Shown here: positions 1-64,000 of the stretch, piece by piece
How positions within the stretch are numbered: position 1 is the first letter of the stretch
Layout of the letters: each line of letters starts with the position of its first letter
Assembly: GCA_963799625.1 (NCBI GenBank)
Contig: CAWCXU010000001.1
Location: 57,979-121,978 of the forward strand
From: an uncultured Actinomycetes bacterium
GTDB lineage: Bacteria; Actinomycetota; UBA4738; HRBIN12
DNA length: 64,000 bases
Reading direction: 5' to 3'
Notes under the pieces: model-generated
What the model was told of the DNA's origin: nothing
What the model saw: the letters and a program-made list of their open reading frames with translations, nothing else
Databases searched by the model: none
Made by a program: the position numbers and the translations under genes

Positions 1-126
1 GTACGCGATCACGAGCTTCGTGTAGATCCCGAGGATGTGGCTCTTCCACGAGCGCTTCGGCGTGCGATGCGGAGCCGGCGCCAGTTCGACGGGGAGCGGC
101 TCGGCCGTTTCGACGCTCGCGCTCAC
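1..126 (-). CDS. Polyamine-type ABC transporter permease (PotC-like), 5' fragment running off the window
   Basis: GTG at 126 overlaps the upstream permease stop (GTGA); reads VSASVETAEP...KSHILGIYTKLVIAY, the start of a TM segment; operon position. Confidence 0.6.
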   Translation of the reverse strand, partial: MSASVETAEPLPVELAPAPHRTPKRSWKSHILGIYTKLVIAY

Positions 127-993
127 ACGTACTCCTCGATCTGTCGGGTCCCGAGGACACGGGCGTAGATCAAGATCCCGATCATCAGCCCGATCATCAG
201 GATGAACGCCAGGGCCGACGCGAGCGGGTAGTTCTGGTCGTTCAGGAACTCCCGCTGGACGATGTTGCCGATCATCGTCGTGTTCGTGCCGCCGAGGATG
301 TCGTTGTTCACGTAGTCGCCGACGGCGGGGATGAACGTGAGCAGGAACCCCGCGAAGATCCCCGGGATCGACAGGGGCAGGATCACCTTCAGGAAGACCT
401 GCCGGCTCGAGGCGTACAGGTCGCTCGCCGCCTCCACGACCGCCCGGTCGACCTTCTCCAGCGACACGTACAGCGGCAGCACCATGAAGGGGAGCGAGTT
501 GTACGCGATCCCGGAGATGACCGCCGTCGACGTCCCCAACACGTGGAACCCCTGCGGCAGCACGTGGATCCGCTCCAGGTTCGAGAACACGATCCCGTCG
601 CTCGACAGCAGGAACTGCCAGGCCAGCGACCGGATCACGAACGACACGAAGAAGGGCAACAGGATCAGGAACAGGTACGTCGTCTTCTGCGTGCCGCCCT
701 TGAACGCGATCCAGTACGCGACCGGATAGCCGACCACGAGCGTGACCGCGGTGACGATGCCGGCGTACACGAGGGACCGCACGAACTGCACGTGGTACTG
801 GGACCACGCCTGCGAGTACTGCGAGAAGTGCCAGGTGAACTGGTAGCCGGCCTGCTTGAACCCGACGGTCGGGCAGCGGGGTCTCGAGCGAGAGCACGAG
901 CATCGCGAACATCGGGATCAGGAAGAACACGACGAGCCACAACGCGCCGGGCCCGGTCAGGCCGTACGGAGCCAGGCGCCTGCCGAGGCGCAC
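123..993 (-). CDS. Polyamine-type ABC transporter permease (PotB-like), apparent frameshift near 875
   Basis: ORF 123-791 has the EAA loop (EAASDLYAS) and TM helices. The N-terminus (VRLGRRLAPYGLTGPGALWLVVFFLIP) is in another frame from GTG 993 and joins PTVGFKQAGYQFTWHF after a 1-nt shift. Confidence 0.8.
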
Positions 994-1013
994 CTTCCCG
1001 GGCGTTGCCGCGG

Positions 1014-2264
1014 CTAGCCCGTGATGATCGGGTCGAAGATGCTGTTCCACTCGTTCAGGTCCGATGTCCCCTTGTACACGTAGTACTGGTGCGTCTTCGC
1101 GTACATCGCCTGATCCGGGAACACGAGCGGGCTCGCGGCGACGGCGGCACCGCCCGGAAGGGTCTCGACGATCTTCTTGGCGTCCGGCACCGGCGTGACG
1201 TACCAGATGTAGTTCGCCAGGGCCGCCGCGACCTGCGGCTCGTAGACGTAGTTCATGTAGGTGATCGCATCGAGGGGATCGGCGGCCCCCGCCGGGATCA
1301 GCATGTTGTCGTGCCAGAACATGACGCCCTCATCGGGCACGACGAACTTCAGCTCGGGATAGCCCGACTCGTTCGCGAGGAAGATGTCGCCCGACCACGC
1401 CTGCGTGAGCCACGTGTCGCCGTTCTCGAGCTTGTTGACGTAGCCCTGGTCGTAGTAGCCGAGCGGGATGCCGTCCTTCTTCTGCTGCTGCAGGACCTCG
1501 GCGGCCTTGTTCCAGTCGTCGGGGGTCGACGTGGAGGGCTCGATCCCGAGCTTCAGCAAGCCGATGCTTCCGAGCTCGGTGTTGTCGCTCATCATGCCGA
1601 CGTGCCCGGCGAGCGCGGGTTCCCAGAGGTCGTTGAGGCTGGTGGGCTCGCGGCCGAGGGCCTGGGTCGCCTGCGGGCTGTACGCGATGCCGGTGAACCC
1701 CGACTGCCACGTGACCGAGAACTTGTTCCCGGGGTCGTAGGAGGGGTTCTTGATCGAGTCGCTCGCGTACTTGGTGAAGTTCGGCAGCAGCGACATGTCC
1801 AGAGGGATCAGCCAGTCGTTGTCGATCAGCTCGGAGAGCTGGGCGCCGTTCGTGATCACGATGATGTCCCAGCCGGTCGGCTTGTCCTGCTGCAGCTCCG
1901 GCGAGATCTTCGCGTAGAACGCCTGGTTGTCGTTGATGACCGGCTTGTAGTTGACCTGGATGCCGGTCTGCTGCTTGAAGGTGTCGAGCGTCGGGTGGGT
2001 CCCGTGGCTCGTGTCGATGTAGTACGGCCAGTTCGCGAAGTTCAGCTGGTGGTTCAGCTGCTGCGCGCTCCAGTCGAAGGTCGCGGGGCTGCTGGAGCCC
2101 GCCGCCGCGCTGCTCGAGCCCACGCCGCACGACGCGAGGAAAGCGGTGAGGCCTGCGGCGCCGAGGCCCATACCGGCGTAGCGGAGCGCATCTCGCCGCG
2201 AGATCCGCCGTTGTGTGAGTCCACGCAGCAGCGCCTGGTCCAAACGAGGATCCTGGGGATCCAT
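1014..2264 (-). CDS. Polyamine ABC transporter substrate-binding protein (PotD/PotF-like), Tat lipoprotein
   Basis: Twin-arginine SRRDALRY, FLASC lipobox, NFANWPYYID, WQSGFTGIAY, AWSGD, PDEGVMFWHDNM motifs. Confidence 0.85.
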   Translation of the reverse strand: MDPQDPRLDQALLRGLTQRRISRRDALRYAGMGLGAAGLTAFLASCGVGSSSAAAGSSSPATFDWSAQQLNHQLNFANWPYYIDTSHGTHPTLDTFKQQTGIQVNYKPVINDNQAFYAKISPELQQDKPTGWDIIVITNGAQLSELIDNDWLIPLDMSLLPNFTKYASDSIKNPSYDPGNKFSVTWQSGFTGIAYSPQATQALGREPTSLNDLWEPALAGHVGMMSDNTELGSIGLLKLGIEPSTSTPDDWNKAAEVLQQQKKDGIPLGYYDQGYVNKLENGDTWLTQAWSGDIFLANESGYPELKFVVPDEGVMFWHDNMLIPAGAADPLDAITYMNYVYEPQVAAALANYIWYVTPVPDAKKIVETLPGGAAVAASPLVFPDQAMYAKTHQYYVYKGTSDLNEWNSIFDPIITG

Positions 2265-2596
2265 ATCCCTCTCCCTTCGTTCACCGCGGCCGCGGCTCGT
2301 TCCGGCGCACCGGACCTCGGACAGGAACCCGATGGCGGGACAGGGTGTTGGCCTGTGAGTAGTTCGCCCCGGCCGGGGAAGATGTTGTTGCGGAAGTGTG
2401 GCGATTCGGACGCACCTGATGCTTCGGAACCGCTCTGATCGAGGTTCCTTTGGTCGACCAGCCCCGCGCCGGGGGTCTTTTCTATATCCAGATGTTGGAA
2501 CAGAGTTCCACTAAGCGGACAGCGCTCGGCGGGGCGATCAAGGAACCGCACCCTCGGTGGTTGCCACTGCTGCCGCCGCTGCCGCACCGTAGGTGG

Positions 2597-3907
2597 GTGT
2601 CCGCGCGGCGCCTCCTTCCCCTCCTGACGGTTGCCGCGCTGACCGCCGGCTGCACGTCGACGAGCGGATCGACGAGCGGATCGACCACCGCGACGTCGAT
2701 ATCGCCCGCCCCGAGCGCCACGACTCCCGCGCCCATTTCCTCGGCGCAGGTGTCTGCGAGCCGCATCACCTTGAAGCTGCCGGGCGGGCGTGGGTCCTTC
2801 CTGGTGCGAGGCCTGTATCCGAAGAGCACCTCGACGTGCAAGCACGTGCACCGCGGGAAGCTAGAGGCGCGCTACCCGGGGACGCTCTCGATCAAGAGCG
2901 CCGATGACGGGAGCCTGTCGATCATGCTGACGCTGCCGTTCGAGCGCTACCTGGAGGGGCTCGCCGAAGTGCCGCCGACGTGGCCGGCCGCCGCGCTCGA
3001 GGCCCAGGTGATCGCGGCGCGCACGTATGCCCTGTCCCACATCGGTTGGACGGGACAAGAGGGCGAAGCACTCCAGACACCGATCTGCGCCACGACGGAT
3101 TGCCAGGTCTACGGTGGCATCGCGGTGCCTCCCACACCGGGCATCCAGCGCTGGGATGCGGCCGTCGCGCGGACGCAAGGCCAAGTACTCCTCTACGGAG
3201 GCCGCCCCGCAGATACCGTCTACTTCTCGACGTCGAACGGGCACACGTACGGGAACGACCAGGTGTTCGGGAGCGCTCCGTTGCCGTACCTGCGACCGGT
3301 CGTGGAACGCGACGACCATGCCTCGCCGACGTCGCACTGGAGCGTGCCGCTGCCGTACGGTCCGCTCGCGACGTTCCTTCATGCGGGGGGCCTCTGGCCG
3401 GCGACCGCCAAGATCACCTCGGCGGACAGCACCGGATCGACGGTGCAGGTCGCCGGACCCAGCACGTCGAGGTCGATCGACGCAGGGACGTTCCGCGACA
3501 CGGTGAACGCGTGGGCGTCGTGCCTGATGCCGGGGAGGTATCCGACCGACGCGCTGCCCACGACGATCCCGTCGGATTGGTACAGAGTGACGTCGGGCGC
3601 ACACGGCGCGGCGGCGGTCGGGCGCGGCTGGGGTCACGGCGTCGGGATGGTGCAATGGGGCGCGTACGGCAGGGCGAAGAAGGGTTGGTCCGCCGACCGG
3701 ATCTTGGGCTTCTACTACGGCGGGCTCACGCCCACCCGCTACCCGGAGCCGGGCTTGATCCACGTCATCGTGACGTCCGGCCTCCAGACGCTCGCCGTGA
3801 GGCCACCGCCCGCCGGCGCCACGATGAACGGACAGCCGATCGGACCCGCGCCGCTGCGCCTGACCGGTCAAGGCGGTGTCGTCACCGCATCGGATCGATC
3901 CGCATGA
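2597..3907 (+). CDS. SpoIID/LytB-domain lipoprotein (putative lytic transglycosylase/PG hydrolase); start uncertain, ORF open from 2450
   Basis: LTAGC lipobox, Ser/Thr linker, YLEGLAEVPPTWPAAALEAQVIAARTYA, CATTDCQVY, GWGHGVGMVQWGA, ILGFYYGG. Confidence 0.85.
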   Translation: MSARRLLPLLTVAALTAGCTSTSGSTSGSTTATSISPAPSATTPAPISSAQVSASRITLKLPGGRGSFLVRGLYPKSTSTCKHVHRGKLEARYPGTLSIKSADDGSLSIMLTLPFERYLEGLAEVPPTWPAAALEAQVIAARTYALSHIGWTGQEGEALQTPICATTDCQVYGGIAVPPTPGIQRWDAAVARTQGQVLLYGGRPADTVYFSTSNGHTYGNDQVFGSAPLPYLRPVVERDDHASPTSHWSVPLPYGPLATFLHAGGLWPATAKITSADSTGSTVQVAGPSTSRSIDAGTFRDTVNAWASCLMPGRYPTDALPTTIPSDWYRVTSGAHGAAAVGRGWGHGVGMVQWGAYGRAKKGWSADRILGFYYGGLTPTRYPEPGLIHVIVTSGLQTLAVRPPPAGATMNGQPIGPAPLRLTGQGGVVTASDRSA

Positions 3908-3940
3908 GCCCGCCCGCCCGACGCACAGCGGGATCGGTCG

Positions 3941-5107
3941 ATGCCTGAGCGGGAGCAGCGCGTCACGCCCATCGAGCTGTTCTTCGACCTCGTGTTCGTC
4001 TACGCGATCACGCAGGTCACGACGATGATGTCGGAGGATCTCACGTGGCAAGGCCTCGGTCGAGGGCTCCTCGTGCTCGCCGCCCTCTGGTGGGCGTGGA
4101 CCGGTTACGCCTGGCTCACGAACATGCTCGAACCCGAGGATGGTCTCGCTCGCGCCGGGATGTTCTGCGGGATGGCGGCGATGCTCGTCGCCGCGCTTGC
4201 CGTTCCTGGGTCGTTCGGTCGGGAGGCCGTGCTGTTCGGCGTCGCGTACCTGCTCGTTCGTGTGATCAACCTGCTGCTTTATGGGATCGCGGGGAAGCGC
4301 CAGCCGGACTTCCGACGGGCCATCGTGCGGTTCGCACCCATGGCTGTGATCGGTCCGATCCTGATCCTGGCGGCCGGCTTCTTCGATGGCGCCGCGCAGG
4401 TCGTGCTCTGGGTGATCGCGATCCTCGCGCTCTACTCCGGTCCGCTGATAGACCGAGGGCAGGGCTGGCAGATCTCGCCGGCGCACTTCACCGAGCGATA
4501 CGGGCTCATCGTGATCATCGCCCTCGGGGAGTCGATCTTCGCGATCGGATTCGCGGTCGCGGGAGTAGACCTGACGGCCTCGGTCATCGCGGCGGCGGTC
4601 CTGGGGCTCGCGGTGATCGCGGCCCTGTGGTGGGCGTACTTCGACGTGATCGCCGTCCTGGGGGAGCAGCAACTGTCGCGCACGAGCGGCGCGACCCGCG
4701 CCCGGGTCTCGCGCGACGTCTACAGCTACCTCCACCTGCCGATGATCGCGGGGATCGTGCTGTTCGCTCTGGGGCTCAAGATCACCACGCACGATGTCGA
4801 CGAGCCCTTGGCGATGCTCCCGGCCGTCGCCTTGTGCGGAGGCCTCTCCCTCTTCTACTGGGCTCACGTCGGGATGCGCATCCGCCTCGTGCACTTCATC
4901 CGCCGCACGACCGAGGAACGTCCCGGATGGATCGGTCCGGGCAGGTTCGCCGCCGCGATCGGCACGCTGGCCTGTATCCCGGCGGCGCTGACGCTGCCCT
5001 CGCTCGCCGCACTCGCGCTGGTCGCCGCGGTCTGCTGGGCGCTGATCGTGTGGGACGTGCTCCACTATCGGGAGCAACGAGTGGAGGTCCGCCAAGCGCG
5101 CCACTAG
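3941..5107 (+). CDS. ltrA: Low temperature requirement protein A family membrane protein
   Basis: VTPIELFFDLVFVYAITQ, WWAW, HFTERYGLIVIIALGES, YSYLHLPMIAGIVLFA. Confidence 0.85.
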   Translation: MPEREQRVTPIELFFDLVFVYAITQVTTMMSEDLTWQGLGRGLLVLAALWWAWTGYAWLTNMLEPEDGLARAGMFCGMAAMLVAALAVPGSFGREAVLFGVAYLLVRVINLLLYGIAGKRQPDFRRAIVRFAPMAVIGPILILAAGFFDGAAQVVLWVIAILALYSGPLIDRGQGWQISPAHFTERYGLIVIIALGESIFAIGFAVAGVDLTASVIAAAVLGLAVIAALWWAYFDVIAVLGEQQLSRTSGATRARVSRDVYSYLHLPMIAGIVLFALGLKITTHDVDEPLAMLPAVALCGGLSLFYWAHVGMRIRLVHFIRRTTEERPGWIGPGRFAAAIGTLACIPAALTLPSLAALALVAAVCWALIVWDVLHYREQRVEVRQARH

Positions 5108-5198
5108 ACGGCACGGATATGGCGTTGACCAGGTCAGATATGCGACGGATGGCCGACCGGAAGTCACTGTGCGCCCGAACCAGGGACGATAGGGCTCG

Positions 5199-6233
5199 AT
5201 GGACGCCTTGACCAAGCAGGCACCGGGCCCCGGGCTCACCCTCACGCAGGTGCCCGAGCCCGAGATCGGGATCAACGACGTGCTGATCCGTGTGGATCGG
5301 ACGGGGATCTGCGGCACCGATGTCCACATCGCCGATTGGAACGAGTGGGCCCAGCACGCGGTGACGCCGCCGCTCGTGGTCGGCCACGAGTTCGTCGGCG
5401 AGGTCGTCGACGTCGGCTCCAACGTCAACGACTTCCATCCGGGCGAGCTCGTAAGCGGGGAGGGGCACGTGGTCTGCGGGCGGTGCCGCAACTGTCTCGC
5501 CGGCCGGCGGCACCTGTGCGCGAACACCTCGAGCGTCGGAGTGGACCGCCCGGGCGCCTTCGCCGAGCTGATCGCGCTGCCGATGACCAACGTCTGGCAC
5601 CACGACCGGGCGATCGATCGGGACGTGGCGGCGATCTTCGACCCGTTCGGCAACGCCGTGCACTCGACACTGACCTTCCCCGTGCTCGGGGAAGACGTCC
5701 TGATCACCGGGGCCGGGCCGATCGGGCTCATGGCCTGCGCGGTCGCGCAGCACGCCGGCGCGCGCTACGTGGTCGTGACCGACGTGAACCCCGTCCGGCT
5801 GGAGCTCGCCAAGCGCCTCGGCGCGACGCTCGCGGTCGACGTCCGCTCGACCCGGATCGACGAGGTCCAGCACGAGCTCGACATGCGGGAAGGCTTCGAC
5901 GTCGGGCTCGAGATGAGCGGGAACCCCGACGCGCTCCACGAGATGGTCGCGAACATGTGTCACGGCGGGAAGATCGCGTTGCTCGGTCTGCCCGACGAGG
6001 ACTTCGCGATCGACTGGAGCGCGGTGATCCACGACCAGCTGACGATCACCGGCGTGTTCGGCCGCGAGATGTACGAGACCTGGTACATGATGACCGTGAT
6101 GCTCCAGGGCGGCCTCGACGTGTCGCCGGTGATCACGCACCGGTTCCACTACACGGCGTACGAGGAGGCGTTCGAGGCGGTGCGCTCGGGCAACGCCGGC
6201 AAGGTGCTCCTGTACTGGCGGGAGGAGCCGTGA
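5199..6233 (+). CDS. tdh: L-threonine 3-dehydrogenase
   Basis: GICGTD, GHEFVG, CGRCRNC Zn cluster, [24 protein letters not shown]; coupled to kbl. Confidence 0.93.
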
Positions 6234-7408
6234 TCGGCGAGGTGCGGGGGCAGCTCGACGCGGAGCTGGACGCGATCCGCGAGGCGGGCACGTTCAAGAC
6301 CGAGCGCGCCATCTCGTCGGCACAGGGGCCGCACGTGACGATCGCCGGGCGCGACGGCGACGTCGTGAACCTCTGCGCGAACGACTACCTCGGGCTCGCG
6401 AACCATCCTGAGGTCGTGGCCGCGGCGCACGAGGCGTTGGACCGGTGGGGGTTCGGGGTCGCGTCGGTGCGATTCATCTGCGGCACGCTCGAGCTGCATC
6501 AGCGATTGGAGGCTGCGCTAACCGCGTTCCTCGGAACCGAGGAGACCATCCTGTACCCCTCGTGCTTCGACGCGAACGGCGGGCTCTTCGAGACGCTGCT
6601 CACCGAGGACGACGTGGTCGTCTCCGACGCGCTCAACCACGCGAGCATCATCGACGGGATCCGGCTGTGCAAGGCCAAGCGGCTACGCTACGCGAACGGC
6701 GACATGCAGGAGCTCGAGTCGCGTCTGAAGGAGGCGGAGCGAGCCCGGCGGATCCTGATCGCGACCGACGGCGTGTTCTCGATGGACGGCTACATCGCCG
6801 ACCTCCCGGCGATCTGTGACCTGGCCGACCGGTACCGCGCGCTGGTGATGGTCGACGACTCGCACGCGGTCGGCGTGCTGGGCGCACACGGACGCGGCTC
6901 GCCCGAGCATCACGGGGTCACGGAGCGGATCGACATCCTGACCGGGACGCTCGGCAAGGCCCTCGGGGGTGGAGGCGGGGGCTACACGAGCGGGCGGCGC
7001 GAGATCGTCGGGTTGCTGCGGCAACGGTCGCGACCGTACCTGTTCTCGAACAGCATCACGCCGGTCGTCGCGGCGGGGTCGCTGCGGGCGATCGAACTCC
7101 TGTCGTCGTCGACCGAGCTCGTCGACCGGTTGCGCGCGAATACGAAGCTGTTCCGGTCGCTCATGGCCAACACGGGGCTCGACGTGCTCCCCGGGGAAGG
7201 GCCGATCGTGCCGGTGATGATCGGCGACGAGCAACGGCTGACGCCGATCACCGCGGCGGCATTCGAGGAGGGACTGCACGTCGTCGGGTTCTCTTACCCG
7301 GTGGTGCCGCTCGGCACGGCTCGGATCCGCACGCAGGTCTCGGCCGGGCACAGCGAGGAGGACCTGCGGTTCGCCGCCGACGTGTTCGCACGAGTGGCTG
7401 CCGGTTAG
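6230..7408 (+). CDS. kbl: Glycine C-acetyltransferase (2-amino-3-ketobutyrate CoA ligase)
   Basis: GTG overlapping tdh stop; [48 protein letters not shown] lysine, RPYLFSN, ARIRTQ. Confidence 0.93.
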
Positions 7409-8589
7409 GCGGCCGCCCCGGTCCGCAGTCCGCGGGTCGCGACCCACACGATCGTGATCGCCACCACCAGCCCGACCGCGGAGCCGACGAACAGCTGCGG
7501 AGGCCCGACGTGCTGATAGACCCAGCCGCCGACCACGCTGCCGATGATCGGGGCAAGCGCGGCGGTGCACATCTGGGCGAGCGTCTGTCCGGTGTTGCGC
7601 AGCCGGTCGGGCACGAGGGTCCCGGTCATCACCACCACGCTGACATAGACCAGCCCGAACCCGACGCCCACGGCGATCCGGATCGCCGTCACACCCGCCG
7701 GCGCCGAGACGACCGACCACGCGAGCGAGGCCGCCACGTAGACCGCGCCGCCGGCGACGAACAACCGGCGAGTGCCGAACCGGGCGATCAGCGAACTGCT
7801 CGAGCGCATGAACGGGATCTCGACGAAGGCTGAGACGCCGGCCGCGATCCCGACCAGGAACGGCCCGCCGCCGCCGGACTCGATCCGGAGCGGCACGAAG
7901 TCCCACGAGGCGTGCTGGGCGGCTCCGAACAGGAGGAGCCCGAGCAGGTAGAGCGGGAGGCGCGGCACGTGCGTGAGCGCGTCGCCGAACGAGCCGAGCC
8001 GCGAGGTCGTCTCTTGTGGCGCGGGGCGTGTCTTGGGGAACCGCCCGACGTAGACCGCGCACGCCGCGAGGCCGACCGCGTACACCGGGATCATCCACTC
8101 GAGGCCCGTCCACTGGAACAACGCACCGAGCGCGATCGCACCGACACCCCACCCGACGCTCGCCCAGAGGCGGAAGGCGCCGTAGGTATGGAGGCGGTCG
8201 GGACCGAGGAGCTCGACCGCGAGCGCATCGGTGAGCGGCGTGACCGCCGACGTCGACGCCGACAGGAGCGCGACCGCGGCCATCACCGCGGCCAGGACCG
8301 ATCCCGTGACGGCGAGGATCAGGGTCGACACCGTCGCGGCGATGAGCGCCCACTGGAGCGCCCGGGTGGTGCCCGCTCGCCGATCCGCCGCGTGGCTCCA
8401 GAACGGCGCGGCCGCGATCGAGGCCAGCGCGCTCGCGCCGAGCACCAGCCCGATCTCGGTCGGGGAGAACCCGCGCCCGTTCAGCCACAGCACGAAGAAC
8501 GGGATGAACCCGGACGCGACGAACCACGCGAGCGCGAACAGGCGCCGAAGGCGCAAGTCGAGGATCGCGGCGTCGGGCGCGGGCTCCAT
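7405..8589 (-). CDS. MFS transporter (nucleoside:H+ symporter-like)
   Basis: About 12 hydrophobic segments; [12 protein letters not shown] loop; [12 protein letters not shown]; ATG at 8589. Confidence 0.8.
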
Positions 8590-8618
8590 CCGCGCGCATC
8601 GTAGGCGCGGCGCCGGAC

Positions 8619-10208
8619 CTACGCGGTCACGCCGCCGTTCGGGTTGATCTCGAAGATGGCCACATCGCGGCTCACGCCCTTCAGCTCGATCCCTTCGACC
8701 GGCGTGGCTCGGACGAGGTCTCCGACGGCTTCGAGGGTGGGTTCGGTCACGAGGATCTGCCCCGCGGTCGCGTTGTCCGACAGGCGGGATGCGAGGTTCA
8801 CTTCGTTGCCCAGCACCGTGTAGTCGCTTCGGGCCTCCGACCCGATGTCCCCGACGGTGACCCACCCGGTCGTGATCCCGACCCCGACCTGGAATGCCTC
8901 GTTGTAGCGCGCCGCCCACTCGGCCTGCATCGAGCGCATCCGCTCGCGCATCTCGAAGGCCATCCGCACGGCGCGTTCCGCGTGATCGTCCTGCCGGACG
9001 GGGTCGCCGAAGAACACCATCAACGCGTCGCCCACGTATTTGTCGAGCGTCCCGCCGTTCCTGAAGACGATCTCGGTCATCTCCGAGAGGTAGTCGTTGA
9101 GCTGCGCGATCAGCTCGTCGGGCTCCATCCGCTCCGAGGCCGTCGTGAACCCGCGCACGTCGGAGAAGAACGTCGTGAGGTACTTGCGGCGCGATCCGAG
9201 GTCCAGGTCGCCGTCGCCCTGGATGATCGAGGCGGCCAGCTGCGGCGACAGGTACCGCTTCAATCGCGACATCCGTTCGAGCTCAGAGACCTTAGTATCG
9301 ACCGTCTCCTGGAGGTTGGTGTTGAGGGTCTCAAGGTCGCGGTAGGCGCCGGACAGGCGACCGGCCGTGAGGTTGAGGTTGGTGGCGAGGGAACCGAACT
9401 CGTCGCGGTTCGGCACGCTCACCCGGACCGCGAAGTCACCGCCCGCGATGCGCGCGAGCGCGGTGTCGACCTTGCGCACCGGCCGGATCAGCGACCACGA
9501 CAAGATCGCGCCCAGCGCGAGCGCGGCAAGCAAGCTCAACCCCGAGATCACGGCCACCACGCCCGTGAGGAGGCGGCGGTTCCTCGCGAAGGAGTCCGTC
9601 TCGGCGAGGAAGACGGCCTGTGAGGTTGCGATCAGATCGTTGAGCTCGGCCTCGAGCACGTGCGACTGCGTGTGCTCCTTGGCGATGTGCGCGTGGATCG
9701 CGCGTTGGATGAGCCCGGCATCGAACAGCTTCGTCACGCCGTCGCTGTCGCTCCGGTAGACCTCGTTGTCCGAGGCGATCCTGTCGAAGGCCCCGGGCGG
9801 CGATCCGATCGCGTAGGTCCGGATCTCCGACAGGTTGGTGTCGAACTCCGCCTTCGCCGCATAGATCTTGTCGGTCCAGTACGGGTCCGTGGGGTCGGTG
9901 AGGAGCGCCATGGCGCGGTAGTGACTCTGCGCGGTGACCTCGTAGATCATCTCGCGCGCCTGGTTCACCTGATTGCTGAGCAAGGTGAGCCGCACGACCT
10001 GGCTGTCGATCCGTTCGAGGACGACGACGCACACAACGCCCATCGACAACAGCAGCAGCGCGATCACGAGGAACCCCGCGAGGAGTTTGTGGTGCACCGT
10101 CGCCTTGACACGCGCCACGGCGTCGACGAACGGCCCGAGGAACCGGGGCGGCTGTCCGAAGTCGCCGGGATCCGGGGTCGCGAGCTCACGATCGGCGGTG
10201 GTCGACAT
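8619..10208 (-). CDS. Membrane receptor class III adenylate cyclase (TM-helical sensor-TM-HAMP-cyclase)
   Basis: Two TM segments, HAMP (PVRKVDTALARIAGGDF...RDEFGSL), FFSDVRGFT, LDKYVGDA, DYTVLGNEVNLASRL. Confidence 0.88.
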   Translation of the reverse strand: MSTTADRELATPDPGDFGQPPRFLGPFVDAVARVKATVHHKLLAGFLVIALLLLSMGVVCVVVLERIDSQVVRLTLLSNQVNQAREMIYEVTAQSHYRAMALLTDPTDPYWTDKIYAAKAEFDTNLSEIRTYAIGSPPGAFDRIASDNEVYRSDSDGVTKLFDAGLIQRAIHAHIAKEHTQSHVLEAELNDLIATSQAVFLAETDSFARNRRLLTGVVAVISGLSLLAALALGAILSWSLIRPVRKVDTALARIAGGDFAVRVSVPNRDEFGSLATNLNLTAGRLSGAYRDLETLNTNLQETVDTKVSELERMSRLKRYLSPQLAASIIQGDGDLDLGSRRKYLTTFFSDVRGFTTASERMEPDELIAQLNDYLSEMTEIVFRNGGTLDKYVGDALMVFFGDPVRQDDHAERAVRMAFEMRERMRSMQAEWAARYNEAFQVGVGITTGWVTVGDIGSEARSDYTVLGNEVNLASRLSDNATAGQILVTEPTLEAVGDLVRATPVEGIELKGVSRDVAIFEINPNGGVTA

Positions 10209-10295
10209 CGTGGGCCCCCTCCCAACTGGTCGACGTGCGCTGGACCGCTCAATGTAGTCGCGCGCGACCAGCACTGCCACCGGTAGGGTGCAGGG

Positions 10296-11291
10296 ATGCG
10301 TTTGGGCTTCGGGCTCATCACGTGCCAGCGGTTCCCGGGTGATCCGCGCAGTGACGAGGACCTCTACGCGGACGGGCTCGACCTGGCGGTGTTCGCCGAG
10401 GAACTCGGGTTCGATTCGGTGTGGGTGTCAGAGCATCATTTCGTGGACGACGGCTACATGCCGTCACTGCTGCCGATGTGCGCGGCGATCGCCGCGCGCA
10501 CGAGCCGGGTCGAGATCGGCACCGGCCTGCTGCTGATCCCGCTGCACGATCCGCTCCGGATCGCCGAGGATGTCGCGGCCGTCGATCTGATCTCGCGCGG
10601 GCGGTTGATCCTCGGGCTGGGGCTCGGCTGGCGCGCCGAGGAGTTCGAGGGGTTCGACGTGCCGCCCGGGGAGCGCGCTGGGCGGCTGGAGGACGCGGTC
10701 TCGGTGCTCCGCGGGGCGTGGGCCGGCGAGCCCGTGTCGGGGGAGGGCTCAGAGGTGATCGTGACGCCGCGGCCGCGCCGCGCGGGCGGACCACCGATCT
10801 GGATCGGCGCGTCAGCGGAGCGCGCGGTGCGGCGGGCCGGCCGGATCGCCGACGGGTTCATCGCCAGCGGTGACATGCCCGAGGCGTTCGGTGAACAGGT
10901 TCGCTGGGCGATGGACGAGCGCGGTGGGCGCCCCTTCGCCGTCGGTCTGCATATGTCGACCTTCGCGTGGAACGGTCCCGACGCGTGGGAGTTGATCCGG
11001 CCGCACCTTCGGTACGTGTCGTGGAAGTACGACGACATGGAGGACGCGCGCCTGCGATCGGGGCCGTCGATCGCGCCCCCGCCGATGACCGCCGAGGAGG
11101 AAGGGGCGCTTCGCGACGAGATCGTGCTCGGCACGCCGCCCGAGGTGGCCGAGCGGATCCGAGGTTACGAGGACACCGCCGGCACCGAGCTGCACTTCAT
11201 GGCCGACCTCTACTGGCCCGGGATGGAGCCGTCGCTGCAACGCGAGACGATGCGGATCTTCGCCGAGGAGGTCGCGCCCCTCCTGCGCTAG
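10296..11291 (+). CDS. LLM class flavin/F420-dependent oxidoreductase
   Basis: AEELGFDSVWVSEHHF, TSRVEIGTG, RIAEDVAAVDLISRGRLILGLGLGW, PPIWIGA. Confidence 0.88.
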   Translation: MRLGFGLITCQRFPGDPRSDEDLYADGLDLAVFAEELGFDSVWVSEHHFVDDGYMPSLLPMCAAIAARTSRVEIGTGLLLIPLHDPLRIAEDVAAVDLISRGRLILGLGLGWRAEEFEGFDVPPGERAGRLEDAVSVLRGAWAGEPVSGEGSEVIVTPRPRRAGGPPIWIGASAERAVRRAGRIADGFIASGDMPEAFGEQVRWAMDERGGRPFAVGLHMSTFAWNGPDAWELIRPHLRYVSWKYDDMEDARLRSGPSIAPPPMTAEEEGALRDEIVLGTPPEVAERIRGYEDTAGTELHFMADLYWPGMEPSLQRETMRIFAEEVAPLLR

Positions 11292-12442
11292 CCGAGCAGC
11301 GCTTTGCCCATCTCCTTGCGGTACCGCTCGTTGAAGTCGTACAGGAACCGATCCTGCCGCGGGTACACACCGGTGGTGAACGCGCGTGAGCCCACGCCGG
11401 TCTGCGCGCGTTGGCAGACCTCCCAGTCCTGTTTCGAGATCAGGTCCCACAGCTCCACGACCGGCTCCGGTTTGAACACCGCCGGATCGGCGATCGTCTC
11501 GGGCCGGAACAGGTACTCCGACACGACGGTCGTGCGCTTCGGCCCCTTCGGGAACCCGATGTAGTACATCACGCAGTCCGGGTGCAGGTTGATCATCAGG
11601 TTCGGGAACTGGTAGGCGCCGAAGTACATCGAGTAGTCCTCGGGCTCCAGGTCCGGGAGCTTCGGAAGCGACGACTCGCCGCTCATCGTGAAGCTCGTCG
11701 CGCCGTCGCGCATCCAGTTGCCGTCGTCGCGCGTCACCTCGTCCCACACCTCGCCGAACCGGAACAGCGGCACCACCTGCACGAGCTCGGGGTGCACGGT
11801 CGGGCAGTGCAGGCACTCGTTGTAGTTCTCGACGATGATCTTCCAGTTCGCATCGACCTCGTAGACGATCCGCACGCCGACCCGCAGCTCGTCCAGCTTG
11901 AACCGATCGAACATCGACAGCGACTCCGCCCCTTCGTGCATCTGTTCGAGCAGTGGCCGTGGCGACCCGGTCGTCAGGTTCAGGAAGATGAAGCCGCCGA
12001 ACGTGTCGATGGGGAACCCGTGCAGCGGGTAGTCGCGCCGCTCGAACCGCTCGTACTCCTTCACGTTCGGCGTGCCGATCAGCGACCCGTCCAGCCCGTA
12101 CACCCATCCGTGGTACGGGCACGTGAAGGCCTTGCGCACGTGACCGCTCGCCGGCTCGTCGTCGAGGAACTTCGTGCCGCGGTGGCTGCACACGTTGTAG
12201 AAGCCGTGCAAGGTCCGATCCTCGTCGCGCACGATGAAGACCGACTCGCCGGTGATGTCGCGCACGATGTAGTCCCCGGGGTTGGGCAGCTCCTCCTCGC
12301 GACCCACACAGACCCAGTCGCCCCACCAGATCCGCTCGCGTTCCTCGTCGTAGACGGCGTCGCTCGTGTACTCGGCGCCGGACAGGGTCGGGCGCGGCTG
12401 CCAGTCCTGCTCGTCGTATCGCAATGCTGTCTGACTGGCCAT
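11288..12442 (-). CDS. Rieske non-heme iron oxygenase alpha subunit (choline/glycine betaine/stachydrine demethylase-like)
   Basis: CSHRG and CPYHGW Rieske ligands; ENYNECLHCPTVHPEL and KQDWEVC mononuclear Fe site. Confidence 0.88.
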   Translation of the reverse strand: MASQTALRYDEQDWQPRPTLSGAEYTSDAVYDEERERIWWGDWVCVGREEELPNPGDYIVRDITGESVFIVRDEDRTLHGFYNVCSHRGTKFLDDEPASGHVRKAFTCPYHGWVYGLDGSLIGTPNVKEYERFERRDYPLHGFPIDTFGGFIFLNLTTGSPRPLLEQMHEGAESLSMFDRFKLDELRVGVRIVYEVDANWKIIVENYNECLHCPTVHPELVQVVPLFRFGEVWDEVTRDDGNWMRDGATSFTMSGESSLPKLPDLEPEDYSMYFGAYQFPNLMINLHPDCVMYYIGFPKGPKRTTVVSEYLFRPETIADPAVFKPEPVVELWDLISKQDWEVCQRAQTGVGSRAFTTGVYPRQDRFLYDFNERYRKEMGKALLG

Positions 12443-12519
12443 CGGTGCAGCTCCTTGTAACTCGGGCCGGGTGGGTGAGTCCGGTCAAGGATAGCGAGGT
12501 CGCGCGGGCCGGCGTGAAC

Positions 12520-13323
12520 CTAGACGCGCAGCGGGGGGAACCGTGTGCGGAGCCCCTTCGCCTGGACCTGGTACAGCGCTTCGGGTTTGGGAAGGCCCGC
12601 CAGCCGGTGCTCGCCGAGGCTGCGGAAGCGTACGCCCCGCGGCGTGTCGCCGTCGACCGCGTGCGAAGACACGACGATCTGGCCGCCGTGCGCCACGGAG
12701 CAGATGCGCGCGACCGTATGGACGGACAGCCCTACGTAGCCGGAGTCGGTGAGCGCGGGCCGCCCACCGTGGATACCCGCCCGAACGAGCACCTCGACGT
12801 CGCCCGGCCATGACCACTCGCGCAGCGTGCCGAACAGTTCGATCGCGGCCAGCACCGCGGCGTCGGACCGTTCGAACACCGCGAAGAACTCGTCGCCGTG
12901 GCTGTCGACAGGGTGTCCGCCGGCGCCGGCGACGGCCGTCCGCGTGCAGGCGCGCACGTCGCGGAGCAGCGCCGCGTAGTCGTCGCCGAGCTCCCGGAGC
13001 AACGCGGTCGACCCCTCGATGTCGGTGAGCAGGAACGTCACGATCCCGGTCGGGAGCGTCGGCCCCCGCGCGCGCGAGGACCCGAGCTGGGTGTTGATGA
13101 ACCCGACGGGCATGATGCCGAACCGCTTCGCGGCGTGCAGCAACCGCCGGCGTGCTCGGTCGCGCGCGGCGTCGTCTTCCCACGCCACGCGGTCGAAGCG
13201 CGCGAGCGCGTTCCGCACGTGCGCCTCGTCGTTGATCGGGAGGCGGCGCGCCCCCCGCGAGTCGATGTAGGCGAAGGCTCGATCGGGGAGCTCCGCCCGT
13301 TCGCGGGCGCTGAGCTTTGCCAT
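12520..13323 (-). CDS. Small N-terminal domain (DUF6582-like) fused to a class III nucleotide cyclase-like domain
   Basis: N-term LPDRAFAYIDSRGARRLPINDEAHVRNALARFDRV; C-term FLLTDIEGST, HGDEFFAVF, VRAGIHGG, VHTVARI. Confidence 0.75.
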   Translation of the reverse strand: MAKLSARERAELPDRAFAYIDSRGARRLPINDEAHVRNALARFDRVAWEDDAARDRARRRLLHAAKRFGIMPVGFINTQLGSSRARGPTLPTGIVTFLLTDIEGSTALLRELGDDYAALLRDVRACTRTAVAGAGGHPVDSHGDEFFAVFERSDAAVLAAIELFGTLREWSWPGDVEVLVRAGIHGGRPALTDSGYVGLSVHTVARICSVAHGGQIVVSSHAVDGDTPRGVRFRSLGEHRLAGLPKPEALYQVQAKGLRTRFPPLRV

Positions 13324-13372
13324 CGCCCGACGATACCGCCGGCGACCGACAGCCGCGCCTCGGGGCGGCGGA

Positions 13373-13696
13373 TCAGGCGTCGATGACGATCCGCGGCGAA
13401 ACCGTGGTGAGCTCGACGAGCTCGAGCACGCGTCGGACGGGCTCGCTGGGCTTGCGCAGCACGAGGTGGCCGTCGCGCATCCGGTCGGCGGTGTGGAGCA
13501 GCGCCAGGAGCCCCGAGCTGTCGATGAACGTGAGCGCGCGCACGTCGAGGATCAGGTCACCGGGGTCGGCGGTGAGCGATGTGACGGCCCTCGTCAACGT
13601 CTCGGTGTCCGCCATGTCGAGCTCGCCGTCGAGCACGATCGTGCGTTCGTCGGCGAGGACCTCGATCCGCAGCGGCTCGTTGGGGATCTGGCCCAC
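13373..13696 (-). CDS. STAS-domain anti-sigma factor antagonist
   Basis: LDGELDMA, ILDVRALTFIDSSGL phospho-Ser motif; GTG start at 13696. Confidence 0.85.
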   Translation of the reverse strand: MGQIPNEPLRIEVLADERTIVLDGELDMADTETLTRAVTSLTADPGDLILDVRALTFIDSSGLLALLHTADRMRDGHLVLRKPSEPVRRVLELVELTTVSPRIVIDA

Positions 13697-13706
13697 GGGT
13701 CGCACC

Positions 13707-16700
13707 TTAGTCCGGGCGCTCGGCGCCGGCCATCGCGGGGGCGCCCAGCGGGACCACGCGCCGACGGAGGACGACCTTGGTGCCTGGGTCCAGCCGCTCG
13801 ACCTCGACATCGTCCATCAGGGTGCGCATCAACGGGATGCCGCGACCGCGAGCGGGGTCCGGGTCCGACGCGAGCCACACCCCATGGTCCACGACCGTGA
13901 TCGTGACGACGCTGTCCACGACGTCGCCGGCGATCTCCACTGGGCCTGCTGACCCCCGATACCCGTGCTCGATCGCGTTGGCGGCGGCCTCGTTCGCAGC
14001 GAGGACCACCGCCTCGGCATCCTCCGGGGGGCATCGACGGAGGTCGAGCCAGGCGCGCAGCCGGTGGCGGAGCGGTCGCAGCTCCTCGGGCGATCCGTCG
14101 AGCGTCGCGGCGAACGAGATCGGGGATCCCGTCCGGAGCACCAGCACGGCGGCGTCGTCGGTTCGTTCCCGCGGCCCGAGCAGTGTGTCGACGACCTCCT
14201 CGACGAGCTCGGCGGGGTCACGATCGCTCGTGCGCTCGAGCGTGGCGCGCAGCCGATCGACCCCGCGGTGGAACGGTTCGTCGCGCCGCTCGATCAAGCC
14301 GTCGGTATAGAGGATCAGCGTCGACCCCGGCGGCAGGATGCAGCTGCCTTCCTCGCGATCGCCGTCGTACCCGGCCGCGAGCAGCGGCGACCGGCCCCCT
14401 TCGAGCACGACGGCGCGGCCGTCCAGGCACGCAACGGGCGGCGGGTGCCCCGCGCACGCGTAGACGAACGCGCCCGACATCGGGTCATATTCGCCGTAGG
14501 CGACCGTCGCCAGCTCGGTGCCCGGGGCGCTCGCGGCGAAGCGGTTCAGTGCCTGCAACGTCGCGCCGGGACCCCGCATCTCGAGCGCGAGCCCGCGCAG
14601 GGCGCTGCGCAGTTGGCCCATCGCCGCGGCGGCGCGCAGCCCGCGACCGACCACGTCGCCGATCGATACGCCGAGGCGGCCGTCGGGCAGCTCGATCACG
14701 TCGTACCAATCGCCGCCGACGTCGAGGTACTCCGTCCCGGCCGAGTACCAGGTCGTGACCTGCGCACCGTTCCAGGAGGAGATCGGCTCGTGCGGCAGCA
14801 GGCTGTCTTGGAGGATCCGCGAGATCTCCCGTTCACGCTGGGACACGCGGGCCCGCTGGGTCGCCTGCGCCGCCTCCGATGCGATGGCCGTGAGGAGGTC
14901 GAACTGCTCCACGTCGAACGGCTGCGGCCTCTCGAAACTGACGAGCAGCGCGCCGATCGTGGCGCCGCCCACGATCATCGGGAGCTCCGCGATGGCTTCG
15001 CCGAGATCGGCGGCGAGCTCCGGATACCGGTCGCGGACGGCGTCGATGTTGCCGAGCAACGCCGAGCGTCCGCGCTGGATCGCGACGCGGCCGGGTGCGG
15101 CGTCGTCGGTACGGATCGCCTCGAGCACCGGGCGCGGATACCCGCGGGCCGCCGCGACGTCCACGGCATCCCCGTTGCCCCCGTCGAGCAGGATCACGGC
15201 GGCCGCGCACGCCCCGAGCACGTCGAGTGCGGTCGACGTGAGGACCGCGGCGATCGCCCCCGCCGTCTGGCTCGCGGCGAGCTCCGCGATCAGGTGCTGG
15301 ATCTGCTCGGTGCGGCGGCTCCGGGCCATCTCGCGCTCGTAGAGCTGCGAGCGCTCCAGGGCGATCGCCGCTTGGTGGCCGATCGTGCGGGCGAGGCGGC
15401 GCTCGGGCCGGTCCAAGGCGCTTTCGTCGGCGAAGACGAGCGTCATCACCCCGAGCACTCGGTCCTTCACCACGTAGGGGATCGCGATGCTCGACCGAGC
15501 GATCCCGTCGAACAGGAAGGCGCCGCGTGGGTACCGGCGCCGCCACTCGTCGTGCGTCGAGACCCACTCCACCGTGCCGCTGGCGAACGCGGCGCACATC
15601 GCCATGTCGGCGTCGACCGGGATCTCGTCGAGCCGCCCGGAGGCGGCCGAGGCGAAGACGCCGCGCGCCGCGATCAGACGCAGGACGTCGCCGTCGACGA
15701 GATAGGCGCCCGCCCCGATCGCGCGGAGCGCGTCCATCGACGCGTCGAGCGCGCTCGCGGCGACCTCCTCGACCGCGACGGCCTGGCTCAGCGCGTCCGA
15801 GACGGCCTGGAGCCGTGACAGGCGGGAGAGTGCGCGCTCGAGGTCGCGGCGGGTGCGTCGCTCGGTGTCGAGTAAGCGAGCCCGGTGGACCGCCGCGCCG
15901 ACGCGTTCGGCGAGCGACTCGAGCACCTCGCGGATCTCGGTGGCGAGCGCCGCGTCGTCTCGACGTCCGAGCGCGAGGAACCCGAGCGCGTCCCCACCGC
16001 TCCTCAGCGGCAGGAGCAGCACCGAGACGATCCCGATCGCCTCGAGCTCGTCTCGTCGGCGTTCGGTGCGCCGGCGGAGCGCGTCGCCGGTCAACGATCG
16101 CATGGGGAGCCGCGCCGTGCCGTCGACCGTGGCATCCCAGAGCCCTTCGAACAGCTGCGCCGACGCGCCGACCTGACGCGCGACCGTCACGCGGTTCGCG
16201 TCCGCGTCGATCAGCAGGAGCCCGCCGATCGTCGCATCGACGAGCTCCATCGAGAACGTGACCGCGGGCTCGGCGACCTGGTCGACCGTGGTGGCCTCGG
16301 CGATCGCCGTCGTCGCCGTCTGCAAGGCCTCTGCGCGTTCCGATGCCGCCCGTGCGTCGCGGTATAGGATCGCTCGCTGCAGCGCCTGTCCACACTGGCC
16401 TCCGATCGCTTCGAGCAGGCGGACGGCCCCGGCGTCGAAGTGCCCGGTCTCGCCGCTGCTCGTGATCAGGACACCCGCCGCGTCGCCGGGAGCCCCCACG
16501 GGAGCGAAGACCCGCGAACGGAACGGCAGGTGGTCGATCAGGCCCGCGAGGCGCGGATAGGCGGCCACCAGCGCCTCGCTCGTCTCGAAGACCAGGCTCG
16601 CACCGGAGGCGATCACGTCCGCGACCGGCGAGGTCCCCGTCTCGATCGTCGTCGGCAACAACGCGCGGAGGTCGTCCGGATAGACGTCGGTCTCGGCGTA

Positions 16701-18131
16701 GCGCACCGACGTGCGTGTCGCGTCGACGATCGCGAGCAGGCATGCGTCGGCGCCCACCGCCGCGCACGCCGACCGGGTCGTGACCAGCTCGACCTCGAGC
16801 ACCGTGAGGGCGCCGCCGAGGTCGGCCGTCACGCCCTGCAGCATCCGCGTCTGCTCGTCGGAGCGGCGCGCCGCGTCGAACAACCGGGCGCGCTCGAGCG
16901 CCTGTGCGATCCGATCGGCGACCTCGAGCGCGTAGGCCTGCTCACCGGCGTCGAACGCGCGTTCCTGCTCGTACGCGACATACAGCACGCCGAGCACCCC
17001 CCGGTCGCTGCGGAGCGGCAGCACCGCCCGCCCCTCGTAGTCGAGCAACTGGCCGGCCAGGTCGGGGAAGGACTCGATCAGGGCATCCGCCGATCCGTAG
17101 AACGCGCTGGCCCGGTCACGGACGCCGCGCGTGATCGGCGTGTCCTCCACTTCGATCGACACCGAGCGCCACGGGTCGCGCTTGCTTTCGAACCCGCGCA
17201 GTCGGGTGATCGCGATGGATCGCTCGTCGGACTCGGTCAGGCCGAGCGCGCCGGCGGGCGCCTCGAGCGCGTCGAGCGCCTCCAGGAAGACGGCGTCGGC
17301 CACTTCCTGGACCGAGGTCGAAGAGCTGAGCGCCTGCGTCACGCGATCGAGACGCTCGGCCCGGGCGCGGCGACGGCGTTCGGCGGAGATGTCGGTGCCC
17401 ACGACGATCACGCCGTCGATGTCGTCGCCGGGACCGCGCAGCGGGCTCTTCGTCGTCAGGACGGTCGTGCCCTCGACGTCGTCCTCGATCCGGATCGGAT
17501 CGGCGCCCGTGAGGACGGCCTGGTCTTGCGCGTCGCGCCGGTCCCAATCGATCAGATCGAGCTCGCGGTCGGTGCGTCCGACCGCGGCACCGGGCGCGAC
17601 GCCGAGCGTCGCGCTCATCGCGTCGTTCGCGATCAGGTAGCGGCCGGCACGATCCTTCACGCCGAGCGCCACGCCCATCCCTTCGGCGACCGCCGACAGC
17701 AACGCTTCGCTCGCTCGCACCAACGTCTCGGCGGCCCGTTGGGCGGTCACCTCGAGCGCGGCGCCGAGGAACGGCCCCGCGACGACGCCGGGCTCCAGCG
17801 CGTAGCCCTGGTCGTGGACCGTCGCGTACGTGCCGTCGTCGCGACGCAGGCGGTACTCGGTGGCGAACGGCTCGTTGCGCCGCATCGCCGCCCGGCACGC
17901 CTCGAACGCGTCACGGTCGTCGGGGTGCACGCTGCCGGCCCATCCATCGCCCATCGCCTCCGCGGGCTCGCGGGCGAGGATCCGGGTCCAGGCCGCGCTG
18001 ACGTAGGTGCAGCCCGCCTCGGGGTCCCACAGCCACACGATCGCGGGCGCGCGCTCGAGCACGTCCGACAGCCGTTCCGGCGGGAAGGCTTCGGACGGGG
18101 TGGCGGCGCGGGGTGCGGGTCGCTCCGGCAT
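13707..18131 (-). CDS. Multi-sensor PP2C phosphatase: PAS-PAS-5xGAF-SpoIIE-HATPase (RsbU/RsbW-like fusion)
   Basis: PAS (YVSAAWTRIL...WAGSVHPDD), five repeated GAF-entry helices, VGGDWYDV, SIGDVVGRG, LYTDGLIE, DDAAVL, ANEAAANAIEH, DHGVW, RGRGIPLM. Confidence 0.88.
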   Translation of the reverse strand: MPERPAPRAATPSEAFPPERLSDVLERAPAIVWLWDPEAGCTYVSAAWTRILAREPAEAMGDGWAGSVHPDDRDAFEACRAAMRRNEPFATEYRLRRDDGTYATVHDQGYALEPGVVAGPFLGAALEVTAQRAAETLVRASEALLSAVAEGMGVALGVKDRAGRYLIANDAMSATLGVAPGAAVGRTDRELDLIDWDRRDAQDQAVLTGADPIRIEDDVEGTTVLTTKSPLRGPGDDIDGVIVVGTDISAERRRRARAERLDRVTQALSSSTSVQEVADAVFLEALDALEAPAGALGLTESDERSIAITRLRGFESKRDPWRSVSIEVEDTPITRGVRDRASAFYGSADALIESFPDLAGQLLDYEGRAVLPLRSDRGVLGVLYVAYEQERAFDAGEQAYALEVADRIAQALERARLFDAARRSDEQTRMLQGVTADLGGALTVLEVELVTTRSACAAVGADACLLAIVDATRTSVRYAETDVYPDDLRALLPTTIETGTSPVADVIASGASLVFETSEALVAAYPRLAGLIDHLPFRSRVFAPVGAPGDAAGVLITSSGETGHFDAGAVRLLEAIGGQCGQALQRAILYRDARAASERAEALQTATTAIAEATTVDQVAEPAVTFSMELVDATIGGLLLIDADANRVTVARQVGASAQLFEGLWDATVDGTARLPMRSLTGDALRRRTERRRDELEAIGIVSVLLLPLRSGGDALGFLALGRRDDAALATEIREVLESLAERVGAAVHRARLLDTERRTRRDLERALSRLSRLQAVSDALSQAVAVEEVAASALDASMDALRAIGAGAYLVDGDVLRLIAARGVFASAASGRLDEIPVDADMAMCAAFASGTVEWVSTHDEWRRRYPRGAFLFDGIARSSIAIPYVVKDRVLGVMTLVFADESALDRPERRLARTIGHQAAIALERSQLYEREMARSRRTEQIQHLIAELAASQTAGAIAAVLTSTALDVLGACAAAVILLDGGNGDAVDVAAARGYPRPVLEAIRTDDAAPGRVAIQRGRSALLGNIDAVRDRYPELAADLGEAIAELPMIVGGATIGALLVSFERPQPFDVEQFDLLTAIASEAAQATQRARVSQREREISRILQDSLLPHEPISSWNGAQVTTWYSAGTEYLDVGGDWYDVIELPDGRLGVSIGDVVGRGLRAAAAMGQLRSALRGLALEMRGPGATLQALNRFAASAPGTELATVAYGEYDPMSGAFVYACAGHPPPVACLDGRAVVLEGGRSPLLAAGYDGDREEGSCILPPGSTLILYTDGLIERRDEPFHRGVDRLRATLERTSDRDPAELVEEVVDTLLGPRERTDDAAVLVLRTGSPISFAATLDGSPEELRPLRHRLRAWLDLRRCPPEDAEAVVLAANEAAANAIEHGYRGSAGPVEIAGDVVDSVVTITVVDHGVWLASDPDPARGRGIPLMRTLMDDVEVERLDPGTKVVLRRRVVPLGAPAMAGAERPD

Positions 18132-18247
18132 CGTGAGGTACCCATCCTCTCGCGCAACGCTCGCCGGGACCACCCGACGTTGCGCCCGGGCGCACGCTTC
18201 GATGCTCGTTGGCCCCGCGCCGGCCACGGTCCGGGTAGCCTCATCGC

Positions 18248-20080
18248 GTGCCGCTCCCGCTCGAGGACTACGCGCTGATCGGGGACACCCACACGGCCGC
18301 CCTCGTCGGACGCGACGGGTCGATCGATTGGCTGTGCCTGCCGAGGTTCGACTCGGGCGCCTGCTTCGCGGCGTTGCTCGGAGATCCCTCGCACGGGCGC
18401 TGGTCGATCGCGCCGACCGAGCCGTTCCGGACGCGTCGCCGCTACCGGCCGGACACGCTCGTGCTCGACACGGAGCACGAGACCGCGAGCGGCACGGTGC
18501 GCATCACGGACTTCATGACGCCGCGGCGCGCCCAGGCCCGGGTGGTGCGGATCGTCGAGGGGGTTCGAGGCGTTGTGCCGGTCCGCAGCGAGCTGCTGCC
18601 GCGCTTCGACTACGGCCTCGCGGTCCCGTGGCTGCGCGAGGTGCCGCAGGGCGTGCGTGCGGTCGCGGGACCGGACGCCGTGCACCTGCGCACCGAGGCG
18701 CCGATCGACGTCACGACCGGCACGGTGGCCTCGGATCTCATGGTCCGCGCCGGGCAGCGGGTCTCGTTCGTGCTCACGTGGCATCGCTCCTACGAGCCGG
18801 TGCCGGCCAAGATCGACCCCCTCGACGCGCTGCGCAACACCGTCCGGTACTGGACGCGGTGGTCCGCACGGTGCGAGTACCGGGGGGAGTGGCGCGACGC
18901 GGTGATGCGGTCGCTGATCACGCTGAAGGCGCTCACCCACCGCCCGACCGGCGGGATCGTCGCCGCACCCACGATGTCGCTGCCCGAGGAGCTCGGCGGC
19001 GCGCGGAACTGGGACTACCGGTTCTGCTGGCTCCGCGACGCCACCTTCACGCTCTACAGCTTGCTGATGGCCGGCTATGACGACGAGGCCGAGGCCTGGC
19101 GCGAGTGGCTGCTGCGTGCGGTCGCCGGCGACCCGCGCGACCTGCGGATCATGTACGGGATCCGCGGGGAACGCCGGATCCCCGAGATCCCCGTCGAGTG
19201 GCTCCCGGGCTACGAGGAGTCGCTGCCGGTGCGGGTCGGCAACGACGCGTCGAGCCAGTTCCAGCTCGACGTCTACGGCGAGGTGCTGGACCTGCTCTAC
19301 CAGTCCGCGCGCGAGGGTTTGCCGCACGAATCCGCCGCGTGGGAGATGGAGCTGCGGATCATGGATGTGCTCGAATCGAACTGGCGCGAGCCCGACGAGG
19401 GGATCTGGGAGGTGCGCGGCGGACGCCAGCAGTTCGTCCACTCGAAGATGATGGCGTGGGTCGGCGTCGATCGCGCGATCCGATCGGTCGAGCTGTTCGG
19501 GTTCGACGGCCCGGTCGAACGCTGGCGCGCGCTCCGCGACGAGATCCACGACGAGATCTGCCGCGAGGGCTACGACGACGACCTCGGTAGCTTCACGCAG
19601 GTCTACGGGTCGAAATCGCTCGACGCCTCCTTGCTGATGATGCCGTTGCTCGGGTTCCTGCCGGCGAACGATGAGCGCGTGGTCGGCACCGTCGCCGCGA
19701 TCCAGGACCGTCTGATGGTCGACGGGTTCGTGCGGCGCTACGACACCTCGACGCATATCGACGGACTCCCCGGGAGCGAGGGCGCCTTCATCCCGTGCAC
19801 GTGCTGGCTCGCGGACTGCCTGGCGCTGCAGGGACGGGATGCCGAGGCGCGCGAGCTGTTCGAGCTCGTGCTCGACGTCCGCAACGACGTCGGGCTGCTG
19901 TCCGAGGAGTACGACACGGTCCGGCGGCGGATGGTGGGCAACTTCCCTCAGGCGTTCTCGCACGTGTCGGTGATCGGGACCGCGCGGAACCTCTCGCGCG
20001 GGGAGGTCGGCCCCGCGGATCGCCGCCGCCGGCCCCTCGGCGCCGGGCTGCGCGCGCGGTCGGGCCGCGGGCGCCGATGA
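18248..20080 (+). CDS. Glycoside hydrolase family 15 (trehalase-like)
   Basis: LEDYALIGD, IDWLCLPRFDS, SLPEELGGARNWDYRFCWLRDA, QLDVYGE, PDEGIWEVRG, GNFPQAFSH. Confidence 0.92.
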   Translation: MPLPLEDYALIGDTHTAALVGRDGSIDWLCLPRFDSGACFAALLGDPSHGRWSIAPTEPFRTRRRYRPDTLVLDTEHETASGTVRITDFMTPRRAQARVVRIVEGVRGVVPVRSELLPRFDYGLAVPWLREVPQGVRAVAGPDAVHLRTEAPIDVTTGTVASDLMVRAGQRVSFVLTWHRSYEPVPAKIDPLDALRNTVRYWTRWSARCEYRGEWRDAVMRSLITLKALTHRPTGGIVAAPTMSLPEELGGARNWDYRFCWLRDATFTLYSLLMAGYDDEAEAWREWLLRAVAGDPRDLRIMYGIRGERRIPEIPVEWLPGYEESLPVRVGNDASSQFQLDVYGEVLDLLYQSAREGLPHESAAWEMELRIMDVLESNWREPDEGIWEVRGGRQQFVHSKMMAWVGVDRAIRSVELFGFDGPVERWRALRDEIHDEICREGYDDDLGSFTQVYGSKSLDASLLMMPLLGFLPANDERVVGTVAAIQDRLMVDGFVRRYDTSTHIDGLPGSEGAFIPCTCWLADCLALQGRDAEARELFELVLDVRNDVGLLSEEYDTVRRRMVGNFPQAFSHVSVIGTARNLSRGEVGPADRRRRPLGAGLRARSGRGRR

Positions 20081-20802
20081 CCCCGGCTCCAAGGACGCTG
20101 ATCGAGATCTCGGCGCACCTGGCCGAGGCGGCGATCCTGCTGGACTTCGACGGCTCGCTCGCGCCGATCGTCGAGGATCCTGCTGCGGCGCGGCCGCTGC
20201 CCGAGGCCGTTCCCGTGCTCACCGACCTGTGCGCACGGGCGGGCGCCGTCGCGGTGATCAGCGGCCGGCCGGAGGCGTTCATCCGCGAGGTGCTCGATGT
20301 GCCGAAGCTCGAGGTGGTCGGGCTCTACGGGTTGTCCGCCCACCCGCCGCTCGACGACGACGTGCGTTCGGGGCTCGCGGCGGTCGCCGGCGCGGAGCCG
20401 GGCGTCGAGCTCGAGGACAAACGCGTGAGCATCGCGTTGCACGCGCGCCGCGCGCCCGAGCCCGAAGCCGCGCTCGACCGGATGCGCCCGGCCGTGCGCG
20501 CCCTCGCCGTCGAGCACGGGCTCACGTCGTTCGAGGGGAAGCTCGTGCTCGAGGTGTCGCCCCCCGGCGCCCGCAAGGGCGGTGCGGTGCAGCAGTTGTT
20601 GGACCGTTTGAGTCCACCGGCTGCCCTCTATGCGGGCGACGACCTGGAGGACCTGGAGGCGTTCGACGCGCTCCAGGGGCGCGGCATCGCGACGTGCCGG
20701 GTCGCGGTGGTCGCCTCAGGGACGCCCGCGCGCCTCGTCGAGGTCGCTGATGTTCAGGTGCAAGGGCCCCTCGGGCTCCTCGACCTCCTCCGAACGCTGT
20801 GA
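20077..20802 (+). CDS. otsB: Trehalose-6-phosphate phosphatase
   Basis: ATGA overlap with GH15 stop; HAD motif LLDFDGSLAPIV, EDKRVSIALH, GKLVLEV, YAGDDLED. Confidence 0.88.
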   Translation: MTPAPRTLIEISAHLAEAAILLDFDGSLAPIVEDPAAARPLPEAVPVLTDLCARAGAVAVISGRPEAFIREVLDVPKLEVVGLYGLSAHPPLDDDVRSGLAAVAGAEPGVELEDKRVSIALHARRAPEPEAALDRMRPAVRALAVEHGLTSFEGKLVLEVSPPGARKGGAVQQLLDRLSPPAALYAGDDLEDLEAFDALQGRGIATCRVAVVASGTPARLVEVADVQVQGPLGLLDLLRTL

Positions 20803-22284
20803 GGCGATCCCGCGCACGACGTCGAGGTCGCGCAGCTGCGCCGTCAGCCAGCGCACGGGGTTGCGCGCAAGCACCGCGCGCGTGAGCCCTCGCGCACGCC
20901 TGACGCGTTCCTCGCGCGGCATCTCGAGCCCCGCCGCGATCGCCTCGGCGGTCTCGGCGACGTCGAAGGGGTTGACCGCGAGCGCGTGGCGGCCGAGACG
21001 CGCGAACGCGCCGGCGTTCTGCGACAGGATCAGCGAGCCCTGCTGCCGGTTCACGAGCGGCCCCTCCATCGCGACGAGGTTCATCCCGTCGAAGATCGGG
21101 TTCACGAGCAGCGTGTCGTAGATGCCGTACGCCGCGACCGCGCGCGCGTAGCTCTCGTCGGTGCGCACCTCGATGGGCTGCCAGCCCGCGCCGCCGAACT
21201 TCGCGTTGATCATCTCGACCATCTCGCGCACGCGCTCCCCGTACACCTGGTACTCGGGGATCTCGGTGCGCGAGCGCGGCAGGAGCGCGAGGAACCGCAC
21301 CTTGCCGTGCCAGTCGGGCCGGTCGTGCAGGAACGTTTCGAACGCCTGGAACCCGCGCACGATGTTCTTCGACAGCTCGAGTCGGTCGACGCGCACGAGC
21401 AGCTTCGCGTCCTCTTTCCACTCGACGAGGTCCTTGCGGATCTTCGTGACCTCCTTGCTTCGGGAGGTCGCGCGCAGCGGTTCCGGATCCAGCGACACCG
21501 GATAGGTTCGGACGAGCACCGTTCGGTCGCCGATCCGGATCCGGCGCCGACGGACGTCGACGTGCGCATCGCGGAGCGTGTCGCGCGCGCACAGCAGGAA
21601 GTTCTCGGCCCAGCGTTCGGCCTGGAAGCCGAGCACGTCGGCGCCGAGCATCCCGCGCAGCAGCTCCTCGCGGATCGATGAGGGGAGCACCCCGAGGAAC
21701 GACTGCCCCGCGAAGGGCGTGTGCGTGAAGTGCGCGATCCGCGCGTTGGGTTGCAGCTGTCGCAGGAACGCGGGGACGAGCGACAGGTGGTAGTCCTGCA
21801 CGAGGTAGACCGGGTCGCGGTCGGCGTGCTGGTCGAGCGACTGCGCGACCATCCGGTTGACCTCGCGGTAGTCGTCCCAGATCTCGCGCGTCTCGGCGTC
21901 CCACGACGGCAGGTACGACAGGTCGAACAGATGGTGGTGCAGCTGCCATAGGACCCGGTTCGAGATCCCGTTGTAGTAACCGGCGAACAGCTCGGGCGGG
22001 ATGTCGACGAACCCGGCGCGGCCTGCGGGCTCGACCTCGGTGGTCGCACCGGTGGCGGCGATCTCGCGGTCACCGTCGGTCATCGCGGCGGCGAGCCACG
22101 TGGCGTCGGATTCGAACAGCACACCGGCGATCGCCGTCACGAGCCCGCCCGAGCCGCGGTCGCCAACGAGCTCGCCGTCGGCATCGCGACGGAAAGAGAC
22201 CGGACCTCGGTTGGACGCCACGACGAGCGGAGACTCGAACGCCGCGGCCTGCGGTTGCGGCATGCCGGTACCCATAGTAGTCAA
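20716..22284 (-). CDS. otsA: Trehalose-6-phosphate synthase (GT20)
   Basis: VVASNRGP, GSGGLVTA, YYNGISNRVLW, VQDYHL, HFTHTPF, VDRLELSKNIVRG, DGMNLVAME. Confidence 0.92.
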   Translation of the reverse strand: MTTMGTGMPQPQAAAFESPLVVASNRGPVSFRRDADGELVGDRGSGGLVTAIAGVLFESDATWLAAAMTDGDREIAATGATTEVEPAGRAGFVDIPPELFAGYYNGISNRVLWQLHHHLFDLSYLPSWDAETREIWDDYREVNRMVAQSLDQHADRDPVYLVQDYHLSLVPAFLRQLQPNARIAHFTHTPFAGQSFLGVLPSSIREELLRGMLGADVLGFQAERWAENFLLCARDTLRDAHVDVRRRRIRIGDRTVLVRTYPVSLDPEPLRATSRSKEVTKIRKDLVEWKEDAKLLVRVDRLELSKNIVRGFQAFETFLHDRPDWHGKVRFLALLPRSRTEIPEYQVYGERVREMVEMINAKFGGAGWQPIEVRTDESYARAVAAYGIYDTLLVNPIFDGMNLVAMEGPLVNRQQGSLILSQNAGAFARLGRHALAVNPFDVAETAEAIAAGLEMPREERVRRARGLTRAVLARNPVRWLTAQLRDLDVVRGIASQRSEEVEEPEGPLHLNISDLDEARGRP

Positions 22285-22345
22285 CGGCTGCCGAACCGGT
22301 GCCGCTCGTGTGGTGTAGGGCCGACGGGGGACCTGACCCTCACAC

Positions 22346-22558
22346 TCAGTGGTCGGTCGCGTCCTTGACGCTCTGCTTGAGCTTCTTCCCGGCGTCCTTG
22401 AGGTCGCCGGTGGCCTTCCTGGCGTCGCCCTTCACCTGATCCTTGCGACCCTCGCGCTCGAGGCGCTCGTCGTCGGTGACCTTGCCGGCCGCCTCTTTCA
22501 CCTTGCCCTTGGAGCGCTCCAGGGTGCCCTTCGTCTTGTCGCTCTCGCTGCTGCTCAT
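22346..22558 (-). CDS. csbD: CsbD family general stress protein
   Basis: DKTKGTLERSKGKVKEAAGKVTDDERLEREGRKDQVKG; GAGGAGG SD; SigB/F promoter upstream. Confidence 0.88.
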   Translation of the reverse strand: MSSSESDKTKGTLERSKGKVKEAAGKVTDDERLEREGRKDQVKGDARKATGDLKDAGKKLKQSVKDATDH

Positions 22559-22593
22559 GACGTTGCCTCCTCGACGTGTCGTTCTCAGAGGTG

Positions 22594-22617
22594 TTCCCGA
22601 TGGGTCCGCGCTGAAAC
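22594..22617 (-). promoter_or_regulatory. SigB/SigF-type promoter of csbD
   Basis: GTTT-15 nt-GGGAA on the minus strand. Confidence 0.7.
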
Positions 22618-22624
22618 CTCGATG

Positions 22625-23389
22625 TCAGCCGGGCGCGATGGTGCCGCGAAGCTTCGCGAGGGTCACGGTGAGGATGCGCGAGACGTGCATCTGCGAGATG
22701 CCGATCTCCGCCGCGATCTCGGACTGCGTCTTGTTCTCGAAGAAGCGGAGGTACAGGATGCGGCGCTCTCGCGCGGGCAGCTCGCGGATCGCCGGGGCGA
22801 CGTCGACCCACCCGGTGGCGAGCTCGAAGCGTTCGTCGATCTCGCCGAGGGCGTCGCCGGGCGCCGGGGCATCCTCGTCGGCCCGGCTATCCAGCGACGA
22901 GGCGGTGAACGCCTGCGCGGCGTCGACGGCCTCGATCACGTCGGACTCGGACTCACCGATCGCCTCGGCGATCTCGGCGAACGACGGAGACCGACCGAGG
23001 GATTGCTGCAGGTCGGGAAGCGTCCTGTTCACGATGAGCGCGATCTCCTGCAGCCGCCGCGGCACGCGGACCGACCACGCCTTGTCGCGGAGGTGCCGCT
23101 TGAGCTCGCCGACGATCGTCGCCGCGGCGTACGTGGAGAACTGGACGCCGCGCTCGGGGTCGAACCGATCCGTCGCCTGCAGGAGCCCGATCTCGGCGAC
23201 CTGGACGAGGTCCTCGAGCGCCTCACCCCGCCCACCGTAGCGTCGCGCCAGGTACAGCACGAGGGGATGACACTCGCGCACGATCGTCTCCCTGCGCTCG
23301 GCGGCGGGGACGCCGTGCGCGAAGGCCTGGGCGATCCGCTCGTCGCGCTCGCGCCTGCTGGTCGCCGTCTCGGTGTCGGGAGCGGTCAC
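22625..23389 (-). CDS. SigB/SigF/SigG family RNA polymerase sigma factor
   Basis: DLVQVAEIGLLQATDRFDPERGVQFSTYA, GELKRHLRDKAWSVRVPRRLQE, TQSEIAAEIGISQMHVSRIL; GTGA overlap with upstream gene. Confidence 0.92.
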   Translation of the reverse strand: MTAPDTETATSRRERDERIAQAFAHGVPAAERRETIVRECHPLVLYLARRYGGRGEALEDLVQVAEIGLLQATDRFDPERGVQFSTYAAATIVGELKRHLRDKAWSVRVPRRLQEIALIVNRTLPDLQQSLGRSPSFAEIAEAIGESESDVIEAVDAAQAFTASSLDSRADEDAPAPGDALGEIDERFELATGWVDVAPAIRELPARERRILYLRFFENKTQSEIAAEIGISQMHVSRILTVTLAKLRGTIAPG

Positions 23390-23805
23390 GTGCCGAATCC
23401 GAACCGCAAGCCGATGCACGGCCCGTCGTCGGTCATCGACTCGCCGGCCTCGTCCGCCAGCGTGTCGATCACGACCCAGGAGAAGGCGTCGATGTCGGGA
23501 CCGATCGGCCACCGACCGATCGCCGTGGTCGGCATCGTGAGGTCGACGCGCACCGTGTCGCCTTCGACGGTGATGACCTGGCGGATCGTTCCCTGTGAGC
23601 CGGATGCTTGGATCAAGCGTCCCGCGGCCTCGGACACGGCGAGGCGCAGATCGTCGACGCGGTCGAACCCCAACGGGGTGCGTCCGGCGACGACGCCGGC
23701 GACCGAGCGCAGGATGTCGATCGCGTTCGGGGTCGCGGGTACCGTCACCGACACTGGACCGAACGTCGGTGTGCCCACCCCACCTATACTAGCCACGACA
23801 TCCAC
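23386..23805 (-). CDS. RsbW-like anti-sigma factor, degenerate ATP-binding motifs; start uncertain
   Basis: VTVPA...DRVDDLRLAVSEAA opening typical of RsbW; N-box Asn and DxGxG missing; coupled to the sigma gene. Confidence 0.7.
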   Translation of the reverse strand: MDVVASIGGVGTPTFGPVSVTVPATPNAIDILRSVAGVVAGRTPLGFDRVDDLRLAVSEAAGRLIQASGSQGTIRQVITVEGDTVRVDLTMPTTAIGRWPIGPDIDAFSWVVIDTLADEAGESMTDDGPCIGLRFGFGT

Positions 23806-23852
23806 CGGCCCCGGATGCAGACACGCGCGCCGCGCAGGAGGGGAGAGCGCCG

Positions 23853-24191
23853 ATGGCGACGATGACCGTGACGCCCTCCACGTATGAGTCCTGGGGCGTG
23901 CTCACCGTCGACGGCGAGCTCGATCTGTCCACGGGACCCGAGCTCCGCGACGCGCTGAACACGCTCGCGAACGGCCACGAGCGCATCGCGATCGACCTAC
24001 GCGCGGTCACGTTCATGGACTCCACGGCCCTGGGTGTGATCGTGGCCGCCATGAAGCGCGCGCGGGAGCGCGGCGGCGAGCTCGCGCTCGTGGGGCCCAC
24101 CGGGTCCCCGCGCAAGGTGCTCTCGATCACCGCGTTGGACCAGATCGTGCCGATCGTCGACGACCCGGCGGGGCTGGCCGGGGTCGTCTGA
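23853..24191 (+). CDS. STAS anti-anti-sigma factor (RsbV-like)
   Basis: VDGELDLSTGPELR, IDLRAVTFMDSTALGV; strong SD AGGAGG. Confidence 0.9.
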   Translation: MATMTVTPSTYESWGVLTVDGELDLSTGPELRDALNTLANGHERIAIDLRAVTFMDSTALGVIVAAMKRARERGGELALVGPTGSPRKVLSITALDQIVPIVDDPAGLAGVV

Positions 24192-24193
24192 GC

Positions 24194-24577
24194 GTGCCGG
24201 ACGATCGCGGACCCTACGAGCTGTCGGTGCCCGCGGATCCCGCGGGTCTGTCCACCGTCCGTGCGTTCCTGCGCGCGGTCGCCCGCTCCATCGACTCGGA
24301 GCCCGAGCGGTCCGACGACCTCGAGCTCATCGTCTCGGAGGTGGGCGCGGCGCTGGTCGAGGGAGCCTCCACGCGGCTGCGGATCGAGGTGCGGGCCGAT
24401 GCGGCCGTGTTCGAGGTCGCGATCGACGGTGACGCGCCGCCGTCGGCGCCCGACGACAACCCGATCCGCAGGGATCTGCTCGCGACGCTTGCGCCCGACA
24501 CGACATGGACCGATCAGGGCGCTCGGTTCAGCTTGTCGCTCGAGCCGGGCGGAGAAGGGTCCGCGCAAGCGCGATAG
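24194..24577 (+). CDS. RsbW-like protein, degenerate ATP-binding motifs
   Basis: ELSVPADPAGLSTVRAFLRAVA...DDLELIVSEV; no N-box Asn or G-boxes. Confidence 0.65.
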   Translation: MPDDRGPYELSVPADPAGLSTVRAFLRAVARSIDSEPERSDDLELIVSEVGAALVEGASTRLRIEVRADAAVFEVAIDGDAPPSAPDDNPIRRDLLATLAPDTTWTDQGARFSLSLEPGGEGSAQAR

Positions 24578-24607
24578 ATCTGCACCGCTCGCCGTCCCCG
24601 GACCGAC

Positions 24608-24631
24608 GTTTCCGTCCGCGCGCGTGGGGTA
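24608..24631 (+). promoter_or_regulatory. SigB/SigF-type promoter of the Pro-rich microprotein
   Basis: GTTT-15 nt-GGGTA, 10 nt before ATG 24642. Confidence 0.7.
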
Positions 24632-24641
24632 GGCGGTAGCC

Positions 24642-24770
24642 ATGCAGACGAAGATCCGCGCAGAACGCCCGGAGCCGGGACCGGATCCCGGCCCGACCCC
24701 GGGACCGCAGCCCGAGCCCGGACCGCCTCCGCCCTCGCCGGGACCGATCCCGGTGCCGCCGCCGCTCTGA
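24642..24770 (+). CDS. 42-aa proline-rich microprotein (not in ORF track)
   Basis: MQTKIRAERPEPGPDPGPTPGPQPEPGPPPPSPGPIPVPPPL*; fills an intergenic gap; promoter directly upstream. Confidence 0.55.
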   Translation: MQTKIRAERPEPGPDPGPTPGPQPEPGPPPPSPGPIPVPPPL

Positions 24771-24789
24771 GCGGCTCCGGATCGCCGGA

Positions 24790-25842
24790 TCACGCGGCCC
24801 GACGTCGGCTCCGCTCGCCGGCGATGAGCGCGAGCACCGCCGCTTCGATGTGGGTGCGCGCCGCGTCGCCCCATCGCCCGGGAGCCACGTCGTCTGGCAC
24901 CGCGGCCAGGTCCGCGGCGATCGTCGAGCCGTCCCGGAACCGGTCGAAGATCCGGGGGTCGATGTAGGACGTGCGGCAGACCGCCGGTGTGTTGCCGAGG
25001 ACGACAGCGACGCCACGGACCACCTGGGCGATCTCGCGGTCGACCGCGCGGGCCGACCGTGTGTCGTCGTCCTCGGCCCCGGCGAGCCCGACCGCGGCGA
25101 GCACGGTCGCGTGCCACGTGCGGAAGTCCTTCGCCGATGCCTCCACACCGACGCCATCACGGAGGTAGGTGTTCACGTCGCCGGCGCGCACGGGCACGAG
25201 GCGACCGTCGTCACCCTCGTAGACGAACAGGCGCCGGCCGCCGCCGCGCCGGGCATCGAGCGCGCGGAGCACCCGCAGGGCATCGGGATCGCGGACGTCG
25301 TGCGTGCGCTCGGCGCCGCCTTTGCCTCGGTAGTGGAACACCGCGCGGGTCCGACCCACCCGGACGTGGTCCCGCCGGATCGTGGTGAGTCCGAACGAGC
25401 CGTTGTCCCGCGCGTACGTGTCCGACCCGATCCGGAACGTCGTCGCGTCCAGCAGCCGGACCGTGCACGCGAGGACGCGCTCGCGGGCGAGGCCCCGGCT
25501 CGACAGGTCGTGGGCGACCTGCACGCGGAGGTCCGGCAGGCCCTGCGCGAAGACCTCGATCCGGCGGAACTTCTCGGCAGCTCGCCGCTCGTTCCACCGG
25601 TCGTGGTAGCGGTACTGCTTGCGTCCTGCCGCGTCGACGCCGACCGCCTGGATGTGTCCCGCGGGGTCGGGGCAGATCCACACGTCGGTCCACGCGGGCG
25701 GGATCGCCAGCGCAGCGATCCGCTCGAGGGTGGCCTCGTCGCGGATCGGATCGTCATGATCGTCGACGTAGCGGAAACCCCGGCCCTGCACCCGGCGGTG
25801 GACGCCGGGGCCGTGCGGCCGGCTCCGCCGGAGCCGGCTCAC
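24790..25842 (-). CDS. Bacterial DNA topoisomerase IB (poxvirus-like)
   Basis: GRGFRY, LAIPPAWTDVWIC, GHIQAVGVDAAGRKQYRYH, TFRIG, YRGKGG, AKDFRTW, GNTPAVCRTSYIDP (catalytic Tyr). Confidence 0.92.
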   Translation of the reverse strand: MSRLRRSRPHGPGVHRRVQGRGFRYVDDHDDPIRDEATLERIAALAIPPAWTDVWICPDPAGHIQAVGVDAAGRKQYRYHDRWNERRAAEKFRRIEVFAQGLPDLRVQVAHDLSSRGLARERVLACTVRLLDATTFRIGSDTYARDNGSFGLTTIRRDHVRVGRTRAVFHYRGKGGAERTHDVRDPDALRVLRALDARRGGGRRLFVYEGDDGRLVPVRAGDVNTYLRDGVGVEASAKDFRTWHATVLAAVGLAGAEDDDTRSARAVDREIAQVVRGVAVVLGNTPAVCRTSYIDPRIFDRFRDGSTIAADLAAVPDDVAPGRWGDAARTHIEAAVLALIAGERSRRRAA

Positions 25843-25868
25843 GGCCCCGGCTCGGTCGGGAACGCGAA

Positions 25869-25897
25869 GGTGCCCGGCGGCTCCGCCGCCGGGCACC
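25869..25897. terminator. Perfect 13-bp GC hairpin, probable terminator of the minus-strand membrane-protein pair
   Basis: GGTGCCCGGCGGC-TCC-GCCGCCGGGCACC, 30 nt past the stop at 25928; no U-tract. Confidence 0.55.
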
Positions 25898-25927
25898 CCC
25901 GATCCTGCCGCACCCGAGGAGCGCGCA

Positions 25928-26524
25928 TCAGCCGTTGTCGGCGTAGGCGCGCTCGGGCGTTGTGGTCGCAGTGGTTGCGTCGTCGACCCGAACGATGCGG
26001 TCACCGTCACGCGTGAGCGCTCCACCGATCGCGCCGCCGATCCCCGCGGCGAGGAACCCGCCCAGGATCGTCCAGAAGGTGCCCCACAGGGCGCCGTAGA
26101 CGACCGGGCTGGTCGCCTGGTTCGTCTGGACGTCGTTCGTCAGCTGCCCCACGCTGAAGACGTTGAGGATCGCGGGGATCCCCACCGACAGCGTCACGAG
26201 CAGCAGCAGGCCCCAGATCGTCGCGCCGTGCAGGAAGCCCGTCCCGACCCCTCGCACGCCCGAGAGGTAGCCGGCGAGCAAGCCCGCCAGGAACAGGCAC
26301 CCGACCGCGGACGCGCCGATGAACCACTCGATGTTCCGCTGGATCATGTCGACGTTCGACGCACGCGCCAGAGCGAGCCACAGGCTCGTCAACAGGGCGA
26401 GCGTGGCGAACCCGAGGAGCGTGCCCGCGAATACGGCGCTCCACCGGATCAAGGTTCGGCCGGCCTGCTCCCCGTCGTTGGTGCTCATCGTGCGCGTCGT
26501 GGTGATGGGTTGCGCGACCGTCAT
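25928..26524 (-). CDS. Membrane protein, about 4 TM, stress-associated hypothetical
   Basis: IRWSAVFAG...; four hydrophobic segments with GxxxG motifs; ATGA overlap with upstream gene. Confidence 0.7.
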   Translation of the reverse strand: MTVAQPITTTRTMSTNDGEQAGRTLIRWSAVFAGTLLGFATLALLTSLWLALARASNVDMIQRNIEWFIGASAVGCLFLAGLLAGYLSGVRGVGTGFLHGATIWGLLLLVTLSVGIPAILNVFSVGQLTNDVQTNQATSPVVYGALWGTFWTILGGFLAAGIGGAIGGALTRDGDRIVRVDDATTATTTPERAYADNG

Positions 26525-26796
26525 GGCCCGACCCACCCTTCGTGCTCCGTCACGCGCTCCTCACCGTGCGGTGTCGCGGTGATCTGCTCTCGCTCCGTCG
26601 TGGAGCGACGCGAACCCATCACGACCAACATCAGTCCGACGAGGACCGCAAGCACTCCCACCAACAGCAGGATGCCGCCCGCGGTCACGACGTCGAATCC
26701 GGTCGGGTTCGCTTCGATCGCGTAGCGCATGATCGCGCCGACGACCGCAAGCACGACACCGAGTCCGATCAATCCTGAACCAGTGCCTGTACCCAT
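26521..26796 (-). CDS. Small 2-TM membrane protein (DUF6458-like)
   Basis: GLIGLGVVLAVVGAIMRYAIEANPTGFDVVTAGGILLLVG; AAGGAGG SD. Confidence 0.7.
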   Translation of the reverse strand: MGTGTGSGLIGLGVVLAVVGAIMRYAIEANPTGFDVVTAGGILLLVGVLAVLVGLMLVVMGSRRSTTEREQITATPHGEERVTEHEGWVGP

Positions 26797-26869
26797 GGTC
26801 CGTTCCTCCTTCCGCGCCCGGCCCCTTGCCGGTCGCGCCGGTGGCCGCGGTGTCGCGGCCGACGACGGT

Positions 26870-26895
26870 TTCCCCGCAGGGAGCTCCGTTCAAAC
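26870..26895 (-). promoter_or_regulatory. SigB/SigF-type promoter (leftward of a divergent pair)
   Basis: GTTT-17 nt-GGGAA on the minus strand. Confidence 0.5.
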
Positions 26896-26908
26896 CCGCC
26901 ACCCACCC

Positions 26909-26932
26909 GTTTCAGACCAGCGCGGCGGGGTA
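26909..26932 (+). promoter_or_regulatory. SigB/SigF-type promoter (rightward of a divergent pair)
   Basis: GTTT-15 nt-GGGTA. Confidence 0.7.
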
Positions 26933-26994
26933 CGGCTCAAGCGTGGTCGGCGCCCGCCGGCCTACGACGGATCGACCCAAGGAGGAGAGCCGCC

Positions 26995-27489
26995 ATGGAC
27001 CTGATGGAGCGAGCCAACGACCGGCGCCGCGTCCTCATGCGTGACCGCATCGAGCACAAGCTCGACGACGCGCTGCGTGACAACGTGCGACTGGAGCAGG
27101 CGAACGAACTGCTGAAGGCAGAGCTCGAGCGCGAGGACCGCGAGCGCGACCACCTCTGGGGCGCCCTCGACAAGGGGTCACGCGGCCGCCGCGGTTCCGG
27201 GCGGATCCGTCGGATCGTCGTCTTGGGGGCCGGCGTGGGTACCGCCTACGTGATCGGCGCGAAGGCCGGCCGCGGCCGGTACGACGAGCTCGTCGCGTGG
27301 TGGGACCGGATGCGTGGTCGCGCCACCGAGATGCAGGACGACATGCAGCGGTCGATGTCGGCCAAGGCGACCGACATGACGAACGATCTCGCCGGCAAGA
27401 TCGAGCAAGGCGCCGCCAAGACCAGTGACGCGATCGAGGACACCGGCCACAAGGCGGCCGACTCGGTCCGTTCGGCGAGCAAGGCATAA
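26995..27489 (+). CDS. Coiled-coil protein with YtxH-like segment
   Basis: AAGGAGG SD; coiled-coil N-term; LGAGVGTAYVIGAKAGRGRYDEL; Lys/Ala/Asp-rich tail. Confidence 0.7.
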   Translation: MDLMERANDRRRVLMRDRIEHKLDDALRDNVRLEQANELLKAELEREDRERDHLWGALDKGSRGRRGSGRIRRIVVLGAGVGTAYVIGAKAGRGRYDELVAWWDRMRGRATEMQDDMQRSMSAKATDMTNDLAGKIEQGAAKTSDAIEDTGHKAADSVRSASKA

Positions 27490-27496
27490 GGACGCC

Positions 27497-27528
27497 GATG
27501 TGCGCCGGAGAGCCTAGCCGCGCACATC
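27497..27528 (+). terminator. Hairpin after the YtxH-like gene
   Basis: GATGTGCGC...GCGCACATC 9-bp stem, 7 nt after the stop. Confidence 0.45.
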
Positions 27529-27576
27529 TGGCGTGACGCCCCGGCGCGTTCACCGTCTGGCAGGTTCGCTGGGTCG

Positions 27577-27629
27577 ACGGCGGCGCGCCGGGGCCGGGGC
27601 CGGAACGGCGGCGCGCCGGGGCCGGGGCC
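27577..27629. repeat. 25-bp direct repeat, two exact copies, period 28
   Basis: ACGGCGGCGCGCCGGGGCCGGGGCC at 27577 and 27605. Confidence 0.85.
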
Positions 27630-27858
27630 AGGTTCGGCGCGGTAGGCGTCGCGGATCGGGCACCCCCGCCTCATGTCGACCGAACAGGCACAGGAACGCT
27701 CGTGAAGCTCGACGAGCTCATCGCCGTGACGAGTGGTGCGAGCAACCGCGCGATCGGGATCGAACGCGCGAACGTGGCCGAGATCGACCCGCATGGGCGA
27801 GGCGCTGGAGGAACAGCGTCGATCGTCCGGCGAGGACGATCCCAGTCCCTCGGAGGGC

Positions 27859-27882
27859 GTTTAGGCCTTCGGCGGCCGGGTA
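27859..27882 (+). promoter_or_regulatory. SigB/SigF-type promoter of the CBS operon
   Basis: GTTT-15 nt-GGGTA, 11 nt before ATG 27894. Confidence 0.75.
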
Positions 27883-27893
27883 CCCACGCTCGC

Positions 27894-28406
27894 ATGAGCA
27901 AACTCGTGCGAAACGTGATGGCGACCGAACCGAAGGTCGCGACCGAGGAGATGACGGCCGTCGACGGCGCTCGCCTGATGGCGTCCTACGACTTCGGGAT
28001 GGTGCCGATCGTGGGAGCCGACCAGCGTCTCGTCGGCGTCGTGACCGACCGGGACCTCGTCGTTCGGGTCCTCGCGAAGGGACTCGACCCGCGGACGGTC
28101 GATCTCGCCACGATCGCCACCACGAAGAACATCGCGACGATCGGCCCCGACGGATCGCTGCGCGAGGCCGAAGACCTGATGGCCGAGCACCGCGTCAAGC
28201 GCCTGCCCGTGGTCGATGGCGATGCGCTCGTCGGTGTCGTCGCGCTCGGCGATGTCGCGGTGACCGCGGCGTCGCCTCACGAGGTGGGGGAGGCCGTCGC
28301 CGAGATCTCCCGTTCGCCCGCCACCGAAGAGGTGCACGGCGTTCGGGAGCCTGCGACCGGTACCCCGGCGCAGGTGGCGCAGGACGTCCGAGCGGACGAA
28401 GGATAA
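27894..28406 (+). CDS. CBS domain-containing protein
   Basis: VRNVMATEP, LMASYDFGMVPIV, LVGVVTDRDLVVRVLA, HRVKRLPVVDG. Confidence 0.88.
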   Translation: MSKLVRNVMATEPKVATEEMTAVDGARLMASYDFGMVPIVGADQRLVGVVTDRDLVVRVLAKGLDPRTVDLATIATTKNIATIGPDGSLREAEDLMAEHRVKRLPVVDGDALVGVVALGDVAVTAASPHEVGEAVAEISRSPATEEVHGVREPATGTPAQVAQDVRADEG

Positions 28407-28416
28407 GGAGCCCAGG

Positions 28417-28590
28417 ATGGAACTGCTCGCAGCACTCTCCGGCGGCGCGGCGACGCTGCTTTGGATCATCGCCGCGGTCCTCGTGATCGCGGGCATCGTC
28501 TGGATCATCCGAGGCAGCGTGTTGGCCGGGATCGTGATGATCGTCGTCGGCTGTTTGGTCGGCCCCGGCGGCGTGAGCATCTTCCACTAG
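28417..28590 (+). CDS. GPGG-motif small membrane protein (57 aa, not in ORF track)
   Basis: MELLAALSGGAATLLWIIAAVLVIAGIVWIIRGSVLAGIVMIVVGCLVGPGGVSIFH*; AAGGAG SD. Confidence 0.8.
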   Translation: MELLAALSGGAATLLWIIAAVLVIAGIVWIIRGSVLAGIVMIVVGCLVGPGGVSIFH

Positions 28591-28592
28591 CC

Positions 28593-28865
28593 ATGCCGAT
28601 CGAACGCAACCAAGCTCTGCGCGCGACGCTTCCGGGGGGGAGCGCCGCGCGCAGGCCTGTTCGGACGAAGGCGGACCGGATCTGTCGCTCGGAGGAGTGC
28701 GACACGATCCTGTCCATCTACAACACGTCGGGCACGTGCTGGCTCCACACCCAGCCGCAGCCGGAACCGTCGTACGCTCGGACGCCGCGACGCTCGGAGA
28801 TCGACCCGCCGCGCGTGGTCGTCAGCGACGAGGACCTGATCGCGCTCGTCCAACACGCGAGCTGA
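28593..28865 (+). CDS. Small protein with C-x4-C-x12-C-x2-H putative zinc site
   Basis: ICRSEECDTILSIYNTSGTCWLH; ATG 2 nt after the previous stop. Confidence 0.6.
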   Translation: MPIERNQALRATLPGGSAARRPVRTKADRICRSEECDTILSIYNTSGTCWLHTQPQPEPSYARTPRRSEIDPPRVVVSDEDLIALVQHAS

Positions 28866-28872
28866 GCGATGC

Positions 28873-29850
28873 GTGATGGAGTTCCGGTCGACGCTCGGTG
28901 AGCTGGCCGCCCGGGTGCGCCGCGACCGGATCGCGCTGGCGGCGGCGGGCGTGACGTACCACTGGTTCCTCGCGGTGTTCCCGTTCCTGTTCGCGGTCGT
29001 CGCCGCGCTCGCCCTCACCGATCGTTCGGTCAACGACGAGGTGATCAGCTCCACGATCGAGCACGTCGCGCCGGCGGGCGTCGACGCCTTCCTTATGGGC
29101 CTGGTGACGCAAGCGCGCGCGTCGGCCGACCCGCAAGGCTTGCTCACGATCGGCATCGCCATTGCCCTGGCCGTGGTGAGCGCGTCATCCGGGATGGCTG
29201 CGCTGCTGCAAGGGATGGAGGTCGCGTCGGAGTCGGCGCCGCAACCGTGGTTCCGTCGCCGTGTTGTCGCGCTCGCGCTCGTCGTCGGAACCCTCGTCCT
29301 GGCCGGCGTGGCGATCGGCTTCGGAGCCGCGTTCGCTTCCCTCGTCGACATCCTATGGCTCGTGACGGCGATCCACTGGAGCCTCGTCGTGGTCGTGATC
29401 GCGGCGGTGCTCGGCGCGATCTCGATCGCGCGTACCCATGGGTCGGCAGCCCATCCGTTCCTGACGCTCGGCACGGCGGTCTCGATCGCGGCCATCGTGG
29501 TCGCGTCCTTCGCGATCGCCATCTTCTCTGAGCGGTTCGGAGGGTCGTTCGCACGGACGTACGGAACCTTCACGAGCATCGCCGTCCTGCTGCTGTGGTT
29601 CTACGCGGTCGCGATGGCCGTCCTCCTGGGTGCGGAGATCGACGCGGTCAGAACTCCGCGTTTGCGCCCCGGACGTACGGGTATCGATGGTGGTGTGCAA
29701 GGGAAGGAGAGCGCCATGACAAGCGAGACAGACACCGCAACGTACCGGTGTGATCTGTGCGGCGAGACCTTCGAGCGCGAAGAAGACCTTCGCGACCACT
29801 GGGAAGCACAGCACGCGGCCTCGGTCGTGGGCGCAGCGTCGCACCGTTGA
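28873..29850 (+). CDS. YihY/BrkB family inner membrane protein with in-frame C-terminal C2H2 zinc finger
   Basis: AAAGVTYHWFLAVFP, SASSGMAALLQG, FARTYGTFTSIAVLLLWFY...LLGAEI; tail YRCDLCGETFEREEDLRDHWEAQH. Confidence 0.8.
   Translation: MMEFRSTLGELAARVRRDRIALAAAGVTYHWFLAVFPFLFAVVAALALTDRSVNDEVISSTIEHVAPAGVDAFLMGLVTQARASADPQGLLTIGIAIALAVVSASSGMAALLQGMEVASESAPQPWFRRRVVALALVVGTLVLAGVAIGFGAAFASLVDILWLVTAIHWSLVVVVIAAVLGAISIARTHGSAAHPFLTLGTAVSIAAIVVASFAIAIFSERFGGSFARTYGTFTSIAVLLLWFYAVAMAVLLGAEIDAVRTPRLRPGRTGIDGGVQGKESAMTSETDTATYRCDLCGETFEREEDLRDHWEAQHAASVVGAASHR
29716..29850 (+). CDS. Possible independently translated 44-aa C2H2 zinc-finger microprotein (internal start)
   Basis: GGGAAGGAG SD 7 nt before ATG 29716, in frame with YihY. 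Confidence 0.55.
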   Translation: MTSETDTATYRCDLCGETFEREEDLRDHWEAQHAASVVGAASHR

Positions 29851-29909
29851 GGGGCCGACGATCCGTCTCAGGCGGGAGGTGTGTCAACCCCGACCGGGTG
29901 AGGCGGTGG

Positions 29910-30155
29910 TCAGGAGGCGCTGGACGCGGTGTCGTCGGCGGACCCTCGTGCGGGCAGGAGACGGCGTAGGAGCGCACGCAGCCATCCCACGCGGCTCACC
30001 GTCTTGTCCGCCTTCAGGGCGGCCTCGTCGAGCGCCTTCCCCACCACGGGATCCCGGTTCTCTTGGGCCGCGGTTTCGATCGCCTCGACCGTCTCATCGG
30101 CGGCAGCGGCGGCGGCGTCGGCGACCGCCTGCTCCGCCGGTTCCTGTGTAACCAC
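29910..30155 (-). CDS. Small Ala/acidic helical hypothetical protein
   Basis: VVTQEPAEQAVADAAAAAADETVEAIETAAQENRDPVVGKALDEAALKADKTVSRVGWLR; codon usage looks coding. Confidence 0.45.
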   Translation of the reverse strand: MVTQEPAEQAVADAAAAAADETVEAIETAAQENRDPVVGKALDEAALKADKTVSRVGWLRALLRRLLPARGSADDTASSAS

Positions 30156-30301
30156 GTGGAGATGGTACCCCTCGGCTCGATTCCCGAGGCGCCGGGCCAG
30201 GAGCGACGCCGGAGCTCCGGTACACGTTCCCCACGCGTGTACGGTGGTCGTCCCCTTAGAGGCCCTAGCCATCACACGGACCGGCCGGACGGAGACGACG
30301 G

Positions 30302-32891
30302 ATGGAGCAGAGAGCACGCCGGGACTCCATCTTCGTTCCGGCGACTCCGGGACGGCTGTGGTTGGGGATCGCGATCGCGGTCGTCTGTCCGCTCCTGATC
30401 ACGCCACTCGTGCGCACCGGCTCGCTCTCACTGGTGCCGGGCGTGCCCTACGTGCTCGCGATCGTCGCGGCGGCGCTCGTCGGCCGTCTGGTCGCCGCCG
30501 GCATCGCGGTGCTCACCTCGACCGTGCTCCTGGATCGTTTCGTGATCGCGTCTGCCGCCGGGACCGGGCAACGCACCGAGCAGGACGTGTGGGCGTTGGT
30601 CGCGTTCGTTGTCGTCGCGCTCGTCGTGGTCGAGCTGTTGGTTCGGCTCGAACGCACGGTCGGTCGCGAGGAGCGTGAGCGCGATCGACTGCGGTTCCTG
30701 GCCCGGGCCGGCGATGCCCTGTCAGGCTCGCTCGACGTGGAGGACACGCTCCGGGCGCTGAGCGAGGTGCTGGTGCCGGCGCTCGCCGACTGGTTCGCGG
30801 TGGATCTCCTGGAGGACAGCCGGATCCGCACGATCCTCGTCGTCCATCCCGATCCCGCGAAGGTCGCACTCGCGCGAGACCTCCAACGGCGCTTCCCGAC
30901 CGACCCCGATGCGCCGACCGGATCGCCGCACGTGATCCGGACGGGCGAGTCGGAGCTCACGCCCTCGATCCCCGACGAGATGCTCCGGGCATTGATCGAG
31001 GATCCCGAGCTCCTCGAGACGATGCGCGGCCTCGGCCTGCGCTGCGCGATGGTGGTACCGCTCACGGCTCGAGGGCGGACGTTCGGCGCGCTCACCTTGA
31101 TCGGGGCCGAGACGCACCCTCGCTACGACTCTGCAGACCTGCAGCTCGCAGAGGAGATCGCGGATCGAGCGGCGCTGGCGATCGACACCGCTCGGTCCTT
31201 CGCCGCCGAGAGCGAGGCTCGGGCCGCAGCCGTGGAGCTCGCCCGTCGCAACGAGGTGCTGAAGGACGTCACCGCCGCGTTCGGGCGGGCGGCGTCGGTT
31301 CCCGAGGTCCTCACCGCGATGCTCGAGCTGGGGGTCCGAACGGCGGGGGCGGCGGGGGCGACCGTCGGCATCGTCGAGGACGGCGGACGCGTGGATGTGG
31401 CCGGGCTGAGCGGCTACGAGCCCGACGATCGGCCCTACTGGAACACGTTCGCGCTCAGCGATCCGCTGCCGATGTCGGACGCGATCCGCGACCGGCAGCC
31501 GGTCGTCCTGTCGACCACCGAGGAGCGCGATCGCCTGTACCCGGCCCTGCGGGGCCGGGGAGAGCAGCGCGACCACGCGCTCGTGTGCCTGCCGCTGTTG
31601 CTCGGCGACGTCGCGATCGGCGCCTTCTCCGCCTCCTACCCCCCGGGGACCGACTTCGGTCACGAGGACCTGTCCTTCCTGCGCGCGATCGGCGAGCAGT
31701 GCGCGCAGGCCATCGACCGGGCGCGGTCACGCGAGCGGGCGGCGCGAGCGCGGTTGCGGTTCGACGCGCTCGCCACCGCCTCACGCACGCTCGCGCTGAC
31801 GCTCGACTACGAGGAGACCGCGCGGTCGGCGGTGCGGCTGGCCGTGGACCACCTGGGGGCTGAGGCGACCCTGTTCGTATCCGAGCGCGAGGGGCTGACC
31901 GCGATCGCGCACATGGCCGCCACGACGAGCGCGCCGGAGGCGTCGTCGGAGTCGCTCGAGCGGGCGGCGATGGCCGCGACCGAGCAAGGCGTCACCGTGT
32001 CCGAGCCCGGCGTCGCGATCGCGTTGCCGCTCACGATCGCCGGCACCACCTCGGGTGCGCTTGCGGTCGGCGCACCTGCGATCGACGCGGACGACGAGGA
32101 CGACCTCGCGTTCGCAAGGGAGGTGACCCGGCGGATCGCGCGGGCGATGGAGAACGCCCGGCTCTACCGGGACCGCGATCGGGTCGCCAAGACGTTGCAG
32201 GCGAGCCTGCTCCCGCCGCAGCTGCCCGTCGTGCCCGGGATGGACGTGGCGTCGCTGTTCCTGCCGGCGATCGCAGGCTACGAGGTCGGCGGCGACTTCT
32301 ACGACGTCTTCGAGCTCGACGACGGTCGGTGGGTCGCGCTCGTCGGCGACGTCTGCGGCAAGGGGCTCGAAGCGGCCGCGCTCACCGGGCTCGCGCGTCA
32401 CACGTTGCGAGCGGTCGCGAACGTCAAGCGGCCGAGCGAGGCGCTCGTCGAGCTCAACCGTGCGCTCCTGCGCGAACGGATCGACGGCCGGTTCTGCACG
32501 GTTGCCATCGCGATGCTGGAGGCGCCGGAGGGTCATGGCGCTCGCGTCACGGTCGCCGTCGGCGGGCACCCGCTGCCCCAACACGTCCTCGCGGACGGGA
32601 GCGGCGACGAGCGTCGGGCGTCACGGCACGCTGCTCGGCGTCGCCGAGAAGGTTGCCCTGCAGGATGACACCGTGATCCTCGAGCCGGGTGAGGCGCTCG
32701 TCCTGTTCACCGACGGGATCATCGGCAAGCGCGAGGAGGCCGAGGGCTCGGTCACTCTGCGGAGCGCGCTTCGGGCCGGGATGCCGGCATCGGCGGCCGA
32801 CCTGCGCGATCGGATCGAGCGGTCCGTTCGGGACGAGATGGGCAGCGATCAGCTCGACGACGTCGCCGTGTTGGTCCTGATGGCGCGCTGA
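30302..32891 (+). CDS. Membrane (DUF4118-like)-GAF-GAF-SpoIIE phosphatase, apparent frameshift near 32605
   Basis: N-term TM bundle; LVPALADWFAVDL GAF; EVGGDFYDVF, VGDVCGKG, GGHPLP, then shifted frame RHGTLLGV...LFTDGI...DDVAVLVL. Confidence 0.85.
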
Positions 32892-32898
32892 GCGCGCT

Positions 32899-33300
32899 CT
32901 ACGACGCGCACTTGCGTAGCCGCACGGTCGTGCCGGCGCGAGCCTCCGTGCCACGGTGCAGCGAGAAGTCGTCCACCATCGCGGCCATCAGGTACATCCC
33001 GCGGTGGGAGCCCGGGTCGCCCTCGACGACGGGCAGGGTCATGCGGTAGACGCCGTCATCCTCCACGGTGATCTCCACGCAGGTGCCGCTGGGAGCGACG
33101 GTGACCCGGATCTCGTCGGTGCCGCTGTACCTGATCGCGTTCGCGCACGCCTCGGTGACGGCCAGGACGAGGTCGTGGATCGACGGCTGCTCGAGGTAGG
33201 GCCGTGACGCCGCCGCGACGAACCGTCGCACGTCGGCAAGGAGTGCGGTGTTCCCCGCGGGGTACGCCTGCGTGGCGGCCGCGGCCGCCGACTCAGGCAT
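32899..33300 (-). CDS. RsbW-like anti-sigma kinase (HATPase_c_2)
   Basis: DLVLAVTEACANAIRYS, VEDDG, HRGMYLMAAMVDD. Confidence 0.82.
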   Translation of the reverse strand: MPESAAAAATQAYPAGNTALLADVRRFVAAASRPYLEQPSIHDLVLAVTEACANAIRYSGTDEIRVTVAPSGTCVEITVEDDGVYRMTLPVVEGDPGSHRGMYLMAAMVDDFSLHRGTEARAGTTVRLRKCAS

Positions 33301-33617
33301 CGCGAACCTCCTCGATCACGATGCCGAGGTCGGGGAGCCCTGCAACCTCGAACACGCGTGCGATGTGCGGCGAAGGCCCTCGCAGGTGCAGCACGCCGCG
33401 CTCGTGGATCGCCCGCTCGAGCCTGACGAGCAGACGGATCCCGCTGCTGTCGATGAACGCGAGGTCCGAGACGTCGATCGTCACGTCGCCGGGCGCATCG
33501 AACAGCGGCGACAGCGCGAGGTCGGCCTTCTCGTAGACGAGGAGGTCGAGCTCGCCGACTCAGCCGCGCGCCGTCGAGTCCCTCGGCGAGGTCGGCACGG
33601 AAGGCGTCGTCCACCAC
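33293..33617 (-). CDS. STAS-domain protein, apparent frameshift near 33560
   Basis: N-term MVDDAFRADLAEGLDGARL shifts into VGELDLLVYEKA...IDVSDLAFIDSSGIRLL. Confidence 0.75.
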
Positions 33618-33675
33618 GCGTGCACCTTACGGGGGCGGGGCGAACCCAGACAATGGTGTGAACGAGTGGGTGGAG

Positions 33676-33700
33676 GTTTCCCGCACCGCGCCCGTGGGCA
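33676..33700 (+). promoter_or_regulatory. SigB/SigF-type promoter of the CPxCG microprotein
   Basis: GGTTT-16 nt-GGGCA, 13 nt before ATG 33714. Confidence 0.55.
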
Positions 33701-33713
33701 CGACTACGTCAGG

Positions 33714-33959
33714 ATGGCCGAGGACGAGGGGACCCACTGTCCGGTGTGCGGGAAGGGCGTGCTGGCCGACATCGCGTACGACGCCGCGGCGCGCGCCGAG
33801 CCTGCCCCGGAACAGCAGCCGACGAGCCGGCAGCTCGACACGTATACGTGCGGGCACCAGGTGCCCGGCGCCCAGCTCGAGGCAGCCGACGACCGTCTCG
33901 ACGTCGAGCGCCGCACCTCGGAGGAGGCGGCCGAGCCGCGGCCGGAGCCCGACGGATGA
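33714..33959 (+). CDS. Small CPxCG-type putative zinc-binding protein
   Basis: MAEDEGTHCPVCGKG...YTCGH; acidic tail. Confidence 0.65.
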   Translation: MAEDEGTHCPVCGKGVLADIAYDAAARAEPAPEQQPTSRQLDTYTCGHQVPGAQLEAADDRLDVERRTSEEAAEPRPEPDG

Positions 33960-34106
33960 CCGACGAGCGTGATGCCCACGTTCGCCGGGATCGACGTGCG
34001 GCGGCGGGTTGCACGGACTGCGAGGTATCTCGGGAGGGAACGCAGACCGTGCTCGGGGAAGGGCCCGCCGCCGCGCGATCTGCATGATCGGGGAGGACGC
34101 CGAGCG

Positions 34107-34481
34107 CTAGGCCGGAACGGTGAGTTCGAACCAGACGCGTGTCGGGTGCTGCGCGTGCCCCCATCGGGCGGATGCATGTTCGACGATGCGAAGGCCGAAG
34201 GACCGATCCCCCCGCCTCCGGAGATCGCCGAAGCCCATCCCCGCATCGACGACCTCCACCCTGATCCCTCCCGGGAACGCGGCGACACGCACCGATACGG
34301 TCTCCGGCGCTGCCAGGCCACTGTGCACCACGCTGTTCGATACCAGCTCCGATACGAGCAGGGCAGCGAGGTCGTCGAGCTCGAGCGGCACGACACCGCT
34401 GCTACGCAACCATCGTCGCGCGTCTCGCGGAGCCTCTTTGGAAAGGGGGAGCACGGTCTGCGCTTCACGGGGAGATGCCAT
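34107..34481 (-). CDS. HATPase_c_2 ATP-binding protein (anti-sigma-like)
   Basis: APRDARRW, LLVSELVSNSVVHS, VVDAGMGF, FGLRIVEHASARWG, VWFEL. Confidence 0.82.
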   Translation of the reverse strand: MASPREAQTVLPLSKEAPRDARRWLRSSGVVPLELDDLAALLVSELVSNSVVHSGLAAPETVSVRVAAFPGGIRVEVVDAGMGFGDLRRRGDRSFGLRIVEHASARWGHAQHPTRVWFELTVPA

Positions 34482-34506
34482 GTGGGGAGTCCTCACCATC
34501 AGGAGG

Positions 34507-34530
34507 TTCCCGTTCTTCGTGCAGGGAAAC
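34507..34530 (-). promoter_or_regulatory. SigB/SigF-type promoter of the HATPase gene
   Basis: GGTTT-15 nt-GGGAA on the minus strand. Confidence 0.7.
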
Positions 34531-34790
34531 CGCCCGAACCGCGAAGCGCTCGGATGCGTACACCGATCCAGGAGCGGGTAACGCACGAACACGAGGGTGA
34601 CCGACGATGAAACAGGTGCTGATCCAACGGCCGAAGTTGCGGCGGTCCCCGCCGCCCGATCCGCTCCCGATCGATCCGCGCGACCCGGACGTGGTTCGGG
34701 CGAAGGAGCGGATCTACGCCGAGGCCCGGTCCGCACGCAGGCGCCGGTCGAGCTAGACCTCCCCGAGACCTCCCGCCCCGGCGTCGATAC

Positions 34791-36212
34791 CTACGGGGTG
34801 CCGAGGATCGCGCGCTCGTCGGCGAGCGCGATCACGAGTTGGCCGCGCGCGTTTGGATGCAGGGGCGCCGGATCGGTCGGCCCCTGCACGTAGGACTGGT
34901 CCGTGCAGAGCTCGTGCCCGGTGAAGTCCGGCTGGACGGTCTGGTAGCCGAAGGTCTGCGCACCGTTGGCGAGGACGTCGTTCAGCGCCTGCAGGTCTTG
35001 CAGCAGGGTGTCGATCTTGTCGCCGGTCAGACCGATCGACGTCAGACAGTCAAGCGAAGGGTCGAACGGCACGTAGTACTGGTTGATCACGACCGTCGGG
35101 CTCCCCGGCAAGGCGCCGATCTGCGACAGCAACCCTAGATAGTCGCGCGTGAACGACGCCAATCGCCGCTGGAAGTACGCGGTCACGGCCCGGTTGTCGC
35201 AGCTGTCCGCAGCGGCGCACAACCGGATCAGCGTGTTCCACTCGAGGTCGTTCGCGCCGACCGACACGATCACGGCCTGTGCGTTCGGTGCGCGCTTGGC
35301 GACGCCCAGCTGAGGTGGCATCGTCCGGCCGCCCTCGGACTGCGGACCGATGATCCCGTCGGGGATCGTCGCACCGCTGCACGCGAGGTTGTCGACGTTC
35401 CACTCGTTCACGCGCGCGAGCACCTCTGCGAACGCGACCGAGCTGCGCTCGCAGGCGGTGTCGTCAGCGGTGGGGTGGGCGAGCGGCGCCCCGCCGAGCC
35501 CCGCGGCGGTGGAGTCGCCGAGCACGATCGCCTGCACGCCGGCGAGCGACGGTCCTGGTGCGACCGCGACGGGCGCGATCTGTGTCTGGCCGACCAGGCC
35601 CTCGAGGCTCCGGACGTCGCGCAGGACCGCCGGTGCGGTGAACGCCGTCACCATGATCAGCCCCAGGTTCACGGCCTCGACGAACAGCAGGCCGCCCCCG
35701 ATCACCATCACGGTCTTCTTCCCGTGGTAGCGGCGCCAGCCCGCGATCGCCCCGAGGAGGACGATCGCGCCGAGCGCGACGTACAGGATCTCGGAGGCGA
35801 AGTACCAGCGCCATCCGCTCGCGAGCGCCGACCCGAGGGTCTCCGCGATCGAGGCGTGCGGGCCGGGAGAGAACAGCCCCGCGACCTGTTCGTTGAGGCT
35901 GATGTCGGTGAGCGTGAGCTGCGGCCGCACGGGGCCGAAGAACTCGACCTGCGTGGGGATCGTCTGCCCGAACAGCACGGCCTGTCCCGGTCCCTTCAGG
36001 TGCCAGGTCGGCGGCGCGGTCCCCACCGACACCGTTTGTCCGAGCGCCTGGACCGTCCGTTCGGGGGTCACCTGCAGCGCGAACGCGATCGAGGCGACCG
36101 TGACCGCGAGCAGGAGGCCGAACCCGACCAGGACGCGCAGGACCCGCCGCCCGCGGCTCCGTGTGGGGGCGGGCTGCTCCGTGTCGATCGCGGACGTGGT
36201 GGACGTAGACAT
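34791..36212 (-). CDS. Membrane-anchored SGNH/GDSL hydrolase
   Basis: Three N-terminal TM segments; LGDSTAAG (Ser), LACSGAT, SVGANDL, PLHPNARG (His). Confidence 0.85.
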   Translation of the reverse strand: MSTSTTSAIDTEQPAPTRSRGRRVLRVLVGFGLLLAVTVASIAFALQVTPERTVQALGQTVSVGTAPPTWHLKGPGQAVLFGQTIPTQVEFFGPVRPQLTLTDISLNEQVAGLFSPGPHASIAETLGSALASGWRWYFASEILYVALGAIVLLGAIAGWRRYHGKKTVMVIGGGLLFVEAVNLGLIMVTAFTAPAVLRDVRSLEGLVGQTQIAPVAVAPGPSLAGVQAIVLGDSTAAGLGGAPLAHPTADDTACERSSVAFAEVLARVNEWNVDNLACSGATIPDGIIGPQSEGGRTMPPQLGVAKRAPNAQAVIVSVGANDLEWNTLIRLCAAADSCDNRAVTAYFQRRLASFTRDYLGLLSQIGALPGSPTVVINQYYVPFDPSLDCLTSIGLTGDKIDTLLQDLQALNDVLANGAQTFGYQTVQPDFTGHELCTDQSYVQGPTDPAPLHPNARGQLVIALADERAILGTP

Positions 36213-36362
36213 GGGTATCGGGTGGGGTATCGGGTGCCGAGACCTCGCGGGATAGCCAGCCTACCGGCGTCGGGCGAACCGCCTGTCGGATACCCCCTCC
36301 CTCGTTCGTCTGAGGAGTGGTTCGCGGGGATGCGGACCGGTGACGGACGGAAGGAGGCACCG

Positions 36363-36803
36363 ATGTTCCATTCCTCGATCACGATCGACGCGCCGCCCGA
36401 GGCGGTCTTCGACGAGCTCTCCCACGTGGAGCGGCACCCGGCCTGGGCCAACCCCAAGGCAGACATGACGATGGAGCAGGTGGCGGGTGAGGGCCCGGGA
36501 CCCGACGCGAAGTACCGGTCGACCGGGATCTTCACGAAGTCGCGGGTCTCGGCCGACCTGGCGGTGACGTCCTACCGGCCGTCGACCGCGTTCACGATCC
36601 GGCTGGACCAGCACCAGGAGGGGAAGAAGGACGCCTGGTACCAGCACGCGTACACGCTGACGCCGCAGGGCTCCGGCACGCTTCTGGAGAAGGAGACCGA
36701 CGGGAGCATCAATCCCGTGGTCCGGGTGCTCGCCGGGCCGGCGATCAAGAAGGACGCGATGACCTCGCTGACCAACCTGAAGCACCTGCTCGAGTCCCGC
36801 TGA
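36363..36803 (+). CDS. SRPBCC (polyketide cyclase/dehydrase-like) family protein
   Basis: SSITIDAPPEAVFDELSHVERHPAW; AAGGAGG SD. Confidence 0.8.
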   Translation: MFHSSITIDAPPEAVFDELSHVERHPAWANPKADMTMEQVAGEGPGPDAKYRSTGIFTKSRVSADLAVTSYRPSTAFTIRLDQHQEGKKDAWYQHAYTLTPQGSGTLLEKETDGSINPVVRVLAGPAIKKDAMTSLTNLKHLLESR

Positions 36804-36836
36804 GCTCCCCTTCTTCCTTCAACCTCGCGGATGAAG

Positions 36837-36859
36837 GTTTGGGTGTGCCTCGTTGGGTA
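36837..36859 (+). promoter_or_regulatory. SigB/SigF-type promoter of the Cys-rich microprotein
   Basis: GGTTT-14 nt-GGGTA, 10 nt before ATG 36870. Confidence 0.7.
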
Positions 36860-36869
36860 GCACGTTCGC

Positions 36870-37109
36870 ATGACGACCCCGACGATCGACGCAACCCATG
36901 CCCCGGCGTCCGGCCAGGTACGGGTGCACTGTGTCGCATGTCGTGGCGACGGGACGGTCGCGGAGGGCGATCGGTTCTCCTGCGCATGCGGACTGTCACG
37001 AGTGTGGAGATCGGAGGGTTCGGTCGAGCTCCTGGGGCCGTGCGTCGCCTGGTGGCTCGGCCCGGCGCAGGGAACGATCGGCCGGCGTCGAGTCCCACCG
37101 CTGCTCTAG
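36870..37109 (+). CDS. Small Cys-rich putative zinc-ribbon protein
   Basis: HCVACRGDG...FSCACG; promoter directly upstream. Confidence 0.55.
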   Translation: MTTPTIDATHAPASGQVRVHCVACRGDGTVAEGDRFSCACGLSRVWRSEGSVELLGPCVAWWLGPAQGTIGRRRVPPLL

Positions 37110-37135
37110 CCGGCGACGGATCGCCGAGCGGTCAC

Positions 37136-38104
37136 TCAGGACCGGGTTACCTCTGCTGGCGCTTCGCATCTGAGCTCGGCCCACACGACCTTGCCCGATC
37201 CCACCGACCCATCGCCCCACCGGTTCGCGACCGCGGCGACCAACGTCAGCCCGTGCCCCGATCTGGAGCCGCGAGGAGCCGTCGCCACCGTAGGCGCGAC
37301 AGATGAGGAGTCCTGGACCGAGATGCGGACGTTTCTTTCGCCGCGGGTAAGGGTGACGATGAAGTCAGACCGAGCGTGCACGACCGCATTGGTGGCCAGC
37401 TCGGTGACGATGAGCGCAGCGTCGTCGACCAGCCATGGGCATCGCCACGCCTCGAGCGTGTCCGCGACGAAGTGACGAGCGTCCCGCGGTGCGTACACCG
37501 TCCCCGCGAACCGGTGTGTTGCCTCAGCCAGCGCCGGCTCGGCTCCGTGGTCCTCGAGATGGCCGTTGACGCTCGAATGGAGGCGACAGAGCGTATCCAG
37601 GGCGGGGCGATGCTCGTCCTGTGTGATCGACCCTATGTGGTAGGCGCACAGCAACGAGAACGGCGTCTCGTTGCGGAGCTCGTTCCAACGGGATTCGAGG
37701 TCGAGTGCGGGAACCACATGGCCCCTGTCCCACAAGACCGCGACGATCTCGCCGTAGACAGAAACGTCACGTCCACTCTGCGCCGCTTCGCGAACGGTCG
37801 TTCCCACCAACGACTCGAAGCGCTCGCCGGTGAGGTCGCCATCTGCCAAGCTCGTCGCGACCTCCTCGGCGTCGATCGAGATCAACCGTCCGCTCGAGCG
37901 CATGTCCGAGACCGCGACGCCGAGGGACTCCATCGCAGCCCCGAAGGCGCGCGTGCGTTCCGACGTGGCAGCGATGATCGAGACGCCGCCCGCCCTGAGC
38001 GCATCGGTGAGGAACCGACCGACCTTGTCGCGCAGCTCGTCGTCGCGACGATAGAACAGCACGGCGTGATCCCGGGGCTCGACGTGTGGCTGTGCGACCG
38101 CCAT
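37136..38104 (-). CDS. MEDS sensory domain + HATPase_c_2 anti-sigma-like protein
   Basis: HAVLFYRRDDEL, VSVYGEIVAVLW, LESRWNEL, SLLCAY, then IVTELATNAVVHA, VQDSS, SGHGLTLVAAVANRWG. Confidence 0.85.
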   Translation of the reverse strand: MAVAQPHVEPRDHAVLFYRRDDELRDKVGRFLTDALRAGGVSIIAATSERTRAFGAAMESLGVAVSDMRSSGRLISIDAEEVATSLADGDLTGERFESLVGTTVREAAQSGRDVSVYGEIVAVLWDRGHVVPALDLESRWNELRNETPFSLLCAYHIGSITQDEHRPALDTLCRLHSSVNGHLEDHGAEPALAEATHRFAGTVYAPRDARHFVADTLEAWRCPWLVDDAALIVTELATNAVVHARSDFIVTLTRGERNVRISVQDSSSVAPTVATAPRGSRSGHGLTLVAAVANRWGDGSVGSGKVVWAELRCEAPAEVTRS

Positions 38105-38189
38105 CTCTCTCCGCTCATCCAGGATCTCGCAAGGACCAGACCGGACTCAAGTATGGCCGCTCCACGCTGGGGAAACCATCGCTGAAGTG

Positions 38190-38214
38190 GTTTGGTCCAT
38201 GGCTTGCGGGGGAA
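38190..38214 (+). promoter_or_regulatory. SigB/SigF-type promoter of the small membrane gene
   Basis: GGTTT-16 nt-GGGAA, 11 nt before ATG 38226. Confidence 0.6.
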
Positions 38215-38225
38215 GAGAGCCTCGG

Positions 38226-38528
38226 ATGATCAAGTCTCTGTGGACCTCGATCCAGGGCGACCCCGTCTTCATGAGGAAGCTCAACGGGTGGCTGACCATG
38301 TTCTGGATCGCGATGATCCCGGTCTCCCTCATCACCCATTGGATCTCAAGCGTGACCTACGTCGCCGCTCTGTCGTTATGGGCGCTCGTGTCGGGGCATT
38401 GGTCTGCGTGGCAGGCCGCGAGGGTCGAGGTGAACCAACAGCGCGAAGATGAGGAGCGGGAGGCTCGAGACGATGCCGGCGAGATCGTCGGCCGCATCGT
38501 CGAGGACACCGAGATCAACGCATCCTGA
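38226..38528 (+). CDS. Small 2-TM hypothetical membrane protein
   Basis: MIKSLWTSIQGDPVFMRKLNGWLTMFWIAMIP...YVAALSLWALVSGHWSAWQAAR. Confidence 0.7.
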   Translation: MIKSLWTSIQGDPVFMRKLNGWLTMFWIAMIPVSLITHWISSVTYVAALSLWALVSGHWSAWQAARVEVNQQREDEEREARDDAGEIVGRIVEDTEINAS

Positions 38529-38562
38529 TGTGTCTCGCTCCGCGCTGAGTACCCTGCGGGTC

Positions 38563-39739
38563 GTGATCGACCCGCGCATCGACGCCGAGGCGCTCCGGAC
38601 CGAGCGACTCGCGCGCCTGCAGGCGGCGATGGCCGCACACGGCCTCGAGGCGTGCCTGCTGTTCAGTGAGCCGAACGTCCGGTACGCGACCGGCGCGATC
38701 ACGATGCCGGTCTGGTCGATGAGCACGTTCACAAGGTGCGCGGTCGTGCCCGCTGAGGGCGCGCCGATCTTGTTCGAGCACCCGAACTCGATGCATCGCG
38801 TCGACGGCGTCGATGTTCGCCCGATGCACGCCTGGGAGTTCTACGACGACGCGGTCACGCACGCGGACCGGTTCGCGGCCGAGGCGGTCGCGGCTCTGCG
38901 GGAGCTCGGCGTCGACGGGGGTCGAGTCGCGCTCGACCGGCTGGGCACACCGGGGTTCCTGGCGCTGCAGCAGGCCGGTCTCACGTTGGTGGATTCCTCA
39001 CCCGCCACCCAGGAAGCGCGCGAGGTGAAGACGCAGCAGGAGATCGCGCTGTTCCGGCTGAACGGCCCGATCGTGGTCGAGGCGCTCGGGGAGTTCGAGG
39101 CCGCGCTGCGGCCGGGCATCACCGAGCGCGAGCTGTTCGCCGTGCTCGCGGGCGGGATGCTTCGGCGCGGCGCCGAGTACCTGGCGACGAACACCATCTG
39201 CTCGGGGCCGAACACGAACCCGTGGCGCGCCGAAGCCACCGCCCGGGCGATCGAGGCCGGGGATCTCGTCTACCTCGACACCGACACGGTCGGGATCGGC
39301 GGTTGCTTCTTCTGCGTCTCGCGGACGTTCGTGTGCGGTGACGAGCCGCCGACGCCCGCGCAACGCGCGACCTACGAGGCCGCGCTCGAGTGGGTGACAG
39401 GGATGACCGCGTCTGGTCAGGCCCGGCGCGACGTGCGCCGAGCTCGCCGACGCGGCGCCGATCGTCCCCGAGCGGTACCGCGCGCAGCGGTACGAGTGCA
39501 TGGTGCACAGCGTCGGCCTCGAGGAGGAGAGCCCGAGCGTGTGCCACCCGCAGGACGTACAGAGCAACCCCGATCGCGTGATCCAGGCCGGGATGGTGCT
39601 CGTCGTCGAGACCTACATGGGGGCGGTCGGCGACGACCACGGGGTGAAGCTCGGCGACGTCGTGCTCGTCACGGAAGACGGCGCCGAGGTGCTCGCGCCC
39701 TATCCCTACGCGCGGAGCTTCGCGCCGGCCGGGTCGTAA
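38563..39739 (+). CDS. M24 pita-bread enzyme, DddP/creatinase-like subgroup, apparent frameshift near 39412
   Basis: RLARLQAAM...LLFSEPNVRYATG, SGPNTNPW, DTDTVG, (shift) LVRPGAT...QRYECMVHSVGLEEE, VVETYMG, GVKLGDVVLV. Confidence 0.75.
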
Positions 39740-42123
39740 GGCACCTCGGGCAGCGCGCGCGCCGCGCGCGCGATCCCGACGACATAGACGGTGAGGTCGG
39801 CACCGGCATCGAGGACGTCGGCGTCGACGTATGCGAGCGCGAGGCTCATGCCCACGTGGTGGCCGTACGCGCCCGACGTGACCAGCCCGACCAGCCGATC
39901 GCCGACCCAGATGCCGTCGTCCTGTGCCGCGTCTGCGTCACCGGCGTCGACCGCCAGGAGCGCCAGTCGGCGGGGCGGCCCGGTGTCACGGTCGCGCAGC
40001 GCGGCCTCGCGCCCGACGAAGTCACCTTTGTCATACGCGACGAACCTCGCGAGCCCCGCCGCGCCCGGTGTGTTCTCCTGCCGGAACTCGGCCGACCAGA
40101 TCCCGTAGCCCTTCTCCAGGCGCAGGCTGTCGACCGCGCGGTCGCCGATCGGGCGCAGACCCGCGCTCGCCCCGGCGTCCTGCAGCTCCGCCCACAGGGC
40201 ACGATGGCGGTCGCGCCGCACGACGATCTCGTACCCGAGCTCGCCGGTCAGTGAGATCCGTCCGACCACGGCCTGCGCGCTTCCGACCTCCATCACCCGA
40301 ACGCCGAGGAACGGGAACGCTTCGGTCGCGAGGTCCTCCCGCGTGAGCTTCGCGACGATCTCGCGCGCCGCCGGCCCCGACACCGAGAACCCCATGTGGT
40401 CGTCGGTGATGTTGTGGACCGTGACGTCGCTCGGCGGCAGGTGCTGGTGGAACCAACGCATGTGCCACGGCTGCAGGTAGTAGGAGCCCGTCAGCCAGAA
40501 GCGTTCATCGTCGAGCCGCGCGACCGTGAGGTCGCCCATCAGACGCCCGGCCGGGTTCAGCATCGGCGTGAGCCTGATCCGGCCGACCGACGGTATGTGG
40601 CCGGCCACCAGGTGATCGAGCCACGCCTCGGCGCCGCGCCCGCTGACTTCGTACCGCGCGTACTGGGCGATCTCGTAGGCGCCCGCGGCCTCGCGCGCCG
40701 CGGCGACCTCCTCGGCGACGATCGGCTCCGCGTTGGAGCGATCGAGCGTGTCGTGTTCCTCGAAGTCGGCGCTCGGGGCGAAGTACAACGGCACCTCGAG
40801 CCCGAAGTTCACGGTGAACCGTGCGTTCGCCGCGAGGAAGTCCTCGTAGCACGGCGTGGTCTTCAACGGCCGGCCCGCCGGCAGCTCCTCGTTCGGGAAC
40901 GCCATCACGAACCGGCGCGCGTAGAACTGCGCGGTGGTCGCGCGCAGGTACGTGTCCTCGGCCGCGTACTCGCCGAACCGTGCGACGTCCATCCCGAACG
41001 CGTCGACGCCCGGGTCGCCGTCGACGATCCAGTTCGCGAGGGCGAGCCCGATGCCGGCGCCCTGCGAGAACCCGGCCATCACGCCGCACGCTGCCCAGTA
41101 CCCGGGCACGCCGTCGACGGGACCGACCAGCGGGTTGCCGTCGGGCGTGAACGTGAACGCCCCGTTCACCCATCGCTTGATCCCGGTCTCCTGCAGGACC
41201 GGGAACCGCCGGAACCCGATCGTGAGCTCCGGCATGATCCGATCGAGCTCCTCGGGGAACAACGTCCGGCCGAAGTCCCACGGCGCGCCGTCGGTCTCCC
41301 AATGGCGTGGGTTCTGTTCGTAGAGGCCGAGCAGCACCCCGTTGCCCTCACGCTGCAGGTAGGTGAACCCCTCGAGGTCGGTGACGGCCGGCATCAACCC
41401 GTCGATCGCTGCGACCGCTGGGACGTCGTCGGTCACGAGGTAGTGGTGGGGCATCGGCACGAGCGGATGGTCGATGCCGACCATGCGGCCGATCCGCCGC
41501 GCCCACAGACCGCCCGCGTTGACGACGTGGTCGCATTCCACCCGGCCCTGCTCGGTCTCGACCCGCCATGCGCCGGACGGCAGGCGTTCGAGCCCGAGCA
41601 TCCGGTTGTGCTCGACGATGGACGCGCCGCGCCTCCGAGCGGCGACCGCGTAGGCGCGCGTCGCCCCGTTCGGGTCGAGGTTGCCTTCGTCGGGGTCGAA
41701 CAGCGCTCCGTAGATCCCGACGGGGTCGATGATCGGCACCATCTCTGCGGCTCGCTCGGCCGAGACGATGTACGCGTCGTCGTGACCCTGCGCGCGGAGC
41801 CATGCGAGCTCCTCCTGCAGCCACTCCCAACGTTCCTGGCTACCGGCGAGCTCGAGGCCGCCGGACATCTTGAGGCCGACGTCGACGCCGCTTTCTTCCT
41901 CGACCGTCGGGTACATCGAGATCGTGTAGAGCTGGAGCGCCGCGACCCGCGTGTCGGCATTGATCGCGTGGAAGCCACCGGCGGCGTGCCACGTGGAGCC
42001 CGCGGTGAGCTCTTCCCGCTCGAGCAGGAGCGTGTCGGTCTTGCCGCGGAGCGCAAGGTGATAGAGGACGGCGCAGCCCACGATCCCGCCGCCGACCACG
42101 ACGATCTCGTACCGATCCTTCAC
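39706..42123 (-). CDS. GcvT family FAD-dependent oxidoreductase (dimethylglycine/sarcosine dehydrogenase-like) #1
   Basis: VVVGGGIVG, ELTAGSTWHAAG, NGAFTFTPDGNPLVG, ISLTGELGYE, SLRLEKGY, VTSGAYG. Confidence 0.92.
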   Translation of the reverse strand: MKDRYEIVVVGGGIVGCAVLYHLALRGKTDTLLLEREELTAGSTWHAAGGFHAINADTRVAALQLYTISMYPTVEEESGVDVGLKMSGGLELAGSQERWEWLQEELAWLRAQGHDDAYIVSAERAAEMVPIIDPVGIYGALFDPDEGNLDPNGATRAYAVAARRRGASIVEHNRMLGLERLPSGAWRVETEQGRVECDHVVNAGGLWARRIGRMVGIDHPLVPMPHHYLVTDDVPAVAAIDGLMPAVTDLEGFTYLQREGNGVLLGLYEQNPRHWETDGAPWDFGRTLFPEELDRIMPELTIGFRRFPVLQETGIKRWVNGAFTFTPDGNPLVGPVDGVPGYWAACGVMAGFSQGAGIGLALANWIVDGDPGVDAFGMDVARFGEYAAEDTYLRATTAQFYARRFVMAFPNEELPAGRPLKTTPCYEDFLAANARFTVNFGLEVPLYFAPSADFEEHDTLDRSNAEPIVAEEVAAAREAAGAYEIAQYARYEVSGRGAEAWLDHLVAGHIPSVGRIRLTPMLNPAGRLMGDLTVARLDDERFWLTGSYYLQPWHMRWFHQHLPPSDVTVHNITDDHMGFSVSGPAAREIVAKLTREDLATEAFPFLGVRVMEVGSAQAVVGRISLTGELGYEIVVRRDRHRALWAELQDAGASAGLRPIGDRAVDSLRLEKGYGIWSAEFRQENTPGAAGLARFVAYDKGDFVGREAALRDRDTGPPRRLALLAVDAGDADAAQDDGIWVGDRLVGLVTSGAYGHHVGMSLALAYVDADVLDAGADLTVYVVGIARAARALPEVPYDPAGAKLRA

Positions 42124-42220
42124 GCGTGAACCGCCTTCGAGCAGGGAGAACGGGCGCGACGGAGTGTATGCGAGGCCCACACCACGCGAGGTGACCTCGG
42201 GTCGGTTTCCCCTTACCTCG

Positions 42221-43363
42221 CTAGGAGTTGCTTTCGAGATCGCCCGCGTGGTCTCGGCACGTCCCGGCTGCGCACCGGGCGATCTCCGCCACGTTGCCGG
42301 TCGTGTAGTAGCCGACCCAGGCGCGCCCCTGGAACGCCGCCACCGAGGATGGGTGGCTCCCCTGGATGGGAGATGGGCCCGCGAGTACGTTGGCGTTTCG
42401 CCCGTTCACCAGTGTGACGGTTGGGTGCCGGCCTGCCTGGGGGATGTAGGCCTCCCCATGCATCGGGGCCGAGAGCACCCAAAGATCGTGACCGTCTGCG
42501 GCCAAACGGATGAAGCCGGGGATGTCGACGGCACCGCACGACTCCAACGTGAATGCATCGAGACACCGAACACCATCGCTTCCCGTCATCCAGAGATGCG
42601 ACCCGACCCCGGCGATCCTGGCGCCGGGCGGAGCGCCCCGAACCCGAGTGGTCGCCAACGTTCTCGGGTCGACGCGGAGCAGCGTCGGGCCGTTGCCCCC
42701 GTTCGAGCCGACGAAGAGGTAGCCCCCCGCTCGAACGAGGACGTGAAGTCCTTGCCCGATCCTGTGCACTCGCCTCATGACCTTGCCCGTGTTGGGATCT
42801 ATCTCGGCGAGCACCTGGCTGCCGTTCGGTCCCGATGCGGCCACCCAGAGTGAGCTCGGATCGTCCGAGAGGACCGAATCGACATAGCCGAGCGAGGAGA
42901 GATCCATCGTCGTGATCACGGTGCCCGATCCCGCGTCCATGGCGAGAAGCTTCGTCCCCGAGGTGACATAGATCGTGCCCTCGCCGTGCTCGGCGAGGCG
43001 AGCGAAGTCGTAGTCCCACGAGCCGTGCGCGGTCACACGCGTGGCGCCGGTCCGAGGGTCGATCCGCGTGAGCGTCCCGGCCCCGGCGACCCAGGTGCCG
43101 AACCCGTCGGGCAGTACGACCCACCCATCCGCATCGGTGGTTCGCACGATCTGCAAACCACCGTGAGCGACGATCTCCGCCGGTGAGCTCGGCGACGGGG
43201 TGACGCTCGGAGTCGACGGCTCACTTGGGTGAGCCATGGACGGCTGTGGCGGCGGAGATGGAGCCCGAAGTGCTGTCAAGACCGATACCCAGAGCACGAT
43301 CGCCAACCCGGTGGCCAAAACCACCCAAGGCGACGCCGGGCGAAGGTTGGGCCATCGACGCAT
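42221..43363 (-). CDS. Secreted/anchored beta-propeller-like hypothetical protein
   Basis: N-term hydrophobic segment, Pro/Ser linker, repeated W-V-A/LxRIDPxT motifs. Confidence 0.6.
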   Translation of the reverse strand: MRRWPNLRPASPWVVLATGLAIVLWVSVLTALRAPSPPPQPSMAHPSEPSTPSVTPSPSSPAEIVAHGGLQIVRTTDADGWVVLPDGFGTWVAGAGTLTRIDPRTGATRVTAHGSWDYDFARLAEHGEGTIYVTSGTKLLAMDAGSGTVITTMDLSSLGYVDSVLSDDPSSLWVAASGPNGSQVLAEIDPNTGKVMRRVHRIGQGLHVLVRAGGYLFVGSNGGNGPTLLRVDPRTLATTRVRGAPPGARIAGVGSHLWMTGSDGVRCLDAFTLESCGAVDIPGFIRLAADGHDLWVLSAPMHGEAYIPQAGRHPTVTLVNGRNANVLAGPSPIQGSHPSSVAAFQGRAWVGYYTTGNVAEIARCAAGTCRDHAGDLESNS

Positions 43364-43529
43364 CGGTTCACGCACCGCCAGCGAGCGGTTGTTCTCGACT
43401 TCGAGAGGGAGTGGAGCTGTCCATCTACCATCACGACTCGAGCGGGAGGCGGGAAGTTTCGGCTGACCACGTCCTTGTCGCCGCTTGATGGTTTGACGGC
43501 CCCGGGGAGCCTGGGCAGGATGCTCCACC

Positions 43530-43799
43530 ATGGGTTGTCTGCTGATCCTCCTGACCGGCGCGGCGCCGAGGCTGGCCGCCGTCCTGTATTGGATCTGGCG
43601 GCCTGGGCTCTGGGACCGGGCGTTCAGCGGTTCGTGGATCTGGCCGGTGCTCGGCATCCTGTTCCTGCCGGTCACGACCATCGTCTGGGTGCTCGTTGCG
43701 ACGAACGGCGTCACGGGGTTCGACTTCCTCTGGCTCGGCCTCGCGATCGCCGTCGACGTCGGCGCGAACGGCCGCAACGCGGCCAAGCGCGGCTCCTGA
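43530..43799 (+). CDS. Small membrane protein upstream of clpB
   Basis: MGCLLILLTGAAPRLAAVLYWIW...WPVLGILFLPVTT; three hydrophobic segments. Confidence 0.65.
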   Translation: MGCLLILLTGAAPRLAAVLYWIWRPGLWDRAFSGSWIWPVLGILFLPVTTIVWVLVATNGVTGFDFLWLGLAIAVDVGANGRNAAKRGS

Positions 43800-43840
43800 C
43801 CCGGCTCGTCGGTGGCCCCGGGATCGATCATGATTGACCC

Positions 43841-46429
<2,589 letters not shown>

Positions 46430-46726
46430 TCAGGCGGTCGCCGAGTGGTCGGCGGCGTCGCCGATCTGGGCGACGAGGAGCGAGAGGTCGATCAGGGTCC
46501 GGCTCTGCGACACGCCGTCGACAACACTGTCGACGGTAACCGCCTCGATGTCGAGCGCGCGCCCGGTCGGGCGGATGCCGAGCCTCGGGACGCCTCGAAC
46601 ATTCCGGCCCGTGATCCGCCAGTAGGAGAGGATGGAGCCGTTCCGGGACTCCATCCTCTCGAGCCAGATCCTTGGTTCAGCCAGCGCGCGAAGGAGCTCG
46701 TCTCGGATGTCACGGCGCATGCGCAT
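46430..46726 (-). CDS. 98-aa hypothetical protein behind a terminator-containing leader
   Basis: AAGGAGG SD 5 nt before ATG 46726; stop abuts the clpB stop. Confidence 0.6.
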   Translation of the reverse strand: MRMRRDIRDELLRALAEPRIWLERMESRNGSILSYWRITGRNVRGVPRLGIRPTGRALDIEAVTVDSVVDGVSQSRTLIDLSLLVAQIGDAADHSATA

Positions 46727-46739
46727 GAACCCCTCCTTG

Positions 46740-46775
46740 AAAAGGAAAAGGTCGCGCCGCCGATGCGTCGCGACC
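46740..46775 (-). terminator. Intrinsic terminator directly upstream of the SD of the 98-aa gene
   Basis: GGTCGCG-A-CGC-ATCG-GCG-G-CGCGACC followed by TTTTCCTTTT. Confidence 0.7.
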
Positions 46776-46815
46776 TCCAGTTGGCTGGTCAGTGCTTGTC
46801 TTCGATTGTCGCCCG

Positions 46816-46845
46816 ATCGTACCCGTCGTGCCGGAGCCGGGTCAA
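46816..46845 (-). promoter_or_regulatory. Sigma-70-type promoter
   Basis: TTGACC-18 nt-TACGAT on the minus strand. Confidence 0.55.
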
Positions 46846-46890
46846 CGGTGCGAAGGACGTCGCGACAACTTCGTCACGTCGCGCGTGGCC

Positions 46891-49800
46891 TTATTCCGAG
46901 CCGAGGAACGCGCGGACCTTCGCGGCCGTCACGACGTCGCCCTTGCGCTCGTAGATCCCGAGTGCCTCCCGTCCCGTCTCGGCGGCCTCGGTCTCGGCGC
47001 CCGTATCCCGTAACGCGCTGGCGAGCGAGAACATGGCGGAGCCTCGGGTCAAGACCCAGTTCTCGTCGATGTCCTCCAGGAGCGAACGCAGGCTACGGAC
47101 GGCTTCGTCCGAGCGACCCCGCGCCCGAAGGACCTCTGCCCGACAGAAGGCCGAGCGGCTGATCCAGTCGCTCGATCGTTCGAGTCGCGTCACCGTGGTC
47201 GCAGCCTCATCGATCTTGCCCTGGGCGACCAGCGCGAACGTCAAGAGTCGGAGCTCCTCGTGGAGCCAGTTCCCCCCAGCGTTGATCCGCTCGAGACCCT
47301 CGATCCCTTCACGAGCGAGCGCTTCGGCGAGCGCGGGGTCGCCGCCGATCAGCTCGGCGCTCGAAGGGCCGATCGTGCCACTCGCTGCGAGCCACAGCGA
47401 AAGTCGGAGCTCCCGGAACGTCGCACGTGCCCGCTCGTACACCGCTCGCGACTCGTCCATGCGCCCGTCCATCGCCAGGAGCGAGGTCTCGGCATTGACG
47501 ATGATCGCCGCCTCCATCACCCGGTCGCCGTCCGTCCGACGTCGGTAGTCGGCGACGATCTCGAGGGCCTCGTGCACGGGCGTCGGTCCGCCATGCAACA
47601 GCCCACTGAGCATCTGGATGTTCTCGTACACGCCGCGGGTGTCTCCCGCGCGCTCACCGAACGAGAGCGCGCGCTCCGTGTAGGTCTTCTGCTCGTGCCA
47701 CGTGTTCGTCCAGAGGCCGAGGATGCTCCAGAGCCGTTGCTGCGCGAAGTCGTCTTCGTCCGCCTCGGCCTGGGGCATGAGCCGCTCCGCGAGCTCGAAC
47801 GACCGCCGGGCTGCGTCTACGCGGCCACCCCAGAGCTCCGATTCGAACCGGAAGAGCAACGCGTCGGCTACGACGCCGAGTTCTCCGCGCTCCATGCCGC
47901 GCTCGACGGCCTCGTCGAAGATCCGTTCACCGTCCTCGAGCCGGCCGATCTCGACGGTGGCGCTGGCGAGATTCGGCAGGAGCGCCAGCCGGTCCGGATC
48001 TTCGTCGGGAAGCAAACCGGCCGCGGCGCCGTACAGACTCGCGGCCGCGGGCATGTCGCCACGTGCGAAGGCGCGCGCGGCGCCTGCTGCTAGGCGCGCG
48101 GCGGCCCGGACACGCAACGCTGCCACCTGCCGGGGATCGCTCGCCGATGTCCGCGAGTGCGCTCGCTGCGCGTGCGAGGTGATCGCCGGCGAGTTCGTCG
48201 TACGCCGCCGAGGACCCGAGGCGGTCCGCCACCGCCTCGTGCAGTTCCGCCCGCCGGCCCTTCGGCAGCATCTCGTACGCGGCCTGAAGGATCAGCACGT
48301 GTCGGAAGCGGAAGACCTCGCCGTCGGGCGTTCGCTCGGGCCGCACGAGGTCTTTGCGTACGAGCTCCCGAAGGACGCCGTCGATGTGCGAGACGTCTTC
48401 GTGCAGCAGGTCGGCGACACCGGCCGGTTCGAACGTCCGGCCGATCACGGACGCGATGCCAAGCACGGCGCGCTGATCGGGCGGGAGACGGTCGAGCCGG
48501 GCGGCAAGCAAGGCGTGCACCGTGGTCGGCAACGCGACACCGCCGAGATCGCCGACCAACGTCCATGTGGTTCCGTCGCGGCGCAGCAGCCCCTCGTCGA
48601 TCATCATCGCGAGCAGCTGCTCGACGAACAGCGGGTTGCCCTCGGCCGCCGCCGCGATCCGCTGCTTCGCGTCGTCATCGAGCGTCGGATGGTTGATGAG
48701 GTTCTCGATCAGCCGGTCGACATCGGCTCGTGCGAGCGGTCGAAGCGACAGGGTCGTGGCACCCGGGCGCCCGCCCCAGCCCTCTCGTCGCTCATAGATG
48801 TCGGGACGTGCGGTGCACACGACGAGCAGGGGCGAGTCGCGCATCCAGTCGACCAAGCCGTCGAGCAGGTCCAGGAGCGTGGGCTCCGCCCAGTGCACGT
48901 CTTCGACCAACAGGACGGTCGTCGCGTTGCCGGCGAGCTCTTCCAGAAGTCGGCGGACGGACCAGAACGCCTCGCCCTCGGCAAGTTGCGTGTGCCCGAT
49001 GCCGAGGATGTCGGCGAGCCCATCGACGATGCGGTCGCGGTCGTTCGAGTCCGGCAGGAGCGCCAGGAGCGCTCGGCGAGCGGCCTCCGCGTCCGCGTCG
49101 TCGGCGATGCCGGCCTCCGCCCGCACCGCCTCTGCGATCGGCCAATAGGTGATGCCCTCACCGAAGGAGAGACACCGGCCGATCAGGACCCGTGCGTCCG
49201 GGCCGAGCCTCCGGACGAACTCGTCGGCGAGTCGGGTCTTGCCGATGCCCGCTTCGCCGGAGACCGTCACCAACCTGCAGGCGCGCTCGTCGACGCACCT
49301 GATCGAAGGCGCGGACCAGGTCCGAGAGTTCCGCGTCGCGGCCGACCAGCTCGGAATCCAGATGTCGGGCGACCCCCCGGACGCCGTGTTCGACGCGTGT
49401 GACCTTGAACGCGCCCTCGTCGATCGCAGACGTCTCCACCGCGTCGCGGACCAAGCCGAGCGTGGCGCCATCGATCACGATGCCCGACGAGCTCGCAGCG
49501 GCTGCGAGCCGCCGTGCCTCGCGGGCGACGTCCGGCGAGATCTCAGCTGTCGCGGCCGACACGATCTCGCCCGTCTGGATCCCGACGCCGAGGCGAACAT
49601 CGAAGCCGTCGACGCCCGGCGGCCGTGCCACGAGTTCGTCCGCAGCTGCCACCGCGCGGACCGCATCGTCCTCGTGCACCTGCGGGTGTCCGAACACCGC
49701 GACGACGTCCATGCCGTCGAGCGCCAGCACGGTCGCCCCCCGCGCGGCGAGCGTTGCACGCACGTTCTCGACGATCTTCGGGACGGTGGCCGGGATCGCC

Positions 49801-50694
49801 TCCGGGTCGGGTGAGGACCCGTCCGCACGGCTGATCGACACATCGACGGCCAGAACGCTCACGATCTTGCGCGTTGGTTCGCCGGCGACGGGTGGTTCGG
49901 GCGGCGGTTCGGATCGGGCTCCGGTGCTCGGGGCGAGGTCGATCGACGGGTCCGACGCGAGGATGGCGCTCGCAAGCTCGACCAAGCGCGGGCTCGGGTC
50001 GAGGCCGAACTCCTCGCTGAGGCGGGCGCGCCCTGCGTGGAACGCTTCGATCGCCTCGGCCTGCCGGCCGGTCCGATACAGGGCGAGCATCAGGTCCGCC
50101 CGTAGCCGTTCGCGGGCCGGATGTTCGTCCACGAGTGCGCGCAGCTCTGCGACCAGCTCGGCATGCCGGCCCGACGCGAGATCCGCAACGAGCCTGTCCT
50201 CGATCGTGATGAGGCGGAGCTCCTCGAGCCGCTCGATCTCGGCGCGGGCGAAATCGTCGTAGGCGAAGTCCGCCAACGCCGGTCCGCGCCAGACCGCGAG
50301 CGCCTCTCGGAACAGGACGGCCGCCCGTGCCGGATCCTGCTCGCCGAGCGCGGCTTGGCCCCGCTCGCGAAGGACGTCGAACCTGTAGAGGTCGATCGCG
50401 GACGGCGGGACGTCCAGCGCGTACCCCGGATCATGGCGGGCCACGACGACCGTTGCCGTCCTCGCCCATTCCGCCGAGGGCCTTGCGGAGCTCGGACACG
50501 TACACCTGGACGCTGTGCTCGGCGGTCTTCGGCGGGTCGTCGCCCCAGAGCGCGTCGATCAGCTCGTCGACGGAGACGACCTGCTGCCTGCGGAGGATGA
50601 GCATGGCAAGGAGCGCCCGACGCTTGCGCCCGCCGAGCGGGATGCGTCGGTCACCGTCGACCACCTCGAGTGGTCCGAGGATCCTGAATTCCAT
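46891..50694 (-). CDS. SARP/AfsR-type regulator: wHTH-BTAD-degenerate cyclase-STAND ATPase-TPR, split by three apparent frameshifts (about 50460, 49300, 48145)
   Basis: MEFRILGPLEV...LIDALWGDDPP (wHTH); IDLYRF...ALAVWRGPALAD (BTAD); VHEDDAVRAV...GIQTGE (cyclase-like); VSGEAGIGKTRL, LLVEDVHWAE (STAND); TPR-like tail. Confidence 0.82.
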
Positions 50695-50751
50695 CCGTGC
50701 TCCCCCAGAACAGGTTCGACGCTAGCACGGTGGCCAGGGCTGCCCGTAGGC

Positions 50752-50797
50752 CGATCCCTTGAGCGTTCTTTGAGCGATCCGGAGGGTGGGTTGAGGG
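50752..50797 (+). promoter_or_regulatory. Candidate SARP-binding direct repeats
   Basis: TTGAGCG at 50759 and 50770 (11-bp period), TTGAGGG at 50791, in the divergent intergenic region. Confidence 0.4.
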
Positions 50798-50857
50798 CCG
50801 AGGAGCACCTTCTCGCTGTGAGGCGCACGAGGCGCCTCCGGACGGAAGGAGTCGGAG

Positions 50858-51214
50858 ATGGACACCAGGGAGATCACACAGGCGCGACCGAGCGGTACGA
50901 AGACGCCTCGGCGCAGGCCGATCGCGGCGGTCGTCATCGGCCTCGCGCTCGTCATCGTGGTGGCCGTCATCGGCGCGCTCGCCATCGGCTCCGGGGTCTC
51001 AGACGGGGGCCGGCAGACGACACCCGCGCAGGTGGCCCAGGTCGCGCCCGGTCACACCCAGCCGGCCACACTGATCCACCGGATCGCGATGCAGTCGGTG
51101 AACCCGACGCCCGCGCAGGTGGTCCAGGTCGCGCCGGGTCACACCCAGCCGGCCACACGGATCCACCGGATCGCGATGCAGGCACTAGACGCGACGTCCG
51201 GGCGCAGGGGTTGA
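50858..51214 (+). CDS. Single-TM protein with an internal tandem repeat
   Basis: AAGGAG SD; basic N-term, TM, then two copies of TPAQV(A/V)QVAPGHTQPAT(L/R)IHRIAMQ. Confidence 0.65.
   Translation: MDTREITQARPSGTKTPRRRPIAAVVIGLALVIVVAVIGALAIGSGVSDGGRQTTPAQVAQVAPGHTQPATLIHRIAMQSVNPTPAQVVQVAPGHTQPATRIHRIAMQALDATSGRRG
51020..51181 (+). repeat. 75-bp near-identical direct repeat x2, period 87 bp (29 codons)
   Basis: Copies at 51020-51094 and 51107-51181. Confidence 0.9.
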
Positions 51215-51324
51215 CCCCCTGCGTCCGCGTTGCGCACGCGATCGGGAGTGATGAGTGAACCCCTTCCAGGGCTGAGCCGTAGAACACCGTCAAACGTTCA
51301 CTCGGACACGAGGGGGAGAGACAC

Positions 51325-51729
51325 ATGGCATCATCGTTCCCAGGGTTGCAGCACGTCGCGCTCACGGTTCGCGACCTGTCGGCCAGCGTTCCGTGGTACG
51401 AGGCGCTCTTCGACGCGAAGCCCGTCCTCGACGAGGACACGGATCCGGGCTTCCATCACACCGTCTATCTGATCGGCGACAGCGGGCAGCTGTTCGGCCT
51501 GCACCAGCACACGACGCCGGCCCTCGAGGGGGACTTCAGTGAGTTCCGTGTGGGACTCGACCACGTGTCGTTCGGCGTCGCCGATCGCGGCGAGCTCGAG
51601 AAGTGGGCGACCCGGCTCGACGAGCTGGGCATCGAGCACGGCGGGATCAAGGACGCGAGCTACGGGTCGGGTCTGAGCTTCCGCGACCCCGACGGCATCG
51701 CGCTCGAGCTCTTCTGCGGCCCCGCCTGA
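51325..51729 (+). CDS. VOC/glyoxalase family protein
   Basis: LQHVALTVRDL...WYEALF, GLDHVSFGV, SFRDPDGIALEL. Confidence 0.88.
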   Translation: MASSFPGLQHVALTVRDLSASVPWYEALFDAKPVLDEDTDPGFHHTVYLIGDSGQLFGLHQHTTPALEGDFSEFRVGLDHVSFGVADRGELEKWATRLDELGIEHGGIKDASYGSGLSFRDPDGIALELFCGPA

Positions 51730-52508
51730 GCCGCCTCGAACAGCGCCACCCAATCGAACACGTCGAGATCGGCCGGCCGGGCGCCTCTCGCCAGCCCTCG
51801 ACCGCGTAGGCATGTCGCGATCATGCGCGGCGGGATCGTCCGGACCGCTCGCTCGACCGGCGTATCCCCCCGACGGAACGCGCCGGCGAGCATCGCCCGA
51901 TAGGCGGGTCGTGCTTCGGCCGGCAGGAGTTGCGACGAGCGGCGGCGGATCGCGAGGAACCCGGCATCGACCGATGGCCGCGGTTCGAACGCTGAGGCGG
52001 GAAGCTGCCGAACGAGCCCGAACTCCCACCAGGGCTGCCACCCGAGCGACATCAGGTTGGTGGGGCGCGGTGACGCGCGCTTGCGTGCCACGTGGGCTTC
52101 GACCAGCAGGTCCGCCCCGGTCACCGGCACGACGGGGTCGTCGAGCAGACGCCGCAGGATCGGGGTTGTCGCCGCGAATGGGAGGTTGCCGACCACGCGG
52201 AAGGGCGTCTCCGGCAGGGAGACACTCAGGATGTCGCCGTGCACGATCTCGACGTTCGTTAGGTGACCGAAGCGAGCTCGCAATGACTCTGCGAACCGCG
52301 GGTCGATCTCGACCGCGATGACCCGGCGGGCCACCTCCGACAGTGGTGCCGTCAACCGGCCCCCGCCGGGCCCGATCTCGACGACGAGCTCGTCGGGGCC
52401 GATGTCGGCCTGCCGGATCAGCTCCCGAGCGACGTCGTCGCTACGAAGGAAGTGTTGTCCGCGAGCGGTCTCGCCGCTCGCGCCCCGGGACGCTCCTCGC
52501 GCGCCCAC
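51660..52508 (-). CDS. erm: Erm-like 23S rRNA adenine N6-methyltransferase
   Basis: GQHFL, VVEIGPGGGRLT, AVEIDPR, HGDIL, FRVVGNLPF, WQPWWEF, PASAFEPRPSVDAG. Confidence 0.75.
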   Translation of the reverse strand: MGARGASRGASGETARGQHFLRSDDVARELIRQADIGPDELVVEIGPGGGRLTAPLSEVARRVIAVEIDPRFAESLRARFGHLTNVEIVHGDILSVSLPETPFRVVGNLPFAATTPILRRLLDDPVVPVTGADLLVEAHVARKRASPRPTNLMSLGWQPWWEFGLVRQLPASAFEPRPSVDAGFLAIRRRSSQLLPAEARPAYRAMLAGAFRRGDTPVERAVRTIPPRMIATCLRGRGLARGARPADLDVFDWVALFEAAQAGPQKSSSAMPSGSRKLRPDP

Positions 52509-52533
52509 GGACCCTCACCGTGATGATGCCCAT
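52441..52533 (-). CDS. Putative erm leader peptide (MGIITVRVR...), overlapping the erm start out of frame
   Basis: GAGGAG SD 6 nt before ATG 52533; RVR at codons 7-9. Confidence 0.5.
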   Translation of the reverse strand: MGIITVRVRGRARSVPGRERRDRSRTTLPS

Positions 52534-52621
52534 GTCGGTCTCCTCGATCGACGGAACCCTACACCGCCCTCGGACCGGCCGAGGGGTGATCCGGGTGGGC
52601 GAGCGCTGCGAACCGGGGTCG

Positions 52622-53482
52622 ATGGCGACGGTCGCTGCGGTGGGAGAGTTCGACCTCGATCGGTACCTGCGCGCCTCCAAGCGCGTGGATCTGTCCGGGG
52701 TCGAGTGGGGCCTGATCGGACGGACGCCGTTGCCCCCCGAGCACGCTCGATGCCTCACCTACATGATGGACATCGAGACGCACACGGCCGTCTTCCTCCG
52801 CGATCTCCTCGCGACCCGCGCAGGGTTCGACGCCGACGTGACCGCGTTCCTGTCGTGCTGGGCCTACGAGGAGGTCTGGCACGGCGAGGCGTTCAGCAGG
52901 TTCCTGGGGGAGGCGGGGTACACGCTCGCGCCGGATCACGCGGTGGTGCGGGCGGACGATCGATACCCGTCCCGGTCCGAACGCGCCGAGTGGATCCGCC
53001 GGGCGCTCGGCCGCAAGGGCTACCTTTCCCACATCGGGACCCTGCTCGGGTCGGCCGCGTTCAAGGACTTCGTCGCGATCCACATGACCTGGGGCGCCGC
53101 GAACGAGCTCACCACGCTGTCGGCCTACCACCGCCTGATCGCGAAGACCGAGCACCCGCAGCTGGTGCAGATGCTCCAGGCCATCATCAAGGACGAGCGG
53201 CGCCACTTCGCGTTCTACCGGGCGCAGGCCAGGCTGCGGCTCCAGGGGCCGACGGCGCAGCGGATCACCCGCTGGGCCATAGACCACCTCTGGGCGCCGG
53301 TCGGCACCGGGGTTCGGCCGCAGCCCGAGACCGACTTCGTCGTCGCCTATCTCTTCGGCGACACGGACGCGCAGGGGACCCTCGAGGACATGCAGGCGAC
53401 CATGAACGAGCTTCCCGGACTGCAGGGATCCCGGTTCCTCCGCGACGCCGTCGCGGCGGCCCGCGCACGTACGGCCTGCTAG
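52622..53482 (+). CDS. Ferritin-like diiron protein (acyl-ACP desaturase/AurF-like fold)
   Basis: DIETHT, WAYEEVWHG, ANELTT, IKDERRHFAFY diiron motifs. Confidence 0.75.
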   Translation: MATVAAVGEFDLDRYLRASKRVDLSGVEWGLIGRTPLPPEHARCLTYMMDIETHTAVFLRDLLATRAGFDADVTAFLSCWAYEEVWHGEAFSRFLGEAGYTLAPDHAVVRADDRYPSRSERAEWIRRALGRKGYLSHIGTLLGSAAFKDFVAIHMTWGAANELTTLSAYHRLIAKTEHPQLVQMLQAIIKDERRHFAFYRAQARLRLQGPTAQRITRWAIDHLWAPVGTGVRPQPETDFVVAYLFGDTDAQGTLEDMQATMNELPGLQGSRFLRDAVAAARARTAC

Positions 53483-53634
53483 CCGCCGATCAGAGGCTGC
53501 TCCATCAGGCGATCAGCTGCCCTTCGCAGGTCTCGATCACGAGAGATCGTCCGGCTGTTGTCGGATCCCCATCGCCTCATCCGTCTGACTGGGTGGATGG
53601 CTCGGAAAGCCGGGCCGCGCGAAGGGAGGCAGGG

Positions 53635-53946
53635 ATGTCGAAGTACCTCTTGCTGTACGCCGGAGGCAGCATGCCTGAGACGGACGAGCAGCGTGACGCC
53701 GTGATGAAGGCGTGGGACGGCTGGTTCGCGACACTCGGGAAGGCATTGGTCGACGGGGGCAACCCGATCTCGGCGTCGAAGAAGATCAGCGCCGACGGGT
53801 CGATCACGTCCGGCGCCGGCGACGCCAGCGGCTACTCGGTCATCGAGGCGGACTCGCTCGACGGGGCGACCGACCTGGCCAAGGGCTGCCCGGTGCTGCA
53901 GGGCGGCGCCTCGGTCTCGGTGTTCGAGACGTTCGAGGTGATGTAA
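53635..53946 (+). CDS. YCII-related small protein
   Basis: MSKYLLLYAGG...AWDGWF...LVDGGNP...GYSVIEADSLDGA...GCP...VSVFE. Confidence 0.75.
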   Translation: MSKYLLLYAGGSMPETDEQRDAVMKAWDGWFATLGKALVDGGNPISASKKISADGSITSGAGDASGYSVIEADSLDGATDLAKGCPVLQGGASVSVFETFEVM

Positions 53947-53956
53947 CGCGGTCGGG

Positions 53957-53988
53957 GCGCCCGCGGGCCCTCGCCGGTCCGCGGGCGC
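53957..53988. terminator. GC hairpin between convergent genes
   Basis: GCGCCCGCGG...CCGCGGGCGC 10-bp stem. Confidence 0.5.
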
Positions 53989-54002
53989 GCCCACGCGCGC
54001 GG

Positions 54003-56423
54003 TCAGGCGCGCAGCCGGGCGCCACTCGGGTCGAAGAGCGTGGTGGCCGCGATCCGCCCGTGCAGCGTGCGATCGAAGTAGCGAACCGAGATCTCCGTTC
54101 CGTCGTCGAGCCCGCTCGGGAGCCAGGCATACGCGAGGCTCCGCTCGACCGAGCCCCCCCATCCGGCGCTCGTGACGAAACCGACGGGTTCACCCTCCAC
54201 CTCGACCGGCTCCGCGCCCATCGCAACCTGCTCGTCGTCGAGCACGATCGTTCGCAGCGTGCGCGGCGAGGCGGCCCTGGTCGCGAGCGCATCGGCGCCG
54301 ATGAAGTCGCGATCGGTCGTGCGGACCGCGAAGCCGAGGCCGGCGTCGGCCGGCGCGTCGCCGCGGGTCATGTCGGTGCCCCACGCGCGATACCCCTTCT
54401 CGAGGCGGAGGGTCCCGAGCGCGGCACGACCCGCCGCGACCAGACCGTGGGCCGTTCCCGCCGACCACACCGCGTCCCAGAGCGTTCCCCCGTCGTTCGC
54501 GGCGCACGAGAGCTCCCACCCGAGCTCGCCGGCGTAGGAGATCCGAACGGCGTCGACCGCGATGCCGACGATCCGGATGGTCCGGGCGGCCCGGTACGGG
54601 AACGCGTCGTTCGACAGGTCGGCGTCCGCGATCGGCGCGAGGATCTCGCGGGCGAGCGGCCCCCACAGCGCGAGGTACGCGCGAGCGTCGGTCACCGGCT
54701 CGATCTCGACGTCACCGACCGCGTGAGCTCGGAGCCACGCGAGGTCGCGCGGCGAGTTCCCGGCGAGCACGAACCGCTCTTCGTCGAAGCGCGCCACGGT
54801 CACGTCCGAAACGATCCCGCCGTGTGTGTCGAGCATCACCGAGTAGGTCACGACGCCGGTAGGTCCGCCGGCGCGACCGGCGACCACGCGACGGAGCAGA
54901 TCCTGCGCGCCCGACCCGCGCACCTCGATCCGTGTCAGCGGCGTCATGTCGAACAGGCCCGCGCGCTCGCGGACCGCCCGGTGCTCCGCGGCCGCGATCG
55001 GCGACCAATGCCGCGCCGACCAGGTGTCTCGCTTGGGCACGCCGTTGACGAGTCGCGCGTTCGCCTCGTACCACTGCGGCCGCTCCCAGGTGGCGACGTC
55101 GACGAACGCCGCGTCGAGCGCACGTCCGCGCTCCGCGAACGCGCTGAACCGCACACCGCGCGCCGACGCATGCGGCTCCGCGGGGTGGTGCGCCAGGTAG
55201 ACGTCGGTGTATTGATCCGAGGACCGCGCCTCGAAGAAGGAAGGCTCGAGCTCCGGCTCGTCGAACCGCCCGAGGTCGGCGGGCGTCGCGTCGATCGCGG
55301 GGTCGCGGTCGCACAGCAGGTCGGCGACGATCTGTGCGACGCCGGCGGAGTGCGTGACCCACACCGACTCGGCGACCCAGAAACCTCGCAGGCCGGGATG
55401 CTCGCCGATCAGCGGGTACCCGTCCGGTGTGAACCCGAACACACCGTTGAACCGGCGCTCGAACCGCGCGCCGCTGAGCGCCGGCATGAACGCGCACGTG
55501 AGCTCCCACGCCTCGGCGAAGTCCTCCGGGGTGAACCCGAACGCGAGGCTCCGATGCTCGTTGCGCGCGTGCACGTCGAGGGCCGCCGACGGAACGGGCA
55601 GCACCTGATGGTGGAACGAGCCGACCCCGACGCGATCGCCGTGGTCGCGGTAGTAGATGCCGATGTCGTGGTGCCGGATGATCGGCCGCGTCGCCTCGCG
55701 CCCGGCGGCGTCGGCGAGCTCGGCGATCGGTGAGGTGATCGCGTACTGGTGCTCGGTCGGCAGCATCGGGAGCGTCAGCCCGACCGTCTCGGCCAGCGCC
55801 GGCCCCCACACGCCGGCGCAGCAGACGATGACGTCGGCGTCGATCGTGTCGCCGGTCGTCGTCCGCACCCCACGCACGGCGCCGCGGTCGGTGATGATCT
55901 CGGAGATCGCCGTGTCGCCGACGAAGCGCGCGCCGCCTTCGGCGGCGCGCCCCGCCTGGGCCTCCACCGCTCGGAGGGCTGCCGCGAGCCCCTCGCCGTC
56001 GGTTGTGTACGCGCCCAGCAGGCCGTCGCGCTCGATGGTCGGCCACATCCCGATCGCCTCGTCGGGGCCGATCATCCGGCCGTGCCAGCCGAAGGCTAGC
56101 GCCGCGCCCCAGCGTCTCCAGAGCTCGGCCAGCCGCTCCTCGGTGTAGGCGACCTCGAGCGTGCCGACCGGCAGCAGCGCGGGCCCCTCACCGGTCGACA
56201 GCGTCGCGAACTTGCGGACCGTCGCGTCAGCTGTCTCGGTCATGAACCGCGAGGTGCTCGTCCGGCTGATGAGGCCGGGGGCGTGCGAGGACGATCCGCC
56301 GGTCGCGAACAGCGGCCCCTTGTCGATGACCGTGACGTCGAGCTCGCCGCGGAGCACGAGCTCGTCGGCGAGCGCAGCGCCGACCACGCCGGCGCCGATG
56401 ATCACGATCCGCCGATGCGCCAT
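54003..56423 (-). CDS. GcvT family FAD-dependent oxidoreductase (dimethylglycine oxidase-like) #2
   Basis: IIGAGVVG, GGSSSHAPG, FNGVFGFTPDG, VWVTHSAG, ISYAGELGWE, LRLEKGYRAWG. Confidence 0.92.
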   Translation of the reverse strand: MAHRRIVIIGAGVVGAALADELVLRGELDVTVIDKGPLFATGGSSSHAPGLISRTSTSRFMTETADATVRKFATLSTGEGPALLPVGTLEVAYTEERLAELWRRWGAALAFGWHGRMIGPDEAIGMWPTIERDGLLGAYTTDGEGLAAALRAVEAQAGRAAEGGARFVGDTAISEIITDRGAVRGVRTTTGDTIDADVIVCCAGVWGPALAETVGLTLPMLPTEHQYAITSPIAELADAAGREATRPIIRHHDIGIYYRDHGDRVGVGSFHHQVLPVPSAALDVHARNEHRSLAFGFTPEDFAEAWELTCAFMPALSGARFERRFNGVFGFTPDGYPLIGEHPGLRGFWVAESVWVTHSAGVAQIVADLLCDRDPAIDATPADLGRFDEPELEPSFFEARSSDQYTDVYLAHHPAEPHASARGVRFSAFAERGRALDAAFVDVATWERPQWYEANARLVNGVPKRDTWSARHWSPIAAAEHRAVRERAGLFDMTPLTRIEVRGSGAQDLLRRVVAGRAGGPTGVVTYSVMLDTHGGIVSDVTVARFDEERFVLAGNSPRDLAWLRAHAVGDVEIEPVTDARAYLALWGPLAREILAPIADADLSNDAFPYRAARTIRIVGIAVDAVRISYAGELGWELSCAANDGGTLWDAVWSAGTAHGLVAAGRAALGTLRLEKGYRAWGTDMTRGDAPADAGLGFAVRTTDRDFIGADALATRAASPRTLRTIVLDDEQVAMGAEPVEVEGEPVGFVTSAGWGGSVERSLAYAWLPSGLDDGTEISVRYFDRTLHGRIAATTLFDPSGARLRA

Positions 56424-56427
56424 CGGT

Positions 56428-56670
56428 TCACCCCTGCTCGGGTTCGAGGATGGCACGGGCGATCCCGCGCGCCTCGTCGAGGCGCTCTCGATCGACGAAC
56501 ACGTTGGCGTCGCGCTCGAGGAACGTCAGGAAGCCCGAGCTCGGCGCCTTGACCCACCACACGATCCCGGCCTCCTCGAGCACCGCCCCGATCTCCTCGG
56601 CGTGCTCCGGGGTACAGGCGCACAGATGGACGGTCTTGACCCCCGCCGGCACGTCCCAGATCCGTCGCAC
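56428..56670 (-). CDS. Small hypothetical protein (DUF2007-like)
   Basis: AEEIGAVLEEAGI...VFVDRERLDEARGI pattern. Confidence 0.5.
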   Translation of the reverse strand: MRRIWDVPAGVKTVHLCACTPEHAEEIGAVLEEAGIVWWVKAPSSGFLTFLERDANVFVDRERLDEARGIARAILEPEQG

Positions 56671-56725
56671 CCGCCGACCCTACCGCGCGTCTGTCGGTGA
56701 GCGGCTCGCGGCGTCGAGGGCGGCG

Positions 56726-59182
56726 TTACGCCTTGATCCGCTTCCGCTTCGGGTCGTACATCGGCTCGAGCGAGACGGTGACGGGGTAGCGCCGTCCGAC
56801 GATGTCGGCCTCCCAGGACCCGCTCAGCAGGAACCCGTCGGTGATGTCCTCGTCGCGCTCGATCATCGCGAGGCCGACCGACCCGCCGAGCGTGTGCCCG
56901 TACGCGCCGTTGCGGATCTCGCCGACGTGCTCGCCGTCGCGGTAGAGCTGTTCGTCGCCGTAGAGCAGGGGTTCCGGGTCACCGATCAGCACCTGCACCA
57001 TCCGTGCGGTCCGGATGCCTGAGTCGCGCTGCTTGACGAGCGCCTCCTTGCCGATGAACCCGCTCGGCTTGTCCCACGCGATCGTGAAGTCGATGCCGGC
57101 GTCGATCAGCGTGTCGCCGTTGTCGATGTCGATCCCGTAGTCGCGGTACGCCTTCTCCAGGCGCAGGGAGTTCAGAGCCAGCAACCCCGCGTGCCGGATC
57201 CCGAGGTCTTGTCCTGCCTCGAGCAGCGCGTCGTACACGATCACCGCCTGGTCGCTCGGCACGTGGAGCTCCCACCCGAGCTCACCGAGGTAGGTCACGC
57301 GGATCGCGTACGCGAGGCCCATGCCCACCTCGATCTCCTTCGCCCGCATATAGGGGAAGGCCTCGTTCGAGAGGTCGGCGGTGGTCAGACGTGCGAGGAG
57401 CTCCCGCGACCGTGGCCCTTGCACCGTGAGGAGCATCCGGGAGCTCGTCATGTCGGTGACGATCACGACCTCGCCCTCGGCGCGCTGACGCTCGAGCCAC
57501 CCGAGCATCCGCCGGTGGATCACGTCGGCCCCGATCACGAGGAACGTGTCCTCGGCGGTCCGGGTCACCGTGAGGTCCGTCCAGATCTTGCCGTTCGGTG
57601 TGCACCAGTGCGTGTAGGTGATCTTGCCGACCGGCACGTCGAGCTCGCTCACGCTCACACGGTTGAGCAGTGTGAGCGCGTCCGGCCCCTGCACCTTGAG
57701 CGTCGCCATGAACGACATGTCCATGATCCCGACCGCCTCGCGCACCGCCACGTGTTCCTTTGCCCACGCATCGAACGACTGGTCGCGCAGCCACCCCTGC
57801 GGTCGCTCGTGGCTGACCCCTTTGGGGGCGAACCACTCTGGCACCTCGTAGCCCGTGAGCACCACGAAGTCGGCGCCGGCATCGGTGAGCCGGTCGTGGA
57901 TCGGCGACCGGCGAGCCCCGCGCGCGGTCCACGGCCGCCACGACGGGAACGCGGCGTCGCCGAACAGCGTGCCGAGGAGCTCGACCGTCTTCTGCTCGCG
58001 GAACGCGCGCGTGGCCATGAACGGCATGAGCCGGTCCGGCGAGATCCCCGTGACCTCGAGCGGCGGTTCCCCGTCGACGATCCACTGCGCGATCATCGAG
58101 CCCGCGCCGCCCGACAGCAGGATGCCGAGCGAGTTCAGCCCGCACGCGGCGAAGAACCCGCGGAGCTCGGGCACCTCGCCGAGCAGCGGACCGTTATCCG
58201 AGGTGAAGCTCTCCGGCCCGCAGAAGAACTGCCGGATCCCGGCGTCGTGCAGCGACGGGAACCGGTCCATCGCGTCGGAGAGGAACCCGGCCATCCGATC
58301 CCAGTCCGGCGGCAGCACCGCGAACCCGAGGTCCTGCGGGATCGTGTCGAGGGACCACGGTGCCGCCTTGGGTTCGAACAGCCCGACCAACACGCCGCCG
58401 CCTTCCTCGCGGTAGTAGCCGTAGCGGTCGGGGTCTTCGACGACGGGCAGGTCGGGATGCGCCCACTCGACCTCGTCGGTCAGCAGGTAGTAGTGCTCGG
58501 CAGCTTGCAAGGGGAGGGACACGCCGGCGAGCGCGCCGAGCTGGCGGCCCCACATGCCGGCCGCGACCACCACGGTCTCGGTCTCGATCGTGCCGTGGTC
58601 GGTCTCGACCCCGGTCACGGCGCCGTTCGCGGTCGTGAAGCCGGTGACGGTCACGCCCTCGACGATCTTCGCGCCCGCCGCCCTCGCGCCCTTCGCGTAG
58701 GCCTGCGCGACGTCGGCGGGGTTCGCGCGGCCTTCGTCGGGCACCCAGGCCGCGGCGAGGATGTCGTCGACCTTCGCCGAGGGCCAGTGTCGACCAACCT
58801 CCTCGGGACCGACCATCTCGACCGGCACGCCGTGGGCCTTCGCGAAGATCGCCTCACGGGTGACGGTCTCGAGCCGTTGGGGTGTGCACGCGAGGTGCAG
58901 ATGGCCGATCGTCCGGAACCCGGTGTCCTGCCCCGTCTCCGCAGTGAGGGTCGGCAACAGCTCGGTGGTGTAGCGCGACATCCAGAGGTAGGTCTCCGTC
59001 GGCATGCCGGCGCTGGTGATCAGGCCGGCCGCGTGCCACGTGGTGCCGGCCGTCAGCTCTTTGCGTTCGAGCAGCACGACATCAGTGACGCCCAGCTTGG
59101 TCAGGTGATAGGCGGTGCTGGTGCCGATCGCGCCTCCGCCGATCACGACGACCTGGGCGCGCGCTGGAAGTACGTCCGTCAT
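56726..59182 (-). CDS. GcvT family FAD-dependent oxidoreductase (sarcosine/dimethylglycine dehydrogenase-like) #3
   Basis: VIGGGAIG, LTAGTTWHAAG, FCGPESFTSD, VTYLGELGWE, SLRLEKAY, YGHTLGG. Confidence 0.92.
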   Translation of the reverse strand: MTDVLPARAQVVVIGGGAIGTSTAYHLTKLGVTDVVLLERKELTAGTTWHAAGLITSAGMPTETYLWMSRYTTELLPTLTAETGQDTGFRTIGHLHLACTPQRLETVTREAIFAKAHGVPVEMVGPEEVGRHWPSAKVDDILAAAWVPDEGRANPADVAQAYAKGARAAGAKIVEGVTVTGFTTANGAVTGVETDHGTIETETVVVAAGMWGRQLGALAGVSLPLQAAEHYYLLTDEVEWAHPDLPVVEDPDRYGYYREEGGGVLVGLFEPKAAPWSLDTIPQDLGFAVLPPDWDRMAGFLSDAMDRFPSLHDAGIRQFFCGPESFTSDNGPLLGEVPELRGFFAACGLNSLGILLSGGAGSMIAQWIVDGEPPLEVTGISPDRLMPFMATRAFREQKTVELLGTLFGDAAFPSWRPWTARGARRSPIHDRLTDAGADFVVLTGYEVPEWFAPKGVSHERPQGWLRDQSFDAWAKEHVAVREAVGIMDMSFMATLKVQGPDALTLLNRVSVSELDVPVGKITYTHWCTPNGKIWTDLTVTRTAEDTFLVIGADVIHRRMLGWLERQRAEGEVVIVTDMTSSRMLLTVQGPRSRELLARLTTADLSNEAFPYMRAKEIEVGMGLAYAIRVTYLGELGWELHVPSDQAVIVYDALLEAGQDLGIRHAGLLALNSLRLEKAYRDYGIDIDNGDTLIDAGIDFTIAWDKPSGFIGKEALVKQRDSGIRTARMVQVLIGDPEPLLYGDEQLYRDGEHVGEIRNGAYGHTLGGSVGLAMIERDEDITDGFLLSGSWEADIVGRRYPVTVSLEPMYDPKRKRIKA

Positions 59183-59220
59183 GGTGCCTCCTGGGCGCCC
59201 CGGCGGAGCGCGCGGACATG

Positions 59221-59575
59221 CTAGCGGGCGCCCGTTGCGTGCAGATAGTTCGCGCGATACCTCTCGTCGGGGTCGAACCGTCGTGCCTGCCGCTCTACGT
59301 CCATCGCCATACCGCGCCGCGGGTTCGCACCCGTGCCGGCCACCAATTGCGAGTTGCCCAGGTTGCTTGGCGGGTGGCCTCGACCTGGTGACGGTCGAAG
59401 TACGCTGCGCCGTCGTGCACCGCCTCGATCAGGAACGAGGAGCGGTTGGTGACCTGCCAAGGAGCCGCGGGTCGAGCACCACCAGGGGAAGCACCTCGCC
59501 CGCACGCACCGCGGCCGCGAAGGCGGAGTGGTAGTGAACCCGGAGGTCCCGGGTGAACACAGCGAGGGTCCGCAT
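59221..59575 (-). pseudogene. Collapsed photolyase/cryptochrome remnant (N-terminus joined to C-terminus)
   Basis: FTRDLRVH...VLPLVVLDPRLL, (shift) PNRSSFLIEAVHD, then GAAYFDRHQVE, (shift) PSNLGNSQLVAGTG...RQARRFDPDERY. Confidence 0.7.
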
Positions 59576-59633
59576 CGTTAGGAACGCGGCGAGCGACGGG
59601 CCCATGGTGCGAAGCCCGTCGCGCCGCTCGCGT

Positions 59634-59861
59634 CTAGCCGGTGCAGCCGTGTGCAGCGAGGATCGCCGGGTCGGCGAAGGCCGCCGCACCACCGGCGTAG
59701 TTGCTATGGAACGCGGTGCCGGTCGACTTCGCCGCCGAGATCAGCTGGCCGAAGCTCGCGCCGCACGCAGCCTTGATGTCGGTCCCGGGGGCGGCGGACG
59801 CCGTTCCCGTGATGGCGAGGCTGCCCGCGACGATCGTCAGGGCGATCAGCGTTCGCTTCAT
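59634..59861 (-). CDS. 75-aa secreted protein with two cysteines
   Basis: Signal peptide MKRTLIALTIVAGSLAITGTASA; KAACG...AHGCTG; GGAGG SD. Confidence 0.7.
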   Translation of the reverse strand: MKRTLIALTIVAGSLAITGTASAAPGTDIKAACGASFGQLISAAKSTGTAFHSNYAGGAAAFADPAILAAHGCTG

Positions 59862-59876
59862 GCTGTCCTCCGTTCG

Positions 59877-60113
59877 TCAGGCGAGCGCGTGCGCACGCTC
59901 GTCGTGCGTCCCGAGCAACGTCGTCGCCCGAGCAGCGATCCAGATGCCGGACAGGCCCACGAGGGCGTACACCACCCGCGAGGCCGCGTCCGTCTGCCCG
60001 AACTCCATGCCGAAGATCTTCGCGACGAGATCGAACTCGGCGAGCGCCACGAGCCCCCAGTTCAGGGCCCCGACGATCACCAGCACTAGCGCCGCGGTGT
60101 CGAGCTTCCGCAT
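59877..60113 (-). CDS. DUF378 family membrane protein
   Basis: ALVLVIVGALNWGLVALAEFDLVAKIFG...VYALVGLSGIW; GGAGGAGG SD. Confidence 0.88.
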   Translation of the reverse strand: MRKLDTAALVLVIVGALNWGLVALAEFDLVAKIFGMEFGQTDAASRVVYALVGLSGIWIAARATTLLGTHDERAHALA

Positions 60114-60128
60114 CGTCCTCCTCCCTTC

Positions 60129-60201
60129 TGTCGAGGTTTTGTCTAGGCACTGTACGCTCGTACCTCCGAAGCTGTCAAGGGTGCGTCTAGGTATCTGCAC
60201 A
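60129..60201 (-). promoter_or_regulatory. CarH-type operator (11-bp direct repeats) overlapping a sigma-70 promoter
   Basis: Minus-strand hexamers TCGACA, TAGACA, CGTACA, TTGACA, TAGACG at plus 60129, 60140, 60151, 60173, 60184; TTGACA-18 nt-TACAGT promoter. Confidence 0.75.
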
Positions 60202-60223
60202 AGGATGGTTTAAGGTTCATTGC

Positions 60224-61081
60224 GTGGAGACGGCGGCGCGTGTACGGATCGGAGAGCTGGCTCGAAGGACGGGCGTCTCGGCGGAGTTGCTGCGCGCGTG
60301 GGAGCAGCGCTACGGGCTGCTCCGGCCGGAGCGTTCTGCCGGTGGGTTCCGCCTCTACAGCCCCGCTGACGAGGCTCGGGTTCGCCGGATGACGGCGCTG
60401 ATCGCGTCGGGGGTGTCGGCGTCCGAGGCGGCGGCGCGAGCGACGAGCGACGAACCGGTGGCGCCGGGCGGGGCGGCGACCGACGAGCTCGCCACCGAGC
60501 TTCGCGCTGCGCTCGATCGCTTCGATGGTGAGGCCGCCCACGACGCGCTCGACCGGCTGTTCGCGACCGTGTCGATCGAACTGGTGATCACCGAGGTCGT
60601 CCTACCGCTCCTGCACGAGCTCGGCGACCGCTGGGAAGCCGGGACGGCGACCGTCGGGCAGGAGCACTTCGCATCGAGCTTGATCCGCGGCCGGCTGCTG
60701 GCGCTCGGTCGCGGATGGGCAGGAGGCTCAGGGCCGGCGTTCGTGTTGGCGTGCCCGCCGAGCGAGGAGCATGACCTCGGCCTCGTGATGTTCGGGATCA
60801 TTCTCGCTCGTCGAGGCGCGAGGATCGTGTTCCTCGGAGCCGACACTCCGATCGCCACCATCGTGGAGACCGTTCGCGACGTCGCGCCCGACGGACTGGT
60901 GATCGCGGCCACCCGGCCGCAGCCCGTGGCGGCCGCCGCGACGGACCTCGCTGCGGTGGCCGCCGCTCACGTGCCCGTGTACCTCGGTGGCGCTGGGGCG
61001 GACGATCGTGTCGTCGCCGCAGTGGGCGGACGACCGCTCGACGGCAACCTCTTGGCCGCCGCCAGGGCGCTGACCGCCTAG
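60224..61081 (+). CDS. carH: MerR-family cobalamin-binding photoreceptor/regulator (CarH/LitR-like)
   Basis: IGELARRTGVSAELLRAWEQRYG HTH; WEAG...QEHFAS (W-x9-EH); PPSEEHDLG B12-binding motif; FLGADTP. Confidence 0.85.
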   Translation: METAARVRIGELARRTGVSAELLRAWEQRYGLLRPERSAGGFRLYSPADEARVRRMTALIASGVSASEAAARATSDEPVAPGGAATDELATELRAALDRFDGEAAHDALDRLFATVSIELVITEVVLPLLHELGDRWEAGTATVGQEHFASSLIRGRLLALGRGWAGGSGPAFVLACPPSEEHDLGLVMFGIILARRGARIVFLGADTPIATIVETVRDVAPDGLVIAATRPQPVAAAATDLAAVAAAHVPVYLGGAGADDRVVAAVGGRPLDGNLLAAARALTA

Positions 61082-61260
61082 GAGAAGCGTCCGCGGCGCT
61101 TGGGTGCGACCTCGGCCTCGGCCTCGCGGCGCTCGGCCATCACCGCGCGGAGCTCGGCCTCGATCGAGGTCGTGCGGAGGGGGAGATCCGCGAGCCGTGC
61201 GCGAAGAGCGGTGTTGTCGTAGGGCAGGAAGCCGGGGGTGTTGCTCTCGATGCCAGCCAT
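61078..61260 (-). CDS. 60-aa hypothetical protein
   Basis: MAGIESNTPGFLPYDNTALRARLADL...; GAGG SD; helical composition. Confidence 0.45.
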   Translation of the reverse strand: MAGIESNTPGFLPYDNTALRARLADLPLRTTSIEAELRAVMAERREAEAEVAPKRRGRFS

Positions 61261-61398
61261 CCGATGGGTCCTCTCCATAAGGGAGGCCCATCGTGCGCCG
61301 CGGCATGCCCGCCGCACATCGGTCCCACGGCTCTTCCCCTGGGTCCATCCGCGCGTCCGCCGCGCCTTAGGCCCTTCGCAGAGCCTCGGCCATGTCGC

Positions 61399-61950
61399 TT
61401 ACCTAGGTTCGGGTGCACGGCGGCGCTCCATCCGCACGACGTGCCAGGTCTGCTCGTCCTCGCGTTCGTCGAAGCGCTGCACGACAGGGAGTCCCACCTT
61501 CGCCGCGACGCGGACCGAGGCGATGTTGCTCGCTTCGGCGTAGGCGCGCACGAGCTCTGCGTCCAACGTGTCGAACACGTAGTCGACGAGCGCCCCGACG
61601 GCCTCGGTCGCGTAGCCGTTGTTCTGGGCCCCCGGGTCCATCGTGTAGCCGACCAGGATCACGTCGGGCTCGTCGGTGTCGACGCGGATACCCACGTCGC
61701 CCACGAGCGTGTCGTCCTCCAGGGTCTCGACCGTGAACTGGACCCACCCGCCGGCCTCGCCGGGCGCCCGGGTGAGCATCTCCTCGATCTCGGTGCGGAC
61801 GTGGTCGGGGTCGGTGCGGCCCCAGCCCTGGTGGGCGTGGACCTCGGGGTCGCTGCGGTAGGCCGAGATCTGCTCGGCGTCCCGGGGCTCGGAGCGGCGC
61901 AGGCGCAGGCGGGCGGTCCGCAGCTCATCGAACCCGGGGTCGGCGCGCAT
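61399..61950 (-). CDS. GNAT N-acetyltransferase (RimJ/RimL family)
   Basis: LRTARLRLRR, LVGDVG, LVGYTMDPGAQNNGYATEAV, NIASVRVAAKVG. Confidence 0.88.
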   Translation of the reverse strand: MRADPGFDELRTARLRLRRSEPRDAEQISAYRSDPEVHAHQGWGRTDPDHVRTEIEEMLTRAPGEAGGWVQFTVETLEDDTLVGDVGIRVDTDEPDVILVGYTMDPGAQNNGYATEAVGALVDYVFDTLDAELVRAYAEASNIASVRVAAKVGLPVVQRFDEREDEQTWHVVRMERRRAPEPR

Positions 61951-61964
61951 CCGCGCCAGCGTAC

Positions 61965-62141
61965 CTAGCGGGTGTAGGTGAAGTGGTCTCGCTCCATCTT
62001 CGACAGCTGCCAGATGGCGCCGCGGATCTCGTCGTCCTCGGGGTGGTCGGCGAGCCACGTGCGGGCGGCGGCCATCACGGAGGAGATCTGATTGAGGGAG
62101 GAGGCCTCGGAAACCTGAGAAAGGAGTTCTGAACGATCCAT
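61965..62141 (-). CDS. 58-aa hypothetical protein
   Basis: MDRSELLSQVSEASSLNQISSVMAAARTWLADHPEDDEIRGAIWQL; coding-like composition. Confidence 0.5.
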   Translation of the reverse strand: MDRSELLSQVSEASSLNQISSVMAAARTWLADHPEDDEIRGAIWQLSKMERDHFTYTR

Positions 62142-62247
62142 ATACCTATACCTACGCCGCGGGTGTCTCCGCGCCCGGCGATGCACGCGGTCGTCACGTC
62201 ACCTCCACACACCCGCAACATCGTTTGGCGGGCGTACCATCACTGCC

Positions 62248-62722
62248 ATGGCGATCGCGACCGGCGCGCAGGCTCCCCCGGTGGCCGGCGCGACGCGCGA
62301 GGGCCCCCATGTCCTGGTCTTCTTCAAGGTCACGTGCTCGACCACGCAGCTCGCGACCCCGGCGATCGAGCGGCTCGCCCAGAGCCTTCCCCGACCGGGT
62401 GGTCGGCGTAGGCCAGGACCCGCAACCGGCGCTCGACGCCTTCTCCCAGGAGTACGCCCTGAGCCTGCCGCTCGTCCCCGACCTCGATCCGTACGCGGCG
62501 TCGGACGCGTACGGGATCGTGTCGGCACCGACCGCGGTCGCCGTCGGGTCTGACGGCACGATCCTCGACGTCGCCGAGTCGTGGGACCGCGACGCGTGGA
62601 ACCGGCTCGCGGCCGGGTTCGCCGGCGAGCTCGGGGTCGAGGCGACGACGGTGTCCGATGCGGGAGACGGCCTTCCGGACTTCAAACCCGGCTGAACCAC
62701 GAGGAACGTCCGCTCGGTCTGA
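62248..62722 (+). CDS. Peroxiredoxin-like redoxin, probable selenoprotein (Sec at UGA 62693-62695), apparent frameshift near 62383
   Basis: VLVFFKVTCSTT thioredoxin-fold motif, VVGVGQDP, YGIVSAPT, ending LPDFKPG-TGA-TTRNVRSV-TGA with a SECIS-like hairpin. Confidence 0.72.
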
Positions 62723-62727
62723 GCGGA
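62709..62727 (+). promoter_or_regulatory. Bacterial SECIS-like hairpin
   Basis: TCCGCTC-GGTCT-GAGCGGA: perfect 7-bp stem, loop starts 20 nt after the UGA. Confidence 0.7.
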
Positions 62728-62784
62728 GATGCGGGGCCCACGCGGGCGCGGTAGGTTCCGGTCACCTACCGACAGGGGGTTGCG

Positions 62785-64000
62785 TTGACCGACCGCACGA
62801 CGATCGCGTTCTTCCCGGAGCCGGGCGCCTGGGGACCCACGAACAACTGCGTCGCGATCGCGAACGTCCTGAAGGAACGCGGCCACCGGATCGTGTTCGT
62901 GATCGACGAGTCGTTCACGGGCGTCCTCGAGGCCAAGGGGTTCGAGGAGCGGCTGATGCGGATGACGCCCCCCGATGAGAACGCCGACCCCGACGGCCGA
63001 CCCCTGGGGCGAGTTCATCAGGGTGACGGCGCCCGAGTTCCGCAAGCCGACGATCGAGCAGATCGAGACGGTGACGAAGCCGATCTGGGAGGCCCTCGTC
63101 GCGGGGGAGCGCTACAGCCACGAGACGGTGATGGGCATCTGGGACGACGTCCACCCCGACGTCGTCGTCACGGACAACGTCACCGGCTATCCGGCGATCG
63201 AGCTCGCGGGGTGCCCATGGGTGCGGTTCGTATCGGCCAATCCGCTCGAGATGCGCGACGAGCTGTTGCCGCCGGTGCTGTCGGGACTCCCCGTCGCCGA
63301 CTCGGGCCAGTGGGGAGCGTTCCGCGAGGAGTACCACCGGCAGCACGAGGAGCTGCTGACCCAGCACAACGACTTCCGGGCCTCGGTCGGCGTGGCGCCC
63401 TGCCCGCTCGACGAGTTCAACACCCACTCGCCGTGGCTGAACCTGTACCTGTTCCCCGAGGCGGCCGACTACGCGCGGAAGGAACCGCTCGGGCCGACGT
63501 GGCACCGGCTGCAGTCGACCGTGCGGACGGGCGAAGCGCCGTTCGACGTCGCGTCGCAGGTGCCGGGGACCGGGAAGGTCGTCTACCTGTCGCTGGGGTC
63601 GCTCGGGTGCATGGACGTCGGACTGATGCAGCGGCTGATCGACGCGATGGCGACGACCGAGCACCGCACGATCGTGTCGATGGGCCCGCTGAAGGATCAG
63701 ATGACGCTCGGGCCGAACATGTACGGCGACGAGTTCCTGCCCCAGCCCTCGATCCTGCCGCAGTGCGACCTGCTGATCACCCACGGCGGCAACAACACGA
63801 CGTGCGAGGGGTTCCACTTCGGGCTGCCGATGATCGGGCTGCCGCTGTTCTGGGACCAGTACGACAACGCGCAGCGTCTCGACGAGACCGGGTTCGGCGT
63901 GCGCCTGCCGACCTACGACTGGGAACCGTCGCAGCTGACCGGGGCGGTCGACCGGCTGCTGGGCGACGAGGGCCTCGCCGCGCGGATGAAGGACATCTCG
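62785..64000 (+). CDS. GT1 (MGT/UDP-glycosyltransferase) family protein, apparent frameshift near 62990, runs off the window
   Basis: FFPEPGAWGPTNNCVAIA...RGHRIVF; VYLSLGSLG; LPQPSILPQCDLLITHGGNNT...GLPLFWDQYDNAQRL. Confidence 0.88.
   Translation, partial: MTDRTTIAFFPEPGAWGPTNNCVAIANVLKERGHRIVFVIDESFTGVLEAKGFEERLMRMTPPDENADPDGRPLGRVHQGDGARVPQADDRADRDGDEADLGGPRRGGALQPRDGDGHLGRRPPRRRRHGQRHRLSGDRARGVPMGAVRIGQSARDARRAVAAGAVGTPRRRLGPVGSVPRGVPPAARGAADPAQRLPGLGRRGALPARRVQHPLAVAEPVPVPRGGRLRAEGTARADVAPAAVDRADGRSAVRRRVAGAGDREGRLPVAGVARVHGRRTDAAADRRDGDDRAPHDRVDGPAEGSDDARAEHVRRRVPAPALDPAAVRPADHPRRQQHDVRGVPLRAADDRAAAVLGPVRQRAASRRDRVRRAPADLRLGTVAADRGGRPAAGRRGPRRADEGHL

Follow-up and report, generated by a model that had tools for sequence, protein, structure and literature searches.

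The locus analyzed here raises the question of whether the promoter-like sequences lying around a sigma factor gene form a regulon that this same factor could read. In the window (the whole 64-kb stretch of DNA analyzed), 11 exact matches of GTTT-N14-17-GGGHA were found on the two strands, versus 0.75 expected from 100 dinucleotide-preserving shuffles (sd 0.88, maximum 4). All 11 lay within a 15.8-kb stretch (positions 22594-38214), the remaining 48.2 kb containing no match; the chance of all of them falling in that quarter of the window would be about 2e-7 (0.247^11) if they were randomly placed. When the boxes were permuted at the same composition (n = 80), the true pair gave 11 matches and the runner-up 5, and when the true boxes were set at different 4-nt ranges of spacing, 0-2 matches were obtained, versus 11 at 14-17. 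The GTTT box itself was present in only 53 copies in 128 kb (both window strands).

The preliminary description had listed nine of these sites as intergenic and correctly oriented. All nine coordinates were recovered among the pattern matches, and each site was located between genes and faced the next gene. Two matches had been missed. The first, 29660(+), looks like a genuine promoter; it is located inside the long yihY/brkB ORF and precedes a strong Shine-Dalgarno sequence, AAGGGAAGGAG, and an in-frame ATG at 29716. In the closest relative (L117), this promoter, with a spacer one base shorter (N14), stands alone together with the Shine-Dalgarno sequence and the gene, yihY being absent, and a stand-alone homologue of the gene with the motif in front was also observed in L092 and L093. 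The second, 27881(-), is probably not a promoter: the -10 box of 27859(+) is a palindrome (GGGTACCC), and an AAAC in the CBS coding sequence provides the GTTT on the opposite strand. No gene lies downstream of it, three relatives (L001-L003) lack it, and its recurrence is limited to L117, in which the same codons are conserved.

Table 1. Positions of the promoters, target genes and regulatory genes in the window (RBS, Shine-Dalgarno sequence).
Feature	Position	Strand	Basis or remark
STAS gene	13373-13696	-	Pfam; outside the range first described
Sensor, PAS-PAS-GAFx5-PP2C-HATPase_c_2, 1488 aa	13707-18173	-	Pfam; outside the range first described
otsA, trehalose-6-phosphate synthase	20716-22275	-	Pfam Glyco_transf_20, 2.5e-103
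csbD	22346-22558	-	Pfam CsbD, 3.6e-17
Promoter, GTTT-N15-GGGAA	22594-22617	-	csbD; in the 66-nt gap from sigma stop to csbD; leadered, RBS GAGGAGG
SigB/SigF/SigG-family sigma factor, 254 aa	22625-23389	-	TIGR02980, 258.3 bits (cutoff 234.35)
RsbW/UsfX-like anti-sigma factor	23386-23754	-	HATPase_c_2, 26.2 bits, just below the 27.4 cutoff
STAS anti-sigma antagonist	23853-24191	+	TIGR00377, 79.8 (53.45); Pfam STAS
Second RsbW-like protein, HATPase_c_2	24194-24577	+	Pfam
Promoter, GTTT-N15-GGGTA	24608-24631	+	Leaderless type, no RBS; 10 nt before microprotein ATG
Proline-rich microprotein, 42 aa	24642-24770	+	Behind 24608(+)
Membrane protein	25928-26524	-	Behind 26870(-), after DUF6458 gene
DUF6458 gene	26521-26796	-	Behind 26870(-)
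Promoter, GTTT-N17-GGGAA	26870-26895	-	DUF6458 gene; GGGCA in L001-L003
Promoter, GTTT-N15-GGGTA	26909-26932	+	Leadered, RBS AAGGAGGAG; conserved in L001-L003
Coiled-coil/membrane stress-like protein, 164 aa	26995-27489	+	Behind 26909(+)
Promoter, GTTT-N15-GGGTA	27859-27882	+	Leaderless type; 11 nt before CBS-pair ATG
Motif match, probably no promoter	27881-27903	-	Shares GGGTACCC with 27859(+)
CBS-pair protein	27894-28406	+	Behind 27859(+)
Membrane microprotein, 57 aa	28417-28590	+	Next after CBS-pair gene
Promoter, GTTT-N15-GGGTA	29660-29683	+	Inside 325-aa yihY/brkB ORF
C2H2 zinc-finger microprotein, 44 aa	29716-29850	+	Behind 29660(+)
DUF4118-GAF-GAF-PP2C (SpoIIE) phosphatase	30302-32668	+	Pfam
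RsbW-like protein, HATPase_c_2	32899-33300	-	Pfam
STAS gene	33293 to about 33620	-	Pfam
Promoter, GTTT-N16-GGGCA	33676-33700	+	13 nt before ATG of zinc-ribbon-like protein
CPxC zinc-ribbon-like protein, 81 aa	33714-33959	+	Behind 33676(+)
RsbW-like protein, HATPase_c_2, 124 aa	34107-34481	-	Behind 34507(-)
Promoter, GTTT-N15-GGGAA	34507-34530	-	RsbW-like gene
Promoter, GTTT-N14-GGGTA	36837-36859	+	10 nt before ATG of Cys-rich protein
Cys-rich protein, 79 aa	36870-37109	+	Behind 36837(+)
MEDS-HATPase_c_2 protein, RsbA-type anti-sigma-like regulator	37136-38104	-	Pfam MEDS (7e-19) and HATPase_c_2
Promoter, GTTT-N16-GGGAA	38190-38214	+	11 nt before ATG of membrane protein
Membrane protein, 100 aa	38226-38528	+	Behind 38190(+)

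Leader types and conservation of the promoters

The motif, which had been proposed to match the actinobacterial SigF and Bacillus SigB consensus, corresponded to the published SigF consensus of Mycobacterium smegmatis, GTTT-N14-19-GGGTA (PMC4694148), and it also fitted the promoters of Bacillus subtilis SigB and the Streptomyces coelicolor SigB homologues, GTTTAA-N12-14-GGG(A/T)A(A/T), in whose -10 box GGG at positions 1-3 and A at position 5 are nearly invariant (PMC8346170). Five sites had been described as lying 10-13 nt before an ATG with very short leaders. The short distance was confirmed (10, 11, 13, 10 and 11 nt from GGGNA to ATG at 24608, 27859, 33676, 36837 and 38190, respectively), but these five sites have no ribosome-binding site, so leaderless mRNAs are expected and are the better reading. 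Most entries in the S. coelicolor promoter table continue for 8-10 nt past the -10 hexamer (PMC8346170); if, as we read them, they stop at the mapped start, the A of the ATG would be at or 0-3 nt from +1. Wherever the leader is longer, a ribosome-binding site is present. It is strong at four sites (predicted leaders of about 23-64 nt) and weaker at 34507(-), which has a short predicted leader (about 15-19 nt) and whose conserved start is 34481, the second ATG, rather than the ATG 7 nt away.

Seven sites retained their orthologous position, both boxes and the box spacing in soil genomes of relatives, despite divergence of the spacers and flanks. In L001-L003, whose sigma factors are 82-86% identical to the one studied, the boxes and the box-to-ATG distances were invariant and the spacers diverged, fully so at 22594(-); both boxes and the 10-nt distance of 24608(+) were maintained in these three genomes. 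L117 and the metagenome relatives L081-L116 showed the same footprint. The 11-nt distance of 27859(+) was preserved in L001-L003 and L117, and in relatives its -35 sequence, GTTTAG, shares bases with the upstream gene's stop codon. The boxes of 33676(+), including the GGGCA variant, were preserved in five metagenome relatives, and GTTTCCCTGCA...GGG(A/C)A at 34507(-) in eight.

Furthermore, in L004, L006 and L007, where sigma identity is 53-60%, the neighbors of the sigma gene include homologues of csbD and the 57-, 79- and 100-aa protein genes, each preceded by the motif; the L004 homologue of the 100-aa protein is 73% identical. A 1,738-bp segment (36805-38542) containing 36837(+) and the MEDS gene was absent from L085, and regulon members were gained and lost between relatives, which tempers the earlier description of the regulon as self-contained. 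Across actinobacterial loci the motif was enriched around SigF-like genes (in Nocardia, 83 observed versus 11.5 expected); no enrichment was found in Firmicutes loci. The idea that the promoters support several microproteins agreed with the behavior of two reading frames, intact in four or five genomes and diverging mainly at third codon positions: the 42-aa ORF was 129 nt long in 4/4 genomes, with divergences of 0.15/0.15/0.50 at codon positions 1/2/3, and the values for the 81-aa ORF were 0.09/0.15/0.37.

The sigma factor and its neighboring regulators

The sigma factor contains Sigma70 regions 2, 3 and 4 (Pfam), its nearest solved structures were 8x6g_H and sigma-F 1l0o_C, and no other sigma gene was detected in the window. 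Its score against PRK07122, the NCBI SigF subfamily model, was 241.8, below the threshold of 372. The stop codon of the anti-sigma gene overlaps the sigma start codon (GTGA); the best solved relatives of the anti-sigma protein were the 'Anti-sigma-F factor RsbW' entries 8jzt_B and 8ih8_C (E=6e-8), and its identity in L001-L003 was 81-83%. The first STAS and RsbW-like pair (23853-24577) is divergent from this operon. The DUF4118-GAF-GAF-PP2C protein is a candidate for the input phosphatase of a partner-switching module, and the more distant STAS gene and 1488-aa sensor are probably a further input to the same network. The STAS gene starting at 33293 appears to be frameshifted in the window, with an in-frame TGA two codons before the GELDL motif; its L085 orthologue aligned over about 95 residues.

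Transcription in soil and the meaning of the motif

The RNA data came from eight metatranscriptome runs on soil, covering at least four studies, and consisted of unstranded assembled contigs rather than reads, which place transcript starts approximately. Contig depth was high on four targets (csbD, the 164-aa gene, and the DUF6458 and CBS operons) and near zero over the sigma operon; the genes behind the 33-38 kb promoters were barely detected. No contig crossed any of the resolvable promoters in the eight runs. None spanned the divergent pair 26870(-)/26909(+), with 26851-26946 uncovered; on one side contigs ended at 26849/26850, 9-11 nt from the predicted start (three runs, two studies), and on the other, where the start is predicted at 26941-26943, they began 4-10 nt away (26947 and 26951). 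Likewise, no contig in the eight runs bridged sigma to csbD, the csbD contigs ending at 22561-22567. At 38190(+) the depth was 0 over 37471-38178 and 2.7-5.2 over 38179-38355 (four runs), one contig starting at 38248. Contigs ended at 34466 in two runs at 34507(-), and one contig (33733-33953) came near the extent of the 81-aa ORF. At csbD, 24608, 33676, 34507, 36837 and 38190, predicted starts and contig ends were 16-47 nt apart. The starts of the CBS (27859) and zinc-finger (29660) promoters could not be resolved because transcripts from upstream read through them. Additionally, a contig (21995-22567) bridged the gap between csbD and otsA, which are probably co-transcribed, and the 26870(-) transcript possibly reads on to the topoisomerase IB gene (24790-25791).

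Could the matches be chance occurrences in AT-richer intergenic DNA? In favor of this, 25 of the 53 GTTT copies were within the 17% of the sequence without called genes. Nevertheless, a chance origin was refuted by the shuffles, by the box and spacing controls and by conservation (in several genomes seven sites occupy orthologous positions, and the eighth recurs in three further loci), and we give it practically no credence. It is also very improbable that the two boxes are a transcription-factor operator or a short dispersed repeat. Partial palindromes do exist, such as GTTTCCC...GGGAAAC at the 34507 site, which matches both strands in L081, L086 and L111, and the palindromic box at 27859; however, the boxes are asymmetric with a spacing varying from 14 to 17 nt, the motif is always oriented towards the downstream gene, the distance to the leaderless ATGs is fixed while spacers freely diverge, the motif is identical to a published sigma consensus, RNA contigs start just downstream of the sites, and no Rfam family matched in the region.

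A more serious alternative, although still an unlikely one, is that these are real SigB/F promoters serving, chiefly or additionally, at least one paralogous sigma factor encoded elsewhere, the local factor being one user among several. The nine SigB homologues of S. coelicolor cross-recognize such promoters (PMC8346170), the visible part of the genome is 64 kb, and five free-standing RsbW-like genes, one RsbW-like domain in the 1488-aa sensor and three STAS genes exceed the needs of one sigma factor. Against it, the window holds a single sigma gene, the promoters are tightly clustered around it, the linkage of sigma and motif recurs down to 53% sigma identity, and such clustering also exists in M. 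smegmatis, with its single SigF. We infer that the local sigma factor, rather than a paralogue, reads these promoters.

Proposed mechanism and relation to known systems

The earlier interpretation as a SigB/F regulon was supported, and the region is probably a general-stress regulon island around one group-3 SigB/SigF-family sigma factor; besides its reading of the promoters, we infer the exact starts and the inducing signal. The sigma factor and its RsbW/UsfX-like anti-sigma factor would be produced jointly in small amounts, from a promoter likely of the housekeeping type (conserved TAGTAT), and the partner would keep the sigma factor inactive. The release of the sigma factor by partner switching may be timed by proteins encoded nearby: STAS antagonists, additional RsbW-like proteins acting as kinases or decoys, and phosphatases of the GAF/PAS-PP2C type. 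The freed factor would then guide RNA polymerase to the ten local promoters, GTTT(C/G)-N14-17-GGG(T/A/C)A. The predicted products are typical stress or desiccation proteins and small proteins: CsbD and probably OtsA; DUF6458, its membrane protein and possibly topoisomerase IB; the 164-aa coiled-coil protein; the CBS-pair protein with the 57-aa membrane peptide; the 42-aa proline-rich peptide; the 44-aa C2H2 zinc-finger, 81-aa zinc-ribbon, 79-aa and 100-aa proteins. The RsbW paralogue among them would feed back on the switch.

With B. subtilis SigB, the island shares the promoter type, the logic of STAS antagonist, RsbW kinase/anti-sigma and PP2C phosphatase (RsbV/RsbW/RsbU) and CsbD as a target, whose name means 'controlled by sigma B'. 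In B. subtilis, sigB is one of the genes of the rsbV-rsbW-sigB-rsbX operon, which contains an internal SigB promoter. The gene order differs here, the spacer is longer (14-17 nt), no stressosome genes were identified, and leaderless targets are not a known Bacillus feature.

The arrangement is already known from M. smegmatis, and the soil actinobacterium island is a new example of it. In that species, a dense SigF-dependent cluster, MSMEG_1758-1804, lies beside sigF and includes a type I topoisomerase and rsbW3, with many promoters 8-11 nt from the start codon (PMC4694148, PMC7693655). Shared with it are the consensus (GTTT-N14-19-GGG(T/A/C)A), the rsbW-sigF operon order, the dense clustering beside the sigma gene, the short promoter-to-start distances, the topoisomerase and RsbW paralogue within the cluster, a link to trehalose genes, STAS antagonists (RsfA/RsfB there) and several RsbW homologues. 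The RsbW-like gene behind 34507(-) is the analogue of rsbW3, which is SigF-dependent (PMC7693655). In contrast, the targets here are largely other small proteins (CsbD, CBS pair, DUF6458, zinc-finger, proline-rich peptides), no carotenoid genes were seen, and the host belongs to an uncultured soil lineage. The sigma factor, under the PRK07122 threshold, is about 46-50% identical to the Nocardia homologues compared, and whereas mycobacterial sigF is autoregulated, no canonical motif was found upstream of the rsbW-sigma operon.

The nine S. coelicolor SigB paralogues, involved in osmotic stress and differentiation (PMC8346170), have in common with this system the -10 sequence GGGNA(N) with invariant GGG and A, the GTTT -35 box in one subgroup, high-G+C DNA and RsbA/RsbW-type regulators with extra sensor domains (MEDS, GAF, PAS-PP2C). 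They differ in that nine cross-recognizing factors serve scattered targets, whereas here one sigma gene is accompanied by ten promoters in 16 kb. Outside this cluster, a weaker candidate site was observed at 43286(-).

Motif enrichment and placement of the sites

When both strands of the window were searched for GTTT-N14-17-GGG(A/C/T)A, 11 matches were found against 0.75 expected, the maximum being 4 in the 100 dinucleotide-preserving shuffles from which the expectation was taken. They included all nine positions between 22594 and 38214 that a preliminary description had listed as SigB/F-type promoters, and the motif followed, as stated there, the published SigB/SigF-type consensus; it was equal to that of M. 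smegmatis SigF and also fitted the S. coelicolor promoters. All of the 11 matches lay within 22594-38214 and none in the other 48.2 kb of the window. In the loci fetched from other genomes and metagenomes, the motif was strongly enriched around SigF-like genes of Actinomycetota (18 observed against 0.4 expected in close relatives, 83 against 11.5 in Nocardia loci), and no enrichment was detected in the Firmicutes loci among them.

A side effect of the AT-richer intergenic DNA was considered as the origin of this excess, and two controls excluded it: among 80 same-composition permutations of both boxes the true pair gave 11 matches and the runner-up 5, and the true boxes gave 0-2 matches in other spacing classes compared with 11 at 14-17. 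Only 53 GTTT were present on both strands together, so that about one in five was followed by GGGNA with suitable spacing. Rfam, scanned over 21-40 kb at E<=0.1, gave zero hits, and neither the motif nor a conserved stretch at 27700-27885 can therefore be ascribed to a known RNA element. That stretch was rejected as a regulatory RNA, being what is left of the 3' part of an Iron_permease gene (PF04120). At 27881(-) the match is made up of the palindromic GGGTACCC that belongs to 27859(+), the CBS promoter, and of an AAAC within the CBS gene. The idea of a divergent or antisense promoter was rejected here, the match being a by-product of the palindrome, followed by no gene and not found in the three closest relatives, uncultured soil Actinomycetota MAGs carrying the orthologous locus (L001-L003). 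The claim that the sites lie upstream of, and co-oriented with, a gene held for 10 of the 11 matches, the exception being this match, judged spurious; the matches thus comprised ten probable promoters, one more than first listed, and one by-product. Relaxed motif scans of the window added one plausible site, a weaker match GGTT-N14-GGGTA at 43286-43308 (-), about 130 nt upstream of a 311-aa gene (42221-43156), which is a possible outlying member of the regulon; the remaining added matches were inside genes.

The ten sites differed in their distance to the start codon (see table). The five closest to an ATG lacked a purine-rich stretch or Shine-Dalgarno sequence before it, and their GGGNA-to-ATG distance was kept in relatives. 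The distances of 10-13 nt were confirmed as previously described; the "very short leaders" deduced from them were not, and leaderless transcripts are the better reading. In the S. coelicolor promoter table mostly 8-10 nt are printed after the -10 hexamer (PMC8346170), a sequence that we took as ending at the S1-mapped start. Counted from the A of GGGNA this is 9-11 nt, so the five sites would start 0-3 nt before or at the ATG and would be leaderless rather than short-leadered, the starts being predicted from promoter spacing. In the M. smegmatis SigF table, too, many promoters stand at a distance of 8-11 nt to the start codon (PMC4694148).

Coordinates of the predicted promoter sites and main genes in the window
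Feature	Position	Strand	Remarks
GH15 trehalase-like enzyme	18248-20080		just beyond csbD
Trehalose-6-phosphate synthase (OtsA)	20716-22275		just beyond csbD
STAS gene and 1488-aa PAS-GAF-PP2C-HATPase_c_2 sensor	13373-18173 (sensor 13707-18173)		sensor with SpoIIE/PP2C; outside the range first described
254-aa sigma factor	22625-23389	-	Pfam Sigma70_r2, r3, r4; no region 1.1
122-aa HATPase_c_2 protein, RsbW/UsfX-type anti-sigma	23386-23754	-	co-oriented, directly upstream of sigma gene; stop overlaps sigma start
STAS antagonist and second RsbW-like protein	23853-24577
GAF-GAF-PP2C phosphatase	30302-32668		SpoIIE/PP2C domain (Pfam)
RsbW-like/STAS pair	32899 to about 33620
RsbW-like protein	34107-34481
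MEDS-HATPase_c_2 protein	37136-38104
Segment with two SigF-type promoters	36805-38542		79-aa and 100-aa genes, MEDS-HATPase_c_2 regulator
Site before csbD	22594	-	leadered, strong Shine-Dalgarno
Site before DUF6458 gene	26870	-	leadered, strong Shine-Dalgarno
Site before 164-aa protein gene	26909	+	leadered, strong Shine-Dalgarno
Site before 44-aa C2H2 zinc-finger ORF	29660	+	leadered, strong Shine-Dalgarno
Site before 42-aa ORF	24608	+	GGGNA-to-ATG 10 nt
CBS promoter	27859	+	GGGNA-to-ATG 11 nt
Site	33676	+	GGGNA-to-ATG 13 nt
Site	36837	+	GGGNA-to-ATG 10 nt
Site	38190	+	GGGNA-to-ATG 11 nt
Intermediate site	34507	-	conserved start about 25 nt downstream, weak Shine-Dalgarno

The sigma factor, its partner-switching genes and the M. 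smegmatis system

Gene calling relied on a codon-usage model for which the window's long high-GC3 ORFs served as the training set, and names were assigned by Pfam and NCBIfam. The sigma factor passed the TIGR02980 (SigB/SigF/SigG) model with 258.3 bits (curated cutoff 234.35) and failed NF005514/PRK07122, the model of mycobacterial SigF proper, with 241.8 bits (curated cutoff 372), and was therefore assigned at the family level only. No second sigma gene was found in the 64-kb window. The nearest solved relatives of the protein encoded at 23386-23754 were "Anti-sigma-F factor RsbW" chains (E=6e-8), its Pfam HATPase_c_2 score of 26.2 being slightly under the cutoff of 27.4; the STAS antagonist (23853-24191) reached 79.8 with TIGR00377 (cutoff 53.45). 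Since an anti-sigma factor, a STAS antagonist and a PP2C phosphatase were all present near the sigma gene, partner-switching control is the putative mode of regulation read from this gene content, with binding of the anti-sigma factor to the sigma factor and phosphorylation of the antagonist likewise putative. The STAS gene at 33293 to about 33620 (-) carries an in-frame TGA two codons before the GELDL motif and its N-terminal part lies in a different frame; the orthologue in the metagenome locus L085 aligns over about 95 residues.

Autoregulation of the sigma operon was not supported. No canonical SigF-type motif was present upstream of rsbW-sigma; the search there yielded no more than a conserved TAGTAT and, without a GTTT, a degenerate GGG(C/T)A that is broken in L003. 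An alignment of four genomes revealed an invariant GTCGTGGCTAGTATAGG block at 23786-23791, which probably contains TAGTAT as a housekeeping-type -10 for this operon. The ten promoters would be read by the local sigma factor, as we infer from their co-localisation and from the conserved linkage of sigma gene and motif. The regulon interpretation first put forward was supported on these terms, with the start sites as predictions and a self-contained regulon as a possibility.

A comparable arrangement is known in M. smegmatis. There the genes immediately next to rsbW1-sigF, MSMEG_1758-1804, are a closely packed SigF-dependent block, each gene with GTTT-N15-17-GGG(T/A/C)A (PMC4694148). Among its members are a type I topoisomerase and rsbW3 (PMC4694148; PMC7693655), the latter a SigF-dependent RsbW paralogue that raises SigF activity (PMC7693655). 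Similarly, in the window the 26870(-) unit is followed by a gene for topoisomerase IB, and 34507(-) is the site of an RsbW-like gene. Nevertheless, the window sigma factor lies below the NCBI SigF threshold, its operon lacks a canonical site and has TAGTAT as the likely -10, and the cargo consists mostly of other small proteins. The island, that is, the sigma gene with its partner genes and promoters, thus has an M. smegmatis-type architecture in a distant uncultured lineage. What is known of SigB/SigF biology is unchanged by it, as the consensus, partner switching, leaderless targets and sigma-side clustering were already described for M. smegmatis; its modest interest lies in the clean division into leaderless and leadered sites, in microproteins backed by promoters, in a cassette-like turnover among the regulon members and in the strong expression in soil. 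A complete predicted circuit, with the sigma factor and its anti-sigma factor, antagonists, phosphatases and ten target promoters, was readable from the raw sequence of an uncultured soil bacterium, and such a circuit can be cross-checked by comparative genomics and public soil metatranscriptomes.

Conservation in relatives and the encoded small proteins

The locus of L001-L003, with sigma factors 82-86% identical, was fully syntenic with the window from 12.5 to 29 kb. In this shared range five of five window sites were found at orthologous positions, with GTTT, GGGNA and box-to-ATG distances unchanged and spacers and flanks largely rewritten. Relatives covering 30-42 kb were obtained from a metagenome scan with the GDSL protein; the 33676 site was kept in five of them together with its GGGCA variant, and the 34507 site in eight. 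The 29660 site and its zinc-finger gene recurred in L117, which lacks yihY; the gene is free-standing there, and the site has a spacer shortened by one base (N14). The motif also precedes the zinc-finger homologue in L092/L093. The 36837 and 38190 sites fall within the 1,738-bp segment 36805-38542, missing from L085. In more distant loci (L004/L006/L007, sigma 53-60% identical), homologues of csbD and of the 57-aa, 79-aa and 100-aa genes directly adjoin the sigma gene, each with the same motif in front.

A tentative reading, which we regard as rather unlikely, is that the island is a patchwork of small stress-gene cassettes with their own SigF-type promoters, gained, lost and moved between relatives, and not a fixed operon set. 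It is drawn from the 36805-38542 segment, which with two promoters and three genes occurs in this genome alone, from the sigma-adjacent cassettes of the distant relatives, from a gene missing here that relatives have with its own promoter, and from the in-frame yihY insertion. If it were true, together with the strong soil metatranscriptome signal, the island would be the main in situ response to dry-soil stress in an actinobacterial lineage that is abundant and uncultured.

Further differences between the loci were observed. An extra conserved SigF-type site, GTTTGCG...GGGAA, is present in L001 (754-778, +), L002 (401-425), L003 (252-276) and L117 (3683-3706, -); in L001-L003 the gene driven by it lies between yihY and the 57-aa gene, and the window, with just 283 bp at that position, has neither site nor gene. 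In L085 the SRPBCC gene adjoins the M24 peptidase gene where the window has 36805-38542. This creatinase-like peptidase gene (about 38560-39739) shows a frame change near 39400 and is a single ORF of 413 codons in L085, and in the window it is either a pseudogene or an assembly indel error. The transcribed "intergenic" region 27489-27894 contains a frameshifted 3' Iron_permease remnant (VKLDELIAVTSGAS...). At this place L001-L003 have about 2.5 kb more DNA and an Iron_permease gene that looks complete, its stop codon TAG forming part of the CBS promoter -35 GTTTAG. An ORF at 27702-28406 was rejected as a longer CBS protein, since the frameshifted remnant makes up its upstream portion and both the 11-nt spacing and the ATG at 27894 are conserved.

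That the promoters back microproteins, as had been proposed, was supported for the 42-, 44-, 57-, 79-, 81- and 100-aa products by promoter and conservation evidence; very small proteins of this kind are often missed by gene callers. The 42-aa proline-rich ORF was 129 nt long in four of four genomes, with divergence of 0.15/0.15/0.50 at codon positions 1/2/3, and the 81-aa CPxC protein gave 0.09/0.15/0.37 in five genomes; the third-position divergence indicates selection on the protein in both cases. The 42-aa product (24642-24770), which has a leaderless-type promoter, is almost wholly a Pro-Gly-Pro/Pro-x-Pro repeat (…PGPDPGPTPGPQPEPGPPPPSPGPIPVPPPL) and gave no Pfam match. Homologues of the 57-aa, 79-aa and 100-aa products were found in other loci with 32-93% identity. 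The residues of the 44-aa peptide agree with the C2H2 pattern in its classical form, Y-x-C-x2-C-x3-F-x5-L-x2-H-x4-H, and a homologue search with it returned one match only. The yihY/brkB ORF (28873-29850) has no stop before the 29660 promoter and continues in frame through the promoter, the Shine-Dalgarno sequence and the 44-aa gene; two forms of the peptide may therefore exist, one as the tail of YihY and one as a free microprotein.

The window also carries three paralogous genes of about 805 aa with FAD oxidase (DAO) and GCV_T domains (39706-42123, 54003-56423 and 56726-59146, all -), of the dimethylglycine/sarcosine dehydrogenase type. These genes and those for OtsA, the GH15 trehalase-like enzyme and ClpB (43841-46429) lend the window a compatible-solute and stress character.

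Transcripts of the island in soil

The source organism was present in many soil and rhizosphere metagenomes and in soil metatranscriptomes. The RNA data consisted of assembled unstranded contigs with approximate 5' ends, from eight soil runs of at least four studies. Contig depth was high for csbD, the DUF6458 operon, the CBS operon and the 164-aa gene (up to 75-260 in some runs), and near zero for the sigma operon, the phosphatase gene and most neighbours in the eight runs. The data pointed to CsbD, DUF6458 and the 164-aa coiled-coil protein as products of the lineage's most heavily transcribed genes in soil. One RNA contig joined csbD and otsA, and none bridged the sigma gene to csbD in the eight runs.

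Between the divergent promoters 26870(-) and 26909(+), the stretch 26851-26946 was covered by zero contigs in the eight runs. The closest contig ends were at 26850 and 26947, the predicted starts being 26859-26861 and 26941-26943, so that these unstranded ends lay 4-11 nt from the predicted starts; at six other sites the distance was 16-47 nt. At 24608, 33676, 34507, 36837 and 38190, low-depth contigs began 19-47 nt downstream of the predicted start with nothing upstream, and at the leaderless-type sites the nearest contig, also of low depth, started 19-47 nt inside the ORF. The CBS and zinc-finger promoters were crossed by read-through from upstream, which masked these two sites. The RNA contigs therefore supported promoters at these places, with approximate start positions.

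Soil strains differed from the window in several positions. RNA contigs of two soil runs carried a 38-nt insertion (AAACCTCC...GGGTAGGTAGGA) at 28872/28873, immediately before the yihY start codon; it was rejected as a lost promoter, GGGTA being present with no GTTT at the right distance. Further single-base indels were observed at 27498, 27756, 27815 and 29851.

Follow-up and report, generated by a model that had tools for sequence, protein, structure and literature searches.

A sulfur-linked leader of putative antiterminator type, combining a small hairpin with an intrinsic terminator, precedes a half-SnoaL gene in an uncultured actinobacterium

A 64,000-nt stretch of DNA from an uncultured Actinomycetes bacterium (GCA_963799625.1, contig CAWCXU010000001.1; hereafter the window, and its genome G000) carries, on the minus strand, a promoter, a ~70-nt leader and an intrinsic terminator in front of a 98-codon gene, and this arrangement belongs to a little-known family of leaders in which a small hairpin is predicted to compete with a transcription stop signal. 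The core is a 21-nt hairpin (ACU-GA-CCAG-loop-CUGG-A-GGU), where the last three bases are also the first three of the terminator. In this group of soil Actinomycetota the same hairpin plus terminator, usually of the form GCUGA...AGGC, precedes sulfur-uptake genes, while the copy in the window precedes a small gene of unknown function. The element matches the "ssuB-ABC-leader" of Bacillus (Naville & Gautheret 2010, PMC2965389), which has been described only computationally, with covarying stems. The leader is most likely a factor-dependent antiterminator of a sulfur regulon, and the small protein YezD (DUF2292, PF10055) is a candidate factor, on genomic association only.

The leader and its gene

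Every element named in the original prediction, which was made from the sequence alone, was found at the place given for it (Table 1), and the observation is thus confirmed. The promoter is the only sigma-70-like site within 2.5 kb (45.5–48 kb of the window), against 0.0 ± 0.2 expected in shuffled sequences, while the transcription start site (TSS) is inferred from the conserved promoter only. The leader folds at −33 kcal/mol (z = −2.0). A simple terminator scan missed the terminator hairpin because of its internal A.G mismatch, whereas direct folding gives a 10-bp stem of −17.2 kcal/mol. A covariance-model scan of positions 45000–48500 against Rfam 15 gave no hit on the leader even at E up to 10. 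A leader peptide is not supported, as there is no in-frame ATG, GTG or TTG between the in-frame stop upstream and the ATG of the ORF that follows the Shine-Dalgarno sequence (SD), and a 25-codon uORF exists only in genome G001. The leader also does not fit an ANTAR dual-hexaloop target, which has two tandem hairpins with 6-nt loops, the second overlapping the terminator, as it contains a single hairpin, the loop of which varies in sequence and is 3–5 nt long in the family.

Table 1. Coordinates of the features. Positions are those of the window unless a locus is given; G numbers denote genomes, C13 a contig of G000, and L numbers individual loci
Feature	Location	Strand	Sequence or description
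Upstream regulator gene	46891–50444 (frames 49158–50444, 47927–49471, 46891–48126)	−	BTAD, AAA_16 and MalT-like TPR domains
Stop codon of the upstream gene	46893–46891	−	
Upstream box	46877–46860	−	GTGACGA-AGTT-GTCGCGA, 14 nt upstream of the −35
Promoter	46845–46816	−	TTGACC-N18-TACGAT, sigma-70 type
−35	46845–46840	−	TTGACC
−10	46821–46816	−	TACGAT, after an 18-nt spacer
Predicted TSS	near 46809	−	inferred
5' extension	46809–46794	−	ACAAUCGAAGACAAGC, single-stranded
Core hairpin	46793–46773	−	ACU-GA-CCAG-CCAA-CUGG-A-GGU; 3-bp lower stem, GA//A internal loop, 4-bp upper stem, variable loop
Upper stem and loop	46788–46777 (46788–46785 / 46780–46777)	−	CCAG-CCAA-CUGG
Bases shared by hairpin and terminator	46775–46773	−	GGU
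Terminator with U-tract	46775–46740	−	
Terminator stem	46775–46750	−	GGUCGCG-A-CGC-AUCG-GCG-G-CGCGACC, 10 bp
U-tract	46749–46740	−	UUUUCCUUUU
Shine-Dalgarno sequence	46738–46732	−	AAGGAGG, 5 nt before the ATG
98-aa gene (P0001)	46726 (ATG) to 46430	−	half SnoaL/NTF2-like
Abutting stop codons	46427–46432	− / +	TGA of the 98-aa gene (−) and TAA of the convergent clpB (+)
Second hairpin copy in G000	C13:322327–322410		before a 139-aa PRC-barrel gene
Third hairpin copy in G000	C13:1037250–1037310		before a yezD-ABC ATPase locus
PF10055 (yezD) match in G000	C13:1037004–1037087 (within C13:1036800–1037250; L164/L249)		directly downstream of the third copy
Upstream box, PRC-barrel class	L163 about 1640–1660	−	
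PRC-barrel genes behind the leader	L163:1034–1453	−	roughly 140 aa, N-terminal CC motif
	L196:1628–2047		
	L217:1662–2105		
Tandem 5' half-hairpins	L199:1490–1535; L223:1501–1540		GGCUGACCAGAC
Long-form leader	L002:1455–1500		
Further hairpin copy in G035	L259:6047	+	UGACCGGACCUCCGGAGGCC, before sbp-cysT-cysA

The 98-aa gene is real and, contrary to the original prediction, not an orphan. Its GC content by codon position (0.67/0.50/0.88) is typical of real genes here. Pfam gives a sub-threshold match to SnoaL (profile positions 50–126 of 126), while a profile of 14 homologs matches residues 64–141 of 146 of a SnoaL-like cyclase (PDB 3kkg) with E 7e-8. The protein thus corresponds to the C-terminal two-thirds of a SnoaL/NTF2-like "ester cyclase" fold and lacks the N-terminal helices. 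Homologs occur in 5 of 38 genomes of the genus and in none of the other 185 genomes of the family, as well as in 16 protein clusters and 24 soil-metagenome loci. The leader is not the decayed N-terminal half of a longer SnoaL gene, as the frame is open for 49 codons upstream but has no start codon and a translation unlike SnoaL, while the region is conserved as RNA structure with loop indels. The stop codons of the gene and of clpB abut with no intergenic base, and neither gene has a terminator of its own there.

All 29 loci encoding a homolog of the protein carry the same unit upstream, which comprises the box, TTGACC-N18-TAnnnT, CACAACCGAAGACGAGCACUG, ACCAG-loop-CUGG-A-GGUCGCG, a covarying upper stem, CGCGRCC and a U-rich tail. 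The arrangement is far more than chance. Proteins are mostly 33–66% identical (one near-identical metagenome copy, L138, 98%), while the leader core is almost invariant. The tail is followed either directly by the SD (short form, as in the window) or by 40–80 further nucleotides (long form; L002, L139, L142 and L150, and also L163 of the PRC-barrel class), which end in an invariant GCUCGAC(C) about 10 nt before the SD. No covarying partner of this stretch was found, and it may be a second layer of control, possibly translational. Pairing of the region after the −10 (GGUCGAGC) with the conserved GCUCGACC before the SD in long-form leaders was rejected, as the upstream partner varies without compensation. 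The 5' extension (consensus in relatives CACAACCGAAGACGAGC) is conserved in the leaders of the SnoaL-half class (class a) and partly (GACAAC) in PRC-barrel leaders, while it is absent from the other classes. Its pairing (CGAAGA) with the U-rich tail (UUUUCG) is possible in many copies, but the G-to-C variants are not compensated, and its role remains unexplained.

The upstream neighbours differ between loci, being a SARP/AfsR-like STAND gene in G000, a DrrAB-type ABC-2 exporter in L139 and L146, a divergent gene in genome G035 and other genes in genomes G025 and G001. The unit therefore belongs to the downstream gene. The STAND gene of the window is spread over three overlapping reading frames and carries at least two frame shifts, from either assembly errors or decay. 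The box consists of two 7-nt repeats at 11-bp spacing (GTGrCGA-N4-GTyGCGA), lies 13–15 nt upstream of the −35 and at a fixed distance from it in all class-a loci, and occurs only in the SnoaL-half class and, in the form GTGGCGA-GGTC-GTGGCGA, the PRC-barrel class. It is a candidate activator or repressor site, inferred from sequence only, and would give control at initiation as well as at termination.

Distribution, target genes and structure of the hairpin family

A covariance model built from 23 leaders (R1) finds two further copies in G000, the first of which has its own TTGACC/TAGGGT promoter and box. The model hits 24 of 38 genomes of the genus and 66 of 151 of the family, while a broader model (R2) hits 76 of 151 genomes of the class. 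These tallies include unpublished genomes (G041, G059, G070, G084, G176, G177, G178, G204, G230 and G255), on which no sequence-level statement rests. The copy before sbp-cysT-cysA in G035 was not listed by the genus-wide model search, so the counts of copies per genome are lower bounds. In a phylum sample of 151 genomes, true hits are confined to the same order, as three hits of R2 outside it (28–30 bits) are, on inspection, ordinary terminators at gene ends. A pattern scan of all species genomes for the hairpin plus the first stem was too loose, giving at least 120 hits, 120 of which the covariance model scored at 16–25 bits over the pattern part only, so they are chance matches.

The copies precede SsuA-type NMT1 lipoproteins (binding proteins), usually directly after a yezD gene; yezD followed by an SsuB-like ATPase; a 395-aa Na_Pi_cotrans-family permease that heads the yezD-ssu cluster; Sbp-CysT-CysA sulfate ABC genes; a sulfite-oxidase-family enzyme; a recurrent family of PRC-barrel proteins of unknown function with a CC motif; and the half-SnoaL protein. 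The common theme is sulfur acquisition, although the gene in the window has no known sulfur function and its neighbours are otherwise unrelated. In G035 a 10-kb island reads SsuC, YezD, [motif] Na/Pi-like, TauE-like, [motif] Sbp-CysT-CysA, and is followed, convergently and 190 nt from cysA, by the half-SnoaL gene with its own leader. In two genomes the 5' half of the hairpin is duplicated in tandem just before the complete hairpin.

In 77 copies aligned to the model, 98.3% of cells in the small hairpin and the terminator are paired and 7 of 14 pairs show compensatory changes, which none of 500 shuffles reaches, while slid controls pair at 27–49%; this alignment was fitted to the model and thus leans towards it, and related genomes are not independent. 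RNAalifold also proposed an extension of the small hairpin, where the three bases before GA pair with the three bases after the A. Counted directly on 75 copies, the outer pair of this lower stem is G-C in 52, A-U in 20 (the SnoaL class), G.U in 2 and A.C in 1; the middle pair is C-G in 73, U-A in 1 and A.G in 1; the inner pair is U.G in 66 and C-G in 7; and the third pair of the upper stem is A-U in 67, G-C in 5 and G.U in 2. In a different actinobacterial family, the two yezD-positive genomes carry GUC-GA-CCGG-loop-CCGG-A-GAC 65–75 nt after the yezD stop and before an SsuA-like lipoprotein gene, which is a full compensatory change of the lower stem. The terminator has a median of 11 bp and −22 kcal/mol, with 4–6 U in the next 8 nt in 63 of 75 copies.

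A TTGAC[CAG]-N17-18-TAnnnT promoter precedes the hairpin at a fixed distance in 63 of 75 copies, while the spacer sequence varies, and this is the evidence for the predicted TSS. The −10 ends 9–15 nt before the hairpin in most classes, which puts the predicted RNA 5' end 2–8 nt before it, while in the SnoaL and PRC-barrel classes, which keep the extra unpaired stretch, the distance is 19–24 nt.

Proposed mechanism and alternative readings

The original prediction of a cis-acting leader (riboswitch, attenuator or sRNA), where the gene can be expressed from this promoter only by antitermination, is supported, and the comparative evidence favours an attenuator, although the element is not private to this gene. 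In the proposed mechanism, the 21-nt hairpin forms first, but by default the more stable terminator wins, a ~65-nt RNA is released and the 98-aa gene stays off. A trans-acting factor holding the whole hairpin closed would prevent the base of the terminator from pairing next to the U-tract, and RNA polymerase would then read through into the SD and the gene. For the window, the terminator state (−23.6 kcal/mol) is 6.6 kcal/mol more stable than the state with the full hairpin enforced (−17.0 kcal/mol), so read-through would need help. In this order the hairpin and terminator overlap by only 3 nt (plus the A), and the competition is therefore weaker than in a textbook attenuator. As sister copies precede sulfonate and sulfate uptake genes, the signal is most likely sulfur limitation. 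The anatomy, the conservation and covariation, the multiple copies per genome, the association with sulfur genes and the co-distribution with yezD are established by the present analysis, while the TSS, actual termination and read-through, the response to sulfur and the identity of the factor are inferences. A conditional terminator of this family is considered likely and mediation by a protein slightly more likely than not, while YezD as that protein is a tentative proposal.

YezD is the obvious candidate on association, as 63 of 66 motif-positive genomes in the family sample have yezD, the 3 exceptions being MAGs that are 70–87% complete, and yezD is often adjacent to a copy. In the phylum sample both yezD and true motif hits are confined to the same order, apart from the two yezD genomes of another family that carry the variant hairpin. 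However, the same pattern would arise if YezD were merely a regulon member or cargo of the same operons, relatives are not independent, and 44 yezD-positive genomes gave no model hit. No solved relative of YezD was found, and its AF2 model (helix 20–35, beta-hairpin 39–57, pLDDT 81) has no match below E 2.5 in a Foldseek search of the PDB, which gives no structural evidence for or against RNA binding. The only yezD of G000 needs about four single-base frame corrections within about 130 nt to match its relatives, and the SsuB-like ATPase behind it is also split. This may be assembly error, since other genes of this assembly are also split, but if the breaks are real, the genome would lack the candidate factor while keeping three hairpin copies. 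The sequence GCGTAGCATC, 7–8 nt before the yezD ATG in L182, L183, L184, L194, L195 and L164, is invariant at all codon positions and could be a −10 element for a leaderless yezD mRNA lying downstream of the hairpin/terminator. It is possible, though less likely than not, that YezD is a new kind of small RNA-binding antiterminator which senses sulfur status and clamps the GCUGA...AGGC hairpin, switching on a sulfur-starvation regulon across several phyla, in which case the half-SnoaL and PRC-barrel proteins would be unrecognised members of that regulon.

A direct riboswitch, where the hairpin with its GA//A internal loop binds a small sulfur-related metabolite, is unlikely but would agree with an aptamer-like element overlapping a terminator and with copies before several unlinked genes in one genome, and would be a new class, as no Rfam class matches. 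The conserved part is, however, only about 7 bp plus a 2x1 asymmetric internal loop, the loop varies freely in sequence and length, and no pseudoknot or second conserved element is common to all classes; elements this simple are more typical of protein sites such as RAT. An independent small RNA acting in trans, or a 5' hairpin that simply protects the mRNA, with the gene expressed by constitutive leak, is also unlikely. A complete promoter-to-terminator unit of about 65 nt exists, class-a leaders keep an unpaired 5' stretch (CACAACCGAAGAC) that could be a seed, and in most classes the hairpin sits within a few nt of the predicted 5' end, but the unit always lies in the sense direction 4–80 nt before an SD and a gene across at least six gene families, the conserved nucleotides are those shared between hairpin and terminator, and the 5' stretch is absent from most classes.

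Binding of a repressor to the CCAG-N4-5-CTGG palindrome as a DNA operator, with incidental RNA structure, is very unlikely. The palindrome lies at about +17 to +37, and the box upstream of the −35 shows that protein-DNA control probably exists here too, but the half-site spacing varies from 3 to 5 nt, the stems covary between phyla (UUGG/CCAA, UCGG/CCGA, CCGG/CCGG) while the unsymmetrical flanks GCUGA and AGGC are kept, and the lower stem covaries with G.U pairs, which only make sense in RNA. Least likely is a plain terminator of the upstream STAND gene with a chance promoter match, which had been named beforehand as the outcome that would refute the prediction. The hairpin lies about 115 nt after the upstream stop codon in the same orientation, but this reading is contradicted by the retention of the unit in loci with unrelated or divergent upstream genes and by the paralogous copies elsewhere in the genome.

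The finding bears on how Gram-positive bacteria switch on sulfonate and sulfate scavenging at the level of transcription termination, a question open since 2001. The window adds that the same predicted switch is present in uncultured soil Actinomycetota, that it comes with a co-conserved promoter which places the hairpin at or near the inferred 5' end of the transcript, and that it has been recruited to genes with no known sulfur role. The 21-nt hairpin is a compact target with one concrete candidate partner, which, if confirmed, would define a new protein-RNA antitermination system and allow sulfur regulons to be annotated in many genomes.

Comparison with known systems

Terminator-embedded small riboswitches, such as HMP-PP (thiS motif) and preQ1-I, also have a very small conserved element fused to the terminator stem, but the leader matches neither these nor any other Rfam model, its loop is not conserved and no pseudoknot is evident. 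In RAT hairpins bound by the BglG/SacY/LicT antiterminators, and in the HutP and PyrR systems, a small hairpin with internal loops just upstream of and overlapping a terminator is stabilised by a protein so that transcription reads through. The present hairpin shares no sequence similarity with these, is shorter (21–23 nt) and has no implicated PRD-type, HutP or PyrR partner, while the candidate YezD has no known RNA-binding fold. The B. subtilis ssuBACD operon is reported to be regulated at both transcription initiation and termination (van der Ploeg, Barone & Leisinger 2001, Mol Microbiol 39:1356), which parallels the conserved upstream box plus hairpin/terminator seen here, and the factor acting at its terminator is not known to have been identified.

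The closest system is the "ssuB-ABC-leader" candidate attenuator (Naville & Gautheret 2010, Genome Biol 11:R97, PMC2965389), listed once in a computational survey, absent from RNA catalogues including Rfam, and left open as to mechanism by its authors; literature searches on YezD/DUF2292, OscA and the ssu leader found no other description of the hairpin. The leader of B. cereus, B. anthracis and B. thuringiensis reads ...GCUGA-UUGG-AGAAA-CCAA-AGGCAUUUUAUC...GAUAAAAUGCCUUUGGUUUUUUU, that of B. licheniformis ssuB reads GCUGA-UCGG-UCAA-CCGA-AGGCUCUUAUC..., and a second copy lies before an unrelated, unknown gene. The architecture is the same, with GCUGA, a 4-bp stem, a variable loop, the complementary stem and AGGC running straight into an intrinsic terminator in the leader of sulfonate ABC transporter genes, and the upper stem covaries between the phyla. 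The copy in the window differs in its actinobacterial host, in an A-U closing pair instead of G-C, in its conserved 16-nt 5' extension, in an overlap with the terminator of only 3–4 nt against 8 nt in B. cereus, and in the half-SnoaL gene that it precedes.

Follow-up and report, generated by a model that had tools for sequence, protein, structure and literature searches.

An inducible erm gene is, to our knowledge, the textbook example of a nascent peptide sensing a drug, and in every characterised case that we know of the stalled ribosome remodels the RNA for a second ribosome. The locus described here, found in a stretch of 64,000 nucleotides from an uncultured Actinomycetes bacterium (the window), raises the question of how this logic could work when the sensing ORF and the start of the erm gene occupy the same nucleotides.

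The erm gene and the ORF across its start

The gene, its start and the leader ORF lie on the minus strand as follows.

51660 to 52508, minus strand: erm, predicted from profile score and homologues to encode an Erm-family 23S rRNA (A2058) N6-methyltransferase of 282 aa
52506 to 52508, minus strand: GTG start codon of erm, +1 with respect to the leader frame and overlapping leader codons 9 and 10
52441 to 52533, minus strand: leader ORF of 30 codons, MGIITVRVRGRARSVPGRERRDRSRTTLPS, with its TAG stop at 52443-52441
52540 to 52545, minus strand: Shine-Dalgarno (SD) sequence GAGGAG of the leader ORF, followed by a 6-nt spacer and the ATG at 52533
52501 to 52515, minus strand: leader codons 7-11, R-V-R-G-R, two overlapping +x+ motifs
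52512 to 52519, minus strand: SD-like GGTGAGGG inside the leader, 3-6 nt ahead of the erm GTG, supplying the TGA that closes the erm frame upstream

The erm product passes the NCBIfam model Erm23S_rRNA_broad (NF000499; 229.8 bits versus a cut-off of 212) and fails the ksgA model TIGR00755 (131.8 bits versus 171). A separate KsgA, which passes the ksgA cut-off with 215.8 bits, is encoded elsewhere in the same genome. The best PDB relatives of the product are Erm(38) (7f8a) and ErmE (6nvm), and the closest named class is Erm(46), with 44.7% identity over 69% of the query. Membership in a named class takes at least 80% amino-acid identity; the product is below this threshold for every named class, and the class-specific NCBIfam models score it far under their cut-offs. 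Judged by these identities, it is a new Erm class, at most about 45% identical to named Erm proteins. Erm homologues occur in 18 of 61 related genomes, a patchy, accessory distribution.

Read from 52533 to 52441 on the minus strand, the leader opens with the residues MGIITVRVRGRA, encoded by ATG GGC ATC ATC ACG GTG AGG GTC CGT GGG CGC ... TAG. R-V-R occupies codons 7-9 and R-G-R codons 9-11. The first-pass annotation of this DNA had described a strong SD ahead of a leader MGIITVRVR with R-V-R at codons 7-9, and this can be read directly in the sequence; the leader ORF carries its own initiation signal (GAGGAG-N6-ATG in the window) at the predicted 5' end of the erm transcript. The same annotation had placed the only erm-frame start, GTG 52508, inside codon 9, with a TGA three codons upstream, and we confirmed this. 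The GTG consists of the final two bases of leader codon 9 (CGT) and the following G (C-GTG). Because the erm frame is closed by that TGA and contains no ATG, GTG or TTG between GTG 52508 and the GQHFL motif, GTG 52508 is the sole possible erm start. Leader and erm share 68 nt in the window; across the family the overlap is 30-68 nt long. The SD-like GGUGA lies 6 nt ahead of the GUG, and both elements fall within leader codons 5-10.

Conservation across related loci

The first-pass annotation had proposed a comparison of orthologues, and the two-frame layout was found in 83 related loci, 71 of them distinct, from genomes of the same genus and from soil metagenomes; these loci are mutually related, and counts over the 71 or the 83 are not counts of independent events. 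Erm identity among them falls to about 41%, and another family of the same phylum is included. A related-locus search of genome contigs returned mostly KsgA-like or very distant genes, with no credible overlapping +x+ leader. Homologues with as little as about 50% identity share the Erm N-terminus read from GTG 52508, and its 16 residues counted from the GTG are kept in more than 60 homologues of 281-285 aa.

The overlap falls at leader codon 9 in 68 of the 71 distinct loci, and the leader consensus M-[GS]-x-[FI]-x-V-x-V-R-[GA]-R-A is likewise present in 68 of 71. R9 and R11 are both invariant (68/68), while residue 10 is G, A or E. The R-V-R arrest motif suggested by the first-pass annotation stands as R7-V-R9 in the clade of the window, whereas the motif invariant across the whole family is R9-x-R11. 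Codon 9 is CGT in 68/68 loci as compared to 11% CGT among the Arg codons of erm bodies, and CGT is the only Arg codon able to yield a GTG in this overlap. At one locus (L158), the common codon CGC encodes R9, and it is a CGT at R11 that the GTG overlaps. The start codon is GTG in all 71 distinct loci. At erm codon 2 the third base is four-fold degenerate and doubles as the first base of the leader's Arg11 codon; it is C in 70/71 (background, 43%), and residue 2 of Erm varies (G, A, R, V, S) while R9 and R11 of the leader do not. Synonymous variants occur at leader positions G2, T5, V6 and V8. By this comparative evidence the overlap layout is far beyond chance, and the leader peptide itself is under selection, with a conserved arrest-type motif. 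Conservation of C25, C31 and G34 could be caused in part by the hairpin stem described below rather than by the peptide.

The signals for initiation are conserved as well. AGGAG or GAGGA is found at the leader SD position throughout the clade of the window. The erm SD-like GGUGA, at -11 to -7, is 90-100% conserved across the family; leader codon 5 ends in G in 63/68 loci, and codon 7 begins with A in 64/68 even though its residue varies (R, T, M, I). The leader stop is always close to the GQH codons and is formed in the clade of the window by a rare codon pair, CGT-AGC. It lies between about 27 and 65 nt from the GUG, at 65 nt in the clade of the window and at about 44 nt in the class of 23-codon leaders. 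Some 23-codon leaders have a second +x+ motif at codons 20-22 (RLK, RSR, RPR, RAR), which is not conserved.

Transcript start, RNA folding and known leaders

One candidate promoter element and two hairpins are relevant to the transcript, again on the minus strand.

52556 to 52561, minus strand: putative -10-like hexamer TAGGGT, proposed from conservation of a TAnnnT hexamer only
52485 to 52510, minus strand: hairpin HP1, CCG(U)GGGCGC - loop - GCGUCCCGG, whose 5' arm includes the erm GUG
52460 to 52482, minus strand: hairpin HP2, CGCGAGCGG-CGAGA-CCGCUCGCG, a perfect 9-bp stem in erm codons 9-16

A TAnnnT hexamer is located 21-33 nt upstream of the leader ATG in all 37 SD-led distinct loci. In 33 further distinct loci a TAGACT-type hexamer ends 6-10 nt upstream of the leader ATG, and 31 of these have no SD while 2 are ambiguous; about half of the loci look leaderless-like. 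Across the family the transcript is predicted to begin at the leader ATG or a short distance ahead of it. Because a scan of the window for sigma-70 consensus promoters and terminators gave no match, it is conservation of the hexamer that points to TAGGGT as the promoter. With this candidate promoter the 5' UTR would be about 14-16 nt and the leader ORF would be the first element of the transcript. A promoter directly upstream of the leader, together with the leaderless-like half of the loci, leaves no room for a classical attenuator. A comparable arrangement exists in the leaderless Cys-responsive sORFs of mycobacteria, in which a sensor ORF begins at the first transcript base and controls a downstream gene (bioRxiv 10.1101/834739). 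These sORFs differ from the present leader in that they sense amino-acid supply and their stall site lies clear of the start of the gene that they control.

RNAalifold on a MAFFT alignment returned only four spurious pairs, because the 3' arm of HP1 shifts register between clades, and it was replaced by per-sequence folds and by pairing probabilities with shuffled controls. In the local folds HP1 has a median dG of -20.9 kcal/mol family-wide, at least two of the three start-codon bases are paired in 58/66 sequences, and the stem has GC/CG and U-A/U-G exchanges at several positions. The pairing probability of the GUG is 0.79 overall versus 0.59 in shuffled controls, a moderate excess; in the window it is 0.52 versus 0.43, with a fold z of -0.37, so that in the clade of the window it is indistinguishable from chance. 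The HP2 stem is kept with differing sequences in that clade (GAGCAGG/CCUGCUC, GAGCGG/CCGCUC, GAGUGGC/GCUGCUC). HP2 was considered as an intrinsic terminator and rejected, there being no U-tract after the stem. A search for an alternative pairing partner of the HP1 3' arm, with the 5' arm or the ribosome footprint masked, found no conserved 2:3 structure. Rfam gave only a chance sub-threshold match (c-di-GMP-II-GAG, 17.7 bits versus a gathering score of 40).

The first-pass annotation had noted a likeness to known erm leaders, and the leader indeed resembles ErmCL and the leaders of erm(55), erm(46) and erm(36), each of which ends upstream of its erm gene. ErmCL, from ermC of staphylococcal pE194, is also a short 5' leader with a similar N-terminus (MGIFSIFVI, as compared to the family consensus MG[IT]F[TA]V[TM]VR here). 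It arrests with Ile9 in the P site (PMC5499644), and the same codon number overlaps the erm GUG in the present family. The ermC start is held in a hairpin, as the GUG of most relatives may be in HP1. However, ErmCL ends upstream of ermC, and its stalled ribosome frees the ermC SD for a second ribosome by alternative pairing, whereas here a stalled ribosome is predicted to sit on the erm SD and start, and the search gave no alternative pairing. The leader extends beyond the erm ribosome-binding site, and no conserved switch from 1:2 and 3:4 pairing to 2:3 pairing that would free the erm SD and start appeared; the view of the first-pass annotation that classical SD unmasking is absent holds on both counts.

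ErmDL (ermD/ermK, of the +X+ R-L-R class) likewise has an Arg-x-Arg near codons 6-11 of a short leader. It has 14 codons, stands apart as its own ORF and precedes attenuator hairpins, whereas here R9-x-R11 shares bases with erm codons 1-3. The leaders of erm(55), erm(46), erm(36) and erm(X), from the same phylum, are related peptides (MGITSVAVIRIRRF, (V)GNTNIAVTEFRRF, MGSPSIAVTRFRRF), that of erm(55), MGITSVAVIRIRRF, having been published (bioRxiv 10.64898/2026.07.08.737060). Their hairpin 5' arm begins at the Arg codons, as it does here. Unlike the present leader, they have 14-15 codons, lie about 150 nt upstream with stem-loops and have a separate erm ribosome-binding site. In a tree, 79 overlap-type Erm sequences are set apart from the four named Erm proteins, which group as a clade of their own (SH-aLRT 100). 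We found no prior description of an erm leader overlapping the erm start in the open-access literature searched, which included the uORF4u paper.

From arrest to expression

The arrest motif, the erm SD and the erm start are superimposed and have been kept so over deep divergence. The textbook logic is therefore excluded, and another route from arrest to expression is required. It is very probable that the leader is a real drug-sensing leader. That it is the conserved macrolide-sensing leader of a new Erm class, in which sensor and erm start share nucleotides and a hand-off mechanism operates, is a reading that we favor with rather less than even confidence.

We propose that in the absence of drug ribosomes would finish the leader to its stop, the hairpin would re-form behind them and little Erm would be made. 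A macrolide in the exit tunnel would arrest the ribosome when its P site is occupied by leader codon 9 or 10. In +X+ arrest, as in ErmDL, X is in the P site and the second Arg is in the A site (PMC8298421). Because the erm SD and GUG both lie inside leader codons 5-10, the arrested ribosome would cover them; the sequence layout supports the earlier suggestion that a ribosome at the predicted stall site would be exactly on the +1-frame erm start. The anti-SD could pair with GGUGA at initiation-like spacing. Drop-off of the peptidyl-tRNA, or splitting or rescue by a factor such as HflX, would then resolve the complex and leave a 30S subunit or a vacant 70S ribosome placed like a post-termination ribosome at a stop/start overlap. 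Re-initiation one base over, on the GUG and perhaps with a new 50S subunit, would produce Erm, at a yield of at most one re-initiation per arrest.

Post-termination ribosomes re-initiate at the nearest start codon with an SD-like sequence (PMC5972666), and in termination-reinitiation or 70S scanning the next ORF is likewise started at an adjacent start guided in this way. The difference is that no stop codon is present here, and the proposed "termination" would be a drug-induced abortive release at the arrest site. We know of no precedent for such a release serving as the termination event for re-initiation. Programmed arrest peptides usually keep the peptidyl-tRNA stably bound, and release from the arrest may therefore be slow. 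We put forward, still more tentatively, an "arrest-to-initiation hand-off" as an undescribed class of switch, in which the drug-arrested leader ribosome would be converted in place, one base over, into the erm initiation complex. Such a switch would operate without attenuator RNA, would suit leaderless transcripts and would be widespread among erm genes of uncultured soil Actinomycetota.

Coupling by unfolding is an unlikely alternative. A separate, drug-free 30S subunit would initiate at the GUG behind the leader ribosome or in slowly refolding RNA, and the drug would alter the time for which the hairpin is open, for example by slowing ribosomes at a later +x+ motif or at a P-x-stop leader end. 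The conserved hairpin over the GUG, the conserved SD-like element and the nearby leader stop maintained with rare codons agree with this explanation, and a ribosome at the codon 20-22 motif of 23-codon leaders would cover the 3' arm of the hairpin and leave the GUG uncovered. However, this second motif is not conserved, the distance from stop to GUG is variable, the 3' arm has no conserved alternative partner when the 5' arm is masked, and the invariant motif is on the GUG rather than downstream of it.

We give somewhat less weight to a leader that is functional without sensing a drug. It would be a mini-ORF for ribosome loading or coupling on a structured, often leaderless mRNA, and Erm would be constitutive or otherwise regulated, for example through backward re-initiation from the leader stop. 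Starts more than 40 nt distant, on either side, are within reach of post-termination ribosomes (PMC5972666). The leader stop of the 23-codon class is about 44 nt from the GUG, and regulatory leaderless sORFs are known in mycobacteria (bioRxiv 10.1101/834739). However, the peptide sequence and not the ORF alone is conserved, with a +x+ motif and a resemblance to macrolide-responsive erm leaders; the hairpin between stop and GUG would impede backward scanning, and in the clade of the window the stop and the GUG are 65 nt apart.

The first-pass annotation had named re-initiation and +1 frameshifting as the two routes by which induction could occur. Re-initiation fits the data better. In a drug-induced +1 frameshift or hop, the arrested ribosome would enter the erm frame and produce Erm fused to the first 9-10 residues of the leader. 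Ketolide-induced frameshifting within ermCL, in which the drug-bound ribosome changes frame to induce ermC, offers a parallel (Gupta et al. 2013, reviewed in PMC5009743). The ermCL shift is -1, only carries the ribosome past the leader stop to unfold the RNA and does not enter the erm frame. In the window, codon 10 with the next base reads GGG-C. On this sequence the tRNA-Gly of the P site could move +1 onto GGC, which would bring an Ala codon in place of the Arg codon into the A site and relieve a +x+ arrest. Among the 68 loci, however, a conserved slippery site with P-site re-pairing is absent: GGG-C is present in only 25, and the GGC-C, GCG-C, GGT-C and GAG-C found elsewhere cannot re-pair. 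CGU cannot re-pair with GUG either. The frameshift would leave the strict GTG, the rare CGT, the SD-like GGUGA and the upstream erm-frame TGA unexplained, and we consider it improbable. Hopping of tRNA-Arg from CGU to an erm-frame CGA or CGC was also considered and was rejected, since the landing codon is not conserved.

It is a little more doubtful still that arrest triggers RNA processing. Stalled ribosomes are subject to A-site or RNase cleavage, and a cut at or beside the arrested ribosome would create a new 5' end near the GUG and a leaderless erm mRNA for actinobacterial 70S ribosomes. About half of the family seems to start the leader ORF leaderlessly, so the hosts are probably proficient in such translation, but the conserved SD-like element would be superfluous and cleavage would need high precision. 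The alternative raised by the first-pass annotation, a one-base assembly error splitting the frame of an erm gene that really starts at ATG 52533, has nothing more in its favor than a strong SD and an ATG upstream in another frame, and is refuted to the point of negligible probability by the two-frame layout in 71 distinct loci of independent assemblies and by an Erm N-terminus that, read from the GTG, keeps its length and sequence in more than 60 proteins.

If the hand-off is true, drug-induced abortive translation would become a productive regulatory event, and macrolide action would be tied to re-initiation, ribosome-splitting and rescue factors. uORF finders that demand a non-overlapping leader, as in the erm(55) study, would miss sensors of this kind. 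The layout defines a large environmental Erm clade that is probably inducible, and its compact switch may show a new way of turning macrolide resistance on.

The erm gene and its overlapping leader

The predicted product of the window's erm gene scores 229.8 bits against the NCBIfam Erm model, above its cut-off of 212, and falls below the cut-off of the KsgA model. Its best relatives of known structure are Erm(38) and ErmE, and the host genome contains a distinct, bona fide KsgA. Only 18 of 61 related genomes have a homologue, a distribution that fits an accessory gene. The nearest named class is Erm(46), with 44.7% identity across 69% of the protein, and database relatives are labelled just "Actinomycetota bacterium" MAGs. 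On sequence comparison, we assign the gene to the Erm family as a predicted new class from an uncultured Actinomycetota lineage. A glyoxalase/VOC-family gene (PF00903; 51325-51729, plus strand) is convergent with erm and shares about 70 nt with its 3' end. Further on, in an ORF at 50858-51214 (plus strand), a stretch of about 30 residues (…QVAPGHTQPAT[LR]IHRIAMQ…) occurs twice as a direct repeat, in a region where several overlapping ORFs open on both strands.

Features of the leader and erm start
52561-52556, minus strand: putative -10-like hexamer TAGGGT
52545-52540, minus strand: leader SD GAGGAG, 6-nt spacer to the ATG
52533-52441, minus strand: leader ORF, ATG GGC ATC ATC ACG GTG AGG GTC CGT GGG CGC ... 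= MGIITVRVRGRARSVPGRERRDRSRTTLPS; ATG at 52533, stop TAG at 52443-52441
52508-51660, minus strand: erm ORF, 282 codons, beginning one base into leader codon 9
52508-52506, minus strand: erm start GTG (C-GTG, last two bases of leader codon 9 plus the next G)
52482-52460, minus strand: perfect 9-bp hairpin (HP2, inside erm codons 9-16), covarying in the window's clade

In the erm frame of the window, a TGA lies three codons 5' of the GTG, and GTG 52508 is the only ATG, GTG or TTG ahead of the GQHFL motif. The elements described in the first-pass annotation (SD, leader, R-V-R codons, C-GTG overlap and upstream TGA) were thus all correct. Its alternative, that an assembly indel had split one frame into two, did not survive. 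More than 60 homologues of 281-285 aa share the start position (V/M-[GR]-A..., 14-16 residues ahead of GQHLL). The DNA compared came from related genomes (18 loci) and soil metagenome contigs (80 loci). Of the 84 loci whose erm N-terminus could be located, 83 have a proximal ATG that opens a -1-frame ORF running over the erm GTG; the remaining leader starts with GTG. Removal of duplicates left 71 distinct loci. The conserved N-terminus and the recurrence of this layout refute assembly error as the cause of the two frames. A strict nucleotide pattern of leader and overlap matched 3 of 401 genomes in a sample of the phylum, each time immediately ahead of an erm, and one match belongs to another family. 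By these comparisons the layout extends to a large environmental Erm clade. The Erm at L136 (metagenome contig C688J18823_10001646) has a very long branch (2.26) in the tree and a normal leader, which suggests a frameshifted or chimeric gene copy.

Conservation across the overlap

The erm GTG takes its first two bases from an Arg codon of the leader: codon 9 in 68 of 71 loci, and codon 8, 10 or 11 in one locus each. This Arg codon is invariably CGT, the sole Arg codon able to create GTG, and CGT makes up 11% of Arg codons in erm bodies. At locus L158 the common CGC encodes R9, and it is R11 that has the CGT overlapped by the GTG, which indicates that the T serves to create the start codon. Leaders follow the consensus M-[GS]-x-[FI]-[TA]-V-x-V-R-[GA]-R-A, with R9 and R11 invariant (68/68). 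Synonymous variation at G2 (GGC/GGT/GGA), T5, V6 and V8 argues that the peptide itself is under selection. Erm residue 2 is free to vary within the overlap (G, A, R, V, S). The four-fold degenerate third base of erm codon 2, which is the first base of the leader Arg11 codon, is C in 70 of 71 loci (background 43%). This fixed C, despite erm degeneracy, and the invariant arginines point to R9-x-R11 as the family-wide arrest motif. The R7-V-R9 motif first proposed is present but peculiar to the window's clade, which carries both (RVRGR). A natural variant that could reveal which of the two +x+ motifs matters is L169 (genome G097, another family of the phylum), whose leader MGMVMVRVRGS… keeps R7-V-R9 and has Ser in place of R11; its Erm N-terminus is shorter.

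An SD-like GGUGA, 90-100% conserved, lies 6 nt ahead of the erm GUG and also supplies the UGA closing the erm frame upstream. The third base of leader codon 5 is G in 63 of 68 loci; Thr is encoded there by ACG 43 times versus ACC 2 and ACA 3, even though 40% of the Thr codons of erm bodies are ACC. Codon 7, which encodes R, T, M or I, begins with A in 64 of 68 loci. Retention of these bases despite residue and codon choice is the signature of an SD-like element.

The erm GUG sits at the base of a GC-rich hairpin, HP1 (5' arm CCGUGG...), with a median dG of -20.9 kcal/mol in a 38-nt local window. In 58 of 66 distinct sequences, local folds left no more than one of the three start-codon bases unpaired. 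Between clades the 3' arm changes in sequence with complementarity kept: the partner of U is A (22) or G (26), and two stem positions alternate G-C and C-G. Across the family the GUG pairing probability was 0.79, versus 0.59 when the downstream sequence was shuffled. Within the window's clade the corresponding values, 0.52 and 0.43, were indistinguishable, and the fold z was -0.37. Support for HP1 burying the GUG is moderate rather than strong. The leader stop falls near the GQH codons: relative to the first G of GQH, it begins 4 nt upstream in 41 loci and 17 nt downstream in 27, and the rare codon pair CGT-AGC creates it in the window's clade.

Transcript starts and known erm leaders

Of the distinct loci, 37 (the window among them) have an SD ahead of the leader ATG and a TAnnnT hexamer 21-33 nt upstream. 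A further 33 carry a TAGACT-type hexamer ending 6-10 nt short of the ATG, and 31 of these have no SD, the pattern expected of leaderless transcripts starting at the leader AUG. Both forms place the leader first on the RNA, with the erm start 25 nt into it, which rules out a classical attenuator. The inverted repeat GTGCCGG-N12-CCGGCAC is conserved in the leaderless-type clade (L007, L008, L134, L138, L144 and others), about 15-40 nt 5' of the leader ATG and just ahead of the TAGACT -10 hexamer. It could be a terminator of the upstream gene or a transcription-factor operator; an operator would add a second, transcriptional control layer. Adjoining the window's erm promoter is a divergent 289-aa ORF (52613-53482, plus strand) without a sequence match in Pfam, NCBIfam or PDB; its two E-x-x-H motifs, AYEEVWH and KDERRH, hint at a di-iron protein of the ferritin-like kind. 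Long antisense frames 5' of the leader point to the same neighbour at L091 and L093.

In plasmid records, erm(36), erm(46), erm(X) and erm(55) all have conventional 14-15-codon leaders about 150 nt upstream of erm: MGSPSIAVTRFRRF, (V)GNTNIAVTEFRRF, MLISGTAFLRLRTNR and (V)GITSVAVIRIRRF. There, stem-loops and a separate erm RBS follow the leader, whereas the window-type leader overlaps the erm start. The overlap-type consensus MGIFTVTVRGRA clearly resembles these peptides, and also that of ErmCL (MGIFSIFVI). The protein tree groups the four named Erm proteins in a single clade (SH-aLRT 100) apart from 79 overlap-type sequences, without fixing its position relative to the root. The open-access papers searched, the uORF4u paper among them, describe no erm leader overlapping the erm start. 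A 2026 preprint proposing the erm(55) peptide as a leader required that the leader start not overlap erm (bioRxiv 10.64898/2026.07.08.737060).

When ErmCL arrests, codon 9 occupies the P site (PMC5499644); in arrest at +X+ motifs the P site is occupied by X and the A site by the codon of the second Arg (PMC8298421). By analogy, the P site would lie on codon 9 (nt 25-27) or 10 (nt 28-30), and the erm GUG is nt 26-28. Under either rule the arrested ribosome (footprint about -13 to +14 nt) is predicted to cover the SD-like element, the GUG and the HP1 5' arm. The geometry argued in the first-pass annotation, a predicted stall on the erm start, thus applies family-wide.

Possible routes to erm translation

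Because a second ribosome cannot initiate during the first's arrest, productive models must act via the arrested ribosome or after its departure. We tentatively favor, at somewhat below even chances, a hand-off from arrest to re-initiation. The arrested ribosome would have melted HP1, and its anti-SD could pair with GGUGA at initiation spacing. Loss of peptidyl-tRNA or ribosome splitting would leave a particle like a post-termination complex on SD and start. A post-termination complex starts again at whichever SD-preceded start codon lies nearest (PMC5972666), and the released particle would do so at the erm GUG. The hand-off would explain the fixed codon-9 geometry, the GTG with its rare CGT, the SD-like element, a hairpin blocking free initiation and the lack of attenuator RNA. 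Against it stand the usual stability of programmed arrests and the weak hairpin support in the window's clade.

Initiation by a fresh 30S at the GUG after unfolding is unlikely, as no conserved downstream pause site or alternative pairing was found in the family loci. Slightly less likely still, the leader is a coupling ORF rather than a drug sensor, which does not account for peptide conservation. Of the two options first suggested, re-initiation is thus preferred and +1 frameshifting fits poorly: it has appeal in the window, where a GGG-C slip would swap the A-site Arg codon for Ala, but slip-prone context occurs in just 25 of 68 loci and the conserved GTG and SD are left without explanation, making it improbable. 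RNA cleavage yielding a leaderless GUG erm mRNA is speculative and the least probable.

The first-pass interpretation is borne out in part: the leader is real and of the arrest type. The predicted stall geometry excludes the classical erm mechanism, and there is a substantial chance that a new mechanism operates.

Follow-up and report, generated by a model that had tools for sequence, protein, structure and literature searches.

A probable CarH-type photoregulatory switch on carH and a divergent DUF378 operon in an uncultured actinomycete

Proteins of the CarH/LitR family are known almost entirely as switches for light-induced carotenoid synthesis. The locus described here raises the question of what such a photoreceptor controls when its divergent neighbor is a small membrane protein gene of the DUF378 family. 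The window analysed, 64,000 nucleotides of DNA from an uncultured Actinomycetes bacterium, contains a carH-like gene and a DUF378 gene arranged back-to-back, separated by a 110 bp intergenic region with repeats that cover both promoters. Judged from the sequence, the whole locus is probably a CarH-type photoregulatory switch acting on carH and on the DUF378 operon. The comparison set consisted of 80 related carH loci (618 kb), with a DUF378 subset of 55, or 56 sequences when the window is included. The features of the locus are as follows.

59221 to 59575, minus strand: photolyase pseudogene in two reading frames, with an 839-bp internal deletion
59634 to 59861, minus strand: 75-residue open reading frame with two cysteines and a signal peptide cleaved after ...TASA
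59877 to 60113, minus strand: DUF378 gene, 78 residues, ATG at 60113, small two-helix membrane protein
60117 to 60125, minus strand: DUF378 ribosome-binding site, GGGAGGAGG on the minus strand, conserved among close relatives
60129 to 60150, minus strand: repeat cluster A, units A1 (60129-60139, TGTCGAGGTTT) and A2 (60140-60150, TGTCTAGGCAC)
60149 to 60154, minus strand: DUF378 -10 TACAGT, 18-nt spacer, overlapping the hexamer at 60151
60173 to 60178, minus strand: DUF378 -35 TTGACA from the promoter scan, inside repeat B1
60173 to 60194, minus strand: repeat cluster B, units B1 (60173-60183, TGTCAAGGGTG) and B2 (60184-60194, CGTCTAGGTAT)
60196 to 60217, minus strand: repeat cluster B, degenerate pseudo-repeats b3 (60196-60206, TGCACAAGGAT) and b4 (60207-60217, GGTTTAAGGTT)
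60211 to 60216, plus strand: predicted carH -10 TAAGGT, 7 nt upstream of the GTG, inside b4
60224 to 61081, plus strand: carH/litR-type gene, 285 residues, MerR winged-helix DNA-binding domain and B12-binding module

The promoter scan of 58900-61500 picked out a single sigma-70-like promoter, made up of the minus-strand hexamers TTGACA and TACAGT, which are 18 nt apart. The -35 hexamer is TTGACA in 50 of the 56 DUF378-carH intergenic regions and TTGACG in six; a -10 TAnnnT lies 17-18 bp from it in 45 of 56 loci, and CAnnnT is found in nine. On the opposite side, the carH-like gene begins with GTG and has no Shine-Dalgarno sequence, and its mRNA is predicted to be leaderless. A TAnnnT hexamer is present 5-9 nt upstream of the carH start in 77 of the 80 loci, usually after TGT, and the leaderless layout with the -10 inside the last repeat is likewise found in 77. 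The leader of DUF378 is too short for a cobalamin riboswitch, and an Rfam search of it for RNA elements gave nothing credible (a nematode snoRNA at E 0.29 only).

Five hexamers between the two genes, at 60129 (TGTCGA), 60140 (TGTCTA), 60151 (TGTACG), 60173 (TGTCAA) and 60184 (CGTCTA), follow each other in 11-bp steps with the position at 60162 skipped. Their coordinates and spacing, first given in a sequence-only reading of this DNA, were confirmed. Read on the minus strand, three of the hexamers are perfect TnnACA (TCGACA, TAGACA and TTGACA), and those at 60151 (CGTACA) and 60184 (TAGACG) are imperfect. TGTNNA-N5-TGTNNA-N5-TGT has a single match in the window, compared to 0.01 expected from shuffled sequences. 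Of 127,880 starts on both strands, 60129 alone combines five or more of six in-phase hexamers, each within one mismatch of TGTNNA, with three or more perfect ones; the 64 kb contain no second phased set. The experimentally defined CarH repeat is 5'-nnnnTnnACAn-3', and published repeats include the -35 TTGACA within one repeat and tolerate pseudo-repeats (PMC9304148). The repeat consensus obtained here, TGT[C/A]nAG[R]GT[Y], becomes nnnnnTnnACA when read on the other strand and fits the published repeat, including the position of TTGACA. The earlier identification of these hexamers as CarH repeats with a TnnACA core agrees with that published repeat.

The same reading took the five hexamers for one array in exact phase. 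It is very unlikely that five or six repeats, kept in strict 11-bp register apart from one skipped position, make up an uninterrupted operator bound by a single extended CarH assembly on one face of the DNA. The window units from 60129 to 60184 do lie on an exact 11-bp lattice, but the distance from the last cluster A repeat to the -35 repeat ranges from 29 to 36 bp across the 56 sequences and is exactly 33 bp in only four of them, the window included. Furthermore, the unit at 60151 is the -10 hexamer; it is not TGTnnA in the closest relatives, is not a repeat in loci L001-L004, L088 and L089, and was therefore rejected as a true repeat. In relatives the unit after B2 usually comes at a distance of 12 bp, as it does in the window (60184 to 60196). 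Because the separation of A and B varies among relatives, the strict lattice was discarded as a design feature and the layout is best described as two clusters. The coordinates of the five-repeat operator have therefore stood, whereas the single array and the 60151 unit have not, and two degenerate units over the carH -10, at 60196 and 60207, had been missed.

Cluster A overlies the predicted DUF378 transcription start (~60142) and the leader's first ~14 nt. Scored with a weight matrix built from the relatives, it is the top tandem pair of the window (26.7 bits). Two or three repeats are found at this position in nearly all 55 DUF378 loci, and the cluster is invariant in the alignment of close relatives. 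With two good repeats it falls short of the three or four on which characterised CarH tetramers sit. Cluster B as a whole extends from 60173 to 60217 and reads nnnnnTnnACA on the minus strand. Its B1-B2 pair scores 23.2 bits, and the b3-b4 pair, the next best in the window after those at 60129 and 60173, scores 5.8 bits and lies inside the same site. The step from B1 to B2 is 11 bp in 53 of the 56 sequences, the following units come at 11-13 bp, and the columns of the cluster are conserved in the alignment of close relatives. Cluster B could be occupied more weakly here than in relatives because B2, b3 and b4 depart from TnnACA in the window.

All repeats point in the DUF378 sense. Those at 60129, 60140 and 60173 are perfect and those at 60184, 60196 and 60207 degenerate; between them they take in the -35 and the -10/start of the DUF378 promoter as well as the -10 of carH, which bears out the earlier observation that repeats cover the divergent -35 and -10 and reach toward carH. 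Among the relatives, the repeats and promoter hexamers are conserved; the -35/-10 spacer and the inter-repeat spacers are not.

The product of the carH-like gene has an N-terminal MerR-type domain (PF13411 MerR_1, 3e-14, residues 8-69) that aligns to its counterpart in Thermus thermophilus CarH, with closely similar recognition-helix and wing segments. The C-terminal B12 module, a four-helix bundle followed by a Rossmann fold, was found by Pfam as PF02607 B12-binding_2 (1e-12, residues 90-158) and PF02310 B12-binding (9e-9, residues 173-259). The best solved relative is T. thermophilus CarH (5C8D/3WHP), matched over the full length at E ~1e-31. That protein (LitR, TT_P0056, encoded on pTT27) shares its domain architecture and its AdoCbl and photochemistry residues with the window regulator, at ~33% full-length identity. 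The Wx9EH motif is W137-EAGTATVGQ-E147-H148 and the lower-axial histidine motif E/DxHxxG is E181-E-H183-DLG, both in alignment with the Thermus residues.

TransRegCarH (NF052513) is the top NCBIfam family at 154 bits, aligned over its full length (residues 8-272 against 8-264 of 274), although the 400-bit equivalog cut-off was missed. The cut-off is very high compared to the score of a 33%-identical homologue, and the miss is taken to speak against narrow orthology but not against membership of the family. By every sequence criterion, the regulator appears to be a CarH-type AdoCbl-dependent photoreceptor. Domains, Thermus match, Wx9EH, H183 and top NCBIfam family all agree with its first assignment as a B12-dependent photoreceptor. 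It is very unlikely that the protein is instead a B12-binding MerR regulator that does not sense light, either an AdoCbl reporter or a CarA-like protein in need of a partner. Photochemistry cannot be read from sequence, and B12-independent paralogs such as CarA exist (PMC9304148). However, the window protein and all 80 relatives carry the Wx9EH motif and the lower-axial histidine, and typical light-response genes (photolyase, UvdE, heliorhodopsin) surround the gene.

Tandem repeats of the TGTnnAG type are positioned just upstream of carH in 78 of the 80 loci and are retained whether the neighbor of carH is DUF378, fasciclin or heliorhodopsin. The 618 kb contain 239 strong tandem pairs, and 233 of these fall within ~200 bp upstream of carH. 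Although direct repeats of about one helical turn are common to several regulator families, it is scarcely credible that another regulator (e.g. an OmpR-type response regulator) binds these repeats or that they are a promoter feature unrelated to CarH, because they track carH and not its neighbor and occur almost nowhere else, their consensus equals the experimentally defined CarH repeat (PMC9304148), and the regulator's recognition helix and wing closely resemble their Thermus CarH counterparts.

The pairing of carH with DUF378 recurs in the synteny survey that had been proposed, with DUF378 divergent from carH in 55 of the 80 related loci. Fasciclin and heliorhodopsin are other candidate targets in relatives, and in locus L017 a heliorhodopsin gene, with the same operator in front of it, takes the place of DUF378. 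Further light-related neighbors of carH among the relatives are UvdE, heliorhodopsin, TspO and an SDR homologous to that in the Thermus carH operon; MMPL and fasciclin genes are found there as well. The carriers include members of Thermoleophilia, Gaiellales, Solirubrobacterales, Nocardioides, Jiangellaceae and Acidimicrobiia, among them the cultured Nocardioides halotolerans DSM 19273 (L049). The window segment was found in soil and rhizosphere DNA metagenomes only, from which alone the organism is known. A search of sequencing runs turned up no RNA runs with the window locus, and gave only weak partial matches for the N. halotolerans locus.

DUF378 belongs to PF04070 (1e-22, 80.2 bits against a cut-off of 25). 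Its AlphaFold2 model is a helical hairpin (H2-33 and H43-77, mean pLDDT 75), in keeping with the two transmembrane helices expected of this YuzA-like family. The invariant core NWGL...FDLVA...R..Y.LVG is common to rhizobial (proteobacterial), Burkholderiales and Bacillus members, and no related solved structure was found even at E = 1. The best 120 of 3285 matches in a protein search are close relatives with 65-99% identity. A GTG-initiated form of 107 residues was rejected, as the conserved N-terminus and ribosome-binding site favor the ATG at 60113. Antisense open reading frames such as 59701-60213 and 'cluster 8' were set aside as ORF-calling artefacts.

The 75-residue reading frame starts 15 bp past the DUF378 stop with its own GGAGGA site and, because of this short gap, is probably co-transcribed with DUF378; no terminator-like site was found in 58900-61500. 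The protein has no Pfam or NCBIfam match and is present at the equivalent position in L001, L002, L004, L009, L089 and L090.

The photolyase remnant comprises codons 1 to ~55 and ~336-398 of a 398-residue photolyase. In the syntenic relative L089 the order is carH<->DUF378-75aa-photolyase, with the photolyase intact at 398 residues. By blastn, window positions 62499-59412 correspond to 2588-5717 of that locus and 59412-56001 to 6557-9970, and the 839-bp internal deletion renders the window gene dead. The junction lies near 59412 with a shifted frame, and tblastn with the intact L089 protein shows NSQL in place of the conserved NWQW. Pfam detected sub-threshold DNA_photolyase (PF00875) and FAD_binding_7 (PF03441) segments in different frames, and complete photolyase and FAD-binding domains in one frame are absent at this locus. 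The unit had been described as consisting of DUF378, a small secreted protein and a photolyase that is dead, with no crt genes. The L089 operon and the deletion agree with the former statement. As to the latter, none of the 27 window reading frames scanned (all 25 of at least 250 residues and two shorter ones) is a crt gene, and only one of the 80 related loci, as opposed to 79 without, has a crtB homolog within ~4 kb.

The Thermus operator is likewise built of tandem 11-bp nnnnTnnACAn repeats, one of which contains a -35 TTGACA, and Thermus carH is also leaderless, its -10 lying 6-7 nt before the start (TACCCT, 6 nt, ATG). Its neighborhood includes a photolyase, UvsE/UvdE and an NDUFA9-like SDR, families common to the related loci. 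The Thermus repeats, however, run in the carH sense, whereas those described here run in the divergent-gene sense, and TTGACA is carH's own -35 in Thermus but the DUF378 -35 here. The divergent operon begins with DUF378 instead of crtB, and, unlike in Thermus, a second repeat cluster covers the DUF378 start. Thermus crtB-phr is reached via the LdrP activator encoded in the carH operon; carH of the window is monocistronic, and neither an LdrP nor a LitS relay was found adjoining it. Streptomyces LitR, also an actinobacterial AdoCbl-dependent regulator of the LitR/CarH type, acts on crt genes through the adjacent ECF sigma factor LitS, but here a sigma factor gene beside carH is absent. The CarH operators of Bacillus (Priestia) megaterium and myxobacteria are described as four tandem units, or as mixes of good repeats (DR) and pseudo-repeats (dr), overlapping the -35 or -10 (PMC9304148), and cluster B (B1, B2, b3 and b4) fits this description. 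Those operators control carotenoid genes, compared to the predicted DUF378 target here, and in the text consulted none of them has a further cluster over the transcription start of a non-carotenoid gene.

DUF378 is also found away from carH. On Sinorhizobium/Rhizobium plasmids it stands between a fasciclin gene (nex18) and tspO, with an XRE-family regulator instead of carH as the divergent gene, and none of seven plasmid-borne DUF378 genes of other phyla adjoins carH. In S. meliloti microarrays nex18, SMa1078 and tspO change together (PMC2848241); we infer from its position only that SMa1078 is the DUF378 gene. The genes induced by light in Mycobacterium kansasii include phrB-tspO-mmpL and a pair of fasciclin genes (PMC9861118). 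Fasciclin, TspO and MMPL, families represented in these gene sets, also occur around carH in the related loci. A literature search found no light-related papers on the DUF378 family and none linking DUF378 or fasciclin to CarH/LitR.

The binding and light steps of the proposed mechanism are drawn by homology with Thermus and Bacillus CarH. The sequence features, their uniqueness in the window and their conservation and co-location in the 80 loci are observed; from these we infer CarH binding, its oligomeric state, the response to light and what DUF378 does. Oligomers of AdoCbl-bound CarH would bind the nnnnTnnACAn repeats of the 110 bp region in the dark. One oligomer on cluster B, from the DUF378 -35 to the carH -10, would shut both divergent promoters, and carH would therefore be autoregulated; cluster A, over the DUF378 start, would provide a second block. 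On illumination, AdoCbl would be photolysed and the oligomer would dissociate, freeing both promoters and inducing carH and the operon of DUF378, the 75-residue secreted protein and photolyase. The output would be direct, with no LdrP/LitS relay beside carH and no local carotenoid genes. To call the DUF378 output 'photoprotective' is speculative.

A clade of soil Actinomycetota thus appears to wire CarH directly to non-carotenoid genes, and almost never to crt. The wired set would comprise DUF378, fasciclin, the small secreted protein, photolyase, heliorhodopsin, the NDUFA9-like SDR and UvdE. DUF378, a widespread family, would gain its first regulatory context and, in N. halotolerans, a cultured strain for a concrete hypothesis. 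Studies of heliorhodopsin list 'MerR' and 'SDR' genes as its frequent neighbors (PMC11109279), and CarH regulation offers an explanation for them. The two sub-sites and the orientation reversed relative to Thermus add to the known plasticity of CarH-DNA recognition, and the layout could serve in optogenetic promoter design. The window itself would be a case of natural regulon decay, in which the photolyase was deleted and the sensor, operator and DUF378 were kept. More tentatively, DUF378 and fasciclin, often with TspO or heliorhodopsin, might be an old cross-phylum envelope module for light or photo-oxidative conditions and the primary direct output of CarH, which might also gate heliorhodopsin in some lineages. 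If the latter is true, a green-light B12 sensor would time the synthesis of a retinal sensor in a two-photoreceptor cascade; if the former is true, the primary output of CarH in many Actinomycetota would be this envelope module and not carotenoid synthesis.

The locus consists of two divergent transcription units that are 110 bp apart:

60224-61081, plus strand: gene of a CarH-type regulator, 285 aa, with MerR_1, B12-binding_2 and B12-binding domains
59877-60113, minus strand: DUF378 gene, ATG start with GGGAGGAGG upstream of the ATG, PF04070 match at 1e-22
59634-59861, minus strand: 75-aa ORF with a signal peptide, beginning 15 bp beyond DUF378
59221-59575, minus strand: photolyase fragments in two reading frames

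The genes that follow carH converge on it, so carH is monocistronic. No terminator-like site was found between the genes of the DUF378 operon, and the gene of an 818-aa DAO/GCV_T oxidase comes next beyond the photolyase fragments.

The regulator is, as judged by its sequence, CarH. Its best solved relatives are the CarH/LitR structures of T. thermophilus (5C8D and 3WHP), which match over the full length with E ~1e-31. The recognition helix and wing segments are similar to those of Thermus CarH, and the key residues align: W137, E147 and H148, which form the Wx9EH motif, and H183 within EEHDLG. Wx9EH is kept in all of the best 80 of 241 relatives. TransRegCarH is the top NCBIfam family, with a score of 154 bits that falls short of the equivalog threshold of 400; this threshold is very high compared to the score attained by the window's 33%-identical homologue.

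CarH repeats have the form 5'-nnnnTnnACAn-3', three being present in Thermus and four in Bacillus; one of the repeats holds a -35 TTGACA, and operators may include pseudo-repeats (PMC9304148). In the window, the elements of the operator and promoters are:

60129-60139: repeat A1
60140-60150: repeat A2
60154-60149: -10 of the DUF378 promoter
60173-60183: repeat B1
60184-60194: repeat B2
60196-60206: repeat b3, degenerate
60207-60217: repeat b4, degenerate
60211-60216: predicted carH -10, TAAGGT
60224: GTG start of carH

The sequence-only reading had proposed a five-repeat operator, and all five hexamers were found where it had placed them. TnnACA is perfect on the minus strand at 60129, 60140 and 60173, with one-off variants at 60151 (CGTACA) and 60184 (TAGACG). 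There is a single occurrence of the three-repeat pattern in 64 kb (0.01 expected), and 60129 is the only one of 127,880 start positions with at least five of six in-phase near-matches. The repeats cover, as had been proposed, the -35 and -10 of the sole sigma-70-like promoter in 58900-61500 (TTGACA, 18 nt, TACAGT; 60178-60149, minus strand).

With each species represented by one genome, a search yielded 241 relatives of the regulator, the best 80 of which (46-77% identity) were used for comparison. All 80 belong to Actinomycetota. The majority are soil metagenome-assembled genomes of Thermoleophilia, Gaiellales, Solirubrobacterales, Acidimicrobiia and Jiangellaceae; Nocardioides is also represented, and the cultured N. 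halotolerans DSM 19273 and strain TF02-7 are among them. The proposed survey of DUF378-carH synteny found a divergent DUF378 gene in 55 of the 80 loci, mostly ~100-160 bp upstream of carH. A weight matrix built from 220 repeats has the consensus TGT[C/A]nAG[R]GT[Y], which corresponds to nnnnnTnnACA read on the other strand. It detects 239 strong tandem pairs in 618 kb, and 233 of them lie within ~200 bp upstream of carH, spread over 78 of the 80 loci; one of the two loci lacking such a pair has just 42 bp of upstream sequence. Within the window just two pairs are strong, one at 60129 with 26.7 bits and one at 60173 with 23.2 bits; the third-ranked pair (5.8 bits, 60196-60217) is within the same operator site.

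Alignment of the DUF378-carH intergenic regions (56 sequences, the window included) revealed a fixed plan, which reads, in the DUF378 sense, cluster B, spacer, -10, cluster A, ribosome-binding site and ATG. Three or four units make up cluster B, and the promoter-proximal one contains the -35, which is TTGACA in 50 sequences and TTGACG in the other six. The spacer of 17-18 bp is not conserved, and a TAnnnT -10 is present in 45/56. Cluster A, of two or three units, covers the start of transcription and the first part of the leader. On the opposite strand, at the far end of cluster B, 77 of the 80 loci have TAnnnT 5-9 nt (mostly 6-7) ahead of the start codon of carH. This predicts a leaderless carH transcript and a carH -10 that lies within the last repeat, a layout of start codon and -10 like that of Thermus carH.

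The comparison modifies the five-repeat description. The hexamer at 60151 is the -10 and is rejected as a repeat unit; the closest relatives have CACCCT, CCTTAC, CGGTAC or AACCCT at this position. The unit at 60184 begins with TGT in 53/56 sequences, so B2 of the window is weakened. Two additional degenerate units, b3 and b4, carry the operator across the carH -10, starting 12 bp after B2 as in most relatives. The exact 11-bp phase is present in the window but is not conserved: the distance from cluster A to B1 varies between 29 and 36 bp among relatives and is exactly 33 bp from the last cluster A repeat in only 4/56 sequences. The perfect lattice across the gap is thus a coincidence. The operator is best described as two sub-sites of 2 + 4 units in a single orientation.

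The photolyase is dead, as had been suspected. A JGI metagenome contig (L089), whose DUF378 is 86% identical to that of the window, shares the window's gene order: carH is divergent from DUF378, a 75-aa protein, a photolyase and the DAO/GCV_T oxidase, and the photolyase is intact (398 aa, both Pfam domains). Window nucleotides 62499-59412 align with 2588-5717 of this contig and 59412-56001 with 6557-9970; the alignment thus places an 839-bp loss, with a shift of frame, in the middle of the window's photolyase gene. Codons 1 to ~55 and ~336-398 are retained, with the conserved NWQW changed to NSQL. The remnant is somewhat larger in one related locus (L001) and essentially absent from another (L004). 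The intact operon and the remnants thus point to DUF378 - small secreted protein - photolyase as the ancestral CarH-controlled operon of the lineage.

The reported lack of carotenoid genes was borne out by a scan of 27 window ORFs (all 25 of at least 250 aa and two shorter), none of which belongs to a crt family. When the 80 related loci were probed with Thermus CrtB, a homologue within ~4 kb was found in only one (L039). The sensor and repeat type are the same as in Thermus, Bacillus and myxobacterial CarH systems. However, the window repeats are oriented for the promoter of the divergent gene and not of carH, an additional cluster is located at the transcription start, neither an LdrP nor a LitS relay is present, and the conserved, predicted direct output of such loci is not carotenoid synthesis. 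A search of the available literature found no paper connecting DUF378 or fasciclin with CarH/LitR. The predicted CarH-DUF378 switch is well supported by its sequence features and by these comparisons.

The gene after DUF378 in the 55 loci encodes a fasciclin-domain protein in 23, the 75-aa protein in six, heliorhodopsin in two (L037 and L072) and an SDR in one. In 14 of the 25 loci lacking DUF378, the gene divergent from carH encodes fasciclin, and operators of this kind have two repeat sets in opposite orientations. In Solirubrobacterales-type loci without DUF378 (L055, L062-L068, L070, L074-L078 and L080) three repeats adjoin carH, and two or three oppositely oriented ones are farther upstream. 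Judging from the repeats, this is a different operator design used by the same regulator family. Genes for UvdE and for an NAD-binding SDR are often found downstream of carH; the SDR gene is a homologue of the NDUFA9-like one in the carH-ldrP operon of Thermus. In two loci, strong tandem repeats of the CarH type also lie at a distance from carH. One (L061, 5150-5260) has a second, Thermus-like three-repeat operator, with the -35 TTGACA in the last repeat followed by TATGTT, preceding a secreted 369-aa Ala/Thr/Gly-rich protein; the other (L046, 2985-3030) has three strong repeats abutting the ribosome-binding site of a ~70-aa minus-strand ORF.

In L017 (1100-1360), heliorhodopsin takes exactly the place of DUF378, divergent from carH and with the same A/-10/-35/B arrangement in front of it. 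In L054 it comes after three fasciclin genes, and L042 belongs to this group of loci as well. Expression of a retinal photoreceptor may thus be under the control of the B12 photoreceptor. MerR, SDR and photolyase genes are frequent neighbors of heliorhodopsin genes and have been discussed as possible interaction partners (PMC11109279).

Elsewhere in the window, three paralogous minus-strand genes (39706-42180, 54003-56456 and 56726-59182) encode ~820-aa proteins of the dimethylglycine/sarcosine oxidase type (DAO + FAO_M + GCV_T + GCV_T_C). Two of them are directly downstream of the photolyase remnant, separated by an 80-aa ORF (56428-56670) that is conserved in relatives. A partner-switching-type signaling cluster (13707-18227, minus; 22625-23512, minus; 23853-24577, plus; 30302-32668, plus; 37136-38104, minus) comprises a 1506-aa PAS-GAF-SpoIIE-HATPase_c_2 protein, a second GAF-SpoIIE protein, a MEDS-HATPase_c_2 protein, a group-3-like sigma factor and two small ORFs resembling an anti-sigma antagonist and an anti-sigma factor. 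A bacterial type IB topoisomerase (Topoisom_I + Top1B_N_bact), an uncommon enzyme among bacteria, is encoded at 24790-26025 (minus). A GT1-family glycosyltransferase gene (UDPGT/EryCIII-like; 62975-64000, plus), ~2 kb downstream of carH, is conserved in the closest relatives (L001-L005, L019 and L089) and is accompanied by genes for a GNAT, an AhpC/TSA-like protein and a YrhK-like membrane protein; there is no CarH-type operator ahead of it.

The predicted fold of DUF378 is a hairpin of two helices, and no solved relative was found. Its core, NWGL...FDLVA...R..Y.LVG, is strongly conserved and common to proteobacterial and Bacillus members. None of the seven plasmid contexts examined outside the Actinomycetota clade has carH beside DUF378. 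Sinorhizobium and Rhizobium plasmids (L083:2489-3773 and L085:2989-4274) contain a fasciclin-DUF378-TspO cluster with a divergent XRE-family regulator and without carH. The recurrence of fasciclin, DUF378 and TspO around actinobacterial carH suggests that the module is conserved across phyla. In S. meliloti, nex18 (fasciclin), SMa1078 (presumably, from its position, the DUF378 gene) and tspO vary jointly in arrays (PMC2848241), and in M. kansasii phrB-tspO-mmpL and two fasciclin genes are light-induced (PMC9861118). Our working hypothesis, drawn only from co-location, is that DUF378 would be the membrane part of an envelope module for light or photo-oxidative stress, together with fasciclin and often with TspO or heliorhodopsin.
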